In this document: piece after piece, positions 1-64,000 of the stretch
How the letters are laid out: every line of letters begins with the position of its first letter
How positions within the stretch are numbered: position 1 is the first letter of the stretch
Assembly: GCA_963736115.1 (NCBI GenBank)
Contig: CAVTNR010000027.1
Coordinates: 96,001-160,000 of the forward strand
Source: an uncultured bacterium
GTDB lineage: Bacteria; Zhuqueibacterota; QNDG01; DTFT01
Direction: 5' to 3'
Length of the DNA stretch: 64,000 nt
Made by a program: the position numbers and the translations under genes
Notes under the pieces: model-generated
Told to the model about the DNA's origin: nothing
What the model saw: the letters and a program-made list of their open reading frames with translations, nothing else
Database searches by the model: none

Positions 1-529
1 GAAGACCTACGGTTAGAACATAGAAGTTGCTTTTCAAACTGCCGGATCCCGGAATGTCCTCGAAATCATAATCCAGGAAGACGTAACGGATATCACCGGT
101 CAATAGGAACCTTGTTTCGACGGGCAATTCCACCCCGCCCCCAAAATGATATCCGACCTTCTGCGTCGTCTCGTCTTTGAAAAGCGGCAATTTTGTCTTA
201 TTATAATCGTACGTCACACTGTACCAGCCGGCGCCGACTGCACCATAAAGCATGGGCACCGGATAAACGAGGCCGGTTATCATGACAGGCCAGCTTCGAA
301 CCGTCAAGAGATCGTCCGCGTATTTTTCCTGCCGATAGTTAATGGAAGCTTCAACGCCGAAGATCGGTTTTACCTTCAGCCTCCATGCCACACCGCCCAT
401 CAATGATCCTTTGTCGGCTTCCTGGGCTTTATAATAGCCGATCTGCGGCCCCAGACTGAAGCTCTGTGCATTCCCACGGGGAACCATCAGAAAAGTCAAA
501 GCTAAGATAAACAGCAGTTTCTTGCTCAT
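1..529 (-). CDS. Outer-membrane beta-barrel protein (3' end cut by window edge); paralog of 1179..1721
   Basis: Not in ORF track. Manual translation from ATG 529 gives MSKKLLFILALTFLMVPRGNAQSFSLGPQIGYYKAQEADKGSLMGGVAWRLKV...KSNFYVLTVGL, colinear with 1179..1721. GGAGG RBS upstream. Confidence 0.85.
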   Translation of the reverse strand, partial: MSKKLLFILALTFLMVPRGNAQSFSLGPQIGYYKAQEADKGSLMGGVAWRLKVKPIFGVEASINYRQEKYADDLLTVRSWPVMITGLVYPVPMLYGAVGAGWYSVTYDYNKTKLPLFKDETTQKVGYHFGGGVELPVETRFLLTGDIRYVFLDYDFEDIPGSGSLKSNFYVLTVGL

Positions 530-680
530 CACACAGCCTCCTTCGATTGGATAGATGATTTTTTTTGATGGATCTTTCTCAATAGTTGAATTTAATTTAA
601 ATCGGTTCCCGATCTCATTTTCTCGTCCCGACTCATGGCTGGATCTGTTCTTGAGATTCTCATTAGGATTTTGAGATCTA

Positions 681-899
681 CTACTTTTTACGCCCCGCAA
701 TAACCATCACAATACCGCCGGTGATCGCCAATCCGCCGAAAAGAGGCGATAGTGGAACCGTCTTCCGGGTCTCGGCTGAGGCCTGGATCGGGCCGATGTC
801 GATTATTTTCTCACGTGAGGTGTATGTGATGCCCTGATAAATGAAAACCATCGCGCCAAGCACGATAAGAACGATTCCGATGAACTGGATGGGTTTCAT
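681..899 (-). CDS. Small two-TM membrane protein (DUF3185-like)
   Basis: 72 aa with two hydrophobic segments and an IIDIGP...PLSP pattern; RBS (AGGAG) upstream. Confidence 0.7.
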   Translation of the reverse strand: MKPIQFIGIVLIVLGAMVFIYQGITYTSREKIIDIGPIQASAETRKTVPLSPLFGGLAITGGIVMVIAGRKK

Positions 900-932
900 G
901 CGTTTGATCTCCTATTTCAGTTTTGCATGCCG

Positions 933-1082
933 CTATGCCGATTTGCGGCTTTTAACGACTTTGAACAGCAACACGATGATTGCGGCCACGAGAAGGACAT
1001 GGATGAGTCCGCCTACTAAATGTCCGCTGAAAATGGCAATCAGCCATGACAACAGAAGAATTGTAATAAGAACCCAGAACAT
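933..1082 (-). CDS. lmo0937-family small membrane protein (49 aa)
   Basis: Manual translation MFWVLITILLLSWLIAIFSGHLVGGLIHVLLVAAIIVLLFKVVKSRKSA; GGxIHVLLV signature; below the ORF-track length cutoff. Confidence 0.8.
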   Translation of the reverse strand: MFWVLITILLLSWLIAIFSGHLVGGLIHVLLVAAIIVLLFKVVKSRKSA

Positions 1083-1178
1083 ATTTATCTCCCTTTCCTC
1101 GAAACTGTCTTCTCATGCCTGCGTTTTTCCAGGCACACAGCCGAACGGACTATCTGGTCCGTCCGGCTGTGTGGTTTA

Positions 1179-1721
1179 TTATAAACCGAACAGCAGCCCG
1201 ACGGTCATAACGGTAAAATTGCTTTTCATGTCGCTGCCGCCCGGGATTTTTTCAAAATCATAATTCAGAAATACATAGCGGATATCACCGGTCAATTTGA
1301 TTTTGGGACCGACCGGAAGTTCCAATCCTCCGCCAAAATGCCAGCCGACTTCCTGAGAGGTCTCGTCTTTCAGGAGCGGCATCTTCTTCTGGTCATAATC
1401 TGAAGTCACACTGTACCACCCGGCGCCAATGGCTCCGTACACGACAGGCAGGGGATATATTAAACCCGTCACCATCACCGGCCAGCTTCGGACCGTTAAA
1501 GCGCCATCCGCATATTTTTCCTGACGATATTGAATGGATGCCTCAACGCCGATTACCGGCAACAATTTCATCCGCCAGGCTACTCCTCCCATAAAGGAAC
1601 CCTTGTCCGCATCTTTGGTCTTAAAATATCCGATCTGTGGTCCGATTCCGATGCTCTGCGCTGTAACCTGGGCCGCCATCAGAAGGGATAGTCCCGTCAG
1701 CAAAATAATTTTCTTCCGCAT
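1179..1721 (-). CDS. Outer-membrane beta-barrel protein (8-stranded, OmpA-like TM domain)
   Basis: Signal peptide, alternating amphipathic beta strands, GWHFGGGLE motif. Confidence 0.8.
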   Translation of the reverse strand: MRKKIILLTGLSLLMAAQVTAQSIGIGPQIGYFKTKDADKGSFMGGVAWRMKLLPVIGVEASIQYRQEKYADGALTVRSWPVMVTGLIYPLPVVYGAIGAGWYSVTSDYDQKKMPLLKDETSQEVGWHFGGGLELPVGPKIKLTGDIRYVFLNYDFEKIPGGSDMKSNFTVMTVGLLFGL

Positions 1722-2031
1722 GGGATGAACTCCTTTGTAAAAGGTTAAAATGATTGTTATCTTTAAAATGAATGGTGATATTTGTGATGGTTCTCATCCC
1801 TTGGCATGAACACCGAATGACATCTGTTTTTTGAAATCGTCTTATCATGTCTTCCAAAACATCAGTTTTTATTTCTTCTTTGGTTCTTCCGAGTCTTTTC
1901 TGCAATCTTCCCAACACTTCTTCTTCCTTCTGGACACGGAATATCGATGAATCCAGACTCCGGTTGGAAAACTTGTTTTTTAAATTTCCCGCCGCCTCCA
2001 TCCAGTTCCCATTCACATCAAGATTGTTCAT
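1621..2031 (-). CDS. csbD: CsbD/YjbJ-like general stress protein, degenerate with C-terminal read-through
   Basis: N-terminal ~60 aa GNWMEAAGNLKNKF...EEEVLGRLQKRLGRTKEEI matches the CsbD pattern. The tail overlaps the next gene by ~100 nt, suggesting a lost stop codon. Confidence 0.55.
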   Translation of the reverse strand: MNNLDVNGNWMEAAGNLKNKFSNRSLDSSIFRVQKEEEVLGRLQKRLGRTKEEIKTDVLEDMIRRFQKTDVIRCSCQGMRTITNITIHFKDNNHFNLLQRSSSHAEENYFADGTIPSDGGPGYSAEHRNRTTDRIF

Positions 2032-2094
2032 ATTGAACCTCAAGGCTTTTCCGATGAAAGCGGATAGCGTCCGCTCTTTGCGTTATTCAGTTAT

Positions 2095-2167
2095 AACATC
2101 ATAATCATATCCGACGTTAAAAACAATCGCCCGGAAGGATGAAAAAGTGATTAGTTCTTTTGGACTA
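2095..2167 (-). promoter_or_regulatory. Island promoter 1: paired 16-bp palindromic boxes plus TTGTTT-17-TATGAT
   Basis: Boxes TCGCCCGGAAGGATGA (2127-2142) and TAGTTCTTTTGGACTA (2152-2167), 25 bp apart; -35/-10 on the minus strand upstream of the csbD cluster. Confidence 0.7.
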
Positions 2168-2236
2168 CCGGAACTGACTGAGTGTCCGACGCCAGCTTCT
2201 GTCTCCATAAACAAGAAATCACATCGTGTCGATTTT

Positions 2237-4117
2237 TTAAAACGGCTGCCCAATGCTCACCGAAAATCCGGTTTTCCCCCTGGTAGGACCATTGAGACGA
2301 ATGCCGAAATCCGTGCTCAGCAATCCTATCGGTGTGCGTAACCGTATGCCGGGCCCTGCCGTCCAACGAAGGTCGTTCGCGGTAAATTCCGAACCAGATG
2401 TCCACACATAACCGGCATCGGCAAATCCGGCCACTTTCAACCACTTCGCCGCCAGGAATCGAAGTTCCAGAACATTCAATAAAACCGCAAACCGTCCACC
2501 GACCTCATCACCGACTCCTCCCGGTGCGTATCCTCGAACCGGCCTGATGCTTTCACTTCCGGCATAAAACAGCTCTTGTGGGGGAACCACGGCCTTATCC
2601 GCGCCGTAACCGTTGACATAACCGACTGCCACTGCGGTCGCAGCATGAAGATGACGCACGACTGGAAAATATACCCGCACATCCACCATCAATTTATAAA
2701 AGTGATTGGTCCCGGTTCCGATTAGTCCGGCCAATTCCGCGTCGGAGGTCACCAGCAGCCCTTTGACCGGATCGAATAGATTGTCCCGTAAATCAACTGT
2801 AAAGCCGGCGCCGAAACTCTGGGTATTGTTATGATGGGCCATCCGTGACAGTCCGGATAGCTGAGGCTTAACAGTCAATCCATTGACCCATTCAAATGAG
2901 GTAAACATTCGGTATCCGAAGTTCCATTTTGTTTTTCCGAAAAGCGAAAGTGTCAATCCCTTCAGATCCCCGGTAAAGGTGACTTCATCGTGGTGTTCGC
3001 CGTACGCTTCCGCCTCAGCCGTCGGCGCAAGCATGAAGAACCATGGTGCCGTATAGTGCAGATGCAGACTCTTGATAAGCCGGTTGTACTTTCCGTAAAG
3101 ACCGATCGTCCTGCCCAACCCCAGCACATTGCCGTAAGATGTCTGCATCGATAATCGAACTCCTTCGTAAGTTCCATAGCCGATTCCACCCTGTATCCTG
3201 TAAAAATCCGCTTCCTCAATATGAATATTCACCGGGAGTGAAACCGGACCGCTACTTCGGTGCAACTTCTGCGAATCCGCGGCAGTCGCTGTAATCTTCA
3301 CATATTTAAACATGCCTGTTTCCAACATCCGGCGCTCGGATCGTTGTATGTGTCCTGTGGTTAAGGTGTCCCCACGGTGAAAGGTCATCCCCCGTTTGAC
3401 AATGACCGTACGCAGTCGTTTTGAGCCGCTTACCTTCAGTGTACCGGCCTTTGCCAGCGGCCCCTGATCGATCAAAAATGTGACGGTTGCCTTATGCGCA
3501 ACCGAATCCACCCGGTCGTTTCTTTCGACGGAAGACAACGGGTAACCGCCGGCCGCCATGCCGTCAAGGATGCGCTGCTGATCAACTGAAAGCCTCAATA
3601 TTGAATACGGCGTAAGCGGTTTCACTTGAATAAAACGCTTGATTTCCATTTCCCCGAATGTGCCGGATCCCTCTATTTTCACTGAATCGATGAGAGTTTG
3701 CGATCCTTCACTGATCTCAATGCTGACCGTCATGCGGCGTGATGACGGGTCTCTCATAAGTTTACCCGCCCTCACCTGAATGCCGAGAAATCCCCGGTCG
3801 CGATACAAATAATCGATGGCATCGATATCCGCGTTCAACAGGGATCGTGAAAACTTCACCTTTCGAAAGAGACGGCTCGGCCTGGTATCCATCCCGCCGA
3901 GTAGATCCGAAGAAGATATCGAAGTATTGCCGGTGAAATGGACCGCTTTGACGAGCCATGGCCCCTGACTGCGGCGATTTTCCGCGGCGGAAACGCAGAT
4001 CAACGCGCCAAAGATCAAGACAATTCCCGTCATCCACCGCAGTACTGCGGATGACCGGTCGTGACGGGACCGTCTTAGATCCGTCTTAACGATTCTCATG
4101 TCTGTGTCCGTTCGCAT
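2237..4117 (-). CDS. tamA: Omp85/BamA-TamA family protein (POTRA domains + beta barrel)
   Basis: POTRA-like repeats, VRGY motif, TPIG motif and terminal F; adjacent to tamB. Confidence 0.85.
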   Translation of the reverse strand: MRTDTDMRIVKTDLRRSRHDRSSAVLRWMTGIVLIFGALICVSAAENRRSQGPWLVKAVHFTGNTSISSSDLLGGMDTRPSRLFRKVKFSRSLLNADIDAIDYLYRDRGFLGIQVRAGKLMRDPSSRRMTVSIEISEGSQTLIDSVKIEGSGTFGEMEIKRFIQVKPLTPYSILRLSVDQQRILDGMAAGGYPLSSVERNDRVDSVAHKATVTFLIDQGPLAKAGTLKVSGSKRLRTVIVKRGMTFHRGDTLTTGHIQRSERRMLETGMFKYVKITATAADSQKLHRSSGPVSLPVNIHIEEADFYRIQGGIGYGTYEGVRLSMQTSYGNVLGLGRTIGLYGKYNRLIKSLHLHYTAPWFFMLAPTAEAEAYGEHHDEVTFTGDLKGLTLSLFGKTKWNFGYRMFTSFEWVNGLTVKPQLSGLSRMAHHNNTQSFGAGFTVDLRDNLFDPVKGLLVTSDAELAGLIGTGTNHFYKLMVDVRVYFPVVRHLHAATAVAVGYVNGYGADKAVVPPQELFYAGSESIRPVRGYAPGGVGDEVGGRFAVLLNVLELRFLAAKWLKVAGFADAGYVWTSGSEFTANDLRWTAGPGIRLRTPIGLLSTDFGIRLNGPTRGKTGFSVSIGQPF

Positions 4118-4130
4118 TCCCTCACCCGAA

Positions 4131-7100
4131 TCAATGACTATATCGAAACTTCAGATCCATCCCCCCCAGGGCCTGCTGGTCGGTCTCTGCTTCGAAGTAC
4201 AGGAACGGCAGAAGCCGGTAGGACACCAGCATCGTCTGTTGGCTGAGGGTGGATAAACCCGTTCGATAGGTTATAATGACACGGGACGATACCTGCTTGG
4301 TAACCGCAAGCTGGACCTCATCGGAAGCGGGGTCGAAAATATTTCCGTAGATGCCAACGCTTTCCACGTTCAGAAACCGGGCCAATTTACGAGACCCGAA
4401 TCCGGAAAGCTGCTGGCTTACCAGGGACCCTGTCCGTGGACCCAGGTCGGTTCCCGACCCCATCTGGATCGTGCCGAATGTCATTAAAGAGATGATTTGC
4501 TGCTGCGGCAGCGAGGGGACAGCGGACAATGTGACCATCGGATTGGACAGATCTCCCTTGATGAGGAGTGTGATTTCGTAATCCTCCTGTCCTCCCTGAG
4601 GCGGACTCCATGAAACGGCCGATACGGCCGTCACATCGAGAGTTGGATTGATTCTCTGAGGATCGTACTGCCTGATCGTTCCCTGGGTGATGGTGAATTT
4701 TCTGTCAAGATAATAGACAAAACCATTCAAAACCTGTAACTGTCCGGCTATCGATGGTCTGTCCGGTTTGCCTGTGATGGTGACGGTTCCGTCGAGCAGC
4801 ATGTTGCCCAGATTCGAGTCAAGGGTCAGATTGCTGTTCAGATTCACGGCAATTCGCATGACGGATTTTTTAAAAAGTGGATTTGAAGGACGGAGGCTTT
4901 GCGGCGCTTTTCGATTAATCCATTCACTGATGTCGATAATCGAAAAATCCTGCGTCAATCGCGTATTTGCCAGCAGCACATTCATTTTCAGGGTGATCAG
5001 GGAATCCATCGTCAGATGAATATCACCGGTCTGGATGCCGAGATCCAGATTGTCGGTGCACCCGCCGAGACGAACATCCCTGAGTTGAATGTCACTTTGG
5101 GCGTGAGAGACACCCTTGGCATCAAGCACCGCCCTGCCGGTGCCCGTGACATGCCCGCCGCCCCAGTCGGCGCGAAGCCGGCGGAGAAGGATCACACTGT
5201 TTTGAAAATCAACATCCATGGACAAATGATCGAGCGGCCGATCACATTCATAAAGGCTGCATTCTCCATTTTGAAGCAAAAGCGTACCATTCGCCTGACG
5301 AATGCCATCGACCGTCTTAATATCTACACTCCCTGATATCAACCCTTTCTGAATGGTCACAGGATCAGGCATCAGCGGCTGAACAATGCTGAACGGCATG
5401 GCTGTCAATGTTGCGGTGAGTCGGCTGTTTGGTTCGATTGAAAAACCTTTTTTTCTGGTAAACGGTACCATGGCTTTTATGTCGGCCACGCCTCCGTGGG
5501 CGAGTAAATGCAACGAATCCAGAATCAACACATCGTTGACAATCGATCCGCTTCCTGAATAGGAGTTGATCAGATCTCCCTTGTATCGGATGGAATCGCC
5601 GTTCAGGTTAAAACGAGCGACAGGTTGAATCAGCGGTCCGTCGACTTGCAGGTCAAGAACCGCCCGCCCGACTTTCATTCGATTCCTCTTTACCGTCAGG
5701 CTGTGATTGATGATCGTCGACCCGCACGCTCCCGCCCATTCGCCATTGGTTTTGATGAACCTGCCGTGAAGGCTGATGATTCCAAGCGATTGTACCGAAG
5801 GAGCGAATAGCTTGACCATCACCCCATAAGAAACCGAATCACCGCTTATTGTGATGACCGATCCGTCTCTCAATGCCTCAACGCCGCTTGAAAGTGCCTG
5901 CCATGAAACAGGCAAATGGGCGGTGATCCGGAGCGGTTTTACGGATCCTTGTTGACCGGCATTCAGCGTCATGGTCGCAATGCTGTCGGCAAACGCCATC
6001 TCGCCTTTCGAAGTAAGGACGAGGCCGTTTGAAACCGGGTGATCAAATAAAAAATCCAGATGCAGTTTTGGATTCTCGGATTCTCCTGATAGTGCGCCAT
6101 GCACGTTCAGAGATCCCTGAAATCTCTTTGCCTGTGGAAACCAGGGCGTGAAGACCATGGGATCCAGGTCCGCTGCGGTTCCCGTGGCTTCTACCGAATG
6201 TGGAATGAACCGAGCTTCCCCGAGATCGAGCCTGCTGATTGATTGTCGAGACTTAATTTACTGTCGGTATTTACCGATACAATGCGATTGGCCCAGGAAG
6301 CTTTACCGTCACTCGAAATTTCGGATTTCCCGCGTTTGATCGTAAGCGACTGCCAGCGCACGCTCTGATTCACATACCGGAAGTGTGTATAAATCGTATC
6401 GGCCCGGTATCGGCCGTAGGAGCATGGGCCCGTCTGAATATCGCCGGCGATTATAAGGGAATCGAAACGCCCGCTGACACCCGCCTTGGCCCAAACCTTG
6501 CCACTGAATTCGCCCGGTATCCTTCCCTGCAGAGCTTTTGTGATCGATCCGTTTGCAGATATGGAGGATGTGTCGATAAACAGAACCCTGTTTCTCAGCG
6601 CAAACCGACCCCATAGTCTAGTAATCTGAATATCACGCCAGAACAAGCTGCCGCTTTGTATGGTGGCTGAAATCGCGGGATTGCGCAAGGTTCCGCTCAT
6701 TCGGGCATCAGCGATTATCGAACCTCGGACAGTTTCGTTTGATAAAATTCTCACGATTCGATCGATTGAATCCGCCTGAACATGGAATGAACCGTCAATC
6801 GCTCCACGATTGGTAACCCAGCCCTTTCCCTTCGCTTCGTAATCCGGTTCCATTTTCGCAATCAGGTTCCACTTATTTTGAGCCATCCGTAACATCAGTT
6901 TTCCCTGTTTTGCCTCAGTCGTGTTCGTCAACCTTCGGATATCCGCCGACAGAGTGTCCGGAAGTTGCCGAAGTCCTGATCCGGCAGCGTATAAAACGAC
7001 ATCGGCGAGGAACGCGGGGCGATAGTTTCTCATCATCGAAGGCGATATGAATTGCTGCAGATTCACCTTCTCCGCCGACGCCGTGAGGGTGTACGTTCCG

Positions 7101-8257
7101 ACAGCCGGCGACGAAAACAAATGTTCGACTTTCACTCGGGCTGAAGCATCGACAGTCCCAATCGGTGACCATAAACGCGCTTGTCCTCGAAGGAGGCTAT
7201 TGGAATAACGTGCCTTCATTAAGATGGAATCCGTTTTCACAAGCCCTGACTGCAACCCATACCCTGTCAATGTCAGATCCAGGACAGGCCGCTGAAATGT
7301 CCCGTTCATGACACCCTTTGCTTTTATTGTACCGACTGGCTTCAATGACGGAACATTTGTATATAACTGAGCGAAACCTGCCGTGAAGACTTCAACATTT
7401 ACGGTCAGGTTCCATGTCTTATCGGTTGAAAAAGGGATCGTTCCATTCAACAGAAGCTGAATTGAATCGCCCCGTACCTCGGCTTTGCTGAATTGCAAAG
7501 ATGTCGGTCCGACGTTTCCGTGAACATCGATCGTGTTCACACCTCCTCTCCACACGGGGGAGGATATTTTCCCGGTGCCGGTTATTATGATAAATGAAAG
7601 TGAATCCGACTGAATCCATTTCAATCGGGCCGAGAGGATAGTCCCTGCAGCTATTATTTTTATTGCACTGTCGGCAAAGGATACCGCGCATCGTTCTAAT
7701 TCGATCGTTCGGACCAGCGGCCTGGCTGGGCCAGTCATTTTCTTCCGGTTTTCATTTGTCGTCCTCATCATCCCGCCGATATCAATCGGTCCCAAAAATA
7801 AGCCCTGATTCTTTTTATGGAGTTCTCCGGTGAAACCCTCAATTTTTATTGAACGCAGCTCAAAATGTCCATTCAAAAAAGAAATCAGATTGACTTTTGC
7901 CGCAATCCGTTCCACCTGAATCAGTTCACTCCTGATGTCAGGATCGGATAATACAGTTTTTTTTAAAACAATTCCGTTCCAGATATCGAACGTAATCGCT
8001 CCGATGTCGGCATTGCAGGCTAGACTCGATGATATTCTGCGGTTAAAAAAGGACAGCAGTTCCCCTTTAAAAGGCGGGATGGCAGGCAGGATTGATAAAA
8101 CAACAATCAAACCGATCAGCAGGAGTCCAATTCTGCAGGCAATGTGGCTGAATCGCCTGCTTCGCGGCTTTCGGCGCGGTCGCGGCGGAAGACCTTCCGG
8201 CTTCTGTTGCTCAACAGGATCTCGTTTGACGGAAATTTTTCTTCTCCCTCTTATCAT
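4131..8257 (-). CDS. tamB: TamB/AsmA-like protein, split by a single-base frameshift near 6218-6221
   Basis: ORF 6191..8257 has an N-terminal TM and AsmA-like beta repeats; ORF 4131..6158 has a DUF490-like C-terminus. One extra G in the GGGG run joins the frames (SISG-EARFIPHSVEATGTAADLDPMVF). Confidence 0.8.
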
Positions 8258-8332
8258 CCTCCTTATCAGCCGCCTCTCCGCAGTGCGCTATTTCGTAGTC
8301 GAGAGACTCGTATTCAATCTGAAGTCCCTCAT

Positions 8333-8530
8333 TTATTTATTTCCCTTGTATGGTTCCTGCTTCGGGATCTTCAGTTTCAATTCACGCAGAACTCTGTCCG
8401 TCACGGTCGACCCGAAAGAAGGATGGTTTAAAGCCGTTATATTATAGAGGGCAATCGCCACTCCGGACAGCGTTTCCTGCCATCCGAGGAACACTGCATC
8501 CGAAACCGATTTTATCTTGTGTTTCAACAT
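8333..8530 (-). CDS. Small hypothetical protein (65 aa)
   Basis: Co-oriented with the island; plausible globular sequence (FLGWQET...LYNIT...HPSFGSTV). Confidence 0.5.
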   Translation of the reverse strand: MLKHKIKSVSDAVFLGWQETLSGVAIALYNITALNHPSFGSTVTDRVLRELKLKIPKQEPYKGNK

Positions 8531-8622
8531 GGTTCAATCTCATTGTGTATTTTTGATGTCCATTTCCGGTATCTCGAATTTCGGTATACAATTCCGAATC
8601 ATCGGTTGGCTGATTCCTCCAT

Positions 8623-8662
8623 AAAAACGGGGGCAGGAGTACAATTTTGCTCCGTGCCCCCG
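8623..8662 (-). terminator. Intrinsic terminator
   Basis: GC stem CGGGGGCA...TGCCCCCG followed by T5 on the minus strand, downstream of 8764..9405. Confidence 0.6.
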
Positions 8663-8763
8663 CCATGTTCTTCATCGGACCTCGTCACCCTGATTCTTTT
8701 ACTCGGCCTATGGATTGAATGACAATGAAGGGAATCAGACCAAAAGCGTCATCCCGCTCTCAC

Positions 8764-9405
8764 TCATCTGATGTAATAGGAGATTCCAGCCCCTGCATAA
8801 TGGAATGAGTCATCGTTCAGCGCGACACCAAACTCGGCGACGAAATCGATTGTATCGGAAATCCGGTATTCGATTCCCGGCACGAGGTGCAATGTCGTGA
8901 ACGAATCGTCGACGCCCGACGGAACATCCTTGATCTTCTCGAACGATACATCCAGTGCGCCGCACAGTTCCAGCTTATCGCCTATGAGGCTGCTCAACTG
9001 CGGGATTATTTCGAATCCCATCAAGTCATAACCATTATCTTTACCAGCCAACCAGTTCAAGCCTCCGGTTAAAGAGAAATCCATACTTGAACTCTGTTCA
9101 GTGCCTCTGAGTATCCAGTATTCTCCATCCACGCCGATCAATGTTCCATTATTCAGGAAGCCCACCTTCGCTTCGACATCGAAATGTGGGGTGAATGCAT
9201 AACCCCCGCGAAGCCCCACTCCGAGCTCATTGTCCGCTCCGTTTTTACCGAACACCATGATCGGGGCCGCCATCAGCTTATATGTTCCCTGATTCATCGT
9301 CTCGGCTGACTGAAGCACACCGATGGTCTGAGCCGATACCGATCTCGAGAAACACAGCCCGATCGCGACGGTAAAAAGGATCCGCCCGATTTGAGAGATT
9401 CTCAT
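8764..9405 (-). CDS. Outer-membrane beta-barrel protein
   Basis: Signal peptide, amphipathic strands, aromatic C-terminal strand (AGISYYIR). Confidence 0.75.
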   Translation of the reverse strand: MRISQIGRILFTVAIGLCFSRSVSAQTIGVLQSAETMNQGTYKLMAAPIMVFGKNGADNELGVGLRGGYAFTPHFDVEAKVGFLNNGTLIGVDGEYWILRGTEQSSSMDFSLTGGLNWLAGKDNGYDLMGFEIIPQLSSLIGDKLELCGALDVSFEKIKDVPSGVDDSFTTLHLVPGIEYRISDTIDFVAEFGVALNDDSFHYAGAGISYYIR

Positions 9406-9460
9406 GTCCTGTCCTCCTGAAATGAATGATTGAACGGTTTCTTAAATACTTGCAGAATTA

Positions 9461-9529
9461 AAGTATACATGTTCCGCGCCATAATCAATCGCCCAAAGGG
9501 ATGAAAAAGGATCCGGTTCTTTTGGACTA
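9461..9529 (-). promoter_or_regulatory. Island promoter 2: paired boxes abutting TTGATT
   Basis: TCGCCCAAAGGGATGA (9489-9504) and CGGTTCTTTTGGACTA (9514-9529), 25 bp apart; TATACT/TACTTT -10 candidates downstream. Confidence 0.7.
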
Positions 9530-9610
9530 TGACCCGTTACTACAAATCCGATCGCGGCACGGCCGTCTTTTCTTATATTCCAAACAGCCTTGCCCGATGA
9601 CTGATTTTTG

Positions 9611-10414
9611 CTAATTTTTATAATACGTCAACGCTTCTTTCATTTCTGATTTTATCTTCCGAATGCGGCTCTCATCGGAAGGATGCGTACTCAGGAACTC
9701 AAGGGATTGATTATTGGAACTTTGCGACATACGTTGCCAGAAATCGATTGCTCCGTTTGGATCGTAACCTGCCATAGCCATGAAAATCAGTCCGAGATGA
9801 TCGGCCTCACCCTCCTGCATCCGGCTGTAGGGCAGCATGGCTCCGATCTGGACTCCCGCGCCGAAAAGGGACATCCAAATGTCCTGCGTCTGTTTGGGTT
9901 TCTGCTGGAGCGCGGCAGCAAGGGTTTGGCCGCCCAACTCGGCAATCAGCGCCTGACTCATCCGCTCATTGCTGTGCTTGGCTACGGCATGGGCGATCTC
10001 GTGGCCCATCACAACCGCCAGCCCATTTTCAGTGCGTGTTATGGGAAGAATTCCGGAATACACGACGACTTTTCCTCCCGGCATGCACCAGGCGTTGACT
10101 TCCTCGTTCTCGATGAGGTTGAATTCCCACGCGAATCCGTTCAGATCGTGCGACAGATTTTTCCTGGCGAAATAATCCGCCACTGCGTTCTGGATTTTCC
10201 TTCCGACTCCCTTGACCAGATTGGTCTGAGCCGTGTTGTTACTCAATCGGTTCTCCTTCAGGAACTGGTCGTACTGGAGAAAGCTTGTGGAAAGCATGTC
10301 GGTGTCCGAAACCAGGGAAAGCTGACGTCTTCCGGTGAGCGGAACGAGACTGCAGGCCGCCAGCAAAAGCGCAGCCGCCATTATGTAAAAGGATCTTGTT
10401 TTGATCTTTTCCAT
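9611..10414 (-). CDS. M48 family zinc metallopeptidase lipoprotein
   Basis: Lipobox LAAC, NAWCMPGG, HEIAH, E-x-EAD and STHP motifs. Confidence 0.92.
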   Translation of the reverse strand: MEKIKTRSFYIMAAALLLAACSLVPLTGRRQLSLVSDTDMLSTSFLQYDQFLKENRLSNNTAQTNLVKGVGRKIQNAVADYFARKNLSHDLNGFAWEFNLIENEEVNAWCMPGGKVVVYSGILPITRTENGLAVVMGHEIAHAVAKHSNERMSQALIAELGGQTLAAALQQKPKQTQDIWMSLFGAGVQIGAMLPYSRMQEGEADHLGLIFMAMAGYDPNGAIDFWQRMSQSSNNQSLEFLSTHPSDESRIRKIKSEMKEALTYYKN

Positions 10415-10456
10415 AATTCACATCCTTTCATGTATTTGTTTATAAAGAGTTCATTC

Positions 10457-11665
10457 CTATATTGAAAAACCCACTTGTGCGTTCAACAATATTCTTGATT
10501 TTTTATGAATGGGGAAAAATGGCGTCATTTCGAGACCGGCGTTGGCTTTCATGCCGAATGGTATCCCGAATCCCCGGATGAGCTCAACGACATCGAGTAA
10601 AATCGATACGGCAAAACCGCCCTGCCCCACGCCCACATCAATCGGTGAATTCACTCCGAATGTGCCAAACCCCAGATTGACGGGGAATCGATGTCCGGAC
10701 GTTGCATTGACATAATAAAAACGGATCATTGCGCTGGACTTGCCGTATTGTATGGTATCCCTCGCCTGTGTGTCATATAAAACCTTTGGGATGGCGAGCG
10801 CGAACCGCGTGACTATTTTAGGTCCTTTGACTCGGAAATAACGCGTAAATGAGTTTAGCCTGTCGTAGGCGCCAATTTTAATGGTATAATCGGGTTTGAC
10901 ATGAACCTTGACGATTGTCCAGCTCGGAAGTGAATCGAGCTGTAAATGGACCTCCTCCAGCTCCTCCGGCAGGATCGCCGCGTAACCGCCGTACGCGGTG
11001 CGGTACTGCGCGAACATGACGCGATCACGATTGGGATCGCCGCAGCTACGAAACGTCAGAACTCGCCGTTCGAACGTATACAATACTTTTTCTTCACGCG
11101 ACATCACCGTCGTCTGAATGGTGACGAATTGCGGCCCCATATTCTGCCGTATCGCGTTCCGATCAAAGATCACTCGAAGCTTTCGTATTCTTTCGCGGTC
11201 GAGAGTGACGGCTGTCCGCGCGCGGTCACTGCCGCTGTCCGGACCCATGCGTACAAATTCTTCGACCTGTTCCACGCCCTGAATCTCTTCGACATTCACG
11301 AAACTGTTTGTTTTATAGAAGAAAAACTGGCCGATTGAATCGACGACCTGCACGAAAACCCTGTATGATTCAGGCGTCACGGATGGAGGGATCACAGCCG
11401 TGTACATATTGTCTCCAACAGGCTTGAACTTCATTCCTTCCATGGTCAGCATGGGAATCACTTTCACGGACGACGTGCTGTCAATGAGTCGAATGGTCAT
11501 CCGAATGGTATCCCCGAAAAAGTACACCCGTTGATCGACTGAGACATCGACACTGACATCCTCAAGGGATGGCCAGATTACCCTTGAAGAATTGGATTGG
11601 GACAATAGAGACTTCACCCCGATCAGGATCAGAACAAACATCAGTTTTATTAATGATTTCGACAT
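10457..11665 (-). CDS. Hypothetical exported protein with C-terminal beta-barrel-like strands
   Basis: Long ORF; signal peptide after ATG 11665; ends in VGFSI. Confidence 0.65.
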   Translation of the reverse strand: MSKSLIKLMFVLILIGVKSLLSQSNSSRVIWPSLEDVSVDVSVDQRVYFFGDTIRMTIRLIDSTSSVKVIPMLTMEGMKFKPVGDNMYTAVIPPSVTPESYRVFVQVVDSIGQFFFYKTNSFVNVEEIQGVEQVEEFVRMGPDSGSDRARTAVTLDRERIRKLRVIFDRNAIRQNMGPQFVTIQTTVMSREEKVLYTFERRVLTFRSCGDPNRDRVMFAQYRTAYGGYAAILPEELEEVHLQLDSLPSWTIVKVHVKPDYTIKIGAYDRLNSFTRYFRVKGPKIVTRFALAIPKVLYDTQARDTIQYGKSSAMIRFYYVNATSGHRFPVNLGFGTFGVNSPIDVGVGQGGFAVSILLDVVELIRGFGIPFGMKANAGLEMTPFFPIHKKSRILLNAQVGFSI

Positions 11666-11820
11666 TTCTTTTCCCGTCGTCAAGTTCCGATCAGTCAAAC
11701 CAAACATGATCCGATGAATCAGATCACTTGCGCATCCCACCCGCTTCGCGGGTCAACGGGGCTTCAATCCCTTGATAAATCACGGAATCGTTTCTTTGTT
11801 CATATTCCTATTCTTTTTAT

Positions 11821-12942
11821 TCACTTCTGTGGTCTGCTGCAACCCCATCCGGAATGATTCAGCTTGTTCTTGAAGCGGCCGAAACGCGCCGGGCGGTAGA
11901 ATACATTCACGCCCTTGTTCATTTCCTGCCGAAAATAGGCGGAATCTTCAGCGCAATCGTAATGATTGAAGATTCCCGGTTTTTCGTCCATCAAAGAAGT
12001 CATATGATCGTCGCCGGTTTTGTCAAGGGTCTGTAAATATCCGCGAACGCTATCCACATCGTAAACAGCCACAGCAACCGATGTCTGGTTATTCTCCGAC
12101 AGTTTTTTAAAAGACTGAAAGGCGTACTTTTCGGCAAAGGATCCGATATCTCCATCGCCCAGACCGACATCCAGCCGTTCCAATGACCGAAGGTCGAAAT
12201 ATGAGAGGTGAAGATTTTCGGGGGAAGCAACAATGGTTCTCGCATACGGAGCCATTGTCTCTATCGTATGCGGCGAACCGTTGAAACACGTTGAGAGAAC
12301 CATGAGATCGAACTTCGTGGAATCACGTGTCAGCCATTTCAACCGGCCTGCGAGGTCGCGAACCGTGAACGTTCTATCAGAATACGATGCATTATATCCT
12401 ATGCCGCCAATTTCCGGGATTTCATGACCGAAGTAGAGGAACAAGCGGATCGGCGAAGTATCCAAATCCGCATACGTTTGCTGATATTTTAATATGTGTT
12501 GATCCTCCCGCGGTGACCCAGGATCCCTCCGATACTTTTCTTCGACGATTTTCCTTCCGTGACTGAAATAATAGAATGTTCCGTCACGGAGAGGAAACAG
12601 GAATAATAAATGCCTTTTGTGTTTCTCATGGAATATGAAAACTTCGGCCTCTGGATTCTGAAGCGCAACCTGGATGGCTCCGGTGAGTGCATCCTCATCA
12701 GCTTGAACCGCATGGCCTGAATTATTGTGATATAGATAATCTCCATCGCCGTGGATAATGAATATCATTGAGAAACGAGGCGGACTTGGAGAGTCAGACC
12801 GATCCATTTTTTCTCGGCTCAAGCTTGTGACGGAACCGCATGAAAATTGAAATGATACGAGTACCACGCAACCGAGCACCCCTAAGAGCGTCCTGAAAGA
12901 TTGCGTGGTACTCGTCAAACATCGGTGTTGCATGACCGGCAT
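11821..12942 (-). CDS. Hypothetical lipoprotein with clostripain (C11, clan CD)-like motifs
   Basis: Lipobox-like FSC; LFLYFGHE and KFDLMVLSTC segments resemble the His/Cys dyad context, followed by IVASPE. Confidence 0.5.
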   Translation of the reverse strand: MPVMQHRCLTSTTQSFRTLLGVLGCVVLVSFQFSCGSVTSLSREKMDRSDSPSPPRFSMIFIIHGDGDYLYHNNSGHAVQADEDALTGAIQVALQNPEAEVFIFHEKHKRHLLFLFPLRDGTFYYFSHGRKIVEEKYRRDPGSPREDQHILKYQQTYADLDTSPIRLFLYFGHEIPEIGGIGYNASYSDRTFTVRDLAGRLKWLTRDSTKFDLMVLSTCFNGSPHTIETMAPYARTIVASPENLHLSYFDLRSLERLDVGLGDGDIGSFAEKYAFQSFKKLSENNQTSVAVAVYDVDSVRGYLQTLDKTGDDHMTSLMDEKPGIFNHYDCAEDSAYFRQEMNKGVNVFYRPARFGRFKNKLNHSGWGCSRPQK

Positions 12943-12983
12943 GCCTCAAAAAGCCTGGGACTGTACTCTTGGCCGTGTTCTGA

Positions 12984-13418
12984 TCACAGGAGGAGAATCA
13001 GAATGATAATAATCAAGAGTGCCGAGACCAGGCTGATGGTGACGGATTGATAGGCCTGCTCCATATCCTGCACCACATAATCAGAGAAAGCATTCAGCTG
13101 GGCATCGGCCACGCGCTCAAAGCCGTTATTGCCCGTGAGCTCGTCCTGCTTCTCTTGAAGAGCGGTTTTGATCCGGCTGATGCCGTCGCGGTCGTCTTTC
13201 GAAACCAGGCCTGAGCTTTCAACTCTGTCGAGCGCTTTCGACATGGCTTGGAAGGAGTGGTTCATTATTTCACGCTTCTGCGCCGGTTCGGCTGTCGTTT
13301 TGACCTTCCGTGCAGTATCGTTGAAGTACTTCTGGATGCCTTCTTTTCCTTCCGCCCAACCCGCCTGAACCGCCACGAAAGACATCACGAGGACTGCAAT
13401 AATCGTTTTTGCTTTCAT
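12984..13418 (-). CDS. Exported helical protein with C-terminal hydrophobic anchor
   Basis: GGAGG RBS before ATG 13418; signal peptide; C-terminus LVSALLIIIILILLL. Confidence 0.7.
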   Translation of the reverse strand: MKAKTIIAVLVMSFVAVQAGWAEGKEGIQKYFNDTARKVKTTAEPAQKREIMNHSFQAMSKALDRVESSGLVSKDDRDGISRIKTALQEKQDELTGNNGFERVADAQLNAFSDYVVQDMEQAYQSVTISLVSALLIIIILILLL

Positions 13419-13492
13419 ACTGATTGCCTCCGGTTTCTGATGAAATGGAGATAATTGACAGAATACGGTGTTTTTTCGGATCATCGCGTTAA

Positions 13493-13693
13493 TTATGTTC
13501 TCGAGCCTCCGATGTGAATTCCGGATATCGACTGCAATACACCGAAACCGTTCAACAGCCAGAGAACGACCGCAATGACAACGACCGCATTCAAGATCGA
13601 TTTGATTTTATGATCCATCGGTATATAGCGGTTAATCAGCCATAAAAGAACACCGACCACGATCAGGGTGATCACCACATTGATTAACGGCAA
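13493..13693 (-). CDS. Small two-TM membrane protein (Thivi_2564-like)
   Basis: LIVVGVLLWLINRYIPM...IKSILNAVVVI pattern; TTG start with RBS. Confidence 0.75.
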   Translation of the reverse strand: MPLINVVITLIVVGVLLWLINRYIPMDHKIKSILNAVVVIAVVLWLLNGFGVLQSISGIHIGGSRT

Positions 13694-13785
13694 TTGATAC
13701 TCCCTTCGATTTATGGATGACCGTTTTCTTCAAACGGGATGCGTGATCCGACCAATCAATCCGTCGAATTGCGGTCGGACACGAC

Positions 13786-14466
13786 TCAATTGAGCGTCCC
13801 GTTCTCGGCGGCTTCCTTGAGTTTGTCATTGGCGAATATGGCGACTTCCACACGCCTGTTCTGTTCACGGCCATAATCCGTGCCATTGGATGCAACCGGA
13901 TTCAACTCACCGAGTCCGACCGTTGAAATCCTCGAACCGTCGACTTCCAGGCTCCTTTGATAGCTGGCAACTGCCTGAGCCCGGCGTTCCGACAAACTCT
14001 GATTGTATGCTTCCGATCCCGTATTGTCGGTGTCTCCCTCAATGAGAATGTTCGTGTCGGGATATTTATTGAGGATTTTTGACAGACTCTCAATATTGGC
14101 CTTCGCCGTGGGCTGTAATTCGGACGAATCGATTGCGAAGAGAATCCCGGAATCGAACGTAATTTTGATTCCCTCGCCGACCCGTTCGATTTTTGCGTTC
14201 TCGATATCACGCCTCATTTCTTCCGCCTGCCTGTCCATGTGACGGCCGATAAGCCCTCCCGCTGTTCCGCCCACCGCCGCCCCGATGATGGCGCCAATGG
14301 CCGTATTTCCGAGCTGATGTCCGATGACCCCGCCTGCGGCTCCTCCGACCCCTGCTCCAATCGCGCCGCCCTTCAGTGCGTTACTGGCGCCGCACCCAAG
14401 CAGGAGGGCCGTTGAAACACAGAGAGCCACAACTGCGACAAGTCTCTTTTTTTCTTTTTGCATCAT
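13786..14466 (-). CDS. OmpA-family lipoprotein with glycine zipper (YiaD-like)
   Basis: Lipobox LLGC, Gly-zipper, OmpA_C motifs (YNQSLSERRA, NRRVE). Confidence 0.9.
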   Translation of the reverse strand: MMQKEKKRLVAVVALCVSTALLLGCGASNALKGGAIGAGVGGAAGGVIGHQLGNTAIGAIIGAAVGGTAGGLIGRHMDRQAEEMRRDIENAKIERVGEGIKITFDSGILFAIDSSELQPTAKANIESLSKILNKYPDTNILIEGDTDNTGSEAYNQSLSERRAQAVASYQRSLEVDGSRISTVGLGELNPVASNGTDYGREQNRRVEVAIFANDKLKEAAENGTLN

Positions 14467-14655
14467 GCACCTCTTTCTGGATTTGGAATTATACATCTGT
14501 ACTGTGATAGATCGATTTCATGTGCAGGTTCCATTTATCGTAAAAGCCTCCACATCCGGCACAAACATCCTTCTGACTCTAAGAGATAAACTCTTCGAAT
14601 GCAATGGATTGTGCCGCATTGCTTTTCCCTGAACACCGGGTTTTGGTCCTTCCGC

Positions 14656-16113
14656 TTATTGTTGCACGTAGAATTCGATTCGCCGATTCTCAGTCCGTCC
14701 CTCATCCGTGTCATTGTCGGCAATCGGTTCCATCTCACCCTTTCCAACCGTTCTCATGCGATCCGACCGGACACCTCTTTGCTCCAGCCAGTTTTTGACC
14801 GCCTGGGCACGGCGAAGCGAGAGATCCTGATTGTACTCGTCGCTGCCGACGTTGTCCGTATGACCGGATATTTCGACCAGCACATCAGGCCGGGCGTTCA
14901 TCGCCTGATAAGCGACTTCCAGAATATCCCTCGAATCCTCCGTTATATTGGCCTGGTCGAAATCGAAATTAACGCCTCTCAGAATGACTCTTTTCCCCGG
15001 ATCGAGAATAATCGTCTTCGTCCCCTTGGAAATGTCATCCTTCCAATCGAGCGGATTGGTGCCGCGCTTCACTTCGGCGCCGTCGTTCACTCCACCGTTA
15101 TCCGTGTCGATTTTCACCGGATTGGTTTTCGCCGTATTTGCCTCGTATCCATCGCTCAAATCATCCCCATCCGTATCCTTTTTCACTGGATCGGTTTTAT
15201 ACTGATTGACTTCATCGCCGTCGCTTAAGCCGTCCCTGTCAGTATCCGTTCTCAATGGATTGGATTTATATCTGAATTCTTCGCCATCGTTCAAACCGTC
15301 TCCGTCTGTGTCCATTCGGAACGGGTCCGTTTTAAAACGTTTCAATTCGGTGCCATCGAACAGGCCATCCCCGTCGGTATCCGCTTTGAGCGGATTGGTC
15401 TGAACCTGATTCACCTCAGCTCCATCGCTCAAACCGTCGCCATCGGTGTCGGCATTATTTGGATCTGTTCCGAATTCTTTTTCAGCTGTATTGCTCAATC
15501 CATCCTTGTCCGTATCATCGCTCCCTCCGACGGATCCGCCGGTAAACATGAGCCCGATCACGAATCCGTAGAATCCATCCTGCTTTTTATTGGTCAGGCG
15601 ATTGAGGTTGGAATCGGAGCGTTCACGACCGTCTAGTTTGTCCCTTAAGGATAACGTGTAGCCCCCGCTCACTTCCAATATCATCTGGCTGTGAACCCTG
15701 GTCTGAAAACCGATGCCCATGGGAATCATTGGTAAAAAATCGGATCCGCTCCTGTCAACGGCTTTGGACAGGCCGAAACCGGCGTACAAAAACGGATTCA
15801 GTCTTTCCATAGAGAAAGGGATGAACAGGAATCTGTTTTCAACCATGCCTGTTTCCGCAGTATACACACCGGGAGCATCGAGACGGGTGTATCCGACGCT
15901 CAGTTGACCCAATAAACTTGGAGCAATCAATTGATATTGAAGAAATCCACGGTATTGAAAAACCCATTTGTCGGAATTGCTGTTATCTCCCATGGCTCCA
16001 CCCACGGCAATGCCCAATCCCTGGCTCGGGTTTTTAAATCCGAATCCCGCACTGGCATTGTGATAGCATATCAAAACAAGAAATACAGGTAAAAACCGGA
16101 AAATCCCTTTCAT
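14656..16113 (-). CDS. OmpA-family protein with beta barrel and TSP3-like DTDGDG calcium-binding repeats
   Basis: About 7 DTDxDGL repeats; GHTD, LSLRRA and NRRIEF motifs; start chosen at MKGIFR. Confidence 0.88.
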   Translation of the reverse strand: MKGIFRFLPVFLVLICYHNASAGFGFKNPSQGLGIAVGGAMGDNSNSDKWVFQYRGFLQYQLIAPSLLGQLSVGYTRLDAPGVYTAETGMVENRFLFIPFSMERLNPFLYAGFGLSKAVDRSGSDFLPMIPMGIGFQTRVHSQMILEVSGGYTLSLRDKLDGRERSDSNLNRLTNKKQDGFYGFVIGLMFTGGSVGGSDDTDKDGLSNTAEKEFGTDPNNADTDGDGLSDGAEVNQVQTNPLKADTDGDGLFDGTELKRFKTDPFRMDTDGDGLNDGEEFRYKSNPLRTDTDRDGLSDGDEVNQYKTDPVKKDTDGDDLSDGYEANTAKTNPVKIDTDNGGVNDGAEVKRGTNPLDWKDDISKGTKTIILDPGKRVILRGVNFDFDQANITEDSRDILEVAYQAMNARPDVLVEISGHTDNVGSDEYNQDLSLRRAQAVKNWLEQRGVRSDRMRTVGKGEMEPIADNDTDEGRTENRRIEFYVQQ

Positions 16114-16361
16114 CTGGATCCCCCTTTCAGTTAAAGTTACATTTTCAGTTCGGTTCATTTCAACTTTCCTCGTTCTAAAATCCTTCGAAATGTTCGGGGG
16201 GAGCGAGTGACCTCCCCCCATTCCTGTCAATAGACCGGCAGTCCATGCGAAACACACGTTTTTCCTTCTTCATGAATCCACTGCAGTCTGTTTCAAGTCG
16301 TCACTCCATCATTACCCGGGGAACCCGTTTATGCGGGTTCCCCTTCTGTTTGCCGGGTCTG

Positions 16362-17483
16362 CTATTTAACAACGATTTCGAACAGAACGCGCATGTTGGC
16401 CTTTGCCGCATTTGAATAGAGTTCCTTGGGCGCGACTTCATGTTCGGCCGGTTTGGTTTCACCATATCCGATCGTTGTAAGCCGATTCGCCATAATAACG
16501 CCTTCATTCACCAGAAATTCTTCGACGGCTCGAGCCCTTCTTTCGCTCAGTCTTTGATTGTAATCTTCAGTGCCGGAAGCGGAGGTGTACCCTGCAACAC
16601 GGACTTTAGATTCCGGGTTGTTCTTCAGAATCTGGACGCTCTTTTTAAGTATCCGCTTCGCTTCTTCCGTCAGAGTCGACTGGTTAAAATCGAAATGCAC
16701 GTCCTCAAAGGCAAGAATGACGATTTTCGTCTCTTTGGCAAGAACCTGTACCGTCTCTTCGACCTTCGGTTCGGGAACATCAGACACGAGAACGACGACC
16801 TTCGCAGCTGCTCTCGGTTCTTCCATCACAACCGGCGCCGGCCGGGACTTCGACTGACCGCCGAAGGCAAGTACGATTCCTGCGGAAGCATGCACATTGT
16901 GATACCCCTGCTCAAAAGGGAATACCTCGGTGACGAAATTATCCCTGAGATCGAGCCTGAGCGCGAAATGTTCCACAAGCCAGAATTTGGCACCCACCCC
17001 GAAATCAAAGGTGGACATGTCCTGATTCGATATTTTCGGACTGTAGCGGACGCCTCCCAGCCCGGCGACAATGAACGGAGTCAGTCGACGGTCGGGCATA
17101 AAATGATAGACCGCATCGATATGATAGAAGGTAAGGTCCACTTTGTCCATGGGGCTTCTGTACTGGCCTTCCTTGGCTCCCGTTCTGGCTTTATCAAAAA
17201 CATTGCTGTTGACCAGCTCCACAGTGCCTTCGATACCGAAACGCTTCGTAAAATTTAAGCCGATCCGTCCGCCATAGACAGGACTGTTTTCGAGATTCTG
17301 TCTGTCTTCGAAAAAATGGGTGCCGATAAACGGACTCACCTCAACGCTTTTTGCCCGTATCCCCAAGCGACCGGATGATTCGGATCGGTCATCACTGCCG
17401 GATGCAACCGAAGGCAGCCCGGTCACCCACAGAACAGCCGAAGCTGTAATGAAGAATGCCGTTTTCAGTATTTTCATTTTCAT
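16362..17483 (-). CDS. OmpA/OprF-like protein (beta barrel + OmpA_C)
   Basis: Signal peptide, barrel strands, VHFDF and LSERRA motifs. Confidence 0.88.
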   Translation of the reverse strand: MKMKILKTAFFITASAVLWVTGLPSVASGSDDRSESSGRLGIRAKSVEVSPFIGTHFFEDRQNLENSPVYGGRIGLNFTKRFGIEGTVELVNSNVFDKARTGAKEGQYRSPMDKVDLTFYHIDAVYHFMPDRRLTPFIVAGLGGVRYSPKISNQDMSTFDFGVGAKFWLVEHFALRLDLRDNFVTEVFPFEQGYHNVHASAGIVLAFGGQSKSRPAPVVMEEPRAAAKVVVLVSDVPEPKVEETVQVLAKETKIVILAFEDVHFDFNQSTLTEEAKRILKKSVQILKNNPESKVRVAGYTSASGTEDYNQRLSERRARAVEEFLVNEGVIMANRLTTIGYGETKPAEHEVAPKELYSNAAKANMRVLFEIVVK

Positions 17484-17526
17484 TCCCCTTTATATCGTTT
17501 CTTTTTTCCATTCGCTTTTTTTCATC

Positions 17527-17560
17527 ATCGGGAGACAGGCGGTTCCGCCTGTCTCCCGAT
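17527..17560. terminator. Perfect intergenic stem-loop
   Basis: ATCGGGAGACAGGCGG...CCGCCTGTCTCCCGAT between the ice-binding gene and ompA; no clear U-tract. Confidence 0.5.
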
Positions 17561-17591
17561 GGGACTGTTTTCACGTTGAATTCCCCGACTC

Positions 17592-19688
17592 CTACGGATT
17601 GGTCACTGCATTGAAATCCAATGTTACCGCGGCGATCCTTGTCATGGCTCTTCCCACGAGTGAAGCGCCGGTTTCCAGCGTGACGGATTGATCCGCCATG
17701 ATAGTTCCCTTCATCGCGGCCGTGGTCCCGATCGTCGCCGAAGTGCCGACCTGCCAGAAGACATTCTTCGCCTGCGCACCGCCGGCCAGTATCACCTGGC
17801 GACCGGACGTCACTGTGAGCGAGGATGGGATCTGGAAGATGAAAACGCCTTCCGAATTGCCCTGCGCATCGAGGGTCAGGTCTCCTGACGAGATGGCCAG
17901 GGTGGAAGTGGAGGTATAAACTCCGGGAGTGAGAGTCTGTCCTCCGATGTTCCCCGATACTGCGGCACCGGGAGCCCGTCCGGCCGCGTCGTTATAAGCG
18001 CTCGTCAGACAGGATTTGGCGTTGTTGACTTCCGCATCATTGATGCGTATCGTCCCGTTCACGATTCCCGGCGGGAATCCGGTCACCGCGCTACCCGGAC
18101 TCAACCCAAGATCTCCGTTCACGATGGTATTGCCGGTGTTGGTCACAGTCGAACCTGCCAGAATCGGGAAACCGGAGGCACATCCAAGATTGACCATCGC
18201 GGGTCCAGGAGGCGGCAGTGCGGCACCCGTGGTAAATTGCCACACATAGTCGCTGGCCATAGCATTGCCCGCGAGATCCTTGGCTCCGGTTGTAATCGTC
18301 GCCGTATAGGTGGTGTTGGCAGCAAGACCGGCCTCAGGTACAAATGTTCCACCCGTACCCGCGTAGGATACCGTTCCGGATACCGGCGTAAGCCCTTGTT
18401 TTAAAGTATATGTGACTGTGGTGATCGTCAACGGATCCATCGCCTCGCTGAAGAATGCCGTGATGAACTGGTTCAAAGGAACGCCTGTGGCATTATTCTC
18501 AGGATCCGTGGAAATGACCGTGGGTGGAACAGCGTCCAGCCCAGCGCCCGTTGTGAAACTCCACACATAGTTAACGGCCATGGCGTTGCCTGCAAGGTCC
18601 TTGGCTCCGGTCGTAATCGTGGCCGTATAGGTGGTATTGGCCGCAAGATTGGCCGCTGGAGTGAATGTTCCGGCCGTTCCCGCATACGTCACCGTGCCCG
18701 CTACCGGCGTGGTCCCCTGCTGCAAGGTGAATGTGGCCGTGGTGATCGTCACCGGGTCCATCGTCTCGCTGAATGTGGCGACGATCTTCTTATTGAGAGC
18801 CACATTCACGGCGAGATTCGCCGGATCCGTGGAGATGACGGTGGGTAGAACGGCGTCCGGCGCAGCGCCCGTGGTAAAGCTCCACACATAGTTTACGGCC
18901 ATGGCATTGCCTGCAAGGTCCTCGACTCCGGTTGTAATCGTGGCTGTATAGGTGGTATTGGAGGCAAGATTGGCCGCTGGAGTGAATGTTCCGGTCATTC
19001 CCGTATACGTAACCGTGCCGGATACCGGCGTGGTCCCTCGCTTGAGGGTGAATGTGGCTGCCGTGACCGTCAACGGGTCCATCGCTTCGCTGAAGGTTGC
19101 GGTAATTTTCTTGTTGAGGGCCACATTCGTGGCCAGATTCACCGGATCCGTGGAAATGACGGTGGGCGGAGCCGCGTCCGGCGCATTACCGGTGGTAAAG
19201 CTCCATACATAGTTGTGTTCCATCGCATTTCCCGCAAGATCCGTGACACCGCTGGTTATCGTCGCCGTATAAGTGGTGTTGACCGCAAGATTGGCGGCCG
19301 GTTTGAAGGTTGCCACCAGGCCTGCATAGGTCACGGTTCCGGATACCGGCGAAGTACCCTGCTTAACGGTGAATGTGGCCGTAGAGATAGATGATGGGTC
19401 CATCGCTTCACTGAAGGTGGCACTGATAGCAGTGTTGATCGCGACGCCTGTGGCCGCATTGACCGGGACCGTAGAACTGACCGTGGGTGCGGTTTTATCC
19501 GAACCGCCCGTTATTTCCGATCCATCCCATAGGCCGCATCCTGCCATAATAACCATCATGAGCATGGTTATGAGGATTGGACCAATGGAGTTGCGAAGCG
19601 AGCCGAACAATCGTTTTGTTCCGGTTATCTGTCTTGGACAGAAAATCCGGTCTCTGTCGGTTTTAAAATCTCTTGATTTTGTGTTCAT
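17592..19688 (-). CDS. Lipoprotein with four Big_5 (SbsA Ig-like) repeats and a C-terminal DUF3494 ice-binding-like domain
   Basis: MAGC lipobox; four ~107-aa repeats (D..PTV.ST...ATFSE.MDP...YVWSFTTG, 321-nt period); DUF3494 motifs ILAGSTVTNTG, TLTPGVY, VFIFQI, NVFWQVG. Confidence 0.9.
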   Translation of the reverse strand: MNTKSRDFKTDRDRIFCPRQITGTKRLFGSLRNSIGPILITMLMMVIMAGCGLWDGSEITGGSDKTAPTVSSTVPVNAATGVAINTAISATFSEAMDPSSISTATFTVKQGTSPVSGTVTYAGLVATFKPAANLAVNTTYTATITSGVTDLAGNAMEHNYVWSFTTGNAPDAAPPTVISTDPVNLATNVALNKKITATFSEAMDPLTVTAATFTLKRGTTPVSGTVTYTGMTGTFTPAANLASNTTYTATITTGVEDLAGNAMAVNYVWSFTTGAAPDAVLPTVISTDPANLAVNVALNKKIVATFSETMDPVTITTATFTLQQGTTPVAGTVTYAGTAGTFTPAANLAANTTYTATITTGAKDLAGNAMAVNYVWSFTTGAGLDAVPPTVISTDPENNATGVPLNQFITAFFSEAMDPLTITTVTYTLKQGLTPVSGTVSYAGTGGTFVPEAGLAANTTYTATITTGAKDLAGNAMASDYVWQFTTGAALPPPGPAMVNLGCASGFPILAGSTVTNTGNTIVNGDLGLSPGSAVTGFPPGIVNGTIRINDAEVNNAKSCLTSAYNDAAGRAPGAAVSGNIGGQTLTPGVYTSTSTLAISSGDLTLDAQGNSEGVFIFQIPSSLTVTSGRQVILAGGAQAKNVFWQVGTSATIGTTAAMKGTIMADQSVTLETGASLVGRAMTRIAAVTLDFNAVTNP

Positions 19689-19809
19689 TTAATCCTCTTT
19701 CCCTGTTTATTGATCCTTATCAGTTTCATTTCGGTTAATCGTTCTTCGACCCGGTCCTATCGAACATCGATTCTCATTCCGGATGACACCGGGCAATTCC
19801 GTCTTCATA

Positions 19810-19980
<171 letters not shown>

Positions 19981-20135
19981 TTACAGGTTTCCGATGATCG
20001 AACCGGAATCCCATAACACGGTAATCGAGTCATGACGTTTTCACTAGTAATGAAATCCGTCGGTTATTCCATATCTTCGTTATTTCTCGCCTCATCGTGA
20101 AGTCCATATCGATAAGGAGACGGACGACTGATCTG

Positions 20136-20393
20136 TCAGCGGCGGCGCCCGGCGACCGCACGGATCAAAAACAGCAGGATCAGCGCTCCGACAATCGCCG
20201 CGATGAGCAAACCGAGAATGCCGGAGCTGGATATGTTGAGCTGACCGAACAGCCAGACTCCGATAAAGGCGCCTATCACGCCGACGACCAAATCTCCCAG
20301 AAGGCCGAATCCCCTGCCCTTCCAGATGTGTCCGGCCAGGAATCCTGCCAGAACCCCAACCGCCAGAAAGATCAGCAGATGTTCCGTACTCAT
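20136..20393 (-). CDS. GlsB/YeaQ/YmgE (transglycosylase-associated) stress membrane protein
   Basis: GVLAGFLAG...GFGLLGDLVVGVIGAFIG...AAIVGALILL. Confidence 0.9.
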   Translation of the reverse strand: MSTEHLLIFLAVGVLAGFLAGHIWKGRGFGLLGDLVVGVIGAFIGVWLFGQLNISSSGILGLLIAAIVGALILLFLIRAVAGRRR

Positions 20394-20509
20394 GATGTTT
20401 TCTCCTTTTAAAACTGATGGATGGTTGTTTTGATAATTAATTCAACTTTGACTTTTTCGATATTCTTTCTTCGGTTGCACGCCGAACCCGGGATGAAGCG
20501 TTCAAATCG

Positions 20510-21265
20510 TCATTGCGCCAAGCGCGTTACAGCATTCGTTAAATCCGGTTTTCTTTGATTTGAATCGATCTCATTGAATTCGGTCGCTATAAAAATATAT
20601 CCTAAATCATCTTTGCCCAGGAACAGAATGAATAATTGAAGCTCCCCGCCGCAAGCGGCGGGGAATCTTCTATCTGTAGAGAAGAGACATCTGATATTCG
20701 CTCGCTTACCCCGCGGCAAGCCGCGGGGAATGCGCTCGCTGTCAGATTCAATTGCATCATTTCTACCCAGGTTGCGGTTGATGTGCGGTAAAAGCTTCTC
20801 CTGAACGGGGATCCAATGCACGTTCATGCCTTCCGTTACCTTGATTTCCTGCCGATAGAGAGACGCGAGAGTCGGTTCGATTTGGAGTGTTTGCACCCAC
20901 AATTTGATGACGTTTTTTCTGTTTCCGGAAATGGGTCTCCGAACGGCTGTGTAGTTGCATGAAACCCGATACTTTGCAGTCTGACACTCAATTTCAACTC
21001 GTTCAAGGGTTTTTTTCTGTGCCGCTGGATAGACTGAGTGATTCCGTTCTTCCGTGATTATGTCCTGTAACGTTGTTTCGATGTATGAGGCGTAATTGAA
21101 CTCCGCCGATCCACAGGCCGTCCAAGCCCACAAAACAATAACCGTGGCGATCGAAAACTTCCTTTTGTGTTGATTCATTGGATCTTGCTCATGTTTGTTG
21201 TTTAAGAGAATGCCTGAATATTCCATGACATGATTTTTTTCTATTCGTTTCCGATCAGAGTTCAT
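20510..21265 (-). CDS. Hypothetical exported protein carrying a 37-aa in-frame mobile-element insert
   Basis: ORF is intact; residues SDSERIP...ACGGELQ are encoded by element 20636..20746. Confidence 0.65.
   Translation of the reverse strand: MNSDRKRIEKNHVMEYSGILLNNKHEQDPMNQHKRKFSIATVIVLWAWTACGSAEFNYASYIETTLQDIITEERNHSVYPAAQKKTLERVEIECQTAKYRVSCNYTAVRRPISGNRKNVIKLWVQTLQIEPTLASLYRQEIKVTEGMNVHWIPVQEKLLPHINRNLGRNDAIESDSERIPRGLPRGKRANIRCLFSTDRRFPAACGGELQLFILFLGKDDLGYIFIATEFNEIDSNQRKPDLTNAVTRLAQ
20636..20746 (-). mobile_element. 111-bp non-autonomous IS200/IS605-like palindrome-associated element (PATE)
   Basis: Two subterminal hairpins (20644-20663, 20709-20728); inserted 3' of TTGAA, ends in TTCAA, no target duplication; guide tetranucleotides CATT and GATT fit the IS608 guide-pairing rule. 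Confidence 0.8.
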
Positions 21266-21972
21266 TCAGACTGAATCATAGCGATCCGATCAAGGGTCAC
21301 CAATGAACCGCTTTTCAGAAAAATCACGCTACCTCCCAACTGCAGAACTTTTTCAATGATCAGGTCGACCACGTCATCGATGACCTGCCAGAGGTTGACG
21401 TTCTTTGATACAATCAGGAGATGATCCTTTTTCCGAATACTGCCCCTCACATGAAAATCTTCCTCTACATATAGAATGGAACCTGCCGCCGTCTCTACGA
21501 ACCGACTGATGGCTTCGATTCCGTAAACGACTTTCTTGTTTTTGCCCGCCGCTTCCAGATCATGGATGGCGTTTTTATCAGTACCGGCAATCGCATCCTT
21601 AACGACGGGCCATACAATCTTTCCCAAATCGTGACTTGATGTAAGGGAGTAATCTCCTTCAACAGTGCCGAGGAAAGAGTCCATGTGAGCAGACAATGTT
21701 TTAATTTTATCGAGAAAACTCTTTTTACCGACTGCAACCCATCGAAGTGGATCTTGAAGGAAATAATGGGAAAATCGCCGATCCGTTTGACTGCAAATCT
21801 CCAGCAATTGGCTGTCATTGGAGGCTAACTTGATAGAATTGTCTAAATCGACTGAAATTTTAAATGGGAAATTCAGATTCTGAATATCAATGAGTTTTTC
21901 GCGAAATCCTTCATATAACCTGATTGTCCGTTCATTCAACGAAAGAACGTAATAATGAATGCTGGGCTTCAT
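21262..21972 (-). CDS. baeRF3-like (bacterial archaeo-eukaryotic release factor family) protein, short form
   Basis: YYVLSLNE...RLYEG...FPF, G.VEGDY, LYVEEDF and DDVVDLIIEKVL..GG.V.F motifs. Confidence 0.65.
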   Translation of the reverse strand: MKPSIHYYVLSLNERTIRLYEGFREKLIDIQNLNFPFKISVDLDNSIKLASNDSQLLEICSQTDRRFSHYFLQDPLRWVAVGKKSFLDKIKTLSAHMDSFLGTVEGDYSLTSSHDLGKIVWPVVKDAIAGTDKNAIHDLEAAGKNKKVVYGIEAISRFVETAAGSILYVEEDFHVRGSIRKKDHLLIVSKNVNLWQVIDDVVDLIIEKVLQLGGSVIFLKSGSLVTLDRIAMIQSE

Positions 21973-22061
21973 GTTAATTCTCGATTATTAAGTATTGCTA
22001 CTTTTTCCGATTTAGAATAATCCTGTCGATTATTCTTACCCAAACAATATTTCCATGGCAA

Positions 22062-22131
22062 TAATTAATCATATTCAACCGCAAAAACAATCGGCCAAAG
22101 GATTGAAAAGAGAGCTAATTCATTCGATCAA
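22062..22131 (-). promoter_or_regulatory. Island promoter 3: paired boxes abutting TTGTTT
   Basis: TCGGCCAAAGGATTGA (22091-22106) and a degenerate TAATTCATTCGATCAA (22116-22131), 25 bp apart. Confidence 0.6.
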
Positions 22132-22380
22132 GTCTTAATTCATCCTGAAACGTTTTTTCTCGGGGAATGCGAATGAGTGAATGCGAGGAATACTGGAGTG
22201 CTGAACGAGCGAGGTTTGGACTGATCTGCAGAAAAAAATTTTCAAGCCATATTATACGGATCTCCGGATGCCTGACCCCTATCCGATTTTTCCGGGATTA
22301 ATCGACGGAATTGCCTGATTCTTTGAATCGGGATTCAGTGCTTTGATCATGATTATTTTTTAATGCGTGTTCCCTGCGTA

Positions 22381-22474
22381 CCGGGGCTCTCAATAATGAA
22401 TCATCGATTTGCATGGTCCGGCTCACCGGGCCTTCAATAATAAATCATCTAATCGCTTGGTCCGGCGCAGCCGG
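22381..22474. repeat. Two imperfect ~44-45-bp direct repeats just downstream of kaiC
   Basis: CCGGG..CAATAATGAATCATCGATTTGCATGGTCCGGC versus CCGGG..CAATAATAAATCATCTAATCGCTTGGTCCGGC. Confidence 0.65.
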
Positions 22475-22494
22475 AAAAGCACTCGCTTTAAGTT

Positions 22495-24258
22495 TCAATG
22501 TCCGTTCGTTAATCGAATCGCTTTCTTATTCTGTGTTCTTTTTAGTATGTGATCTGAATCGCTTATCCTGCTTTTCGCCATTTTTATTTTAGATTGATCG
22601 ATACTGTCATTTCTTTGATTTTCAATTCCCATTTCCCTGATTGCTTCCGCTTCATCAGTCTCATATTCAGATCGCAAGAGAGCGATCTGTGCTTCCATCA
22701 CTTCACGTCTGCGTTTTAGACCGACTTTTTTTCTGACCATCTCCTGTTGTCGCAGTTCATGATCCGCATCATCCTTGATTTCCTGCGCCAATCGCGCCGA
22801 ACCCGTCAATACGCCTTCCGTTCCGACATAGACATCGAGCAGTTTGATTCCATGATCGGTCAGTCTGAACTCCCGAATCTGATTGGAATGCGCCATACCA
22901 CGCGATTTCAACACGTATAATCCCCGGTTCCGCTCTCCTCCAATTTCAATATCACGCAGCAACAGCCACGTATCGATCAGAGATGAAACATAAACATCGT
23001 TATTCTCGTCGTTATCGCCTGCGACAGTGAGACTGGTGAAGAACGCCGTGATTTTGTTCATTTTCAGGAAATCCACAAGACGCAGCAACATCGTCTTGAC
23101 CTCCGTCATATTGTCTCCCATGCCGAAAGCATTGATGGGATCGAGAATCACGATATCGGGTTTGAACCTGTTAATCAGCTTGATAATCGTCGTCAAGTGC
23201 GTTTCAAGTCCGTAAAGTGTGGGACGGGTCGCATGAAACTGCAGCAATCCTTTTTTAATCCAGGGTTCCAGATCGATCCCGATGGATCGCATATTACGCA
23301 CGAGCTGACCGGGCGATTCTTCAAAGGTGAAGAAGAGCGTTTTTTCCTTTCGTTTGCACGCAGACTGGACAAAATGCGCCGCGATGCTGGTCTTTCCCGT
23401 GCCTGCGGTTCCTGAAACGAGTACGGTGCTGGAGCGAAAGTAACCTTTTCCGGTGAGCATGGTATCTAGACGCGGAATTCCGGTGGAAATTCTTTCACGG
23501 GAGGAAGAGTAATTCAGGCCCAGTGAAGTGACGGGCAGAACCGAAAAACCGTCTTCATCGATGAGAAAAGGGTACTCGTTCGTTCCATGTGTGGATCCCC
23601 GGTACTTGACAATACGAAGCCGTCGTATCGAGGATTGATCATTCACGCGATGGTCCAGCAGAATGACGCAATCGGATACATACTCTTCCATTCCTTGTCG
23701 CGTCAGGGATCCCTCGCCCCGCTCAGCCGTCACGATGGTGGTGACGCCTTTCATCTTCAGCCAGCGGAATAAACGCCCCAATTCAATCCGTAGGATCTGG
23801 TCATTGGGCAGTGTGGAAAAGAGCGATTCCAGCGTATCCAGCACAACACGCTTCGCACCGATACTCTCAATGGCGTCATGGATCCTGACAAACAGACCTT
23901 TCAAGTCGGTTTCGCCGATTTGTCCTTTTTCGGCCCGTTCAATGTTCATGTGCACAACCCGGATCTTTTTACGGGCACTCAGGTCCTTCAAATCGAATCC
24001 CAAAGAGGCGGCGTTTTCCGCAAGTTCTTTCTCCGTTTCCTCGAATGAAATGAAAACGCCCGGTTCATGCTGCTGAATGGCACCCCGTACGAGAAACTCC
24101 ATCGCGAGGAGGGTTTTTCCGCATCCCGCTCCCCCGCAAACAAGCGTCGGTCTTCCCTTCGGTAATCCTCCGCCGGTGATTTCATCCAATCCTTCGATGT
24201 GGGTGGGAGATTTGGGAAGCATAGGACGTTGGACGGTTTTTTTTGTTTTATTCATCAC
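22495..24258 (-). CDS. kaiC: KaiC double-domain ATPase/kinase (KaiC2-like, C-terminal coiled-coil tail)
   Basis: Walker A motifs GGAGCGKT and GTAGTGKT, EE catalytic pairs, KYRGSTH, SS phosphosite pair (VSSLIDTW), KSRGMAHS, charged helical tail. Confidence 0.95.
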   Translation of the reverse strand: MMNKTKKTVQRPMLPKSPTHIEGLDEITGGGLPKGRPTLVCGGAGCGKTLLAMEFLVRGAIQQHEPGVFISFEETEKELAENAASLGFDLKDLSARKKIRVVHMNIERAEKGQIGETDLKGLFVRIHDAIESIGAKRVVLDTLESLFSTLPNDQILRIELGRLFRWLKMKGVTTIVTAERGEGSLTRQGMEEYVSDCVILLDHRVNDQSSIRRLRIVKYRGSTHGTNEYPFLIDEDGFSVLPVTSLGLNYSSSRERISTGIPRLDTMLTGKGYFRSSTVLVSGTAGTGKTSIAAHFVQSACKRKEKTLFFTFEESPGQLVRNMRSIGIDLEPWIKKGLLQFHATRPTLYGLETHLTTIIKLINRFKPDIVILDPINAFGMGDNMTEVKTMLLRLVDFLKMNKITAFFTSLTVAGDNDENNDVYVSSLIDTWLLLRDIEIGGERNRGLYVLKSRGMAHSNQIREFRLTDHGIKLLDVYVGTEGVLTGSARLAQEIKDDADHELRQQEMVRKKVGLKRRREVMEAQIALLRSEYETDEAEAIREMGIENQRNDSIDQSKIKMAKSRISDSDHILKRTQNKKAIRLTNGH

Positions 24259-24409
24259 ATGCAGCCTTTCAGATTATCAATTTTTCAAAAACCATGGAAC
24301 ACTTTCCGTTTTCAATAAATCAATCAGTTGTCAATCGACACGTCGTCACAAGCGCGAATATGACCCATTCCCATCAAAACAAGACTGTTTTCCCACATCA
24401 CATGGATCA

Positions 24410-24478
24410 ATCTTCATAAAAACAACGATAAAATCAATACTCCAGAAGCATGAAAAAGGGTCTAATCCCAAAGGATGA
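24410..24478 (-). promoter_or_regulatory. Island promoter 4 (kaiC): paired boxes abutting TTGATT
   Basis: TACTCCAGAAGCATGA (24438-24453) and TAATCCCAAAGGATGA (24463-24478), 25 bp apart. Confidence 0.65.
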
Positions 24479-24619
24479 TTGATTTATCACTGCGATGGAT
24501 AAAGGCTTCGGTGTAATCGTGCAATAAATTGGAGGAGGGAGTGTGAGCGAGAAGATTTGGAGGTTAAAATAGCGTAATGATGGGTTGGTGAGGGGCAATT
24601 GAGAAGTAGGTGAATAGGA

Positions 24620-25276
24620 TCAGCCGGATCCATCCTTGCGGACAAAGGCGGCTATCTGCAGTCGGGTGTTGAGTTCCAATTTTTCCAGAATGTTGTGCAC
24701 ATGGCTCTTGACTGTGAAAGTGGCGATGTTCAGGCGTTCGGCGATTTCCTTGTTGCTCAGGCCCTCCGCGATTAAACCGACTATTTCATGTTCCCGATTC
24801 GTAAACTGGATGGATTTGGAAGGGATCTCTTTTCCTTCCCTGATCGCGGTCTCTATAATCTGACTGAACAGGGATTGGGTCAGGCGCGGCGGAAGCACCT
24901 TCTCGCCGCTTGCGACGGTTTTAATCGTTTTTTTCCAATCATCCCAGGGGGCGTTTTTTAAAATGAATCCGGATCCCCCGGCTTTTACGAATTCGACGAT
25001 GTCCACATGGTCGGGAAGGATATCCATTGCGATGACCTTCGCATCCGACACTTCTTCCCGAAGCAGGGACATCAATTTCAGGCTGTTCTCTTTTTCCAGA
25101 CCGAGGTCCAACAGAATGATATCGGGTTGTTTTTTCATCTTCTTCATCTGCACTATGGAATCGCCGTCTTCGGATTGCGCAACGACCTCGAAATCGTCGT
25201 GTTTATTGAGCATACCTGCGATGCCCTCACGCAGAAGGCGGTTATCCTCAATCAATAAAATCCGAATTTTCCCCAT
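24620..25276 (-). CDS. NarL/FixJ-family response regulator (REC + LuxR HTH)
   Basis: LLIEDN, PDIILLD, GFILK and GLSNKEIAERLNIATFTVKSHVHNILEKL motifs. Confidence 0.95.
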   Translation of the reverse strand: MGKIRILLIEDNRLLREGIAGMLNKHDDFEVVAQSEDGDSIVQMKKMKKQPDIILLDLGLEKENSLKLMSLLREEVSDAKVIAMDILPDHVDIVEFVKAGGSGFILKNAPWDDWKKTIKTVASGEKVLPPRLTQSLFSQIIETAIREGKEIPSKSIQFTNREHEIVGLIAEGLSNKEIAERLNIATFTVKSHVHNILEKLELNTRLQIAAFVRKDGSG

Positions 25277-25301
25277 CTGAAAACCAGTCTAAGATATTAA
25301 A

Positions 25302-25333
25302 AATTATGGAATTATGGAATTATGGAATTATGC
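25302..25333. repeat. Tandem octamer (AATTATGG)x3 + AATTATGC upstream of the response regulator
   Basis: Read directly from the sequence. Confidence 0.9.
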
Positions 25334-25522
25334 CGGTGAATTTTTATGAAATATATTTTATATTGACGGATTTAATATAAGACAAATGGCGTTATTTATC
25401 AAGAAAAAAAATGAACCGCTTGATGCAACCAATCAACCCAAGACATTGATTTTCAATGCTCTGAAAAGGAAAAACCCGCCTTCCGCGGGTTTCCATTTCA
25501 TTATTCCGATAATGAAAAATTG

Positions 25523-26977
25523 TTATATCGTCGCTCGAACGGCGTCATCGTCCAGCAGAACGCTTTCCTGGTAGTCGATCTGTATCCGGGCTTCTTTCTT
25601 GGGCCGGGATAGGTCCATGACTTTCATAAAAGTCCTGTTCTTTCTGTTCCAGTTCCGGTTCAGCTGACGGGCGTATACGACGATCCCGAAATCCTCCCAT
25701 GCGAAAGTCAGTGCCCGTCGAATCATCTCGAAAACGGAATAAAAACTCGAATGACTGAAAATCTGAGCGCGCTGGAGATCGAAAAGCGAGAGCAGGCGGG
25801 GGCGGAACACGGCATGGTGCGCGTCGTACAGGGACCAGTCATTGAACTGGATGCGGTTCTCGCATTTCACCTGTTCGTAGAACTCGGATCCGGGCAGGGG
25901 CGTGAGAATCATGAACTGCGTGGACGACAGCCGCGCCTTCTTGGCGAACCGGACCGTCTCCTTCACCGTCCTCCAGTCGTCCGAATCGAAGCCGTATACG
26001 AACATACCGTGCACGTGTATGCGCCTGCGTCTCAACTCGCGGACCGCCCGGGCCATGTCCTCGACGGTCTGCTGTTTCTTCATGGATTCCAGGCTTTTGG
26101 GATTCACGGATTCCATGCCGATGAACAGCGTGTGGCAGCCGGCTCTTTTCATGAGATCCACCAGCTCAAGGTCTCGCGCCACATCCGCGCGGACCTGGGT
26201 GGACCACTTGAAGGTGAATTTCTCCTCGATCATCCGCCTCAGGAGCGCCTTGGCCCTTCGGGGATCGGCGGTGAAATTGTCGTCATAGAAAAAAACATAA
26301 TGGTTCCGGCCGTTGTACTGCCTCAGCTCATCGATGACGTTTTCAGCGGACCGGAACCGGTATTTCTTGCCGAATAGGCCCGTGACGGAGCAGAAGGAAC
26401 AGTGAAAGGGACAGCCACGCGAGGTCTGAACCGGAACGATCATCTTGCCGGCGATACGCCTGGGTTTTGACTTCATGAGAGAGAAATCGGGGAACGGTAT
26501 ATCGTCCAGCGGACGCGTCCGCGGCCGAATGGGCTGATGCACGTTCCTGCCGTCCACGTGCCGGGACAGCCCCGGAACCGCGGTCAGGTCCCCGTTTCCC
26601 GTCCATGCGGCGAGAAACAGCTCCATGGCCTCCTCCGCCTCGCCCCGGATCACGTAATCGGCGTGATCGAGCGCCTCATCCGCCAGAAAAGTGACATGCG
26701 GCCCGCCGAGGATGACAGGCACTCCCATGGCGCGGATCCGGTCCGCAATGGCATAGGCTCGCGGCGCCGTTGACGTGATGGTCGAAATGCCCACCAGGTC
26801 AGCGCCGCGGATCGACTCGAAATCGATCCGCTGACTCTGTTCGTGAATGACCTCGGCGTCCCATCCGGCCCGTTCGGCGATGGCGCCCAGAATGAACACG
26901 CCCAGCCGAGGGAGCGGAAACATCGAAAAGATGTGAAGATTCGGGGATTTCGGTTCAATCAGGATGATACTAGGCAT
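25523..26977 (-). CDS. B12-binding-domain radical SAM protein
   Basis: ILGGPH in the cobalamin domain, SRGCPFHCSFC, FYDDNF, GMES, TPLPGS. Confidence 0.92.
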   Translation of the reverse strand: MPSIILIEPKSPNLHIFSMFPLPRLGVFILGAIAERAGWDAEVIHEQSQRIDFESIRGADLVGISTITSTAPRAYAIADRIRAMGVPVILGGPHVTFLADEALDHADYVIRGEAEEAMELFLAAWTGNGDLTAVPGLSRHVDGRNVHQPIRPRTRPLDDIPFPDFSLMKSKPRRIAGKMIVPVQTSRGCPFHCSFCSVTGLFGKKYRFRSAENVIDELRQYNGRNHYVFFYDDNFTADPRRAKALLRRMIEEKFTFKWSTQVRADVARDLELVDLMKRAGCHTLFIGMESVNPKSLESMKKQQTVEDMARAVRELRRRRIHVHGMFVYGFDSDDWRTVKETVRFAKKARLSSTQFMILTPLPGSEFYEQVKCENRIQFNDWSLYDAHHAVFRPRLLSLFDLQRAQIFSHSSFYSVFEMIRRALTFAWEDFGIVVYARQLNRNWNRKNRTFMKVMDLSRPKKEARIQIDYQESVLLDDDAVRATI

Positions 26978-27692
26978 GCTTGGCCCTCTCTTCGGTTTCG
27001 CCGGACTTGGGATTCCTGCCCTTGAGCTGGAGTATTTCCTTCCGCTTCTTCTTGATCAGATCCTCCCAGCGTTCAATGCCTTTTTTAAACAGGTGGATTT
27101 TCGCGGAGAGGGCGTCGATCTCCCCCAGCATCAGATCGAGCCGTTCCTGCACATCCCGGCGCGAAGCGGTTTCAGGCCGGTCGCTGATGTCAAGAAACTC
27201 GCGGAAAAAATCGGAGACACCCTTGATCTCCTCAAGCGAGTATCCGAACAGCTGGAGATCCTTGATGAGGTGGCACAGATAAACCGTGATGTCGGGATAC
27301 AGGCGGAACCCGCCCTCGCTTCTCATCTCGGGCGCGAGTATGCCGATTTCCTCCCAATGTTTGAGGGTGCGCGGGCTGAGCCCGGCTTTCTCGGCCAATG
27401 TGCCCACGGTGAGATAATGATCGGGTTTTCCCGGCGCCGTTTTTCCCGACCCGGCTTTCGGAAGACCGACTTTGCGCACGATGCGGGTGATCTCCTCAAG
27501 GCCATACCCGAGTTCCAGGAGCTTCTGGATGTGTGCGATCTGCTGAACCGCCTCCTCCGTGTAAACCGGGGACTGGTCCTCGGTCATTCCGGCCGGACGG
27601 ATCAGCTTGAGACGTTCGAATTCGGAGAACCGGGCGCGGGGGATACTGAATTTCGCGGCCAATTCGTCCCGCAGATAGATTTTGTTTTTCAT
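26970..27692 (-). CDS. MerR-family regulator with two MerR HTH domains
   Basis: Two wHTH repeats (RDELAAKF... and VGTLAEKAGLSPRTLKHWEEIG...GGFRLY); overlaps the radical SAM start. Confidence 0.88.
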   Translation of the reverse strand: MKNKIYLRDELAAKFSIPRARFSEFERLKLIRPAGMTEDQSPVYTEEAVQQIAHIQKLLELGYGLEEITRIVRKVGLPKAGSGKTAPGKPDHYLTVGTLAEKAGLSPRTLKHWEEIGILAPEMRSEGGFRLYPDITVYLCHLIKDLQLFGYSLEEIKGVSDFFREFLDISDRPETASRRDVQERLDLMLGEIDALSAKIHLFKKGIERWEDLIKKKRKEILQLKGRNPKSGETEERAKHA

Positions 27693-27730
27693 CTGATACC
27701 TCTACGTATATTTACAAAATTTCATAAGTA

Positions 27731-27775
27731 TACGTGAACGTACATGAATATAATTTACAAAAACACCAAAGTCAA
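27731..27775 (-). promoter_or_regulatory. Sigma70 promoter TTGACT-17-TATATT with a TACGT-N2-ACGTA operator at about +1
   Basis: -35 at 27770-27775; palindrome TACGTGAACGTA at 27731-27742. Confidence 0.6.
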
Positions 27776-27985
27776 GTTTTTTTATTCTGCACCAATTCAC
27801 TTCCCAAAAGCTAATTTATTGTTTTTTATTTACTTAGTAGTTTCCGTAGTTACGCAATCCGGTTTCGAATTCAACGGGTCGGGAGCAGACATGCGAAGCC
27901 GGCCGTTCTCCTGCGATCAAACTGTTCGGCACGGAACCGACAAAGGCAAGTTGCGCCAAATGGTTATTTTATAAACAAAAGTGGC

Positions 27986-28014
27986 TTGATTTCAATTTAA
28001 TTTTTTCTTAATTT
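27986..28014 (+). promoter_or_regulatory. Putative sigma70 promoter of the ara operon
   Basis: TTGATT-17-TAATTT upstream of araB. Confidence 0.45.
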
Positions 28015-28093
28015 TTTCAATTCCGATTGTGTTTTCATGTGCCATCAAGAAACGGGATCAAACCCGCTCATTTCAACTGCGTGAAAGGTTTTC

Positions 28094-29785
28094 ATGAGCC
28101 AAAAATCCTATGTCATCGGCGTGGATTACGGCACCGATTCGGTCCGGTCCGTTCTGGTGGACGGCCGGTCCGGAAAGACCATCGCCTCCTCCGTATTCGA
28201 GTATCCCCGGTGGAAAAAAGGACTCTTCTGCGCTCCGAACCGCAACCTTTTCCGACAGCATCCCCTTGACTATGTGGAAGGGCTGGAACATACCATCCGC
28301 GCGGTTCTCGCCAAAATCCCGAAAAGCGGCCGCGCCGATGTCGTCGGCATTTCCGTGGACACAACGGGTTCCACGCCCGTGGCTGTCGATCAGAACGGAA
28401 CACCGCTCAGTCTGACGCCCGCGTTTTCGAAGAACCCGAACGCGATGTTCGTTCTCTGGAAAGATCACACCGCAATCGAAGAGGCGGATGAGATCAACCA
28501 CGTCGCCCGTTCCTGGGGCGGGACTGATTATACGCAATACGAGGGCGGTGTGTACTCCTCGGAATGGTTCTGGTCCAAAATCCTTCACGTTTCCCGGGAG
28601 GATAAGGCCGTGTCCGAAGCCGCCTGGTCCTGGGTGGAACACTGCGACTGGATCCCAGCGCTCCTGACCGGGCATACGGATCCCCGGTCCCTCAAGCGGA
28701 GCCGGTGCGCCGCGGGCCACAAGGCCATGTGGCATGCCTCCTGGAACGGCCTCCCGCCTGCCGCTTTCCTTTCAAAGCTGGATCCCGGATTCGGCCCTCT
28801 CCGGGAACGGCTGTATGAAAAAACATGCACCGCCGACATTCCGGCCGGCACCCTCTCCAGGGAATGGGCCAGACGATTGGGACTCCCGGAAACCGTCACG
28901 GTCGGAACCGGCTCCTTCGACGCGCACATGGGCGCCGTCGGCGCGGGCATCGAGCCCTATCACCTGGTCAAAATCATGGGCACCTCGACCTGCGACATGC
29001 TGATCGCACCGCTGGAAGCATTCGGGGACAAACTGGTGCGGGGCATCTGCGGCCAGGTGGACGGTTCCATCATTCCGGGCATGCTGGGCATGGAGGCGGG
29101 TCAGTCTTCGTTCGGAGACGTGTACGCGTGGTTCCGTGATCTGCTGGCCTGGCCCCTCTCCGCGGTTCTCATGAAGACGAAGAGCGTTTCGACCGCTTCC
29201 GCGGCACGGCTGGCTTCGGATACCATCGAAGCGATGATTCCGGCTCTGTCCAGAGCCGCGGCCAAACTCCCCCCGGATCCCGCCGGACCGGTGGCCCTCG
29301 ACTGGCTGAACGGCCGCCGCACGCCGGACGCCGACCAGCGCCTGAAGGCCGCGGTCGCCGGTCTCAGCCTCGGCACGGACGCGCCGCGGATATTCCGTTC
29401 CCTGGTTGAGGCCACGGCATTCGGCGCACGGGCGATCAACGACCGGTTCCTTTCCGAAGGCGTCCCGATCCGCGGCGTTATCGCGATCGGCGGCGTTTCG
29501 AAAAAATCTCCCTTTGTGATGCAGACCGTTACCGACATTCTGGGCATGGACATCCGGGTTGCCCGATCGGAACAGGCCTGCGCTCTGGGGGCCGCGATGT
29601 GCGCGGCCGCGGCCGCGGGTCTGTATCCCTCGCTGCTCGACGCGCAGACCGCCATGTCCAACGGTTTCGAAACCGTTTACCGGCCGGACCGCTCCAAAGC
29701 CCCGGTTTACGACGCGCTGTACCGCCGGTACAGGGATTTCGGGGCGTTTATGGAATCTCGCATACGCGGCGGAGAGAACGGTTGA
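28094..29785 (+). CDS. araB: Ribulokinase
   Basis: GVDYGTDSVR, QHPLDY, WKDHTA, YSSEWFW, GICGQVDGS and DWLNGRRTP motifs. Confidence 0.95.
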   Translation: MSQKSYVIGVDYGTDSVRSVLVDGRSGKTIASSVFEYPRWKKGLFCAPNRNLFRQHPLDYVEGLEHTIRAVLAKIPKSGRADVVGISVDTTGSTPVAVDQNGTPLSLTPAFSKNPNAMFVLWKDHTAIEEADEINHVARSWGGTDYTQYEGGVYSSEWFWSKILHVSREDKAVSEAAWSWVEHCDWIPALLTGHTDPRSLKRSRCAAGHKAMWHASWNGLPPAAFLSKLDPGFGPLRERLYEKTCTADIPAGTLSREWARRLGLPETVTVGTGSFDAHMGAVGAGIEPYHLVKIMGTSTCDMLIAPLEAFGDKLVRGICGQVDGSIIPGMLGMEAGQSSFGDVYAWFRDLLAWPLSAVLMKTKSVSTASAARLASDTIEAMIPALSRAAAKLPPDPAGPVALDWLNGRRTPDADQRLKAAVAGLSLGTDAPRIFRSLVEATAFGARAINDRFLSEGVPIRGVIAIGGVSKKSPFVMQTVTDILGMDIRVARSEQACALGAAMCAAAAAGLYPSLLDAQTAMSNGFETVYRPDRSKAPVYDALYRRYRDFGAFMESRIRGGENG

Positions 29786-30486
29786 TGCCCGGCTCTTACA
29801 TTGAACTCAGGCGGCTCGCGTACGAGGCCAACCGGGCGTTGCCCGTATCCGGCCTCGTCAAATACGCATTCGGAAACGCCAGCGCGATGGACCGCGACAG
29901 AGGCGTTTTCGCCATCAAGCCCAGCGGCGTGCCGTATGCGGCGCTCCGGCCCGCGGACATGACCATCGTTGATCTGGACGGCCGCGTCGTCGACGGCCGT
30001 CTCTCCCCTTCATCGGACACACGCACCCACGCGGTTCTTTACCGGTCCTTTTCCACGATCGGCGGCATCGTGCACACGCATTCCACCTATGCCACGGCCT
30101 GGGCCCAGGCCGGCCGCTCCATCCCCGTGCTGGGAACCACACACGCCGATCACCTCGACCGTGACGTTCCGTGCACACGGCCGATGAGCTCGAAAGCGAT
30201 ACGCGGGGATTACGAGCGTGAGACAGGCAATGTCATTGTGAAAACGTTCCGTTCGATATCCCCCGAAGAGGTGCCGATGGTGCTCGTTTTCGGTCACGGC
30301 CCCTTCACCTGGGGCGCCACCGCCGAAAAGGCCCTGTATCACGCCGTGATCCTCGAGGAATTGTCGAAAATGGCCTTCCTGACGCTGGGCATCAACCCGC
30401 GTGCGCCTCGCCTGAACCGGACGCTCGTGGATAGGCATTTCAACCGGAAACACGGCAAAAACGCCACATACGGACAGAAACCATAA
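29785..30486 (+). CDS. araD: L-ribulose-5-phosphate 4-epimerase
   Basis: Start ATG overlaps the araB stop; FGNAS, IKPSG, PSSDT.TH, HTHS, GTTHAD, HGPFTWG and RKHG..A.YGQ motifs. Confidence 0.95.
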   Translation: MPGSYIELRRLAYEANRALPVSGLVKYAFGNASAMDRDRGVFAIKPSGVPYAALRPADMTIVDLDGRVVDGRLSPSSDTRTHAVLYRSFSTIGGIVHTHSTYATAWAQAGRSIPVLGTTHADHLDRDVPCTRPMSSKAIRGDYERETGNVIVKTFRSISPEEVPMVLVFGHGPFTWGATAEKALYHAVILEELSKMAFLTLGINPRAPRLNRTLVDRHFNRKHGKNATYGQKP

Positions 30487-30572
30487 CCGCCTGAAGACGG
30501 ACGCGATGCGGGAGCGGGTCTGAACTCCCGCCCGTGACGCCGGACCGTCCGAAGGAACAAGGAGCGAATCGG

Positions 30573-32051
30573 ATGAACAATATACCGGATGTCAAACTCG
30601 GGATCGCGGCGGTCAGCCGGGACTGCTTTCCCATCCAGCTCTCCCAGAAACGCAGGGACGCGGTGCTGGAGGCCTGCCGCAAACTGAACCTGACCGTCCA
30701 GGCGGTCGAGCCGGTCATCGAGAATGAAACGGACGCGATGAAGGCGCTCGAGGACGCCCGGAAGAAGGGCATCAACGCGCTGGTCGTTTATCTCGGAAAT
30801 TTCGGCCCGGAGGGTCCTGAAACCATTCTGGCCCAGCGTTTCGGAGGACCGGTCATGGTGGCCGGCGCGGCTGAAGAAAGCGGAAACGATCTGGTCAACG
30901 GCCGGGGCGACGCCTATTGCGGCATGCTCAATGCCTCCTACAACATCGGGCTGAGAAAACTGCGTCCCTACATTCCCGAATACCCGGTCGGCGTTCCGGC
31001 CGAAATCGCGGAGATGATGCAGGGATTCGTTCCCGTGGCCCGTATCCTGCTCGGGCTGAAGGGGCTGAAAATTTTCTCCTTCGGTCCGCGACCGCAGGAT
31101 TTTCTCGCCTGCAACGCGCCCATCAAAGCCCTGTACGATCTCGGCGTCGAGATCATGGAAAACAGCGAACTGGACCTGTACGACGTGTTCCTCGGCGCCA
31201 AGGGCCGGCCTGAAATCGCCTCGATCGCGGCCGACATGGCCAAGGAGCTCGGCGCCGGAAACAAACATCCCTCTCTCCTTGAAAAACTCGCGCAGTACGA
31301 GGCCGGCCTGACGGATTTCATGGCCAAGAACCTCGGCGCCTCGACGTACGGCATATTCGCCAACAAGTGCTGGCCCTCTTTCGAGAAATATTTCGGATTC
31401 GTCCCCTGCTATGTCAATTCCCGCCTGGCGTCGAGAGGCATTCCGGTCTCCTGCGAGGTGGACATATACGGCACGCTGAGCGAATACATGGCCGCCTGCG
31501 CCACCAGACTGCCCGTGACCCTGCTCGACATCAACAACACGGTGCCGTATGACATGATCGAGTCCGAGAAAGCCAAAACCGCGAGCCGGAAGCCGAACGA
31601 CCTGTTCATGGGGTTCCACTGCGGCAATACACCGTCCGGCTGTCTTGTCAAGCACGAGATGAAATACCAGCTCATCATGCACCGGCTGATGGAGGCTGGA
31701 AAGGAACCGGACATCACGCGCGGCACGCTCGAAGGACGCTTCAAGCCGGGCCCGGTGACCGTTTTCCGCCTCCAGTCGACAGCGGACACGGTTCTGCGGG
31801 CGTACATGGCACAGGGCGAAGTCCTCGACATCGAGCCCAAATCCTTCGGGGGCATCGGGGTCATCGCCATACCCGAGATGGGGCGCTTTTACCGCCACGT
31901 ACTCATTGAAAAACGTTTTCCGCATCACACGGCCATGGCCTTCGCGCACACGGGACGGGCTCTATTCGACGCCTGCCGGATGCTCGGTGTGGAGGACATC
32001 TCCGTCAACCGGCCGAAATCCCTTCCCTATCCGACGGAGAATCCGTTCTGA
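30573..32051 (+). CDS. L-fucose/L-arabinose isomerase-family protein
   Basis: GNFGPE, GRGDAYCG, KCW, CEVD, FHCG and FPHH motifs; RBS before ATG 30573; lies in the ara operon. Confidence 0.85.
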   Translation: MNNIPDVKLGIAAVSRDCFPIQLSQKRRDAVLEACRKLNLTVQAVEPVIENETDAMKALEDARKKGINALVVYLGNFGPEGPETILAQRFGGPVMVAGAAEESGNDLVNGRGDAYCGMLNASYNIGLRKLRPYIPEYPVGVPAEIAEMMQGFVPVARILLGLKGLKIFSFGPRPQDFLACNAPIKALYDLGVEIMENSELDLYDVFLGAKGRPEIASIAADMAKELGAGNKHPSLLEKLAQYEAGLTDFMAKNLGASTYGIFANKCWPSFEKYFGFVPCYVNSRLASRGIPVSCEVDIYGTLSEYMAACATRLPVTLLDINNTVPYDMIESEKAKTASRKPNDLFMGFHCGNTPSGCLVKHEMKYQLIMHRLMEAGKEPDITRGTLEGRFKPGPVTVFRLQSTADTVLRAYMAQGEVLDIEPKSFGGIGVIAIPEMGRFYRHVLIEKRFPHHTAMAFAHTGRALFDACRMLGVEDISVNRPKSLPYPTENPF

Positions 32052-32089
32052 CCCATTATCCCGGTCCGCTTTCGGAGGCCGTTCAGACC

Positions 32090-32121
32090 AAAGCCCCGCC
32101 CTGTAACCGGCGGGGCTTTTT
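32090..32121 (+). terminator. Intrinsic terminator of the ara operon
   Basis: AAAGCCCCGCC-loop-GGCGGGGCTTTTT. Confidence 0.85.
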
Positions 32122-32263
32122 CATTTGCTTGACTTGAAAAAATACCCTACCTTATGAGGTGCGAACCGGAACCGGTGGGCGTTCCTCTTCCGGATGGCAG
32201 GAGCAAGAATCCTTCCAACGGAGATTCGGCCGAAAACCGCGCATCCGAGAACGGAGGAAGCGA

Positions 32264-33202
32264 GTGACCCAGATGTACCCTTTCTACCCCGTCAAGCGTT
32301 TCGTGACACCGGCCCCGATTCCCTTTATCGCCGCCGCAGAAGCGCTCCCGGACAATCAGCGCATTCTTGTTTTTCTGCCGCACTCGGACGACGGCCGGTA
32401 TTTCGGCGGATCGCTTCATCTGCTCAACCGTCGGAACGCAGTCCGCATCGTGGTCATGTCGCCCGGGTTTCTCGGCGTGGACCAGGATCTGCCGATCGAG
32501 AAAAAAACCCGGCTGCGATGGGAAGAAGCCGTTTCCTGGGCGCGGGTGCTGGGATTCAAGCCCGAACAGCTGGTTGATTTCAGGGCTGATCAGACCTATA
32601 CCTCCCAGTCCGTCGATGCGGGTGAGATGGAACGCCTGCGGTCCTTCATCGCGGAACAATCGCCCACCATGGCATTCATTCCGAATCTCAGCGATACCGC
32701 CCAGGCCGTCAATTACAACACGCGCGCCATGGTCATCGCTTCCCTACTCTCCTTTATCGAGGAGCGGCACCGTCGCGAGCCCTCCGCTTTATCGCCATTC
32801 CTGCTGGTCGAATACCCTACCAACCATGTGCCCATTCTGCCCCCTTCGGACCGGAACTTCGTCATTTTTTTCAACGATCCGGTTCTCTCCCGGCTGAGAC
32901 GCGAAGCGAACCTGGAGCACCGCAGTCAAAGCACCTCCTGCTTCGACATCACGGAGTCGCTGGTCGAGGCGGTTCACGCCATCTCCGAGGCCGATACCAT
33001 CCATTACCTGCAGAAACGGCAGACCTGCGCGGAGGGTCTGAGGAGCATCACGGTCGATCCGCGAACGTCGCGGGGCGAGCATTTCGGCGTGACCAAGCTC
33101 GACGTGAAAGGCGATCCGCCTGCCATTGTCGAGCTCCGTCTGGAATTTCCGCTTTCCGAAACGGACCGGCAGGTCTGGAACCGGGAGGTGGCGGGGGTTT
33201 GA
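32264..33202 (+). CDS. PIG-L/LmbE-like deacetylase-fold protein
   Basis: ILVFLPHSDD motif, R.EEA, H.SQ; GGAGG RBS before GTG 32264. Confidence 0.65.
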   Translation: MTQMYPFYPVKRFVTPAPIPFIAAAEALPDNQRILVFLPHSDDGRYFGGSLHLLNRRNAVRIVVMSPGFLGVDQDLPIEKKTRLRWEEAVSWARVLGFKPEQLVDFRADQTYTSQSVDAGEMERLRSFIAEQSPTMAFIPNLSDTAQAVNYNTRAMVIASLLSFIEERHRREPSALSPFLLVEYPTNHVPILPPSDRNFVIFFNDPVLSRLRREANLEHRSQSTSCFDITESLVEAVHAISEADTIHYLQKRQTCAEGLRSITVDPRTSRGEHFGVTKLDVKGDPPAIVELRLEFPLSETDRQVWNREVAGV

Positions 33203-33205
33203 AGA

Positions 33206-33416
33206 AGTTCATAGTTCATAGTTCATGGTAAATAGTTTTGGCCCCCCATAACAAAAGACCTGAAAGGTCTACCGGACCTTTCAGGTCTTTTTGATAACCC
33301 ATCACGGGATTGTCCACCCCACCCTGGATCCCCGATAGAACAGCTCGGGGATGACCCCCAGCCCTTATCCCGAAACACTCATTTTTCTATGAACCATGAA
33401 CTATCAACTATGAACT
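33206..33416. repeat. Composite intergenic repeat: inverted heptamer arrays (AGTTCAT)n...(ATGAACY)n enclosing two hairpins
   Basis: Arrays at 33206-33237 and 33387-33416; hairpins AAAAGACCTGAAAGGTC..GACCTTTCAGGTCTTTT (~33253-33291) and ATCCCCGA..TCGGGGAT (~33328-33352). Confidence 0.8.
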
Positions 33417-33417
33417 T

Positions 33418-34440
33418 TTAAAAAGTCATCCCGATCGAGAACTTCTGGATCTCCTTCAGCACCCCGAAATCCGCCCACGCGTAGTCCAGCATCAGGGACG
33501 ATGTTCCGAACATCCTGTATTGCACGCCCCCGCCGAACGTCAGACCCTCCTCGCTGTCCTTCGCGAACAGGCTCTTGTATCCCGCGCGCAGAGCCACCAT
33601 CCGGTGAAACACGTACTCCGCGCCCACGTTCACGCTCTCCACGTCGTCGTTCGGATGAAGCGCGTCCACCGCCAGCGTCAGATTGCTGTCGTACAGACCC
33701 TTCAGAACGTCCACGCTCATCCCCACACGGAACAAAAGCGGCATGTCCCACTTGTCCGTCTGAAGATTCGCGTTGATGTTCGGGTTGTTCCCAGACACCG
33801 TCGCGTCGATGTCCTTCTGTACCAGCGCGTCCTGGCCGCCCATCTGCATCTTCGTCCCGTAATTCGATATGCTCATCCCCAGACGAAGACCCTCCAGCTG
33901 GGTGTCGAACAGCGTCCCCACGTCGAACGCCATGCCGCGCGCGTTCATGTGGAAGATCTTCTCCTGAACGTATTTCGCGTTGAACCCGATCGAAAACCGG
34001 TCCGTCAGATTACGGGCGTAACTCAGCGCGAACGCGTAGCTCCCCGCCGAAAACGTCTCGCCCGTCCCCTCCGGCTCCATCGTCGTCGTCCGGTCCATGT
34101 CCCCCATCGTCAGGAACTGAGCGCTCACGCCCAGAACCCCCACGCCACCCACCGGAACCGCAACCGCCGCGTGGTTGTACGCGATGTCCGCGATCCACTG
34201 CGTGTTGCTGAACGACGCCTGGCCGCCCTTCATCCGGGCGATCCCAGCCGGATTCCAGTACACCCCGCTGATGTCGTCCACCACCGACACGAACGCGCTG
34301 CCCATGCCCACGCCCCGCGCGCCCTGGTCGATGTTCAAAAACGCCGCGGACGTCGTCCCCGCCTTCGTCACCTCCCGGCCGTATGCCGGGAAGGACACCA
34401 GAAGCGCCAATCCCACAAGTATCAGCTTTTTCATCTTCAT
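33418..34440 (-). CDS. porV: PorV/PorQ-family (UPF0164) outer-membrane protein, copy A
   Basis: FLNIDQGARGVGMG, YWNPAG and AFDVG motifs; terminal F. Confidence 0.85.
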   Translation of the reverse strand: MKMKKLILVGLALLVSFPAYGREVTKAGTTSAAFLNIDQGARGVGMGSAFVSVVDDISGVYWNPAGIARMKGGQASFSNTQWIADIAYNHAAVAVPVGGVGVLGVSAQFLTMGDMDRTTTMEPEGTGETFSAGSYAFALSYARNLTDRFSIGFNAKYVQEKIFHMNARGMAFDVGTLFDTQLEGLRLGMSISNYGTKMQMGGQDALVQKDIDATVSGNNPNINANLQTDKWDMPLLFRVGMSVDVLKGLYDSNLTLAVDALHPNDDVESVNVGAEYVFHRMVALRAGYKSLFAKDSEEGLTFGGGVQYRMFGTSSLMLDYAWADFGVLKEIQKFSIGMTF

Positions 34441-34480
34441 GTCTCCTTGATATCGTCTATCGGAGCCCGATTCCCTGGTC

Positions 34481-34595
34481 AGTTCATGGTTCAGAGTTCA
34501 TAGCTCATAGTTAAAAAAGATTTCTTGTCGCTTCATCTTTTCCGTTGTTCACGATTCTCTTTCAACCATGAACTATGAACCATGAACTATGAACT
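34481..34595. repeat. Inverted heptamer arrays between the CTD-protein gene and porV (copy A)
   Basis: AGTTCAT-type array at 34481-34512; ATGAACY-type array at 34564-34595. Confidence 0.85.
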
Positions 34596-34596
34596 C

Positions 34597-37500
34597 TTAT
34601 TTGACGATCGCGAACTTCCCGACCTTTTGCCCGATGTCCCCGGCGTCGACGTGATAGATGTACACGCCGTAGGCGACATCCAGGTTGTCCTTGGACCGCA
34701 CATCCCAGATTTCGGTGCCGTTGGAGGCGGCCGGAGTGTTGTGCTCGAGCGTCTGAATGAGCTGGCCGCGCACGTTGAAGATCTTGATCGTGCACACGGC
34801 CGGAAGGTGGGTGAAGTGAATCTCACGAGGCCCGCGTCCGTCGGCGTAAGGATTCAGGGCTTCAAAGGAATTGGCCACGATGTACGGATTGGGCACGACT
34901 TTGATGAGGTCCAGCTGGGTCTCCGCTATCAGGTTGCTGACATCTTCTCCCTGAACGGTGAACTCGAACACGTCCTGGCTGCGGAACGGCTTGAGCAGGC
35001 GGACGCGCATGGTGTCCCCCGCCGCCGGATTGGCGAGCGAGTCGTTCACCATTCGCACGAGCCAGCTCGACAGCAGCACCGAACCCGTGTCCGGCGCGAC
35101 GATGGTGATTTCGTCGGCCTGCGCCCGCACCGTAAACGCGGAGAAGACGCCGTCGTTGCCGTCATTTTCGATGAATCCGAACGGCATCCGCTCCCGGGTG
35201 ACGGGGTCCTGAACCGTGAAATTGACCGGGACTGCGGGCATGAGACGGCCCCTGCGCATGAACGCGTCTGAGGTGTCGACTCCTGCGGGTCCGATGACGA
35301 TGTCAAAATCCCGCGACAGCGGAATTTCCTTCTCCTCCCGGTACGCGTACGGCAGGCAGGTGAAGCTGTTGAGGCCGACTCGGCTCCAGCCGCTGGTCAG
35401 CGTGTCCATCTCCAGATACCGCTCGTTCTGGAGCGTGAGTTCGAAACCGTCGTACGGGGGGAACTTGATCGTCTGCTCGGTCCAGGGAATCTTATCGACG
35501 ATCACACGCCCCTCGGTCTGGTCGACAAGACTGACGTTCTTGGTGAAGATCGTGTCCGCGAAGCTCCGGACCACCTTGAGCGTCTCTTCAAAGGCGATGC
35601 GGTACACGTGATTCGGCTTCACCACGGCCGGATCGAGTATCGAGAGGTTCACCCGGCCGCTGGTCGTACCTCCCGGCAGAAGCGCAACTCCCGGTGAAGA
35701 AGCCGGCAGGTATCCGGCGGACGGCGCTTCGGGCCGGACCACAACCACGTTTTTGCCTTTCTCGTCCACGGTCCCGTCCGCGGCCATGGAGATGAATTTC
35801 GAACACTCAGAAGGCGGAATGGACATGCCCTCGCCGCGGTCATAGGATGTGACCGCATAGTAGTACGTGTAGCCGTTCTTGGCTGTGTTGTCGACGAAGG
35901 AATGCTCGATGCCCGTGTCGTCGCCGAGATAGAACTGCACGCCCCGGAGTCCGACCGGCGAGTAGCCGGTGATGCCGTTGGCCAGATCGAACTGGACCAG
36001 CGGCTTGCGGTAGGTGACGGATCCCGAACCGTCGGTGATGGGCGTCATGTCGTTCCAGCCCGGATCCGTGGAACGGTAAATCCGATACCCCTCGAAGTCG
36101 AATCCGCTGATCGGATCGTAGCTCTTCTCCGCAATGTCGTTCCAGTACAGCGTGACCTGTCCGTTCCCAGGAACCGCGTTCAGAGTGGGGATGATCGGCG
36201 CCTTGGCGAAATTGTAGTTTTCGTCATAGGCCCGCGCCATGTAACGCTTGTTGGTGACCAGTTCGTCCAGTCCGAAGCCCAGCACAAGCCCCATGGAGAA
36301 CCGCTGAATGAACCCGGGCTGCATCGGGAAATATCCGGCGCCCCAGAACAGTTCGGTATTAGCCCGCGTCATGGTCTCCGTGAGTTGGCCCGGCCGGACC
36401 TTGGCCCAGACGGCTTCGTCGTCAGACTGGGCGAAACTCGTCCAGGCGTACATGTTGAAGCTCGTCAGGCCGATCATGTCGGTTTCGGAGATGTCCGTCT
36501 TGTCGAAATGGGGCTCGCCGAGCGTCGGCTGTCCGTCCCGTTCTCCAGGATCTCCGGTGTCAGCAGCGCCGTCGCGCTCCGGTGTCGTCGAGCAGGGCGT
36601 TCCAGTCCCCGTCATTGTCCAGGCTGTCGTCGCGGCGTTCGTCGATGAGCTTGTTGTCCAAACCCGCGCCGGTGAGGTAATTGATGTACTTGAGCCCCGT
36701 GTTGATATACCGGGAAACCGATCCCACGGTCGTCCCGTTGTTCTCGTCGATGATGCCGTTGAGGTTGTCATCAACCAGATTATTCGGCACTTCCACGAGC
36801 GAACTGCCGGCCGCGAAATTAAAAGTCTGGTCGATGTAACGGACCGTGACGCCTTCCGCCGGCATGGTGGTCATAGTACGCGCGTATGTGGTGTAATCGA
36901 TCAGTACGATCGGATCGCCTGCATTGACGGTCTGGGGATTGAACGTCGCCTCGGTGATGACGGGGCCAGGACCGTTTATGCCGTCTCCGTCATTGTCGAT
37001 GCCGTCCACCGCATTGCCCGGACTTTCCAGGAACGCGCCGCCGATCCACCCAACCGGCGTCCATCCGCCGGCGCCGATATTGTCGTCATCCCACAGGTAG
37101 GCCATGTCCTCTTCGAGACTGTAGGCGCCGTCGTCATCGTCGCCTTCGCCGCCGTACACGGTGTTGGTCTCGCCGACGTTGTTTCCGATCTTGTAGCCGA
37201 ATGCCATTTTATTGTGATACGTGGTGCCGATGTTTTCGATATCGTACAGGATGTAGATGCAGTCCTCGACCAGGGCGTTCGACCACTGAAAGCTCCGCAC
37301 CCACATGCGCATGCCGAGACCCTTGCGACTGAAGTCGGTGGTGTCCGGAAAGAAGTTGAATTCCTTGTTCTGGTAGTCGTCCGACACGAAGTAGGCCTCT
37401 TCATCCGCGTTGAACTGGTCCTTCCCGAAATATCCGTTCCAGGATCCCGCCCACCCCGGATCTATGGCGTCGTCGGACTTGTCCGGCCACGCGGCCGGCC

Positions 37501-37984
37501 ACGAATACGGCCACTTACTCATGGCGATCGAATTGGTCTCATCATTGGAATTGAAAAATCCTGGGAGCGGCATGAACGTCCACCACGTTCCTGTGGCGAG
37601 GTCCGCGTCGCCGGCGGAATAATTGCCGGACGATGCGGGATTGTTCGGATTGCCCGCGCTGGTCACCGTGCTGCTGATGTGACGCAGTATCCCGTCGCCG
37701 TCGACGACTTCAGAGCACACGAAAACGTTCGCGTCGAGCAGATACGGATGACCGGAATTGATGGGCCATTCGCCGCCGATGCCGCCCTGTCCCTTCGGGT
37801 TGGCGGCGTTGCACCCGTAGGTGCCGTCATTGAAGAAGGTGAGGCGGATCTGGTTACCCGCATGGAGTCCCTTCTTCATGTTGGCGAAATCGCCGTGCAT
37901 CGATTTCATCTGGGACTGGGCCAGAAGCGCCGGAGCCAGCCCCAGAAGGGTGAAACACACCAGACCTTTGATTATCCGTTTCAT
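34597..37984 (-). CDS. Large exported Asp/Gly-rich protein with FN3-like domain and T9SS type-A-like CTD, copy A; one frameshift near 36575
   Basis: Signal peptide; DGIDNDGDG / DDNLNGIIDE calcium-type motifs; FEGYRIYRS; C-terminal VVPNPY..IKIFNVRGQLI..GVYIY..KFAIVK. Removing one base joins the frames (DDTG-xDGAADTGDPGE). Confidence 0.8.
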
Positions 37985-38003
37985 ATATTGGCTCCTTGAC
38001 GCG

Positions 38004-40976
38004 TTAAAAACCCACCGACAGGCCGATTTGAATCTGGCGAGGAGACGTGTACCAGCTCGGCTGTTTGGCCCATTCCTGCACGGTCCCGATCCGATTGGCG
38101 TCGTATCCGGCCATTTCCGGATCGCGGGTCGAGGTCTCGTCGGCTTTCTGCGTGTCCGAGTAGACGTTGGTCACGTCATGGATGTCGAACACGTTGTAGA
38201 CATTCATGAAAAGATTGAAATTCAGTCCGGCCATCCGGATGCCGCGGTCAATGGTGAGGTCCACGTTCCGCTGGATCGGCTTACGCTGACTGTTCTGCTG
38301 GAGTCCGCTGTAGGAGCCGGAGCCCATGGCCTCGCCCGAACGGAAGGTCGGGGTGTACGGCGTGCCGCTCCAGATGTTCCCGATCATCGAGAACATCCAG
38401 CTTGACAGCCTGTAGCGGACAACGGCGTTCAGCGTGTGGGGCTGATCGAAGCCCATGGGGATCAGGGCCAGACGCTGTTCCTGATTGTTGTTGTAGGCGG
38501 TGTACGCGTCCGCGGGGCTGGTGTAGGTGCCCTCGGCCTTCTGGTAGGTGTAGTCGACGCGGGCCGCAAAATTGCGGGTCATGCGCTTCTCGAACTTGAC
38601 GGTGAAGCCGCGGACGTTCTCGTAGTCCTTGTTCGTGTACTGCATGTACTTCACCGCTGGATTGTAGGTGTCGATCATGGCCGTGGTGCCCACCCAGTCC
38701 CGGACGTCCCGGTAGAACACGGACACGTCGAGACCGATGTCCTCCGTCACCTGCTGCTGCAGGCCGATTTCATACTGGGTGGTGCGCTGCGGTTTGAGAT
38801 TGGCGTTGCCCAGCACATAGGTGCCGCCGCTCTGGCTCATCTTGAAATCCGGACGGTCGAACAGGTACTGGAAGTCCGGCGTCTGGAAGAAATGGCCGTA
38901 TGAGAAATGGATGGCGCCCCGGTCCGTGATCGGGAACGACAGGCCGAAACGCGGGCTGAGGGCCCAGGTGGCGGACGACTTTTTCTGCATGAACGAACGC
39001 CTCTGTTCCACGGTCCACTCCACGCGCTCCGCCGCGGGGGCGTCGGGATTCACGTAGATGTTGGACGGCTTGAGCGGCGTATACACACTCGGATCGGACG
39101 GATCGGCCACGACCACGCTGTTGGCGTCGAAATAATCCATGCGGAGGCCGACGTTCACGATCAGGTCCTTCAGCTCGATTTTATCCTGGAGATAGCTGGA
39201 GAACTCACGCGGCTTTCGGTTGTAGATGGACCGCTGGATACTGGAAACGTCCGGCACGACCGGCTGAAACGGAACCAGGGCGGTGGTGCCGCCCGCGTCC
39301 GTTTTCGCCATCAGCGTGTAGGAGTCCAGTGTCAGTTCATGGGTCCGCGCCTCGAATCCGAACTTCATCTGGTGGATTTGGTTGAGCTGGCTGGTCAGAT
39401 CCAACTTGGCGACCCAGTAGCCCGTACTGCGGTTGTAACGGTTGAGCTCGTTTCCGCCGTTATTGAAGCTGTAGCTGGCGGGCGCGGAATTCGAGTCGGA
39501 AGACACATACCCTTCAGGACCGTCCACGATGGGGAGATAATAATAGGTGCGACGGTCGGTGATGACCTGGGTCAGCTGATTCTGGCCTTCGGCCGTGGTG
39601 GGGTCGATTTCGAATCCGGGCAGTCCGTTTGCGGCGTCCTCCATCACGCGGACGATATATTGAGGCGCGGCCAGGGGATTTGTGTAAAGGTGCTGCTCGT
39701 ATTCATTGTAGAACCGGTTGATCCGGAATTCATAAAACGTCTTCTGGGACAGCACGTGGTTCATTTCGAAGATCTGGGTGAGGCCGTTTCCGCCCTGCCC
39801 GGGAATGCCGTCCGGCGCGTAGGTGTAGGCCTGGTTGTAGTTGCGGTCCTGGTTCCAGTTGTTCCAGAACGCGTTGTATTTCAGCGTGATGTGACTGCTC
39901 AGCCTGTACGCCAGCTTGCCCTGCAGGGTCTGACGCTCGTAGGGGCTGAGCGGAACGAACGCGCTGTCGCCGGGCGTGCCATAGGGCGTGAACCAGCGCC
40001 GGCCGTAGAGGTAACCCTCGTTCGAGACGAAACGGCCGTTGGCGAAGAAGGTCAACCGACTGCCAAGGAAGGGCACCGGACCGCCGAGGTTGAACTCGAG
40101 ATTGTAGTCGGGATTGAATTCCTTCAGCGGGTTTTCCAGTTCGCCGGTGTGCATCTGCACCCCGGTGACCGGATGGGTCCCCACACCCGTGCGCTTGAGC
40201 AGGCTGAACTTCTGGCTCGAAGTGACGTAGTCGCCGACATACCCGTTGATGCTCCCGGACATCCGGTTCCCACCGTCCTTGGTGATGATTTTCACGATGC
40301 CCGACATGGCCTGGCCATACTCGGCGTTGAACGTGCCGCTGAGTACCTGTAGCTCCTGGATCGAGTTGTTTTCGACCGTCACGCCGCTGGAGCCGTTGAA
40401 CACATCGGTCGTGGCCACGCCGTCCACCCAGTAGGCGATTTCGCTGGAGCGTCCGCCGCGGATGTGCAGGCTGTTGCCCTGACGGGTCACGCCGGCCTGA
40501 AGCTGCAGCACATCCTCCACGCTCGACACAGGCAGGTCGGCGATTTCATCCGCGCCCACCGAAGAGAGCGAAGAGGTCATGTCCTTCCGAAAAAGGGGCC
40601 TTTCCGCCACGATGGTGACGCCTTCGTCCGATTCGAGAACCATCGGCTGGAGGTTGGTGTTGAGATCCGTGGTGAAATCGATGGAGACCCGGATCTTCTC
40701 AATCACGGTTCTTTTATACCCCATCATGGTCATCCGTACGGAGTAAATGCCCGGCGGAAGGGCAATGATGGCGTACTCGCCGTTCTCGTCCGTGATCGCG
40801 CCGAAACTGGTGCCTTCTACCAGGACGTTGACGCCCATGAGCGCCGCGCGGGTTTGGGAATCCTTCACCGCTCCCGCGATCTTGCCGGTGGTTCCGGCGA
40901 TCAGCGGCAGGGCGAGGATCACGGGGAGAACGAATACCCCGAACAGACGCGCGAGAAAACGATCGGCTTTTTTCAT
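38004..40976 (-). CDS. TonB-dependent receptor (CarboxypepD_reg + plug + barrel), copy A
   Basis: GKIAG.VKD, HIRGGR, YWVDG, GTFNAEYG, YLQDKIE, SPR.G and FSYGHFFQ motifs; terminal F. Confidence 0.92.
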   Translation of the reverse strand: MKKADRFLARLFGVFVLPVILALPLIAGTTGKIAGAVKDSQTRAALMGVNVLVEGTSFGAITDENGEYAIIALPPGIYSVRMTMMGYKRTVIEKIRVSIDFTTDLNTNLQPMVLESDEGVTIVAERPLFRKDMTSSLSSVGADEIADLPVSSVEDVLQLQAGVTRQGNSLHIRGGRSSEIAYWVDGVATTDVFNGSSGVTVENNSIQELQVLSGTFNAEYGQAMSGIVKIITKDGGNRMSGSINGYVGDYVTSSQKFSLLKRTGVGTHPVTGVQMHTGELENPLKEFNPDYNLEFNLGGPVPFLGSRLTFFANGRFVSNEGYLYGRRWFTPYGTPGDSAFVPLSPYERQTLQGKLAYRLSSHITLKYNAFWNNWNQDRNYNQAYTYAPDGIPGQGGNGLTQIFEMNHVLSQKTFYEFRINRFYNEYEQHLYTNPLAAPQYIVRVMEDAANGLPGFEIDPTTAEGQNQLTQVITDRRTYYYLPIVDGPEGYVSSDSNSAPASYSFNNGGNELNRYNRSTGYWVAKLDLTSQLNQIHQMKFGFEARTHELTLDSYTLMAKTDAGGTTALVPFQPVVPDVSSIQRSIYNRKPREFSSYLQDKIELKDLIVNVGLRMDYFDANSVVVADPSDPSVYTPLKPSNIYVNPDAPAAERVEWTVEQRRSFMQKKSSATWALSPRFGLSFPITDRGAIHFSYGHFFQTPDFQYLFDRPDFKMSQSGGTYVLGNANLKPQRTTQYEIGLQQQVTEDIGLDVSVFYRDVRDWVGTTAMIDTYNPAVKYMQYTNKDYENVRGFTVKFEKRMTRNFAARVDYTYQKAEGTYTSPADAYTAYNNNQEQRLALIPMGFDQPHTLNAVVRYRLSSWMFSMIGNIWSGTPYTPTFRSGEAMGSGSYSGLQQNSQRKPIQRNVDLTIDRGIRMAGLNFNLFMNVYNVFDIHDVTNVYSDTQKADETSTRDPEMAGYDANRIGTVQEWAKQPSWYTSPRQIQIGLSVGF

Positions 40977-41238
40977 GTCGGTTCGCTCCGGTTGATGATG
41001 AATGTTTGGAATAATGTCGAGCGGGAGATGGAATAGACGGTGTGGGATAGCCGAAGGGGACGAATATCAGCGGCTCCTGTACTGGCGGGAGCCTGATGGA
41101 CGGTATTTGGACATTGTATTTGAGACATACCGGAACCCGAGTCTTGAGAATGGATCAGGGGAATCCGGAAAAGTGTCGTCCCTTCCTATCGACAGGCTCA
41201 AAACCGGTCTCTGAGCCGTTTTTCTCGGATGTCTGATA

Positions 41239-41267
41239 ATTATACAAAACCTCACTTAAAAAGTCAA
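41239..41267 (-). promoter_or_regulatory. Near-consensus sigma70 promoter of cassette A
   Basis: TTGACT-17-TATAAT about 260 nt upstream of the TBDR start. Confidence 0.75.
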
Positions 41268-41492
41268 GTAAATTACTGTCATTTCGGGATTACTACGTTT
41301 TCCCAGCCTTCATAATTCTCAGGAGAAAACGGTCAAAGTCAATCAAAAATTGACATATATTCAAATATTAAGTGGAATATTACCTTTCATCATTCATTGT
41401 AGTTGCCTGATCCACAATAACCATTGTATAAAATCATCGGATGTTTCGTAACAAGGTTTCGCTGGTTTCCGTCTTATAGTGCGGTTTTTAAT

Positions 41493-41648
41493 CGGGCGGC
41501 CAGAAGCCTGGTCATTCCGGTTTCAGTTTTTCTGGATGATTGAAAATGGAGCTCCTGGCCGCTCCGACGGGTCGAATTCCCCGATGCTTGCGGCGTCCAT
41601 CATCCAAGTTTCCTGTGATACCCCGCTGCTTTCGGCGGGGTCCTTCAT
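41493..41648 (+). mobile_element. 156-bp palindromic non-autonomous element (IS200/IS605-like), copy 1
   Basis: Homologous to 49885..50040 and 51607..51822; preceded by TTAAT and ends in TTCAT; CCCCG..CGGGG hairpins. Confidence 0.75.
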
Positions 41649-41713
41649 TTGGTGAGGTCCTTCAGGAGCCAGGCATGTTGGCTTGCCTCAGGACGACTCC
41701 TTTAAAATTTACT

Positions 41714-41753
41714 AAACGATAAAGCGCCGGCATACACCGGCGCTTTATCGTTT
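41714..41753. terminator. Strong stem-loop downstream of porV copy B
   Basis: AAACGATAAAGCGCCGG-loop-CCGGCGCTTTATCGTTT. Confidence 0.75.
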
Positions 41754-41858
41754 CCTATCGTTCTGCTCAGCGGGATTCCGTTTCCCAGTCCGCCTCAGCC
41801 ATGATTATTCTGCATCTCAGCGGAACTCGATAACCCGGAACCCTGCACCCGGAACGTC

Positions 41859-42876
41859 TCAGAAGGTCATCCCGATCGAGAACTTCTGGATCTCCTTCAG
41901 CACCCCGAAATCCGCCCACGCGTAGTCCAGCATCAGGGACGATGTTCCGAACATCCTGTATTGCACGCCCCCGCCGAACGTCAGACCCTCCTCGCTGTCC
42001 TTCGCGAACAGGCTCTTGTATCCCGCGCGCAGAGCCACCATCCGGTGAAACACGTACTCCGCGCCCACGTTCACGCTCTCCACGTCGTCGTTCGGATGAA
42101 GCGCGTCCACCGCCAGCGTCAGATTGCTGTCGTACAGACCCTTCAGAACGTCCACGCTCATCCCCACACGGAACAAAAGCGGCATGTCCCACTTGTCCGT
42201 CTGAAGATTCGCGTTGATGTTCGGGTTGTTCCCAGACACCGTCGCGTCGATGTCCTTCTGAACCAGCGCGTCCTGGCCGCCCATCTGCATCTTCGTTCCG
42301 TAATTCGATATGCTCATCCCCAGACGAAGTCCCTCCAGCTGGGTGTCGAACAGCGTCCCCACGTCGAACGCCATGCCCCGCGCGTTCATGTGAAAGATCT
42401 TCTCCTGAACGTACTTCGCGTTGAACCCGATCGAAAACCGGTCCGTCAGATTCCGGGCGTAGCTCAGCGCGAACGCGTAGCTCCCGGCCGAAAACGTCTC
42501 CCCGGTCCCCTCCGGCTCCATCGTCGTCGTCCGGTCCATGTCCCCCATCGTCAGGAACTGAGCGCTCACGCCCAGAACCCCCACGCCACCCACCGGAACC
42601 GCTACCGCCGCGTGGTTGTACGCGATGTCCGCGATCCACTGCGTGTTGCTGAACGACGCCTGGCCGCCCTTCATCCGGGCGATCCCAGCCGGATTCCAGT
42701 ACACCCCGCTGATGTCGTCCACCACCGACACGAACGCGCTCCCCATCCCGACGCCCACGAGCGCCCTGGTCGATGTTCAGAAACGCCGCCGACGTCGTCC
42801 CCGCCTTCGTCACCTCCCGGCCGTATGCCGGGAAGGACAGGAGCAACGCCATCCCCATGATTGCTAGTTTCTTCAT
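41859..42876 (-). CDS. porV: PorV/PorQ-family protein, copy B; one-base frameshift at 42754-42756
   Basis: Mature region nearly identical to copy A; an extra G in ARG-GVGMG breaks the frame. Confidence 0.85.
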
Positions 42877-42919
42877 CAGAAGTCTCCTTTATCGATTGTC
42901 GAGCCCGATTCCTCAACAC

Positions 42920-43034
42920 AGTTCATTGTTCATGGTTCATAGTTCATAGTTAAAAAAGGTATTTTGTCGCTTCATGTTTTCCGTTGTTCCCGATCCTCTT
43001 TCAACCATGAACTATGAACCATGAACTATGAACT
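42920..43034. repeat. Inverted heptamer arrays between the CTD-protein gene and porV (copy B)
   Basis: Arrays at 42920-42951 and 43003-43034; spacer homologous to copy A. Confidence 0.85.
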
Positions 43035-43035
43035 T

Positions 43036-46000
43036 TTATTTGACGATCGCGAACTTCCCGACCTTCTGCCCGGCGTCGCCGGCATCGACGTGAAAGACGT
43101 ACACGCCGTAGGCGACGTCAAGGTTGTCCCTGGACCGCATGTCCCAGATCTCGGTGCCGTCCGCGATGGCCGGCGTGTTGTGGTCGATCGTCTGCACCAG
43201 CTGGCCCCGCACGTTGAAGATCTTGATCGTGCACACCGCAGGCAGGTGGATGAAGTGCAGTTCCCGGGGTCCGCGGCCCGACGTGTAGGGGTTCGGCGGC
43301 TCCCACGCGTTGGAGATGATATACGGATTGGGCACGACCTTCACGTTCTTCAGCTGTTCCTTTGCGGCCGCGGCGTCGATCGTTTCCTTGCGGACCGTGA
43401 ACTCCACGACGTCATGCGACAGGAACGGCTTGTCCAGGCGCAGGGTGATGTGGTCGCCCGGCGAGGGATTCGTCAGCGTGCTGTCATAAGTAGTGGCGTC
43501 GAGCTGGAACATGAAACCCACCGCGCCCGTGTCGTTCATCATGATGATCTGGTCCGTCCTCAGCCGCCTCGGATTGGTGAAGGCGCTGAACCGGCCGTCC
43601 GTCCCGTCCTGCTCGATGAACGCGAAATTGATCTCGGTCTTGATCTCGCCCGTGTCCGAGGGGATGATCTTGTAGGCCCTGAAGTTCACGGGCACGGAGG
43701 CGAATGTCGTCGTGCCCCGGATGAATGGGGTCGATTGGCCGACGCTGTCCGCACCGAACTCGATGCGGTAATCCGCGGGCACCGGAACCGTCGTGATCCG
43801 CGTCCAGCGGTACGGCGCGAACGTGTAGGTGTACAGGCCGGGACGGCTCCAGGCGGAACGCTCCGCATCCAGAATCAGTTCCGCCTCATTGGTGAACGCG
43901 AACTTGAACCCGTCGATCGTCGGAGACTCGTCCAGATCCGACAAACTCCGGCTCCGATCCACCAGAAGCCGCGGCGCGGACGGATCGGTGACGTCCGTCA
44001 GCGTGAAGCTCTCGGTGATGGGCGCCAGATTCGTGATCGTCCGCATCGTGTCCTCGAACGTGAACCGGTAGGTGTGGCCGTCGAGGATGCTGGTGGGCTC
44101 CACGATGTTGAAACTCACATAACCGGTAGCCGTGCTGCCGGGCATATTCCGCAGGGTCGCGATCTGCGAGGGCAGATACCCGGCCGAGGGCGCCTCGGGC
44201 GTGACGATGACCACGTTGGTGCCCTTCGAAACCTCGCCACCCGTGCTGATGGCGATGAACTTCGGGCACTCCGAGGGCGCGATTCCGCTCTCCGGATCGC
44301 CGTGGTCGTACGCGGTCACGGCGTAATAGTACTTCTGGCCGTTCTTCACCGTGGTGTCGGTCCAGGTGTGACGGAGTCCGGTGTTCTCGCCGAGGTCGAA
44401 GCAGACGCCCTTCAGGGGCACCGGCGACAGTCCGGAGAACTCGTTGTCAATATCGAACTGCTTGACCGGCCTCCGGTAGGTGGTCGAACCGTAGCTGTCC
44501 GTGATCGGCGTGCAGTCGTTCCACCCCGGATCCGTGGAGCGGTAGATCCGGTATCCCTCGAAATCCTCGCCCAGAATGGGATCGACCGTGTGTTCGGCCA
44601 GGTTGTCCCAATTGAGCGTCACTTTCCGGTTCCCGGCCGTGGCCCAGACCGTCGGAATGGCCGGGAGACTTGGAGAAGTTGTAGTTCTCCTCATAGGCCT
44701 TTGTCACCCAGCCGGTATTGTACACCATTTCGGCCCGGCCTTCGTCCAGGGTGGGACCGTCGGCCAGAACCACGCCCATGGAGAACCGCTGGAAAGTACC
44801 CGGCTCCATCGGGAAATATCCGGAGCCCCACATGATTTCCGTGTTCTGGCGCTGGAGCCGGTCGTCGAGCATGCCGGGTCTGAGCATGCCCCAGACGCCT
44901 TCGTCGTCGTACTGCGGAATCGAGCTCCATTCATACAGATTGAAGCTGGTGAGCCCGATCATGTCGGTCTCGTGGATGTCGAGCTTGTCGAAACGCGGCT
45001 CTCCGTTCGTGGGCCTGCCGTCCTTTTCGCCGGGATCGTTCGTGGAAGGCGCGCCGTCCTGGCCCGTGTCATCGTCCTTCGCGAGCCAGTCACCGTCGTT
45101 GTCCACCCCGTCATCACGGCGCTCGTCGATCATCCGGTTGTCGCTGCCCTCGCCCGTGATGTAGTTGACATACTTCACGCCCGGATTGGCGTACAGGTAG
45201 CGCACGATCTGGTTGGGTTCCGTGCCGAACACGGACCCGTCGTTCTCGTCGATGATGCCGTTGAGGTTGTCGTCGATGAGGTTCTGCGGGTATTCCGCCA
45301 CAACCTTGCCCGGCCAGAACTTGTATTCGATGTTCTGGTAGGCGATCCGGACCGTATCATCCGGCATGGGCATGACGGTCCGCTCGAAAGTCAGGTAATC
45401 GATCTTCACGATCGTCTCGCCCGCACGGAGCGTGCGTTCGGCGAACATGGCCTCGTCGATCAGGCCGCCCGATCCGTTGATGCCGTCCCCGTCATTGTCG
45501 ATGCCGTCATCGGGATTACCCGGGCTTTCGAGGAAAGCGCCGCCGATCAGGGCGACCGGCGTGTAGCCGCCGCCGCCGAGGTTGTCATAATCGTACATAT
45601 AGGCGATGTCCGTGTCGAGCTCGTACGCGCCGCAGTCGTCGGCGCCGTCGCTCTGTCCGGACATGGTGTCGCCCAGGTTGTTCCCGACCTTGAATCCGAA
45701 CACCATCTTGTCGTGGTGATGCGAACTGTAGTTTTCGAAGTCGAACAGGATGAACAGCGCGTTCTCGACCAGCGCGTTCGACCACTGCAGGCCGCGGACG
45801 TACATGCGCAGGCCCAGCCCCTGCCGGCTGCGGTCCGCGGGATCCGGGTAGAACTTCCATTCCTTGTTCTGTGAATCGTCGCCCACATAGTAGCTTTCCT
45901 CGTCGGCGTTGAACTGGTCCTTGCCGAAATACCCGTTCCAGGCCGCGCGGCCCGGAATGCCGTCCACCGCGTCGTTCGCCCATCCCGCGTCGACCGGGTC

Positions 46001-46514
46001 GTCCGACTTGTCCGGCCAGAACGAGGGCCACGACCACTTCCACTTGCTCATGGCGATGCGGGGCGTCCGGCTCATCTCCGCCGGCGGAGCCTCGTTGTAG
46101 AACCCCCGCAGCGGCAGGAACGTCCACCAGTACTGGCCGTCCGGACTGCCGTCGCCCGAAGAGTTCTCGCTCTCCGGCGCGGACGCCGCGCTGCGGACCG
46201 TGGACGTGATGTGCCGGAGCTGGCCATCCTCGTCGATCACCTCGGAGCCCACGAAGGGGTTGCCGTCGAGCATGTAAATGTGGCCGGAGCCGATCGGCCA
46301 TTCGCCGCCGATGTCGCTGGTGCTGTTCCGGTTGTTGCCCCACGTGCCCGTCGTTGTAGAACGTGGTGCGGAACTGGTTGCCGGCGTGCTCCCCGCTCAC
46401 GATGATGTTCTGGTCGCCGTAGAGCGTCCCCAACTGGGATTGGCCGGAGAGCCGGCCCGCCGCCAATCCGACCAGGACCGCCGCCCAGACGCCGTAAATT
46501 CGAATGGATTTCAT
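43036..46514 (-). CDS. Large exported Asp/Gly-rich T9SS-CTD protein, copy B; frameshifts at 46347-46349 and 44663-44665
   Basis: Three ORF pieces are colinear with copy A; removing one G and one C restores NDGTWGN and FSKSPAIPT. Confidence 0.8.
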
Positions 46515-46537
46515 TGCGTTCTCCTTCACGTTTCCGG

Positions 46538-49500
46538 TTAGAATCCGACGGACAGGCCCATCTGAACCTGGCGCGGGGCCGTGTACCAGCCGGGCTGACG
46601 CACGAATTCGGAGACGGTTCCGACCCGGCCCGCGTCATAGGGCTGGGTGGCGACGGAAACCGTGGTGGTGTAGTCCGCGCTGCCCGTGTCGCTGTACACG
46701 GTCAGTTCGTCGCGGATGTCGAACAGGTTATAGACATTGAGGAACCATCCGAGACGAAGACCCGCCGCGCGGAACTGCCGGTTGACGTACAAATCCACGT
46801 TCTTCTGCGCCGGCTTGTACATGCTGTTCTCGCGGAGCGCGCTGGTCGCCGTGCCGCCGGTCTGCTCCCCGGTCCGGAACGAAGGCGTATAGGGCGTGCC
46901 GGTGTAGTAGCGACCGATCAGGGAGGCCGTCCAGGATCCCGCGCGGAATTCCACGCGGCCGTTGGCCGTGTGACGCTGGTCCCAGGCCATGGGAATCAGG
47001 GAAATGCGGGGTTCGTTCTGGTTGAGCGCCGCGACAAAGGCCTCGTTCGGGCTGGAGAACGTGCCCTCGGCGACCTCGTACATGTAGTCCACAAAGGCCG
47101 CGAAATGGTTCGAGTAGCGCTTGGACAGCTTGAAGGTCAATCCGCGGATGTTGGCGTAGTCCTTGTTCTCCCACTTCGCGTAGAACACCGAGGCCTGGGA
47201 GGTGCTGATCAGGTTGCTCGTCGACACCCAGTCGCGCACGTCCCGGTAGAACACGGTGACGTCGATGCCCACGTCCTGCAGAATCTGCTGCTGCAGCCCG
47301 ATCTCGTACTGCGTGGTCCGCTGGGGCTTCAGCGCCGCGTTCCCGAAAATGAGGTCCTGGTTGTTGACGCCCAGGCCGCCGGCCGGCATCTTGAAATCCG
47401 GGTTGGTGTACAGGTACTGGAATTCCGGAATCTGGAAAAAATGCCCGTACGAAAAGTGGATCACGCCCCGGTCCGTGATCGGGTACGAAACGCCCAGCCT
47501 CGGAGACACGGCCATCCGGGCATCCACCTTCTTCTGCATGAACGCCCGCCGCTCCTCAGGCGTGTACGTCTCAAACTGCGCCTGATAGGCCGTCAGGTCC
47601 GGTCCCGACAGCGGCGTGGAAGGCGGAACGTAGCCCTTGTAGATGTGCTCGGGCTTGAAGGGATAATACACGCTCGGATCCGAGGGATCGGCCGGAACCA
47701 CGCTGTTGGCGTCGAAATAATCGAAGCGGAGCCCCAGGTTCACGATCAGGTCCTTGAGCTCGATCTTGTCCTGACCGTACACCGCGAGCTCCCGCGGCGA
47801 ACGGTCGTATTTCTGGCGGTAGATGCTCGACAGGTCCGGAATCGACGGCTCGAACGGAACGATGGTCGTGGTGCCCGAAACCGCCGGCCGGATGGTGAAC
47901 TGGTCCAGCAGAAGATTATGATGGCGGTACTCGAATCCCGTCTTGATCTGGTGGACGGATCCCGCCTGGTGCGTCAGATCCATCTTGGCCACCCAGTACG
48001 ATGTCGTCCGGTCCATATTGAACAGCGAATTGCCCGCCCGGTAAAGACTGTACGCGGCCGGCTGCTGGCTCGAATCCGGATGCACGTAGCCGGCCGGGCC
48101 TGCCGGATCCGTATAATAATGAAAACTCCGACGGTCGTTCTGAATCTCGGTCAGCCGGGACTGTCCTTCGGCTGTCGAAGGATCGAACGTTTCGGCCGGC
48201 AGTCCCCGGTTCACATCCTCGTCCACGGCCACCCGGTACTTGCTCTTCGCCAGCGGGTCGTCGTAGACGTGCTGCTCGTAGCGGGTCTTGAAATGGCTGA
48301 GCCTGAGCTCATAGAAAGTCTGCGACGAGAGAATATGGTTCAGGGAAAGAATGTGGGTGCGGGCCTTGCTCGACTGCTGTGGCGTGCCGCCCGGAACATA
48401 GGTGTAGAGCTGGTTGTAGAGCCGCTCGTTCTCCGACTGGCTGACGAACAGGTTGTAGCTCAAATTGATGTGCGGCCTGATCTTGTAGGCCACCTTGCCC
48501 TGGAACGAACTCCGCGTGTGGGGATTCAGCGCCACGACCGAACTGTCGCCCGTGTGACCCTGAGGCGTGTAGAACTCGCGGCCGTACAGGTATCCCTCGT
48601 CGGACAGAAAGCGGGCGTTCGTGAAGAACGTCATCCGCTTGTTCGTCAGGGGAACCGGCCCGCTCAGCGTGAACTCTCCGTTGGCCACGGGATTGAACTT
48701 CCGGAGCGGGTTCTCGTACTTCCCGGCGCCCGTGGTGGCCCCCGAGATCGCGTTCACGGCCGGCGCCCAGCTCTTCAGGATCTTATACGCCGGGTCCGTG
48801 CTGACGTAATCGCCGACATAACCGGAGATCTCGCCCGTGTAGCGGTCGCTGCCCTCCTTGGTGATGTATTTCACGATGCCCGACATGGCCTGACCGTATT
48901 CGGCGTTGAATGTGCCGCTGACCACCTGCATCTCCTGAATCGAGTTCGTCTCCACCGAAACGCCGTTGTATCCGTTGTACACGTCCGTCGTGGATACGCC
49001 GTCCACCCAGTACGCCACCTCGCCCCGACGCCCGCCGCGGATGTGGATGTCACCCCCCTGACGGATCACGCCGGCCTGCAGCTGGAGAATGTCCTCAACG
49101 TTCCGAACCGGAAGGTTCGCGATTTCATCCGCGCCTACCGTCGACAGCGAACCCGTCATGTCCTTCCGGACCAGCGGTTTCTCCGCCACAATGGTCACGG
49201 TCTCGTCCGATTCGATCACGGTCGAGGCCAGGTCCACGTCCAGAGCGGTCGTGAAATCAACGGACACGCGGATGTTCTCGACCACGGTCCGGCGGTAACC
49301 CATGAGGGTCAACCGGAGCGCGTAGGAACCCGGTGGAAGGCCGAGAATCTGGTACTCGCCCTTCTCGTCCGTGATGGCGCCGAACGATGTGCCCTGCACC
49401 AGAACGTTCACGCCGATCAGCGGAGACTTGTTGCCGGCGTCCTTCACCGTGCCGGCGATTTTTCCCGTGTTTCCGGCGAACACTCCCGCCCAGCTGAACA

Positions 49501-49555
49501 GGGCGAGAAGGAGAAACCAGGCCGGAAGCGCTCTGAAGACGGAGGTTTTTCTCAT
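46538..49555 (-). CDS. TonB-dependent receptor, copy B
   Basis: Same motifs as copy A; start at MRKTS with RBS. Confidence 0.92.
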   Translation of the reverse strand: MRKTSVFRALPAWFLLLALFSWAGVFAGNTGKIAGTVKDAGNKSPLIGVNVLVQGTSFGAITDEKGEYQILGLPPGSYALRLTLMGYRRTVVENIRVSVDFTTALDVDLASTVIESDETVTIVAEKPLVRKDMTGSLSTVGADEIANLPVRNVEDILQLQAGVIRQGGDIHIRGGRRGEVAYWVDGVSTTDVYNGYNGVSVETNSIQEMQVVSGTFNAEYGQAMSGIVKYITKEGSDRYTGEISGYVGDYVSTDPAYKILKSWAPAVNAISGATTGAGKYENPLRKFNPVANGEFTLSGPVPLTNKRMTFFTNARFLSDEGYLYGREFYTPQGHTGDSSVVALNPHTRSSFQGKVAYKIRPHINLSYNLFVSQSENERLYNQLYTYVPGGTPQQSSKARTHILSLNHILSSQTFYELRLSHFKTRYEQHVYDDPLAKSKYRVAVDEDVNRGLPAETFDPSTAEGQSRLTEIQNDRRSFHYYTDPAGPAGYVHPDSSQQPAAYSLYRAGNSLFNMDRTTSYWVAKMDLTHQAGSVHQIKTGFEYRHHNLLLDQFTIRPAVSGTTTIVPFEPSIPDLSSIYRQKYDRSPRELAVYGQDKIELKDLIVNLGLRFDYFDANSVVPADPSDPSVYYPFKPEHIYKGYVPPSTPLSGPDLTAYQAQFETYTPEERRAFMQKKVDARMAVSPRLGVSYPITDRGVIHFSYGHFFQIPEFQYLYTNPDFKMPAGGLGVNNQDLIFGNAALKPQRTTQYEIGLQQQILQDVGIDVTVFYRDVRDWVSTSNLISTSQASVFYAKWENKDYANIRGLTFKLSKRYSNHFAAFVDYMYEVAEGTFSSPNEAFVAALNQNEPRISLIPMAWDQRHTANGRVEFRAGSWTASLIGRYYTGTPYTPSFRTGEQTGGTATSALRENSMYKPAQKNVDLYVNRQFRAAGLRLGWFLNVYNLFDIRDELTVYSDTGSADYTTTVSVATQPYDAGRVGTVSEFVRQPGWYTAPRQVQMGLSVGF

Positions 49556-49823
49556 AGCCGTCGACTCCAAGTTTGGGGTTTTAAACGTTCTGGAACGATC
49601 CTGATGTAACTGCTGATTGATTCTCCCCGCCGTCCTGCCGCGCGGGACCCGGGAATGATATTGATGAATGATGGACATCAATCACTACGGATCTCCTTCC
49701 GAACCAGGATATACCCTGAAGCAATATGCGTTATCGTACACGCAAGTCCGTGAAACACTTTGCAGAATAAAACTCGAATGACGACTTAATGTGAACTTGG
49801 GTTAATCCTGGAAATGACCGGTT

Positions 49824-49852
49824 AAAGTAGGTAATTAACTATTTTAAGTCAA
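49824..49852 (-). promoter_or_regulatory. Putative sigma70 promoter of cassette B
   Basis: TTGACT-17-TACTTT about 270 nt upstream of the TBDR start. Confidence 0.6.
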
Positions 49853-49884
49853 GAGAAAATTATTGATGTTAAGTAAGCATATTA

Positions 49885-50040
49885 ATGAATGACCCCGCCG
49901 CAAGCGGCGGGGTATCACAGGAAATCTAGATGATGGACGCCGCAAGCGGCGGGGAATCAGACCCGTCGGAGCGGCCAGAAGCCAAATCTCCGATCATCCA
50001 GAAAAACTGGTACCAGAATCAAAAGGCTTCTGGCCGCCAG
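49885..50040 (-). mobile_element. 156-bp palindromic element, copy 2, overlapping the pdxT 3' end
   Basis: Reverse-complement homolog of 41493..41648 with the same length; preceded by TCAAT and ends in TTCAT. Confidence 0.8.
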
Positions 50041-50623
50041 ATTGAGCAACGAAATTATTGAGGAAATAACCATGTATGCGTGTATCGTCCGTCAGCTCGG
50101 GATGAAAGGTCATGCCGAGAATACGGCGGTTCCGCACCATGACCGGATCGGTCCCATGAAATCCGACCGCCTCCGTTCCCTTCCCCAGCGTCCGGATTCG
50201 GGGCGCCCGGATGAATACGCCATTCAGTTCAGGATCTGCGTTCATAAATGAAACGCGGACCGGAGCCGTGAAGGAATCGACCTGCCGGCCGTAGGCATTG
50301 CGCTCGACCTCGATGTCGATGAGGCCCAGCGTCTCCATGGCTACGCCCGAAACCCGGGTCGCCAGGGTGATCAAGCCTGCGCATGTGCCCATCACCGGCC
50401 GGTCGGCCGCAAAGGACCGGATCGATTCGAAGAGCCCGGTTTCCTTCAGCAGTTTGACGAAAGTGGTTGACTCCCCGCCCGGAAGAATCAGTCCGTCGCA
50501 CGCGTCCAGCTCCCCGGGCCGTCGGATGCGGGGCGCCTCGACGCCCAGCGCCTCCAGACTGCGGCGGTGCAGGCTGAAATCGCCCTGAACCGAGAGAACA
50601 CCGACAACCGTTTTTTTCACCAT
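49994..50623 (-). CDS. pdxT: PLP synthase glutaminase subunit
   Basis: GVL..QG, PGGEST, GTCAG, RNAYGRQ, FIRAP and FHPEL motifs. Confidence 0.96.
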
Positions 50624-51510
50624 CCCCGTCCGGCCATGCGTTCGGATTCCGGAATGGACGCCATTTCCAGTCCGGGCATGGCGTCCGAAAGACCCTCGCT
50701 GGCTTTGGCCACCTGATCCGGATCGTCGTAATGCGTCGTGGCCGTGACAATGGCCTTGGCCCGGACAGCTGGATCCGATGATTTAAATATGCCCGATCCC
50801 ACAAAAATCGATTCCGCGCCGAGCTGCATCATCAGGGAGGCGTCCGCGGGCGTAGCCACGCCGCCGGCCGCAAAATTGGGAACCGGGAGTTTCTTCAGCC
50901 GTCGCACGGTTTCGAGCAGGTCGACCGGAACGCCCAATTCCTTGGCCCGTATCACTGTTTCCTCGTCCCCGAGGGATGCCGCCTCGCGGATGGCGGACTG
51001 TACGGTGCGCATGTGCCGTACGGCCTCGACAATGTTGCCCGTGCCCGGCTCTCCCTTGGTGCGTATCATGGCGGCGCCTTCCGCAATTCTGCGGAGGGCC
51101 TCCCCGAGGTCCCTGCAGCCGCAGACAAAAGGCGCCTTGAACTTCCATTTGTCCACATGATAGCGTTCGTCCGCGGGGGTGAGAACCTCACTTTCATCGA
51201 TGAAATCGACGCCCAGGGACTGAAGCACCTGCGCCTCGGCCAGATGACCGATGCGGCATTTGGCCATGACGGGGATGGACACCGCGTCCATGATTTCACG
51301 GATCACTCTGGGATTGGACATGCGCGCCACGCCGCCGTTTGCGCGGATATCCGCTGGAATGCGCTCCAGCGCCATCACCGACACGGCGCCCGCATCCTCG
51401 GCGATCTTGGCCTGGTCGGCATTGGTGACGTCCATGATGACGCCGCCCTTGAGCATTTCGGCCAGCCCGACCTTCAGGCGGTAGGCGTCGTCGGCTCGGA
51501 AAAAGTCCAT
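50617..51510 (-). CDS. pdxS: PLP synthase lyase subunit
   Basis: [41 protein letters not shown] and RGW motifs. Confidence 0.97.
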
Positions 51511-51606
51511 ATTTATGTTCCTCCTGACTTAAGCCAATAATTTACGAAACTTTTCGGCTGAATTCAAGAATCCGCTTGCATTTCTCGAAAATATCGGTTA
51601 ATTAAT

Positions 51607-51822
51607 CGGGCGGCCAGAAGCCTGGTCATTTTGGTTCCGGTTATTCTGGATAATCGGAGATAGGGCTTCTGGCCGCTCCGACAGGTCGAGTACCCCGGGC
51701 CCGCGATGCCTTCAATAACCGGCATATGTTGCTTGGCCCCGCGAAGCCTTCATATAGCTGGCTTCTGTAGCTTGGTCCCGCGAAGCGGGACGGTACGGTA
51801 CGGGGCGGCCGGGGTCCTTCAT
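51607..51822 (+). mobile_element. 216-bp variant of the palindromic element, copy 3
   Basis: Shares the 5' ~85 nt and the GGGGTCCTTCAT end with copies 1 and 2; interior differs; preceded by TTAAT. Confidence 0.65.
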
Positions 51823-51844
51823 CCGTAAAACCGGAGGCAGGACA

Positions 51845-52495
51845 ATGTTGTGGACCGATCCGAGCGGACTGCGGTTTCTGTTCCCGTGGGTCCTGTGGAG
51901 GACATCGCCGGACGCGGTATCCCTGACTTTCGATGACGGTCCGGACCCGGAATGGACGCCCCGCGTACTCGACATTCTGGGCCAGGAGAATATCCAGGCC
52001 TCTTTTTTCCTGACCGGACGTAAAATCAGAGGGAATACCGGGATTCTGAGACGCATGGCCGCGGAAGGACATACGGCCGGAAACCACGGTTACACCCATA
52101 TTCCGCTGGCTTTCCGCAGGTCGGGCCGTATTCTGGCCGAAATCGGAAAAACGGATGCGGAAATCGAAAACGCGACCGGGAAAAAGCCCGCTCTGTTCCG
52201 TCCGCCGTACGGCCGTTTCGACCCGAGGTTCAGGGCCTGGATGCGCCGGAGCAGGCACACGCTCGTCATGTGGAGCCTGATGCCCGGCGACTTTCTGCCC
52301 GTCACGCCGGAAGCGCTCATTGCCGCGGTTCGGAAACGTCTGACCGGGGGCGCGGTGATCGTCCTGCACGACGGCCATGAACGCTCGGCCGGCATGGTCA
52401 AGGCGCTTCCCGGCATGCTGTCCGCAATCCGCGAAGCCGGCCTGGCCGTAAAACCGCCGGTTGCGGCGCCCCTGACCGCGCTCCGTCAGTCCTGA
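51845..52495 (+). CDS. Polysaccharide deacetylase (CE4/NodB)
   Basis: LTFDDGP, GNHGYTH, FRPPYG and VLHD motifs. Confidence 0.92.
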   Translation: MLWTDPSGLRFLFPWVLWRTSPDAVSLTFDDGPDPEWTPRVLDILGQENIQASFFLTGRKIRGNTGILRRMAAEGHTAGNHGYTHIPLAFRRSGRILAEIGKTDAEIENATGKKPALFRPPYGRFDPRFRAWMRRSRHTLVMWSLMPGDFLPVTPEALIAAVRKRLTGGAVIVLHDGHERSAGMVKALPGMLSAIREAGLAVKPPVAAPLTALRQS

Positions 52496-52517
52496 GAATC
52501 CCGCAAATGGACATCCG

Positions 52518-54155
52518 ATGAGGCCCGAATTCATGGATTGGCTCCCGCCCCTTCTCCCCTTCATTCCTGTGTTGTATGCGGAAACGCACTACACTTTGGC
52601 GGGCTTCAGCCTGATCTACAGGCGCTGGCCTGAAATCGTCGCGGATGCGCCGTATCGCATCGAACCCGGCCGTGCCATCCCGGTTCTCCTGCTCCTCCGC
52701 CATGCGGACCGTTTCCCCGTGACCGTGGAGTCCGCGGCCGCCCTTCTCCGCGCTCCGGACGGCTCTGAAACCGTATATCCGCTGATTGAAAATCCGGTCG
52801 CGATCGCTTCCCGGTCCTGGCACCGCGTCTTTCATGTCCGGCCCTCTGAAGGGATGGCCGGCGACATTTCGATAAACATCCGGCTGGACGTCCGCCGGCC
52901 CGGGGATTCCCGGAGCCGGACCGTCATCAACCGGAATCTGCCCGGAATCAAGCCCATTCCCCTGGCGGTGCGGCTCGCGGAACATCCCCTGCCCGTTTCT
53001 GAAGACTGCCGCTTCGCGGACCTCCACTGCCATTCGGAATACACCGACGACCAGGTGGAATACGGCGCGCCCCTGGACGCTTTGGCGGAAACGGCGCCGG
53101 CCATGGGCCTCTCAGCGGCCGCTGTCACGGATCATTCCTATGACTTGGACGATGTCGAAGGGGAATTCCGCGTCAAGGACCCGGGTCTGACGCGTTGGAA
53201 CGCGATGCGTGAGCGGTGCGCCGAAATCAGCCGCCGAACGGGATTTGCCCTTCTGCCGGGCGAGGAGTTGAGCGCCTCGAACGCGAGGGGCCGGAATGTG
53301 CACCTTCTCCTATTCAACAACCGGACCTTTGTCCCAGGCATGGGCGACAGCGCGGAGCACTGGTTCCGCACGAAATCCGAGCGCTCGGTGCGGGAGGTGC
53401 TCGACGGAAAGGATCCGGACACGCTCGCTTTCGCGGCCCATCCGGAACACCGGTTCCATTTTCTCCAGCGCTTTTTCCTTTCCCGGGACAGCTGGACCGG
53501 GGAGGATTACCGCCACCCGAACCTGACAGGCATGGAAATTCTCAACGGCGTGCCGGACCAGGGTTACCTGGCCGGACTGCGCGCCTGGATCCGGCTCCTG
53601 CTCGAGGGCCGCAGACTTTTCATCGCGGCTGGAAACGACGGCCATGGCGCATTCAACCGCACGTTCCAGATCGGACTGCCCTGGATTTCGATCGCGCATT
53701 CGATGCTGTACCTCTTCGGCCGTTGCCGCACCGGCATCCTCGCAGGAGACAATCCCTCGTCCGAAGATTTTCTCAAGGCAATGGCTGCGGGCCGATGTTT
53801 CATCACCACCGGGCCGGCCATGACCCTCTCCGTGATGAACGAAAAAGGGGAAACCGCCCGACTCGGTCAGAGCCTGTCCGGTTTTCGCTTCGACGCCACG
53901 GTCGAGGCGGTGTCATCCCCTGAATTCGGTCCTCTGGAGTACGTGAGGCTGTGGCTTGGCGATCTGTCCGGAAGGCGCGAGGTGCCATGGATCGAATTGA
54001 AGCCGGAACCGGCTGACATGAAGATCCGGAAAACATTCGGAATGGAGAATCTGAAATCGGATGTGTATGTGAGGGGGCTGGCGGTCTGCCGCAATTCTTC
54101 CGGCCGGACTTCTTTTGCGCTGACGAATCCAATTTGGCTGAACCGGGAGGGTTAA
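52518..54155 (+). CDS. PHP-domain (CehA/McbA-like) metallohydrolase
   Basis: DLHCHS, VTDH, PGEE, AHP, GNDGH and TNPIW motifs. Confidence 0.82.
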   Translation: MRPEFMDWLPPLLPFIPVLYAETHYTLAGFSLIYRRWPEIVADAPYRIEPGRAIPVLLLLRHADRFPVTVESAAALLRAPDGSETVYPLIENPVAIASRSWHRVFHVRPSEGMAGDISINIRLDVRRPGDSRSRTVINRNLPGIKPIPLAVRLAEHPLPVSEDCRFADLHCHSEYTDDQVEYGAPLDALAETAPAMGLSAAAVTDHSYDLDDVEGEFRVKDPGLTRWNAMRERCAEISRRTGFALLPGEELSASNARGRNVHLLLFNNRTFVPGMGDSAEHWFRTKSERSVREVLDGKDPDTLAFAAHPEHRFHFLQRFFLSRDSWTGEDYRHPNLTGMEILNGVPDQGYLAGLRAWIRLLLEGRRLFIAAGNDGHGAFNRTFQIGLPWISIAHSMLYLFGRCRTGILAGDNPSSEDFLKAMAAGRCFITTGPAMTLSVMNEKGETARLGQSLSGFRFDATVEAVSSPEFGPLEYVRLWLGDLSGRREVPWIELKPEPADMKIRKTFGMENLKSDVYVRGLAVCRNSSGRTSFALTNPIWLNREG

Positions 54156-54157
54156 TA

Positions 54158-54608
54158 GGTTCCGGGTTCAGAGTTCCGAGTTCCGAGTTGGAGGCCGATG
54201 TTTTTTCTCAACTCGGAACCCGAAACCCGGAACTCGGAACAACAAACGATTCAACCTTTCCTGTGCAGTTTCCCCTGTACGATGAATGCCGTCAGGGATG
54301 CTCCCGCCATCATCCCTCCTGTCAAAATCGTCAACATTCCGGCCGTCGTCAGAGGTGAGCCGATCATCCCGATACCGCCGAACAGTCCGGCGATCATTCC
54401 AGCCACAATGCCGATGGCTGTCAGTCTGCGGTTTCGGATTTCCGCTTTGCTCATCATTTTTTCGAACTCCTCAATGATCGAAAGAAGGTTCTGAGTTTCG
54501 GGTTTCAATTTCCGAGTTAACATAACATATCGGCTTCTAACTCGGAACCCGGAACTCTGAACCCAGAACTGCTATTCCCCCGGAACCCGAAACCCGGAAC
54601 TCGGAACT
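54158..54608. repeat. Inverted heptamer arrays (RGTTCCG)n / (CGGAACY)n
   Basis: Arrays at 54158-54189, 54210-54240, 54486-54518, 54539-54570 and 54578-54608. Confidence 0.85.
54251..54523 (-). CDS. Small two-TM membrane protein between repeat arrays
   Basis: Two Gly-rich hydrophobic segments; start uncertain because the first codons lie inside the repeat. Confidence 0.5.
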   Translation of the reverse strand: MLTRKLKPETQNLLSIIEEFEKMMSKAEIRNRRLTAIGIVAGMIAGLFGGIGMIGSPLTTAGMLTILTGGMMAGASLTAFIVQGKLHRKG

Positions 54609-55159
54609 ATCAGCGACTCAGCCAGCATCACACAAAGAATCGTCTTCGAATCCACGATCTCCCCTTTTCGGACCATTTCCCGCAATTCCTTAAAAGGAAT
54701 CCAGACCGGCTCCAGGAATTCCGTGTCATCCAACCTGGGCGGTCCTGTTTCCGCGAGCCCGGTCCCGAGAAACAGGGTGATGAATCCAGTCGAATACCCT
54801 TCCGCATGGGCGTATGTGATCAGGTTGCGGACTTCTCCAGGACGAAAGCCGGTTTCCTCCTCGCATTCCCGTATCGCCGCTTCAGCCGGATCCTCGCCCA
54901 TGTGGATCAGGCCGGCCGGAGCTTCGAGCAGGGTTCGGCCTATTGCCGGACGGTGCTGGCGTACCAGCCTGACCTTGCGATCCGCATCCACGGGCAGAAC
55001 CGCCACAGCGTCCTGAACCGCCACCACTTCGCGCTCCGCGGACCTGCCGTCCGGAAGCCGTACGGTCAAACGGTCCAGGCTGAGGTATGAGCCGCTGAAA
55101 ATGCGTTCCTTTTTCAGGACGGGTTCTTCAAGGGAATCTTTTTTAAGTTCATCGTTCAT
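54572..55159 (-). CDS. NUDIX hydrolase (ADP-ribose pyrophosphatase-like)
   Basis: Nudix box PAGLIHMGEDPAEAAIRECEEETG; LD..EFL and DSKT motifs. Confidence 0.9.
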   Translation of the reverse strand: MNDELKKDSLEEPVLKKERIFSGSYLSLDRLTVRLPDGRSAEREVVAVQDAVAVLPVDADRKVRLVRQHRPAIGRTLLEAPAGLIHMGEDPAEAAIRECEEETGFRPGEVRNLITYAHAEGYSTGFITLFLGTGLAETGPPRLDDTEFLEPVWIPFKELREMVRKGEIVDSKTILCVMLAESLIVPSSGFRVPGE

Positions 55160-55165
55160 AAAACG

Positions 55166-55527
55166 AGTTTCGAGTTACGCGTTCCGAGTTCCGGGTTGGA
55201 TGCCGCCGAAATCCGGCTCAACGAATTACCCTATTCCCCTTTGTTATCCGCGCTCATCCGCGCCGGAGGTCCGTTCAATCCGTGTTCCATTTTTGACGTT
55301 CCGAGTTCCGTCTTTTTCCCCTCCCATCCCCTGGTTCCCCGTCCGCTGGCGCGGATGAAAAAGACACTTGCGCGGGGATGACATTCATTAAAATGAATGC
55401 ATTACCTCATTCCATCGCTCTCTCCGTGAAAATCCGTTCCATCCGCGCCGCAGGCGTCCGTGTTCCATTCTTCAGGTTCCGAGTTCCGAGTTACAGGTTC
55501 CGAGTTCCGAGTTACAGGTTCCGGGTT
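55166..55527. repeat. Repeat-rich intergenic region (heptamer arrays + two ATCCGCGCC...TCCGTGTTCCATT units)
   Basis: RGTTCCG arrays at about 55166-55197, 55298-55311 and 55475-55527; ATCCG-rich units at about 55246-55291 and 55432-55469. Confidence 0.75.
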
Positions 55528-55594
55528 GAGGGTGCATCTGCTGTGCGCCATGCGCTATGCCGGATGCCGCCCGTACGGCCGGCCCGTATTCAGG

Positions 55595-56629
55595 TTACGT
55601 CCCGCTATCCAGCATCTGATAGAAACCCTTCGGCTCCAGTTCGGGGAATGCCGCCCCGGTCCGGACCAGATGTCTCCGGATGTCCAGGCACAAGTGGCAT
55701 TTGGCGATATATCCTTCCGGATCCTCCCGGAATCCGTGCTCGGAAGACGCGAAAACGGCCAGAGCGGCCGGCCCTCCCTCCATCAGCCTGGAGAGCACAT
55801 GCTTGTCCGGCAGGTCCGTTCCCGCGGAAATGCCGGCGAGGTCCAGACCGTTTCCCACGGAAAGACCCGCGCACAGGCCGGTGATGACATTTCCGTACAG
55901 GTCGACATGTCCGTGATGGGGGCTGGTCAATTCAGCTTCGCAGTTCCGTTCCAAAAAATCCGAGGCTGGATGACGCGCATAAAGCACGCCGAGTTCCAGC
56001 GGCGCACGGCCGTTGGGAACGAGCCCGTACCGGTCCGCGAGGTCGAGCGAAGCCTGATCCGGACCGGCGGATTCGAGATAATCCTCAAAGGGAATCGGAT
56101 GCTTCGGATCCGCACCCGCGAGCAGGCTCCGGAAATAATCCGTGTACACGCGCACCTCGGACGGGCCGAACACGCGGGACGCGACGCGGATCAGCCGCTC
56201 CGGCCTTTCCAGGGGCACGAATTCCTGGTGGAATGGAGACACACTGACGAGCAGGCCCGGCAGGCCGGCGTCCCTGAGACGCAGGAGCGTCTCTTCCGTG
56301 TCCGCCTCCCGGAGCGCCCAGAACGCGTTCGTCTCGACATACTCAAGCGGAAGACCCGCCGCGGACACGGCTTCGACCGCGCGGATCAACCGGTCCGGAC
56401 GGATGAAGGGCTCACCTCCGCCGATGTGGACGGAATCGAGAAAACGGCTGTCGGCCGCGATGGACGCGGTCAGTCCTTCAAGAATTTCATCGGTAATCCA
56501 GTCTTCCCAGGCCGGCGAACACGCATACAGGCAGTGTCTGCACTGATTGCTGCACTGGTACGACAGAATGATCCCCAGCGAGGAGAACGGAGGCACTTTG
56601 AGCACGCGTGATTCACTCACGGCTGTCAC
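55595..56629 (-). CDS. Radical SAM protein
   Basis: CSNQCRHC, GGGEP, ETNA and C-terminal KCHLC; GTGA overlap with the upstream gene. Confidence 0.85.
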   Translation of the reverse strand: MTAVSESRVLKVPPFSSLGIILSYQCSNQCRHCLYACSPAWEDWITDEILEGLTASIAADSRFLDSVHIGGGEPFIRPDRLIRAVEAVSAAGLPLEYVETNAFWALREADTEETLLRLRDAGLPGLLVSVSPFHQEFVPLERPERLIRVASRVFGPSEVRVYTDYFRSLLAGADPKHPIPFEDYLESAGPDQASLDLADRYGLVPNGRAPLELGVLYARHPASDFLERNCEAELTSPHHGHVDLYGNVITGLCAGLSVGNGLDLAGISAGTDLPDKHVLSRLMEGGPAALAVFASSEHGFREDPEGYIAKCHLCLDIRRHLVRTGAAFPELEPKGFYQMLDSGT

Positions 56630-57327
56630 AGCCCCAGGAACCGGATGAGCAGGCCGGTCGCAAAGATGACCGCGCCTGCCACCGCATGGCTGTATTTTTC
56701 AAGGGTCCGGAGAGGCAGGAGATTCCATCCTGCCGACGCCAACGCGGTCATGGCCAGCATGGTCGACACGGTTGCCGCCGCGAAAACGGCAGTGACAGCC
56801 GCCACCCCGGCGGCGCTGGTTTTCGCGGCCGGATACATGAGCAGGGGAATGAGCGGTTCGCAGGGGCCGAGGATGAAAATAGTGAAAAGCACCCAGGGGG
56901 TCACGTGACCGTCGTGCACGTGTGTGTGGGCTTCCACGTGCCCGTGGCCGTGCGAATGCACATGGCCGTCTTCGTGGCTGTGCGAGTGGACGTGGCGGCG
57001 GTCCCGGAACACCGGTTTCATGCCCCATACGAAGTACGCCAGGCCGAAGGCGATCAGCGCCCATGAAGCGAGTCCGCCGCGGACCGATTCAATCCATTCC
57101 AGCCGGTTGAGCGCGACCCCGAAGACGATACCGAGCAGTCCCAGCACAACTGAGCTTAGCACGTGGGCCAATCCGCACAGAAAGGCGACGCCCAGCGTCT
57201 TGCCCAGCGTCCACCGCCGGGCCTTCCCGATCATGACAAAAGGCAGGTAATGATCCGGTCCGATCACCGTGTGAAAAAAACCGATGAACAGGGCCGCGGC
57301 CGTCAGCGCTCCGAGGTCTTCGGTCAC
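56626..57327 (-). CDS. Ni/Co-type transporter-like membrane protein (UreH/DsbD_2-like) with His-rich loop
   Basis: FHT..GPDHYLPF, HVHSHSHEDGHVHSHGHGH and GPCEPL motifs; GTG 57327 overlaps the peptidase stop. Confidence 0.8.
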   Translation of the reverse strand: MTEDLGALTAAALFIGFFHTVIGPDHYLPFVMIGKARRWTLGKTLGVAFLCGLAHVLSSVVLGLLGIVFGVALNRLEWIESVRGGLASWALIAFGLAYFVWGMKPVFRDRRHVHSHSHEDGHVHSHGHGHVEAHTHVHDGHVTPWVLFTIFILGPCEPLIPLLMYPAAKTSAAGVAAVTAVFAAATVSTMLAMTALASAGWNLLPLRTLEKYSHAVAGAVIFATGLLIRFLGL

Positions 57328-60170
57328 GGCAACCCGGTCCCGTTTCCCATTCGGAAGTTCTCCGGGAGCAGGATAACGCGAATCCGGTTCCGGCCGTCGC
57401 ACGCGCGGTTTGCCGTTTCCCGGACATCGCCCGCGGTCAGGCCGGATATCCACCCCGCCCTGAGCAGGATGTTCTCCGGATTCTCTCCCTGAAAAGCGCA
57501 TGCGGAAAGCCGTTCCACCCAGAAGGCGTTCCGTTTCAGATCGGTTTCAAAATCCCGCCGCTGAAGTTCACGCACGCGGGCCAGCAGATCCGGATCCGGC
57601 CCTTTGTTCCTGAGATCGTCGATTTCCCTGAAGACGAGACGGCTCAGTTCCTCGGTTCGTCCGGCCGGGCACCCGAAGGAAATGTTCAGGGTATAGGAAG
57701 GAACCGGGAAGCGGACCGCGGAGGCAGCGACGGACACTCCGTAGGCGCCGCCGAGTTTTACGGCCAGAACCTCCCGGAGCCGGATGCGGAGAAAACCGGC
57801 CATGGTTTCGAAGCGGTACTCGTTCAGAGAACCGGGTTCCCAGGGTCCGGTGTACACGATGGCCACGCGGCCCTTGGGCTCGTTTCCCTTCCGGACGATG
57901 CTCTCAACCGTCCCTTTCAGGGGCCGCACGCCCGGATCGCGCCAGGTTTCCGTACGGCCGGCCGACGGAAGACCGGCCAGCCACGTTTCGACGATCGGCC
58001 GCAGGGAATCGGGGTTGAAGTCGCCTGCGAAAATGAATGTGAAGTCGCCCGCGTCCGAGAACCGGTCCCGAACCACGGCGAGCGAGCTGTCGAGATTCAT
58101 CCGCTCCAGTGTAGCCGCGGTCCAGGGCCGGGCCCGCGGATGACGGCCCGCGAGCAGGACCTGCAGGGTGTCCTCAAAAGCCGTTTCCGGCACAAGGGCC
58201 CTGCTGTCCAGCCGGCCTCGGAGTATCTCTTTCGCGGACGAGAACGCCGCCTCGTCACGGCGCGGATCCGCAAACGCCAGATGGATCAGCTGGAACAGCG
58301 TGACCGCGTCCCCCGAAGAGCAGGCGCCGGACAGTCCCTCGGTGAGCAAGCCGATGGAGGCGGTCACGGACGCTCCGGTCCCAGTCAGCCGCTTTGCCAG
58401 TTGGGCTTTGCTGAATCCGCCCGCGCCGCTTTCCTCCACGATGGAGGCCGCGGTCGCGGCCGCAACCGCATTCCGGTCCGGAACCAGGGAATTGCCGCCC
58501 GGACTGAAAGCGGAGAACCGAATCTCTCCGTCCCTGAAATCGGTCGGCTTCAGAATGACTGTGGCGCCATTGGTGAGTTTCCACTCGACCGTGCCGAGCC
58601 GGCTGTTCCGCTTCTCGGACAGGATGCGGCCCGGCACGGGCGAAACCGGGACCAGGGGCGCGGCCGACCCGCCGTCCGGGAAGGATTCGATTGACGCGTT
58701 CCCCACACGGTCGAACAGACCGAGAAGATCCGCTTCGCGGGGTTTCCGTATGCCTTTCTTTTCCGGGACCTCCGCCAGAACGACACGGTTGTCTTCCGGC
58801 GTCCAGTCCGCGGTCAGGCGGTTGATTTCCTCGAGTGTGACCGATTCCAGCAGTTCGCCGGTCTTCCGGAACTCCCACTCCGCGGACGGAGCCGCTTCTC
58901 CTTCAAGCCAGGACCGGACCAGACGGGATGCCAGATCCTCGGATCCGGTCCCGCTCTTCTCTTCCGCGCGCTTCTGAAGCTCGCGCATGCGGTCTCTGAC
59001 GGCTTTGCGGAATTCTTCCGGAAGGAAACCGTGGCGCCGGACGCGTTCCACTGCCGTCAGAAGGGCCTCGAGGCCGGCTTCCACGCCGTTGTCCGGTACG
59101 CCCGCGCCGATATAATACGCGCCCCGGTGCCGCACGAGCCTGCCCTTGCCCGCGATACCGTAACGGATGGGCGGGTCCGGACGTGCCGCCAGATCGGCCA
59201 GCCGGCGGTTCATCATGGCGTCATGCAGATTCTCCAGAAGAGAATGCCTCATATCGGACAGGGTGGCGGCCGTCCGCACCGGACACAACCAGTAGACACT
59301 GACCGAGGATCCGGATGCCTCAGGATCGGAAAAGACACGGACGGTGGTTCCGGAATGACCGGTAACCGGAGCCGGGACCGGCTGTCGCGCCGTCGTCCGG
59401 GCCGTCCATGAGCCGAACTGGGAGCGGATCAGTGACTCGATCCGGCGGCTGTCGAAATCGCCCACGGCCACGACCGCGGTCCGTTCGGGCCTGTACCAGT
59501 CGTGAACAAAACGCTTCAGAGTTTCGGAGCTGAAGGACTGCAGAATTTCTCTCCGGCCCGAGGGAAGCCTCTCCGCATACCGGGATCCGGCGAACAGAAA
59601 GGGGTATCGCCTGTCGAGGGCGCGACTTTCCGCGCCGCGGCCGGTCCGGAATTCCCGGAGCGTCTCCAGGCGTTCACTTTCGACCGCGCCCGGATCGAAT
59701 GGGATTCCGTCGGCCCAGTCGCGCAGGAGCAGAAAAGCCCGGTCGAGCAATGCAGCCGAGTCGGCCGGCACGGCCAGCCGGTACACCGTCTCATCGAAGG
59801 ATGCGGAAGCGCTGACGTCCCCGCCCGCGGATTCCAGAAAACGATCGAGCGCCGGTTTCGGGAAATGCGCCGTGCCGGAAAACGCCAGGGCTGCGATGAA
59901 ACGCGCCAGGCCCTGCTGGTCATCGTCCTCCTGAAGCGAGCCTGCGTTCACCGCCAGCCGGAGCTCGGCCTTCCCCGCGGGCCTGCGAATGGACCGGATG
60001 AAATACTTCATTCCATTGGGAAGGGTTCCGGAGGATACGGCCGGATCGGACGGAATCGGCGCGGAAAGACCGGGGGTATCCGCCCCCCGTCCGGCCGCCG
60101 CGGTCAGGATCAGAATCACTGCTGTAAACCGGCCGGCGGATGCTCTCAATGACCACATCGGCTTCCTCAT
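57324..60170 (-). CDS. M16 (pitrilysin/PqqL-like) peptidase homolog with degenerate zinc motif
   Basis: G.LPNG..Y, AGSLQE, WYRP, L.NG..V..K.TDF and LRE...GAYGV motifs; HxxEH reads RFIAA. Confidence 0.85.
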   Translation of the reverse strand: MRKPMWSLRASAGRFTAVILILTAAAGRGADTPGLSAPIPSDPAVSSGTLPNGMKYFIRSIRRPAGKAELRLAVNAGSLQEDDDQQGLARFIAALAFSGTAHFPKPALDRFLESAGGDVSASASFDETVYRLAVPADSAALLDRAFLLLRDWADGIPFDPGAVESERLETLREFRTGRGAESRALDRRYPFLFAGSRYAERLPSGRREILQSFSSETLKRFVHDWYRPERTAVVAVGDFDSRRIESLIRSQFGSWTARTTARQPVPAPVTGHSGTTVRVFSDPEASGSSVSVYWLCPVRTAATLSDMRHSLLENLHDAMMNRRLADLAARPDPPIRYGIAGKGRLVRHRGAYYIGAGVPDNGVEAGLEALLTAVERVRRHGFLPEEFRKAVRDRMRELQKRAEEKSGTGSEDLASRLVRSWLEGEAAPSAEWEFRKTGELLESVTLEEINRLTADWTPEDNRVVLAEVPEKKGIRKPREADLLGLFDRVGNASIESFPDGGSAAPLVPVSPVPGRILSEKRNSRLGTVEWKLTNGATVILKPTDFRDGEIRFSAFSPGGNSLVPDRNAVAAATAASIVEESGAGGFSKAQLAKRLTGTGASVTASIGLLTEGLSGACSSGDAVTLFQLIHLAFADPRRDEAAFSSAKEILRGRLDSRALVPETAFEDTLQVLLAGRHPRARPWTAATLERMNLDSSLAVVRDRFSDAGDFTFIFAGDFNPDSLRPIVETWLAGLPSAGRTETWRDPGVRPLKGTVESIVRKGNEPKGRVAIVYTGPWEPGSLNEYRFETMAGFLRIRLREVLAVKLGGAYGVSVAASAVRFPVPSYTLNISFGCPAGRTEELSRLVFREIDDLRNKGPDPDLLARVRELQRRDFETDLKRNAFWVERLSACAFQGENPENILLRAGWISGLTAGDVRETANRACDGRNRIRVILLPENFRMGNGTGLP

Positions 60171-60172
60171 TA

Positions 60173-61363
60173 TCAGGCGATCGGTTTTTCGTACAGGGTG
60201 TAAGTCTTGGACAAGTGCCCTCCGACCAGATCCCCGAGCCGAAGCACCATGACATTGTCCTCCAGCATCCATCCCAGGTCGCAGTACTGGTATCCCTTTT
60301 TCTGCGTGTATTGCTTCTGAACCCAGATCATGACACCATCAAGCCCCAGCCTGCGGAACTTCTTCTTCACGCCGAGATACCCCAGCCGGAATCCTTCGGT
60401 CTTCTTCGCGCCGAGTATCATCCGGAGGGCCCGGACCAGTTCCCAGCGCCGGGCGAATCCCCCGGCCGGCTTCATGTGTTCCACGACGTTGGGCACGCCT
60501 CCGAAGAAGGCGGCCAGCTCGCCTTTAACATAGAGAAAGAGGAACAGCTTCTTGTCCATGATGAGCTGCATGTCGTCCACGATGCGGTAGAATTCGTCGG
60601 GCTCGAATGGGACGAAGCCGAAATTGTCGCCCCAGGCGTCGTTGTACACCTCCAGCATCTCGGCCTTGCGCTGTTTCAGCGGCCGGGCGCTCCAGGGCTC
60701 CACGGTGATGCCGTACCGCTCGATGATCTTTTCAGACAGGCGGACGAGTTTGTCCTCCATGGGCCGCTGGACCGGCGCCTCCCACGAGACGACTTTTTTC
60801 ACGGGCTGGAACCCGGCGGACGACAGGAGGCCGGCGTAATACGGTTTTCCCCAGTGGTAGTACATGACGGGACGGGAATCGAAACCGGCCGTGAGTATGC
60901 CCGGCGTGGCTTCGTTGACCGGCAGGTTCTGGGGCCCGCGCATCGCGGTCATGCCCATGCCCTTGAGCCAGGCCCCGGCCGCGTTCATCAGCGCCACACT
61001 CACCGCGGGATCCTCGATGGATTCGAACTGCCCGAAAAATCCGGTCCGGTCGTTCCAGTGGCGGTTGTGGTTGCGGTTCACGAACGCGTTGCAGCGGCCG
61101 ATGATCCGGCCCTCACGCTCCGCCAGGAAAAACCGCATCTCGGCGTGACGCAGAAACAGGTTTGATTCCTCGAAGAAACCGCGTATGCCCAGCAGCGGGA
61201 ACCCCAGGTATTCGTAGTCCAGCAGGGGGACATACGACGGGTCGTTGCGGTAATGGTCCCAGTGAAAATCGACGAAGCGGCGCAGCAGCGCCTTGTCCTC
61301 GCGGGTCCGGTATCCGAAATCGTGCATGCGGATGGCGGGTCCGGAATGGTCGGATAAGGTCAT
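60173..61363 (-). CDS. YghO-like GNAT N-acetyltransferase
   Basis: IGR..AFVN, GFFGQFE, MRGP, YN.AW..NFGFVP, LGV...FRRLG and W.LEDN motifs. Confidence 0.85.
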   Translation of the reverse strand: MTLSDHSGPAIRMHDFGYRTREDKALLRRFVDFHWDHYRNDPSYVPLLDYEYLGFPLLGIRGFFEESNLFLRHAEMRFFLAEREGRIIGRCNAFVNRNHNRHWNDRTGFFGQFESIEDPAVSVALMNAAGAWLKGMGMTAMRGPQNLPVNEATPGILTAGFDSRPVMYYHWGKPYYAGLLSSAGFQPVKKVVSWEAPVQRPMEDKLVRLSEKIIERYGITVEPWSARPLKQRKAEMLEVYNDAWGDNFGFVPFEPDEFYRIVDDMQLIMDKKLFLFLYVKGELAAFFGGVPNVVEHMKPAGGFARRWELVRALRMILGAKKTEGFRLGYLGVKKKFRRLGLDGVMIWVQKQYTQKKGYQYCDLGWMLEDNVMVLRLGDLVGGHLSKTYTLYEKPIA

Positions 61364-62664
61364 GTTCTGGCTCCCTGCGGGTTTGCGCCCTCTCCCGGGC
61401 GCGGGGCCGGCAATGCCGGGTGAACGTCCTTGCCGCCAGCCGGGTTTCCCGGGGACGGGCGGCAGTCGCCGATGCGGCGCAGCACCACCAGCGAAGCGTC
61501 GTCCTCCCAGTTCTCCCGGAGTCCGAAGTCGAGAACCGCATCGTAGACGGCCGAGACGATTTCCTTCGGGCTCCTGGACCAGTTGTCCAGAACAACGGCT
61601 TTCAGCCGCTCAATGCCGAAAAGTTCATCCTTGTCGTTCTTCCGCTCAATCAGTCCGTCGCTGTAGAGCACGAGCAGGGAATCGGGCTCGAGCTGAACAT
61701 AGGCCTGCTGAAGCGTCAGGTCCTCGAAAAAGCCGAGCGCGATTCCCGTGGTTTCCAGGTCGGTCACGCGTCCGCCGCAAACGACAAAGGGCGGCGGATG
61801 CCCGGCGTTGGCGTACACCAGATGGCCGTCCTCGGACAGCTCGCCGATGAAAATCGACACGAAGTTCGTCGAGTACATGGCGCCCTGTATGACACGGTTG
61901 AGTTTTTTCAGCGTGTGGATCAGCCGCATGTCCATGGATACGCCCATGCGCAGGCCGATCACCACGTCGCGCACGAGCAGCGCCGCCGGAAGGCCGTGTC
62001 CGCTCGCGTCGCCGATGGCCAGCATGAACGTGCCGTCTCCCGGCTGGATGTATTCGTAGAAGTCGCCGCCGACGATCACCGCGGCCTGCGACCGCTCGGC
62101 GATCTGATACCCCCGGACCCGGGGCGCGGTTCGCGGCAGGAGGCTCCGTTGAATCTGGGCGACGCGCTCCAGCTCCGTGTTGATCAGATCCGTATAGAGC
62201 CGGTGGTTGAGCGCCGTCCTCACCGCATTGAGGAAAAGCGTGATTTCCTCGCGTATCCATCCGTCCTTCAGCTCGAAGGCGACGATCCACTGGCCGTCCG
62301 GGCTGGACACGGAAATGGCGCAGAGTATGGCGTAATGGTTTTTCGGTTTTTCCCCGAATTCGCGGAACAGCACGGGGTCGTCGTAGATGAAGCTCCCGTG
62401 TTTCAGCAGTTCGCGCACGGCATCCGATTCAGCCGGAACCCGGTCCTTCACCGCGAATCCTCTGCCCGAACTGCCGGAGTAGAGCCGCACATAGGTGTCT
62501 CCCCTCAGTTCGAACCGGTGACTCCGTGCGATGCCCAGCGCGCCGCCGAACTTCTGCTCCAGTCCCTCGAGAATGACTTGGAAATACCGGTCGCCGGATT
62601 CGGCCTTTCCGATCTGCGAGAGAACCGAGTCCAGTTCGCGGTAAAACAGTTTGGGTTCAATCAT
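61360..62664 (-). CDS. PP2C/SpoIIE (RsbU-like) Ser/Thr phosphatase
   Basis: IQRSLLP, VGGDFY, GDASGHG, NAGH, YSDGL.E and DDAS motifs. Confidence 0.92.
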   Translation of the reverse strand: MIEPKLFYRELDSVLSQIGKAESGDRYFQVILEGLEQKFGGALGIARSHRFELRGDTYVRLYSGSSGRGFAVKDRVPAESDAVRELLKHGSFIYDDPVLFREFGEKPKNHYAILCAISVSSPDGQWIVAFELKDGWIREEITLFLNAVRTALNHRLYTDLINTELERVAQIQRSLLPRTAPRVRGYQIAERSQAAVIVGGDFYEYIQPGDGTFMLAIGDASGHGLPAALLVRDVVIGLRMGVSMDMRLIHTLKKLNRVIQGAMYSTNFVSIFIGELSEDGHLVYANAGHPPPFVVCGGRVTDLETTGIALGFFEDLTLQQAYVQLEPDSLLVLYSDGLIERKNDKDELFGIERLKAVVLDNWSRSPKEIVSAVYDAVLDFGLRENWEDDASLVVLRRIGDCRPSPGNPAGGKDVHPALPAPRPGEGANPQGART

Positions 62665-62977
62665 GAATTTCCCGGTTTTTTAGTACAATGGAATATTTCC
62701 AAGGTAATTTGCGTGAAATTTGAATAAAAAGCAAAGCATTTCCTGAGGGATGAAGAATTTTCTTGACTTTTAAGGTTAAAATTTGCATATAAATGGCGTA
62801 TGTGCAGCTCCGGCTTTCCGGCAGGCCGATTCAGAGGCAGGCCGGCGGTTTGAGAACCGTTCACCCGGCATCACCCTGAAAGGAGGCAAAGGGAAAAGGA
62901 GAGGAGCATGGCCGCCTGTTTCAGGGCGGAACCAAGCACTGCAGCCATTCATCACCCCATTTTTGAAGGAGAAAACC

Positions 62978-63634
62978 ATGCGTCATACAAGAACGATTCT
63001 TCTGGCTGTTCTCGGCCTCGCGCTTGTCGCATCTTGCGCCTATGCGCAGAGAACCCCGGGCACCTACTCCATCGGCGCTTTCGGCGGCGTGGCCATGCCC
63101 CAGGGCCCCGAGGAATTCAAGGATTACTTCAAGTCCGGCTACGGATTCGGCGGAGAGGTCAAGTACAATGTCAACCCGAAAATGAGCCTGGCCGGCAGTT
63201 TCTCCATGATCACCTTCGGAATCAAGGAAGACGCTTTCGGTGATGATATCGGCATAGAAGACGCCAAGGTGACGATTGAAGGCGGCGGCATCAAAGTCAA
63301 CGCCATCCAGGCCAATGTGCTGTATTATCTCATGCCTGCGGGATCCGCGACCGAGCTGTACGCCATCGGCGGCGCCGGTTATTATATGCAGAAAATGGAG
63401 AGCCCGGATAAAGTCGAGGTCGAGGTTGAAGGCGAAACCTACGACCTGACGGACATGTTCGACATGGGCGAGGAAGACGGCGAGAACGACATCGGTGTCC
63501 AGTTCGGCCTGGGCATGGACCTGCCCCTCGGATCCATGAATCTTTTCTTCGAGGGCAAGTACCACATCGTATTCACCGAAGACGAGAGCACCAAGCTTCT
63601 CACTGTCATGGCCGGTCTCCGTTTCCCGCTGTAA
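62978..63634 (+). CDS. Outer-membrane beta-barrel protein
   Basis: AAGGAG RBS before ATG 62978; signal peptide; barrel strands; ends GLRFPL. Confidence 0.82.
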   Translation: MRHTRTILLAVLGLALVASCAYAQRTPGTYSIGAFGGVAMPQGPEEFKDYFKSGYGFGGEVKYNVNPKMSLAGSFSMITFGIKEDAFGDDIGIEDAKVTIEGGGIKVNAIQANVLYYLMPAGSATELYAIGGAGYYMQKMESPDKVEVEVEGETYDLTDMFDMGEEDGENDIGVQFGLGMDLPLGSMNLFFEGKYHIVFTEDESTKLLTVMAGLRFPL

Positions 63635-63664
63635 ATTCCGGTCTCCGGACTATCATTTTAGTAA

Positions 63665-63707
63665 CAGGAAAAGCCCCGGTCCATCGGGGCTTTTCCTGGT
63701 TTTTTTT
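63665..63707 (+). terminator. Intrinsic terminator
   Basis: CAGGAAAAGCCCCG-loop-CGGGGCTTTTCCTG followed by a T-run. Confidence 0.88.
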
Positions 63708-63724
63708 AAGACCGAGGAATCGAC

Positions 63725-64000
63725 ATGAAACGCATCCGAATGACTGCCGTTCTGCTCTCCCTGGCGTTTTTACTCCACCCCGCATTGGCGGCCGGCCAGG
63801 CCTACTTTCTCGGCATATCGGCCGGTTCCGCCAAGCCGCTCGATCCGCCCTATGCCAGGACCTACCTGAAACCTTCCTTCGGGCCGGGCTTCCACCTGCT
63901 GATGCGCGTCAGCAGCCGCATTGGCTGCAACTTCGATTTCTGTTTTTACGATTTCGGCCTGGAGTCCAGGCGTTTCGTGGACGATAAAGGCGGAAACGCC
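63725..64000 (+). CDS. Probable second beta-barrel protein (5' part only)
   Basis: GAGG RBS; MKRIRMTAVLLSLAFLLHPALAAGQAYFLGISAG...; frame is open to the window edge. Confidence 0.6.
   Translation, partial: MKRIRMTAVLLSLAFLLHPALAAGQAYFLGISAGSAKPLDPPYARTYLKPSFGPGFHLLMRVSSRIGCNFDFCFYDFGLESRRFVDDKGGNA

Follow-up and report, generated by a model that had tools for sequence, protein, structure and literature searches.

The 64,000-nucleotide stretch of DNA analysed here (the window) contains four copies of one 44-bp composite operator, each at a promoter, and a fifth copy lies elsewhere in the same genome. The orphan NarL-type response regulator encoded next to the fourth copy (24620-25276, minus strand, 218 aa) is likely to activate a regulon of clustered dormancy/general-stress and envelope genes, among which kaiC is a conserved target. 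Such a regulator would occupy the operator, probably with at least two dimers seated on the 7-2-7-like inverted repeats, and, abutting the -35 element, would stimulate transcription in a class II manner, while the signal might be phosphorylation of its residue D57 by an unlinked kinase or a small donor. The controlled set would comprise a Balon-related baeRF3 protein, CsbD-like and lmo0937-family proteins, OmpA-family and beta-barrel proteins, an M48 protease and a long-form KaiC, whose expression would thus be an output of the regulator.

A composite operator at four promoters

The initial annotation had described two copies of a 16-bp box in each of four intergenic regions. Their positions (2127/2152, 9489/9514, 22091/22116 and 24438/24463) and the offset of 25 bp are exact in all four cases, and on the minus strand each proximal box is directly followed at its 3' side by a -35 hexamer (TTGTTT, TTGATT, TTGTTT and TTGATT in coordinate order). 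The boxes therefore stand as described, but the conserved unit extends beyond the two palindromes to a wider operator with the coding-strand consensus TAGTCC-AAAA-GGACTA-gtTCCTTTT-TCATCC-cTTT-GGnCGA-TTG. Conservation in its spacer (..TCCTTTTT) and in the ATTG at the -35 equals that of the boxes, the core is invariant across phyla, and some of the most invariant bases (TTTTTCA..C) fall outside both palindromes. All four copies are on the minus strand: P1 (2124-2167; 60.3 bits; -35 TTGTTT 2121-2126; -10 TATGAT 2098-2103), P2 (9486-9529; 52.6 bits; -35 TTGATT 9483-9488; -10 TACTTT 9460-9465), P3 (22088-22131; 48.4 bits; -35 TTGTTT 22085-22090; -10 TAATTA 22062-22067) and, at the kaiC promoter, P4 (24435-24478; 41.0 bits with a matrix trained on foreign sites; distal box 24463-24478; proximal box 24438-24453; -35 TTGATT 24432-24437; weak -10 AAGATT 24409-24414).

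Enrichment depends on which unit is counted. The 16-bp consensus by itself is not enriched, with 13 matches in the window at up to one mismatch versus 7.9 +/- 3.0 in shuffled sequence (7 of 100 shuffles had at least 13), while the 33-nt core pattern of the composite, at up to two mismatches, matches the four sites only, with 0.10 expected and none of 100 shuffles reaching four. A 31-bp matrix built from the four window sites recovered a fifth, untrained site in the genome (G000, contig C10:15400, minus strand; 33.8 bits versus 20.4 for the runner-up), where the distal box is present too. Since this copy resides on another contig, the regulon is not “self-contained” as first proposed. Using a 44-bp matrix trained on 77 sites from 49 loci, all from other genomes, a scan of the whole genome (3.34 Mb, ~6.7 million positions) returned the five sites at 41.0-60.3 bits and a runner-up of 4.4 bits; the maximum in three Markov-1 simulated genomes was 12.9 bits.

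The operator covers roughly positions -76 to -33 of promoters of the sigmaA type, in which a TTGatt -35 and a TAnnnT -10 are separated by 17 bp, i.e. the geometry of the housekeeping sigma factor. In a logo of 112 sites, the TAnnnT element, which was outside the matrix training, occupies fixed positions 65-70, 17 bp past TTGatt. The proximal box runs up to the TTG of the -35, and this layout resembles class II activator-dependent promoters and suggests activation. The poor -10 elements of P3 and P4 and the distance of 25 bp between box centres, which places them on different helix faces, count against the preferred reading. NarL-type regulators bind heptamers of the NarL consensus in a 7-2-7 arrangement; the boxes, 16-bp inverted repeats with the half-site TAGTCC, match this arrangement and thereby argue for a NarL-type binder.

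Genes behind the operator and the place of KaiC

All genes of the operator island are on the minus strand, and the gene content first described behind the four promoters was confirmed. P1 heads a cluster (2-2043) of a CsbD-like gene (~1840-2043; a weak match, 8.2e-4), a beta-barrel gene (1179-1721), a small membrane protein of the lmo0937 family (933-1082; 8e-10), a 72-aa membrane protein (681-899) and a further beta-barrel gene (2-700) that extends past the window edge. The cluster recurs in genomes G001, G002 and G010, with an orthologous operator site in G002. P2 precedes a 213-aa outer-membrane beta-barrel protein (8764-9405; Pfam OMP_b-brl 9.4e-9), and in G001 and G010 this gene likewise has an orthologous site in front of it; its orthologue at locus L066 is also found behind an operator. 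The first gene behind P3 encodes a baeRF3-family protein (21262-21972; Pfam baeRF_family3 8.3e-17), followed by a co-oriented run (9611-21265) that, to judge by strand and order alone, may be cotranscribed from P3. The run consists of a 251-aa hypothetical protein, a 69-aa ORF, Big_5+Ice_binding (17592-19688), OprF/OmpA (16362-17483), TSP3+OmpA (14656-16257), Gly-zipper OmpA (13786-14496), a 166-aa hypothetical protein (hyp166; 12984-13484), a C11-like protein (11821-12942), a 427-aa hypothetical protein and an M48 peptidase (9611-10414). Its gene order is conserved in G001, where the site orthologous to P3 directly follows the regulator gene.

TamB-like sequences (two ORFs in different frames, 6191-8257 and 4131-6158) and TamA/Omp85 (2237-4117) fill the region 2237-8257 but are doubtful members: tamBA probably does not belong to the regulon, given that a fused 1376-aa TamB and TamA are located upstream of the operator in G010 and that tamBA lies outside the island in G001. 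A sigma-70-like site is present near the TamB-like gene (8509-8537, minus strand). Upstream of the regulator, a B12-binding radical SAM gene (25523-26977, minus strand) has no operator in this genome, and 4 of its 15 homologues in related loci have one upstream. The proposal that the regulator drives the whole island including kaiC is partly supported, by the operator common to four promoters and by the conservation of kaiC as a target, but tamBA should probably be left out.

Across genomes, the operator-headed genes are led by KaiC, with an operator at most 450 bp upstream in 13 of 16 homologues, and by baeRF3 (15/19), and CsbD, OmpA proteins and the M48 protease come next. Homologues of hyp166 have their own operator in six of seven cases, and own operators also occur in other genomes for M48, OmpA, C11-like and Big5/Ice genes. 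Relatives add HPF/RaiA (behind an operator in G167), YtxH, DUF948, DUF4398, ferritin-like, Mla and further regulator copies. The baeRF3 product appears to be related to the ribosome hibernation factor Balon: it matches NCBIfam NF052287 (AOC03_06830 ribosome hibernation factor; E 1.8e-36) over profile positions 114-358 of 361 with 126 bits, below the cut-off of 330, and its sole match in a PDB sequence search was 8rd8_B (3.2e-5).

The kaiC gene (22495-24258, minus strand; 587 aa; Pfam KaiC 4.8e-106; NCBIfam PRK09302 715 bits) encodes a double-domain protein of the long type: two Pfam KaiC stretches are present, a Ser-Ser phosphosite is retained and the C-terminus is extended. Among solved structures its best match is 8dba (1.7e-190, aligned residues 15-548), the 568-aa hourglass KaiC of Rhodobacter, and the product keeps ‘SS’ where the 8fwi variant has ‘EE’. 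The frequency of operators upstream of its homologues supports kaiC as a conserved, presumably regulated target. At the same time it is dispensable for the regulator-operator system, because the same-genus genome G001 has regulator, operator and baeRF3 without kaiC, and because only 12 of the 31 regulator-positive genomes in two phylum samples carry the KaiC subclade.

Beyond being a target, KaiC (with KaiB where present) might gate the regulator through its receiver or through an unlinked kinase, closing a feedback circuit. We regard this as a tentative possibility; it would extend the activation model rather than replace it, and the dormancy regulon would be timed or energy-gated. The KaiC subclade (at least 71% identity) is confined to regulator-positive genomes in both samples (5/5 and 7/7), adjoins the regulator in 16 loci and is extremely conserved (82% mean column identity). 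In two loci (L063, L110) less than 100 bp and no operator separate the regulator from a downstream kaiC, and two others (L100, L127) show the order KaiC-KaiB-HisKA_3 kinase-regulator; kaiB follows kaiC in seven (L056, L062, L063, L100, L107, L125, L127). Precedents also favour such gating: KaiA3 is reported to have a NarL-type receiver domain and to be a partner of KaiB3-KaiC3 (PMC11372060), and a KaiC of Pseudomonas is reported to interact with both a kinase and a single-domain regulator and to influence stress resistance (bioRxiv 10.1101/2022.01.26.477890). On the other hand, the subclade is missing from 13 of 18 and 6 of 13 regulator-positive genomes, the G001 regulon does without kaiC, the genome studied here yielded no KaiB (PF07689) by profile or tblastn and has no kaiB after kaiC, and co-occurrence is equally explained by kaiC as a dependent target gene. 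More speculative still is the wider picture in which a KaiC of the hourglass type, accompanied by KaiB in many relatives, is both target and gatekeeper of an orphan NarL-type regulator with an atypical receiver. Such an arrangement would be the first transcriptional output circuit to be defined for a Kai system outside cyanobacteria: a clustered dormancy programme, comprising small stress proteins, envelope remodelling and ribosome hibernation, would be timed by the ATP/ADP or day-night state that KaiC reads, in lineages labelled KSB1, Krumholzibacteria, Zixibacteria, Gemmatimonadota, Ignavibacteria and Bacteroidota.

The adjacent regulator as candidate binder

The regulator combines a receiver and a GerE domain (Pfam Response_reg 6.8e-15, GerE 2.3e-17). 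Its nearest solved structures, with full-length alignments, are VraR (8.6e-32) and NarL (3.3e-31); DevR ranks sixth (1.7e-22), and a DosR orthologue was accordingly rejected. Residues E10, D11, D57 and K107 align with those of NarL, and 78-79 of the 79 orthologues retain them. The receiver has D85 where a Thr/Ser switch residue is conserved (Ser in NarL, Thr in VraR), and of the orthologues 72 carry D and 7 carry G at this position; such an atypical receiver counts against the preferred reading. So does the lack of any match to a HisKA_3 kinase (PF07730) in this 87%-complete genome. As no kinase is present within the window either, the regulator appears to be an orphan in this genome; a kinase is its upstream neighbour in 3 of 68 related loci, of the HisKA_3 type in L100.

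The linkage of regulator and operator was followed in 79 loci with orthologues of 50-94% identity from several FCB phyla. An operator above 20 bits on the same strand lies within 600 bp past the regulator stop codon in 56 of them, 64 have a site at some position, and 108 of 115 sites in 761 kb of these loci share the regulator's strand. No site above 20 bits was seen within the sequence covered for the remaining 15, which counts against the regulator, two of them (L070 and L090) having less than 250 bp of downstream sequence. In 167 genomes of the window's phylum, the strict operator pattern occurs in 14 of 18 regulator-positive versus 6 of 149 negative genomes, and two of the four positives that lack it carry the operator by matrix score (L059/L061, L063). 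A second phylum (151 genomes) gave 9 of 13 versus 4 of 138, with 52 of 56 pattern matches belonging to regulator-positive genomes. The one-sided Fisher values (1.2e-12 and 5.2e-9) are overstated since related genomes are not independent. In a closed Ignavibacteriales chromosome, 22 of 23 pattern matches (27 sites by matrix) are gathered in one co-oriented 70-kb island that encodes the regulator in three copies.

Adjacency, co-occurrence in two phyla and a recognition helix (T188-V-K-S-H-V-H-N-I-L-E-K199) invariant in all 79 orthologues make the adjacent NarL-type regulator by far the best candidate for the operator binder. It seems unlikely that another transcription factor or a specialised sigma factor binds instead, with the regulator a mere frequent neighbour or regulon member. 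Operators without a detected regulator orthologue in G010 (95% complete; best regulator identity 36%), G002 (76% complete), G057, G118, G230 and G242 would fit such a binder, although they reflect either assembly gaps or another binder; sigma-70-family genes beside the regulator in L090, L108 and G167, and the invariant bases outside the palindromes, point the same way. However, no other DNA-binding gene is consistently near the regulator, whose upstream neighbours are heterogeneous across 68 loci, the promoter elements are of the housekeeping type, and both the strong co-occurrence and the invariant helix tie the operator to the regulator. Least probable is repression, in which the bound regulator would occlude the -35 and be released by a stress signal. 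The box at the -35 and a receiver and missing kinase suited to binding by default could be cited for it, but the operator reaches upstream to about -76, clear of the -10 and the transcription start, many NarL/LuxR-type activators sit at about -42, and partial -35 matches (TTG) with often weak -10 elements are typical of activator-dependent promoters.

Relation to known systems

Activation of a stress and dormancy programme by this regulator would make it a candidate master regulator family for the FCB superphylum, where to our knowledge no general stress/dormancy switch has been defined and no SigB- or EcfG-type system described. A full-text literature search, with most subscription journals outside its coverage, returned no description of a regulator-operator-KaiC module. 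The operator is sharp enough for sequence-only prediction of the regulon (five sites in this genome, 27 in the closed Ignavibacteriales chromosome), and the target list is coherent, with two kinds of ribosome hibernation factor. Moreover, a highly conserved KaiC subclade tied to a regulator predicted to bind DNA offers a directly testable entry to KaiBC output outside cyanobacteria.

A close parallel is DosR/DevR of mycobacteria, which likewise belongs to the NarL family and has palindromic boxes beside the -35 elements of numerous stress and dormancy genes; its regulon also contains a Balon-family protein and other ribosome-hibernation/dormancy genes (here baeRF3, and HPF/RaiA in G167). The half-site AGTCC/GGACT resembles the DosR box GGGACT-TT-AGTCCC, but the arrangement here is TAGTCC-N4-GGACTA, with the two boxes always offset by 25 bp and the spacer between them conserved. 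Further differences are the missing linked sensor kinase, the Asp at the receiver switch, KaiC as a target and the occurrence in FCB-group phyla.

In the cyanobacterial KaiABC-SasA/CikA-RpaA system, KaiC is likewise genetically coupled to a DNA-binding response regulator with a large regulon that includes kaiC itself, as predicted here. In contrast, our regulator is of the NarL/GerE and not the OmpR type, SasA, CikA and KaiA are absent, as is KaiB in this genome, and the long-form KaiC (closest to 8dba) is optional for the regulon. The KaiC-like system of Pseudomonas and KaiA3-KaiB3-KaiC3 of Synechocystis similarly link KaiC homologues with two-component elements and with switching in stress or metabolism; in the accessible parts of their descriptions, however, the response-regulator parts have no DNA-binding domain and neither operator nor regulon is defined, whereas the partner here is a complete transcription factor, for which both an operator, its predicted binding site, and a target set are defined.

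Finally, CsbD, YtxH, DUF948, a ribosome hibernation factor and envelope or small membrane proteins are members of the SigB (Bacillus) and EcfG/PhyR (Alphaproteobacteria) regulons and recur in the present gene set. Unlike these systems, which use an alternative sigma factor, the FCB regulon is physically clustered and would be governed by an activator operator on housekeeping-type promoters.

A two-box operator and its promoters

The four two-box sites of the island, preceding the CsbD cluster, a beta-barrel gene, the baeRF3 run, and kaiC (sites 1 to 4 in coordinate order), were found exactly where and as the initial annotation had described them. Every site has the following layout on the coding strand: a distal inverted repeat of 16 bp (TAGTCC-AAAA-GAACTA in its best form), a nine-base stretch whose last bases are CCTTTT or close to it (CACTTTT, CTCTTTT), and a proximal 16-bp repeat, TCATCC-N4-GGGCGA, that is directly followed by TTGTTT or TTGATT; the distance from box start to box start is 25 bp in 4/4 sites. 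Across 112 sites of related loci, the logo has G11, T15, A16, C20, T24-T26, C27, A28, C31, G36, and A41-T43 as invariant or nearly invariant positions, and outside the scanned region a TAnnnT element (T65, A66, T70) stands exactly 17 bp past TTGatt (positions 42-47). On sequence grounds, the operator promoters are predicted to be of the housekeeping type with the end of the operator as their -35, and from this -35/-10 geometry the operator would cover about -76 to -33, with the centre of the proximal box near -43. The -10 elements read from the sequence, all on the minus strand, are TATGAT (2098-2103), TACTTT (9460-9465), TAATTA (22062-22067), and AAGATT (24409-24414). None of the operator promoters was among the 17 promoter-like sites (13.2 expected) that a generic promoter and terminator scan returned for positions 1-12000 of the window, because their consensus match is too poor; the same scan marked a possible own promoter ahead of tamB.

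The initial single-box consensus of 16 bp was not enriched in a shuffle check (13 matches with at most one mismatch vs 7.9 +/- 3.0 in shuffled sequence) and was therefore dropped for the composite of both boxes. The composite is non-random, as a 33-nt core pattern (at most two mismatches) matches the four sites alone where 0.10 matches are expected. When the proximal blocks of the four sites were turned into a matrix, a fifth site outside the training set was recovered on contig C10 of the same genome (33.8 bits vs 20.4 for the next best position), in which the distal box is present and the 25-bp offset kept. The strictest test employed a 44-bp matrix trained on other genomes alone (77 sites, 49 loci); it scored the five sites at 41.0-60.3 bits and all other positions of the 3.34-Mb genome at no more than 4.4 bits, and three Markov-1 simulated genomes yielded a maximum of 12.9 bits. 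The genome therefore contains exactly five operator copies, 4/5 of them within 23 kb. The two-box observation is thereby confirmed and widened, and the proposal of a self-contained regulon is corrected, as it holds only roughly in view of the fifth site on C10 outside the island. This fifth operator (locus L029, G000 C10:14523-15448) heads two genes without family, encoding 109 aa and 169 aa, for which a weak FtsL-like similarity (2e-4) was the sole match; operator and both genes are kept in a related genome, G002.

A repeat or mobile element as the source of these sequences was rejected, given that conservation does not extend into the flanks, the sites keep one orientation relative to genes, and the cross-phylum conservation concerns functional positions only. 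A small plus-strand ORF, with the conserved GGATGAAAAAG as ribosome-binding site and ATG, was likewise rejected, as the frames past the ATG differ and site 1 has an immediate stop.

Linkage between operator and regulator

The candidate for operator binding is the orphan response regulator with REC and GerE domains (Pfam; 24620-25276, minus strand). Its orthologues (50-94% identity) were collected with their flanks in 79 loci, with MAG titles naming candidate division KSB1, Krumholzibacteria, Calditrichaeota, Gemmatimonadota, Zixibacteria, Ignavibacteria, Bacteroidota, and others. A same-strand site above 20 bits lies at most 600 bp past the regulator stop codon in 56/79 loci, at least one site is present in 64/79, and 108/115 sites are co-oriented with the regulator; no site was found in 15/79 loci, two of which have less than 250 bp of downstream sequence. 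Co-occurrence extends to whole genomes: in the phylum of the window (167 genomes) the strict pattern was found in 14 of 18 regulator-positive vs 6 of 149 regulator-negative genomes (four of these look spurious), and in a second phylum around a closed Ignavibacteriales chromosome (151 genomes) in 9 of 13 vs 4 of 138, regulator-positive genomes of the second sample holding 52 of the 56 pattern matches. Fisher tests gave 1.2e-12 and 5.2e-9, respectively, values that overstate the association because related genomes are not independent. Moreover, the recognition helix T188-V-K-S-H-V-H-N-I-L-E-K199 is unchanged in 79/79 orthologues, in keeping with an operator that is invariant across phyla. The genes upstream of the regulator vary over 68 loci, with no recurrent DNA-binding gene among them save further copies of the same family. 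Against the pairing stand G010 (95% complete) and G002 (76% complete), two genomes that have full two-box operators and no detected regulator orthologue, and likewise G057, G118, G230, and G242 with operators and no detected orthologue. On one contig, two regulator copies about 14 kb apart (loci L059 and L061) have identical operators (58.2 bits) behind them, which points to a recent duplication of a putative regulator-operator-baeRF3 module.

The receiver of the regulator has kept the acceptor Asp, the acidic pair, and the Lys. Residue 85, the usual Thr/Ser switch position, is D in 72/79 and G in 7/79 orthologues and is preceded by an invariant Met; an Asp at this position suggests that activation proceeds in a non-canonical way. 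Searches turned up no HisKA_3 kinase in the genome and no kinase within the window. Kinases adjacent to the regulator in related loci (L096, L100, L113) and in the Ignavibacteriales chromosome (G167) were rejected as cognate partners, as they have no orthologue here and only generic similarity (22-37%).

Regulon content and the place of KaiC

All genes of positions 1-27000 lie on the minus strand, and Pfam agrees with the gene content first described for the island: besides the regulator, KaiC (22495-24258), baeRF_family3 (21262-21972), a Big_5 and Ice_binding gene, three OmpA-family genes, C11-like and M48 peptidase genes, beta-barrel protein genes, and TamB-like and Omp85/TamA genes. The same strand carries a weakly matching CsbD-like ORF (~1840-2043) and an ORF for an lmo0937-family membrane protein (933-1082). 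Two unknowns of 166 aa and 251 aa matched only unnamed clusters in a protein atlas, those of the 166-aa protein mostly from Ignavibacteriota and Bacteroidota, and no function was gained. TamB is encoded by two ORFs of 688 aa and 675 aa in different reading frames (4131-8257, minus strand), its orthologue in G010 being a single protein; a frameshift, a misassembly, or a true gene split may account for this. The CsbD-like ORF at 1621-2043 (minus strand) comprises 140 aa and shares about 100 nt with the next gene, while its orthologues in G001 and G002 have 75 aa; its 3' part may not be translated, or may be shifted.

When the first ORFs behind 103 sites were grouped, the most frequent were KaiC (13 loci), baeRF3 (12 loci), and a second regulator copy or receiver-like fragment (12 loci), followed by B12-radical SAM and CsbD (6 loci each), the 166-aa unknown (5 sites in 4 loci), and, in smaller numbers, OmpA, M48, beta-barrel, C11-like, and Big_5/Ice_binding proteins; other related loci add YtxH and DUF948. 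Counted from the genes, an operator is located at most 450 bp upstream of 13/16 KaiC, 15/19 baeRF3, and 6/7 166-aa homologues. Locus adjacency, genome co-occurrence, and the operator before KaiC homologues thus support the original interpretation of this regulator acting through this operator with kaiC as a target. Compared with NCBIfam, the baeRF3 protein gave 1.8e-36 for the model of Balon, a ribosome hibernation factor (AOC03_06830), with a score below the model cut-off; relative to this model it lacks the N-terminal third, and 8rd8_B is its sole PDB sequence match. Excerpts of PMC10901736 identify AOC03_06830 as Balon and place Balon homologues in stress operons, the mycobacterial ones being hypoxia-induced.

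In the closed Ignavibacteriales chromosome, 22 of 23 pattern matches (27 sites by matrix) fall inside one 70-kb island (G167:C1:614000-683000, loci L141-L144) of almost entirely co-oriented genes. According to Pfam, it contains three regulator copies and a sigma-70-family gene, KaiC, M48 and OmpA-family genes, DUF4398, ferritin-like, MlaEFD, dodecin, Transgly_assoc, and PAP2 genes, a glycosyltransferase/GH130/HAD set, and an HPF/RaiA (Ribosomal_S30AE) gene behind an operator. In content, the regulon corresponds to a programme of general stress response or dormancy in which envelope functions weigh strongly. This island also has a CheB-CheR-PAS fusion and a PAS kinase, a pair located directly upstream of the regulator in L096.

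The gene order in G001, a member of the same genus with a 94% identical regulator, is regulator - operator - baeRF3 ... M48 - operator - beta-barrel - CsbD cluster, from which kaiC and tamBA are absent. G004, from the same family, has regulator - operator - kaiC as in the window, and G010 has a fused TamB (1376 aa) and TamA upstream of the operator. Judging from these gene orders, kaiC is a recurrent yet optional module. The tamBA genes, initially counted among the targets, are probably not regulon members, being upstream of the operator in G010 and absent from the island in G001.

The KaiC of the window is a long form, with the 568-aa KaiC of 8dba, 8fwi, and 8db3 as its best solved relative (1.7e-190); the alignment takes in the C-terminal extension, and the Ser-Ser site is kept. 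KaiC of the S. elongatus type reached ~1e-101. We take 8dba to be the hourglass KaiC from Rhodobacter that belongs to the paper 'From primordial clocks to circadian oscillators'. KaiB was not found in this genome and follows kaiC in seven related loci. The KaiC subclade (at least 71% identity) was found only in regulator-positive genomes (5/5 and 7/7 in the two samples), and more distant KaiC (48-61% identity) occurs in ten genomes, one of them regulator-positive; this KaiC therefore depends on the presence of the regulator and not vice versa. For the proposed loop, in which KaiC would act back on the regulator, complex prediction scored 0.00 in both runs and gave no answer, which is evidence neither way. 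In loci L100 and L127 the arrangement differs: KaiC (58-62% identical), KaiB, a HisKA_3/PAS kinase, and the regulator(s) are encoded in succession, and a linked NarL-type kinase was found in no other context.

Comparison with known systems

Bacteroidetes encode only KaiB2/KaiC2-like proteins according to excerpts of PMC5520375, and two-component parts are linked to KaiC homologues in excerpts of the same paper, of a Pseudomonas preprint (bioRxiv 10.1101/2022.01.26.477890), and of PMC11372060 on KaiA3. Unlike the system described here, the Kai systems in these excerpts come without a defined operator or regulon, and no description of a regulator-operator-KaiC module was found in the literature searched. 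The sequence evidence for the system is unusually clean and bears testably on the targets of KaiC outside cyanobacteria. Its predicted working mode resembles that of class II activator regulons of the NarL/LuxR type. Among known systems, the mycobacterial DosR dormancy regulon comes closest in its logic and, to some extent, in its genes, but it has a different operator, and DosR is not orthologous to the regulator described here. The cyanobacterial clock output through SasA/CikA-RpaA shares with the present system only the principle of coupling KaiC to a DNA-binding response regulator.

Follow-up and report, generated by a model that had tools for sequence, protein, structure and literature searches.

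The window analysed in our study was the whole stretch of 64,000 nucleotides, and the insert under study occupied positions 20636-20746 of it on the minus strand. The host gene (20510..21265, minus strand) was an ORF of 251 amino acids encoding a protein of unknown family, the frame of which was open through the element. The gene upstream of it (21262-21972, minus strand) encoded a baeRF_family3 protein (PF18845, E 8e-17) and overlapped the start of the host gene by ATGA. No Pfam family was matched in the host protein and its homologues. The insert was one copy of a multi-copy repeat family and was 111 bp long, that is 3 x 37, and the host frame crossed it without a stop. The preliminary description of this DNA had claimed an in-frame insert adding 37 residues, and the sequence was found exactly as it had been quoted there. 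On the minus strand the segments from 20746 to 20636 were, in order, TCTGACAGCGAGCGCATT, CCCCGCGGCTTGCCGCGGGG, TAAGCGAGCGAATATCAGATGTCTCTTCTCTACAGATAGAAGATT, CCCCGCCGCTTGCGGCGGGG, and AGCTTCAA. With the junctions marked by ^, the copy read ..ATTGAA^TCTGACAGCGAGCGCATT-CCCCGCGGCTTGCCGCGGGG-..-GATT-CCCCGCCGCTTGCGGCGGGG-AGCTTCAA^TTATTC, with ..GCAATTGAA as the left flank and TTATTC.. as the right flank. The peptide encoded by the element in the host frame was SDSERIPRGLPRGKRANIRCLFSTDRRFPAACGGELQ.

The host protein was searched against a collection of 5.8 billion proteins with a query of 222 amino acids, read from a later Met. The search gave 28 hits, which were the own protein, 21 full-length relatives of 179-216 amino acids, and six unrelated proteins. 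Eleven of the 21 full-length relatives were aligned, and all 11 were devoid of exactly the 37 residues, the sequence at the insert point being ..(I/M)(E/D/G)^(L/I)FI... The absence of these residues from homologues, with a clean ..IE^LFI.. junction, had been predicted from the DNA and was borne out. The six unrelated metagenome proteins matched only about 16% of the query, and all of them contained the element-derived peptide, directly preceded by a Glu from the target GAA. Two of these six carriers were an endoglucanase with PF00150 and a 4Fe-4S protein, and one carrier was longer by 15 residues at the position that a 45-bp module occupies in the DNA family. An AlphaFold2 model of the host protein, built from 12 sequences, had a mean pLDDT of 35 and was too poor to place the insert. 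No orthologue of the host gene was found in the congeners, where only the insert matched, and the host locus was absent from the 24 public runs listed (shares 0.06-0.09). The contigs of four unrelated public runs matched only positions 20608-20777 and diverged at 20634/20635 and 20750/20751, the parts of the flanks without contig cover being uninformative; these loose contig ends gave independent support for the boundaries, as the element plus TGAA. Near-identical copies of the element (window 20635-20750) were also contained in metatranscriptome contigs of the runs X23 and X24. One RNA-library contig of 251 nt spanned the whole element with two differences; DNA carry-over is possible for this contig and transcription is not implied.

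The top strand of the element corresponds to the minus strand of the window, and all parts are given on that strand. The target tetranucleotide TGAA (20747..20750) formed the left cleavage site and contributed to ..ATT GAA (Ile-Glu) in the host frame. The left-end arm TCTGACAGCGAGCGCATT (20729..20746) contained 18 nt from the cleavage site to the hairpin foot and was near-invariant in 37 copies; the presumed left guide is CATT (20729-20732), the four bases that close this arm. The left subterminal hairpin, CCCCGCGG-CTTG-CCGCGGGG (20709..20728), was 98.3% paired over the 37 copies. The core (20668..20708) contained conserved TAAGCGAGCGAAT and then a variable stretch, in which a weak third hairpin (TCTTCT..AGAAGA) was 81.9% paired. 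The presumed right guide GATT (20664..20667) lay directly 5' of the right hairpin foot and pairs with TCAA under the IS608 rule. The right subterminal hairpin, CCCCGCCG-CTTG-CGGCGGGG (20644..20663), was oriented as the left one and was 92.9% paired over the same copies. The near-invariant right-end arm AGCTTCAA (20636..20643) contained an A and a G 3' of the foot, followed by the right cleavage site TCAA (20636-20639), which was the end of the element in all copies. Both subterminal hairpins were present on one strand in direct orientation, and terminal inverted repeats were absent, the ends TCTGACAG.. and ..GCTTCAA not being complementary. The hairpin motif matched seven times in the window (both strands, at most two mismatches), against 0.01 expected from shuffles.

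Conservation was studied in an alignment of 37 copies, each 110-112 bp long, taken from the own genome, its relatives, and metagenomes. The arms, the stems, and the GCGAGCGAAT block were near-invariant and the centre was variable. The slid controls for hairpin pairing fell to 44-65% paired. One stem pair of the left hairpin was C:G in 21 copies and G:C in 16 copies, and was unpaired in none. This compensatory change is modest evidence, as it is a single covarying position and possibly one inherited event.

The genome from which the window was taken (G000) is a 3.34 Mb draft in 31 contigs, 87.5% complete. When the 111 bp was searched against it with blastn-short, 89 hits at 62 loci were found (E up to 1e-3), and the 111-bp copies showed 92-97% identity to the focal copy. 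The family starts with TCTG(A/T)CAGCGAGCG and finishes with GGGGAGCTTCAA. All of the 18 copies printed with their flanks started with TCTG(A/T)CAGCGAGCG and finished with GGGGAG(C/A)TTCAA, except for AGCCTCAA and GCGCTTCAA, found once each. The lengths of these 18 copies fell into classes of 111, 155-156, 199-201, 244-245, and 289 bp, which differed by modules of 44-45 bp placed in the loop of either hairpin or reversed in the stem. Joining each left end to the nearest right end after it yielded 49 elements in the genome, 41-292 bp in length. The copies of 41-55 bp had no core and a single hairpin, set between the left and the right arm. No pair of left and right ends was found between 292 bp and 8.6 kb in the own genome, and hence no autonomous long copy.

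Outside of this genome, the element was present in 15 of 41 related genomes; it was found in all three congeners and was patchy across the families of the order. One copy-rich relative (G017) contained 467 first-look candidates. A scan of metagenomes with the left-end pattern gave 62 loci with 54 distinct copies, and a recognisable right end was present in 39 of the 54, at a distance of 46-333 bp. Twelve copies without a recognised right end were short elements with diverged right ends, and no long form was found among the 54 copies. The public-run metagenomes with related copies came from sediment, freshwater, wetland, soil, and bioreactor. Some elements were arranged head to tail, the right-end TCAA of one abutting the left end TCTGAC of the next, in the metagenome copies L109, L125, L128, L135, L140, and L154 and in the own genome at C14:183899-184184. 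Such a junction is as expected in an excised circle, or TCAA may have served there as a substitute target. A different extra hairpin (CCCCGGGCTTTGACCCGGGG) was present beside the left hairpin in four metagenome copies of other lineages (L099, L114, L127, and L151), and nested hairpin modules are therefore a general trait of the family.

The tetranucleotide on the left flank of the 49 own-genome copies was TGAA in 31, CGAA in 9, GGAA in 4, AGAA in 1, TCAA in 3, and another one in 1, and NGAA preceded the element in 45 of the 49. The preliminary description had proposed to count further copies, their targets, and in-frame cases, and copies with the same target as well as in-frame ones were found. 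In the three copies flanked by TCAA the element abutted the right end of another element. TGAA preceded the element in 45 of the 54 metagenome copies. The +1 base was T in 38, A in 8, and C in 3 of the own-genome copies (n=49), and it was T in 35 of the 39 metagenome copies with a right end. The flanks of three other copies were compared with four relatives, and empty orthologous sites were found for each of them in 2-3 congeners. These copies were one of 111 bp in a histidine-kinase gene (contig C12), one of 156 bp in a GDPD gene (C2), and one of 111 bp at the start of an MBL-fold gene (C28). The flanks of the empty sites were 83-90% identical and abutted exactly, TGAA being present once with nothing duplicated or left over. 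The junctions, in the orientation of the element, were CCTGAA^CCATCC, GGTGAA^.., and CCTTGAA^ATCA... The insertion takes place 3' of TGAA without target duplication, of which the precise empty sites of these three copies are direct proof. The top strand of the element was present on the locally G-rich strand in 31 of the 49 copies (Fisher p 0.09), a weak bias in the direction expected for insertion into the lagging-strand template.

In the 111-bp form three of the six frames were open (sense 0, sense 1, and antisense 0), and the module in the in-phase versions was 45 bp. The element persists as an in-phase coding insert in several genes. The focal host gene reads it in sense 0. In a GAF-PAS-histidine kinase it was present in the first GAF domain in sense 1, where the Pfam match was split at about 33 and resumed at profile position 34. 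In a glycosidase of 550 amino acids it was present in the GH30 TIM-barrel in antisense 0, and Pfam found two stretches around the insert. The GDPD gene contained the 156-bp copy after codon 3, in antisense 0; this site was empty in three congeners, whose GDPD proteins without the insert begin with M-x-x-FTVFAHRG. The claim of a tolerated coding insert was reinforced by these recurrences and by the unrelated metagenome proteins described above. Four further in-phase copies lay within or just before the first codons of genes whose start codons are not established, encoding an MBL hydrolase, an HtrA-like protease, an LppC-like lipoprotein, and a 1021-aa glycosidase-like protein. Long open frames through five other copies (two in contig C3 and one each in C12, C10, and C11) were rejected as coding, being without Pfam support and likely high-G+C read-through. 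Copies with a length that was not a multiple of three mostly had no open frame through them, as purifying selection on genic insertions would leave.

The ends of the element were compared with those of IS608. In IS608 the left cut falls 3' of TTAC, at a distance of 19 nt from the left hairpin foot on its 5' side, and the right cut falls 3' of TCAA, 10 nt from the right hairpin foot on its 3' side; each foot is preceded by four guide bases, which recognise the cleavage site (PMC3201880). The right-end pairs of IS608 are C-3 with G-35 and T-4 with A-34, and the two bases just 3' of the right hairpin, A-10 and G-9, take part in triples (PMC3201880). Its left-end pairs are A+16 with T-3 and A+17 with T-4 (PMC5934647). 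In our element, the left guide CATT places C against G-3 and A against T-4 of TGAA, and the right guide GATT places G against C-3 and A against T-4 of TCAA. The guide pairs at both ends satisfy the IS608 rule, in which guide base 1 pairs with -3 and guide base 2 with -4 (PMC3201880, PMC5934647). The most variable target position (T, C, or G at -4) was the partner of guide base 2, and C-to-T variants of guide base 1 (GTATT) retained a G:T wobble with G-3. The IS608 rule also has a pair between guide base 4 and -1, and here T faces A-1 at both ends. No informative case of natural covariation between guide and end was found.

The element resembled IS608 in its subterminal hairpins on the same strand, in the 4-nt guides that precede each foot and pair in the same register, and in its left linker (18 nt here and 19 nt in IS608). 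The right end also closed in TCAA, the right hairpin was followed directly by A and G, and a base was preferred after the target, which was T here. Such a preference amounts to about 70% for TTAC^C in IS608 and about 90% for TTGAT^G in ISDra2 (PMC5934647). The element differed from IS608 in its target (TGAA instead of TTAC), its guides (CATT/GATT instead of AAAG/GAAT), and its right linker (8 nt, that is AG and 6 nt, instead of 10). Its stems were G+C-rich and perfect over 8 bp, and its 111 bp contained no tnpA or tnpB. Given this anatomy and the guide match, the structural argument of the preliminary description, in which CATT fits TGAA and GATT fits TCAA, holds.

The enzyme was searched for in the own genome and its relatives. 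Three Y1 matches were found in the own genome with Pfam Y1_Tnp and NCBIfam REP_Tyr_transpos, and all were of RAYT type (NF047646, 88-134 bits; C17:75009-75827, C2:71373-71945, and C19:57396-57962). Each lay between inverted REPs of its own, which were of the GTAG type for two of the genes and of the GGGAGTGCCGCGC type for the third. No cognate tnpA with the ends of the element was found in the own genome, which is 87% complete. The TnpB zinc-ribbon search gave no match there with its controls positive, and the Y2_Tnp search also gave none, the control genomes being equally silent, hence uninformative. At 21 Y1 loci of five element-rich relatives (G001, G003, G014, G017, and G025), no end, hairpin, or module motif of the element was found within the mismatch limits used, and the flanks of six Y1 loci in relatives contained other hairpins when inspected by eye. 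RAYT matches were present in 39 of 41 relatives, up to 17 per genome, and the element in 15 of 41, so the presence of RAYTs does not track the element. The motifs were absent from 29 RAYT loci of the relatives, except for one module-like match. A tnpA accompanied by the same hairpins, which the preliminary description had proposed to look for, was found neither in the own genome nor in the five relatives, the 29 RAYT loci, or the 62 metagenome loci. One IS200-type tnpA of a congener (L034, G001:C383:1-1756) was rejected as the cognate gene; it differed in its guide (AAAT) and in its linker, and the contig broke off short of the right end. This gene was preceded by AAAT-CCCCGCGTGCCGCGGGG, with a CCCCGCG stem similar to that of the element. 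A second IS200-type tnpA in the same congener (L030, G001:C169) was surrounded by GGGTAGCCCACGGCTGAAGCCGTGGG repeats, and both genes adjoined dinB-like genes. The unfound tnpA is weak negative evidence, because the searched genomes are incomplete drafts, which break at repeated insertion sequences.

The element is probably a palindrome-associated transposable element (PATE), namely a non-autonomous transposon of the IS200/IS605 type that moves as a single strand. This reading draws on what was observed of the number of copies and their boundaries, on the target and the lack of its duplication, on the empty sites, on the conserved hairpins, and on the copies within coding sequence. Acting in trans, a Y1 HUH transposase would bind the two subterminal hairpins of the top strand as a dimer, and the guides CATT:TGAA and GATT:TCAA would fix the two cleavage points. 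The element would then exit as a single-stranded circle, the donor being sealed exactly, and the circle would re-enter single-stranded DNA 3' of another TGAA, preferably at TGAA^T, with no duplication. The focal copy would have landed between codons of the host gene in this way; with a length of 3 x 37 and three of the six frames open, the host frame survived with 37 extra residues. The enzyme class, the circle, and the excisability of the focal copy are inferred, and excision without a scar would be expected from the mechanism and from the clean empty sites in other species. Of the mobilisable IS200/IS605 PATE that had been proposed at the outset, the multi-copy, non-autonomous nature and the IS608-like ends stood, and the cognate tnpA was not found. 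As no such tnpA was found, the Y1 reading of the IS200/IS605 type is put no higher than probable, and some weight is left to another driver of the same chemistry.

This other driver would be a domesticated RAYT (TnpA-REP), the element being a REP/BIME-like repeat and not a remnant of an IS200/IS605 transposon. The own genome contained three RAYTs, no IS200-type tnpA was found in it, and it was full of other hairpin repeats; RAYT matches occurred in nearly all of the relatives, and the autonomous parent was not found in any search. However, the own RAYTs were flanked by other REPs, two of them of the GTAG type, and the hairpins of the element were present at 0 of 29 RAYT loci of the relatives. 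The two hairpins are direct and not alternating, their feet are preceded by CATT and GATT and not by GTAG/CGTC, copies lie inside genes, and the presence of RAYTs (39/41) is not matched by that of the element (15/41). We consider a RAYT driver unlikely on this balance. Another transposase with a fixed target and no duplication, such as a Y2 rolling-circle enzyme (IS91-like) or an IS110-like one, appears very improbable. The signature seen here, in which a TC start and a hairpin close to the 3' end go with a fixed tetranucleotide, a lack of duplication, and insertion between A and T, is reminiscent of the ends of IS91 and Helitron. Two similar hairpins, each with a 4-nt guide that fits its cleavage site, are however specific to Y1 enzymes of the IS608 kind; the own genome also gave no Y2_Tnp match, which says little with silent controls.

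It is hardly credible that the focal copy is not a real insertion at all, that is, a repeat placed by the assembly or a segment native to the protein. The genome is a draft of 31 contigs, 87% complete, and no public run with the host locus was present among those listed, which would leave room for an assembly artefact. Against it, the insert lies exactly at ATTGAA^T, the preferred target of the family, with exact ends and in phase, and assemblers break at repeats and do not splice them cleanly. A native segment is excluded by about 50 DNA copies elsewhere and by the absence of the 37 residues in 11 of 11 aligned homologues.

Other repeats were found close to the element or within it. A micro-element of 44-45 bp, (C/T)CTTCAA..GCTTG(G/A)TCCCGCG.AGCGGG, was present for example at 51746-51789 (plus strand) in the window and gave 86 blast matches over the whole own genome. 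It was present mostly in hairpin loops, lying between stem halves that matched in at least seven of eight positions in 43 of the 86, and at six of eight in 17 more. The loops bearing it belonged to the PATE, to a second repeat family, and to REPs flanking RAYT genes, and the micro-element was also found alone. The second family, of about 190 bp or more, had about 32 copies in the own genome, with three in the window at about 41480-41650 (plus strand), 49890-50050 (minus strand), and 51600-51830 (plus strand). It contained a long conserved self-complementary 5' part (..ATCGGGCGGCCAGAAGCC..GGCTTCTGGCCGCTCCGACGGGTC..), followed by two PATE-like hairpins and the end ..GGGGTCCTTCA(T/A), and was often present just upstream of genes. 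Covariation of guide and end in this family (GATA with TCAT, GATT with TCAA) was rejected as evidence, being mixed by eye with about 15 cases that fit and at least five that do not. In the window Rfam found no family at the gathering score and only sub-threshold chance hits on a neighbouring repeat.

In uncultured sediment bacteria, the element is a clean natural example of guide logic of the IS608 type, directed here at a new target, TGAA. Hairpin elements can last as in-phase peptide inserts within enzyme and sensor domains, in three different frames, and such inserts would otherwise be annotated as lineage-specific loops. Guides of only four bases make the element a compact substrate for experiments on retargeting. 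It also raises the testable question of which enzyme moves such elements where RAYTs alone are found; the spread of REP-like repeats has been described as poorly understood (PMC8266576). A bolder proposal, which is speculative and to which we give a slim chance, is that the family is currently mobile, with the RAYTs as the only detectable Y1 enzymes. In that case the element, as a natural substrate, would show that full IS608-style guide-directed cut-and-paste at TGAA is performed by "domesticated" REP transposases. The 44-bp micro-elements would form a second, smaller mobile layer targeting single-stranded hairpin loops, and scarless excision together with three open frames would make a reversible peptide-insertion switch in proteins.

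Among known systems, a classical MITE was ruled out, as terminal inverted repeats and target site duplication are both absent; insertion in phase within genes has been mentioned in the literature for other MITEs. REP/BIME repeats with their RAYTs share with the element the G+C-rich hairpins, the high copy number, and a Y1 HUH enzyme thought to act in trans, RAYT genes being present here as well (PMC3333891, PMC8266576, PMC2817692). The element differs from them in its direct hairpins, fixed outer ends, and fixed target, and in being present inside genes and flanking no RAYT gene examined. REP/BIME repeats are defined by a GTAG/CGTC tag at the hairpin foot and by alternating orientation. The feet in our element lack such a tag, as defined in PMC3733652, and are preceded by CATT and GATT.

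Palindromic elements of Rickettsia (RPE) are short palindrome-bearing mobile repeats that form in-frame peptide inserts in genes. Our element resembles them as a palindromic mobile repeat surviving in genes in phase, whereas it has no sequence relation to them and another transposition signature, with a defined target and IS608-like ends. The element belongs with the in-frame coding repeats of the RPE kind as a functional class and not as a sequence family. Among the listings and abstracts covered by our literature search, no report was found of an IS200/IS605-type PATE as a recurrent in-phase insert, nor of the present family; this is not proof of absence.

The closest counterparts were the PATEs of haloarchaea. 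Those of Haloquadratum walsbyi derive from IS605-type transposons (Dyall-Smith et al., 2011, PMC3119063), and terminal-only forms of 52 bp arise by deletion between the two palindromes (PMC3119063). Small repeats named SMR-A insert into the palindromes of PATEs and of IS605-type transposons (PMC3119063). Like our element, the haloarchaeal PATEs have similar near-terminal palindromes without terminal inverted repeats or target duplication, are too short to code, and show strain-specific insertions with clean empty sites (PMC3119063). One-palindrome forms of about 50 bp and small repeats inserted in palindromes are likewise common to both (PMC3119063). The present family differs in its bacterial host and in that no parent IS605-type transposon was found. 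Its nested inserter is 44 bp long and has a single terminal hairpin; SMR-A has inverted terminal repeats and a length of about 110 bp (PMC3119063). Its in-frame coding copies are recurrent, and none is described among the features given there for haloarchaeal PATEs (PMC3119063). The family is a bacterial counterpart of the haloarchaeal PATEs, and its IS608-like target rule is legible in the sequence.
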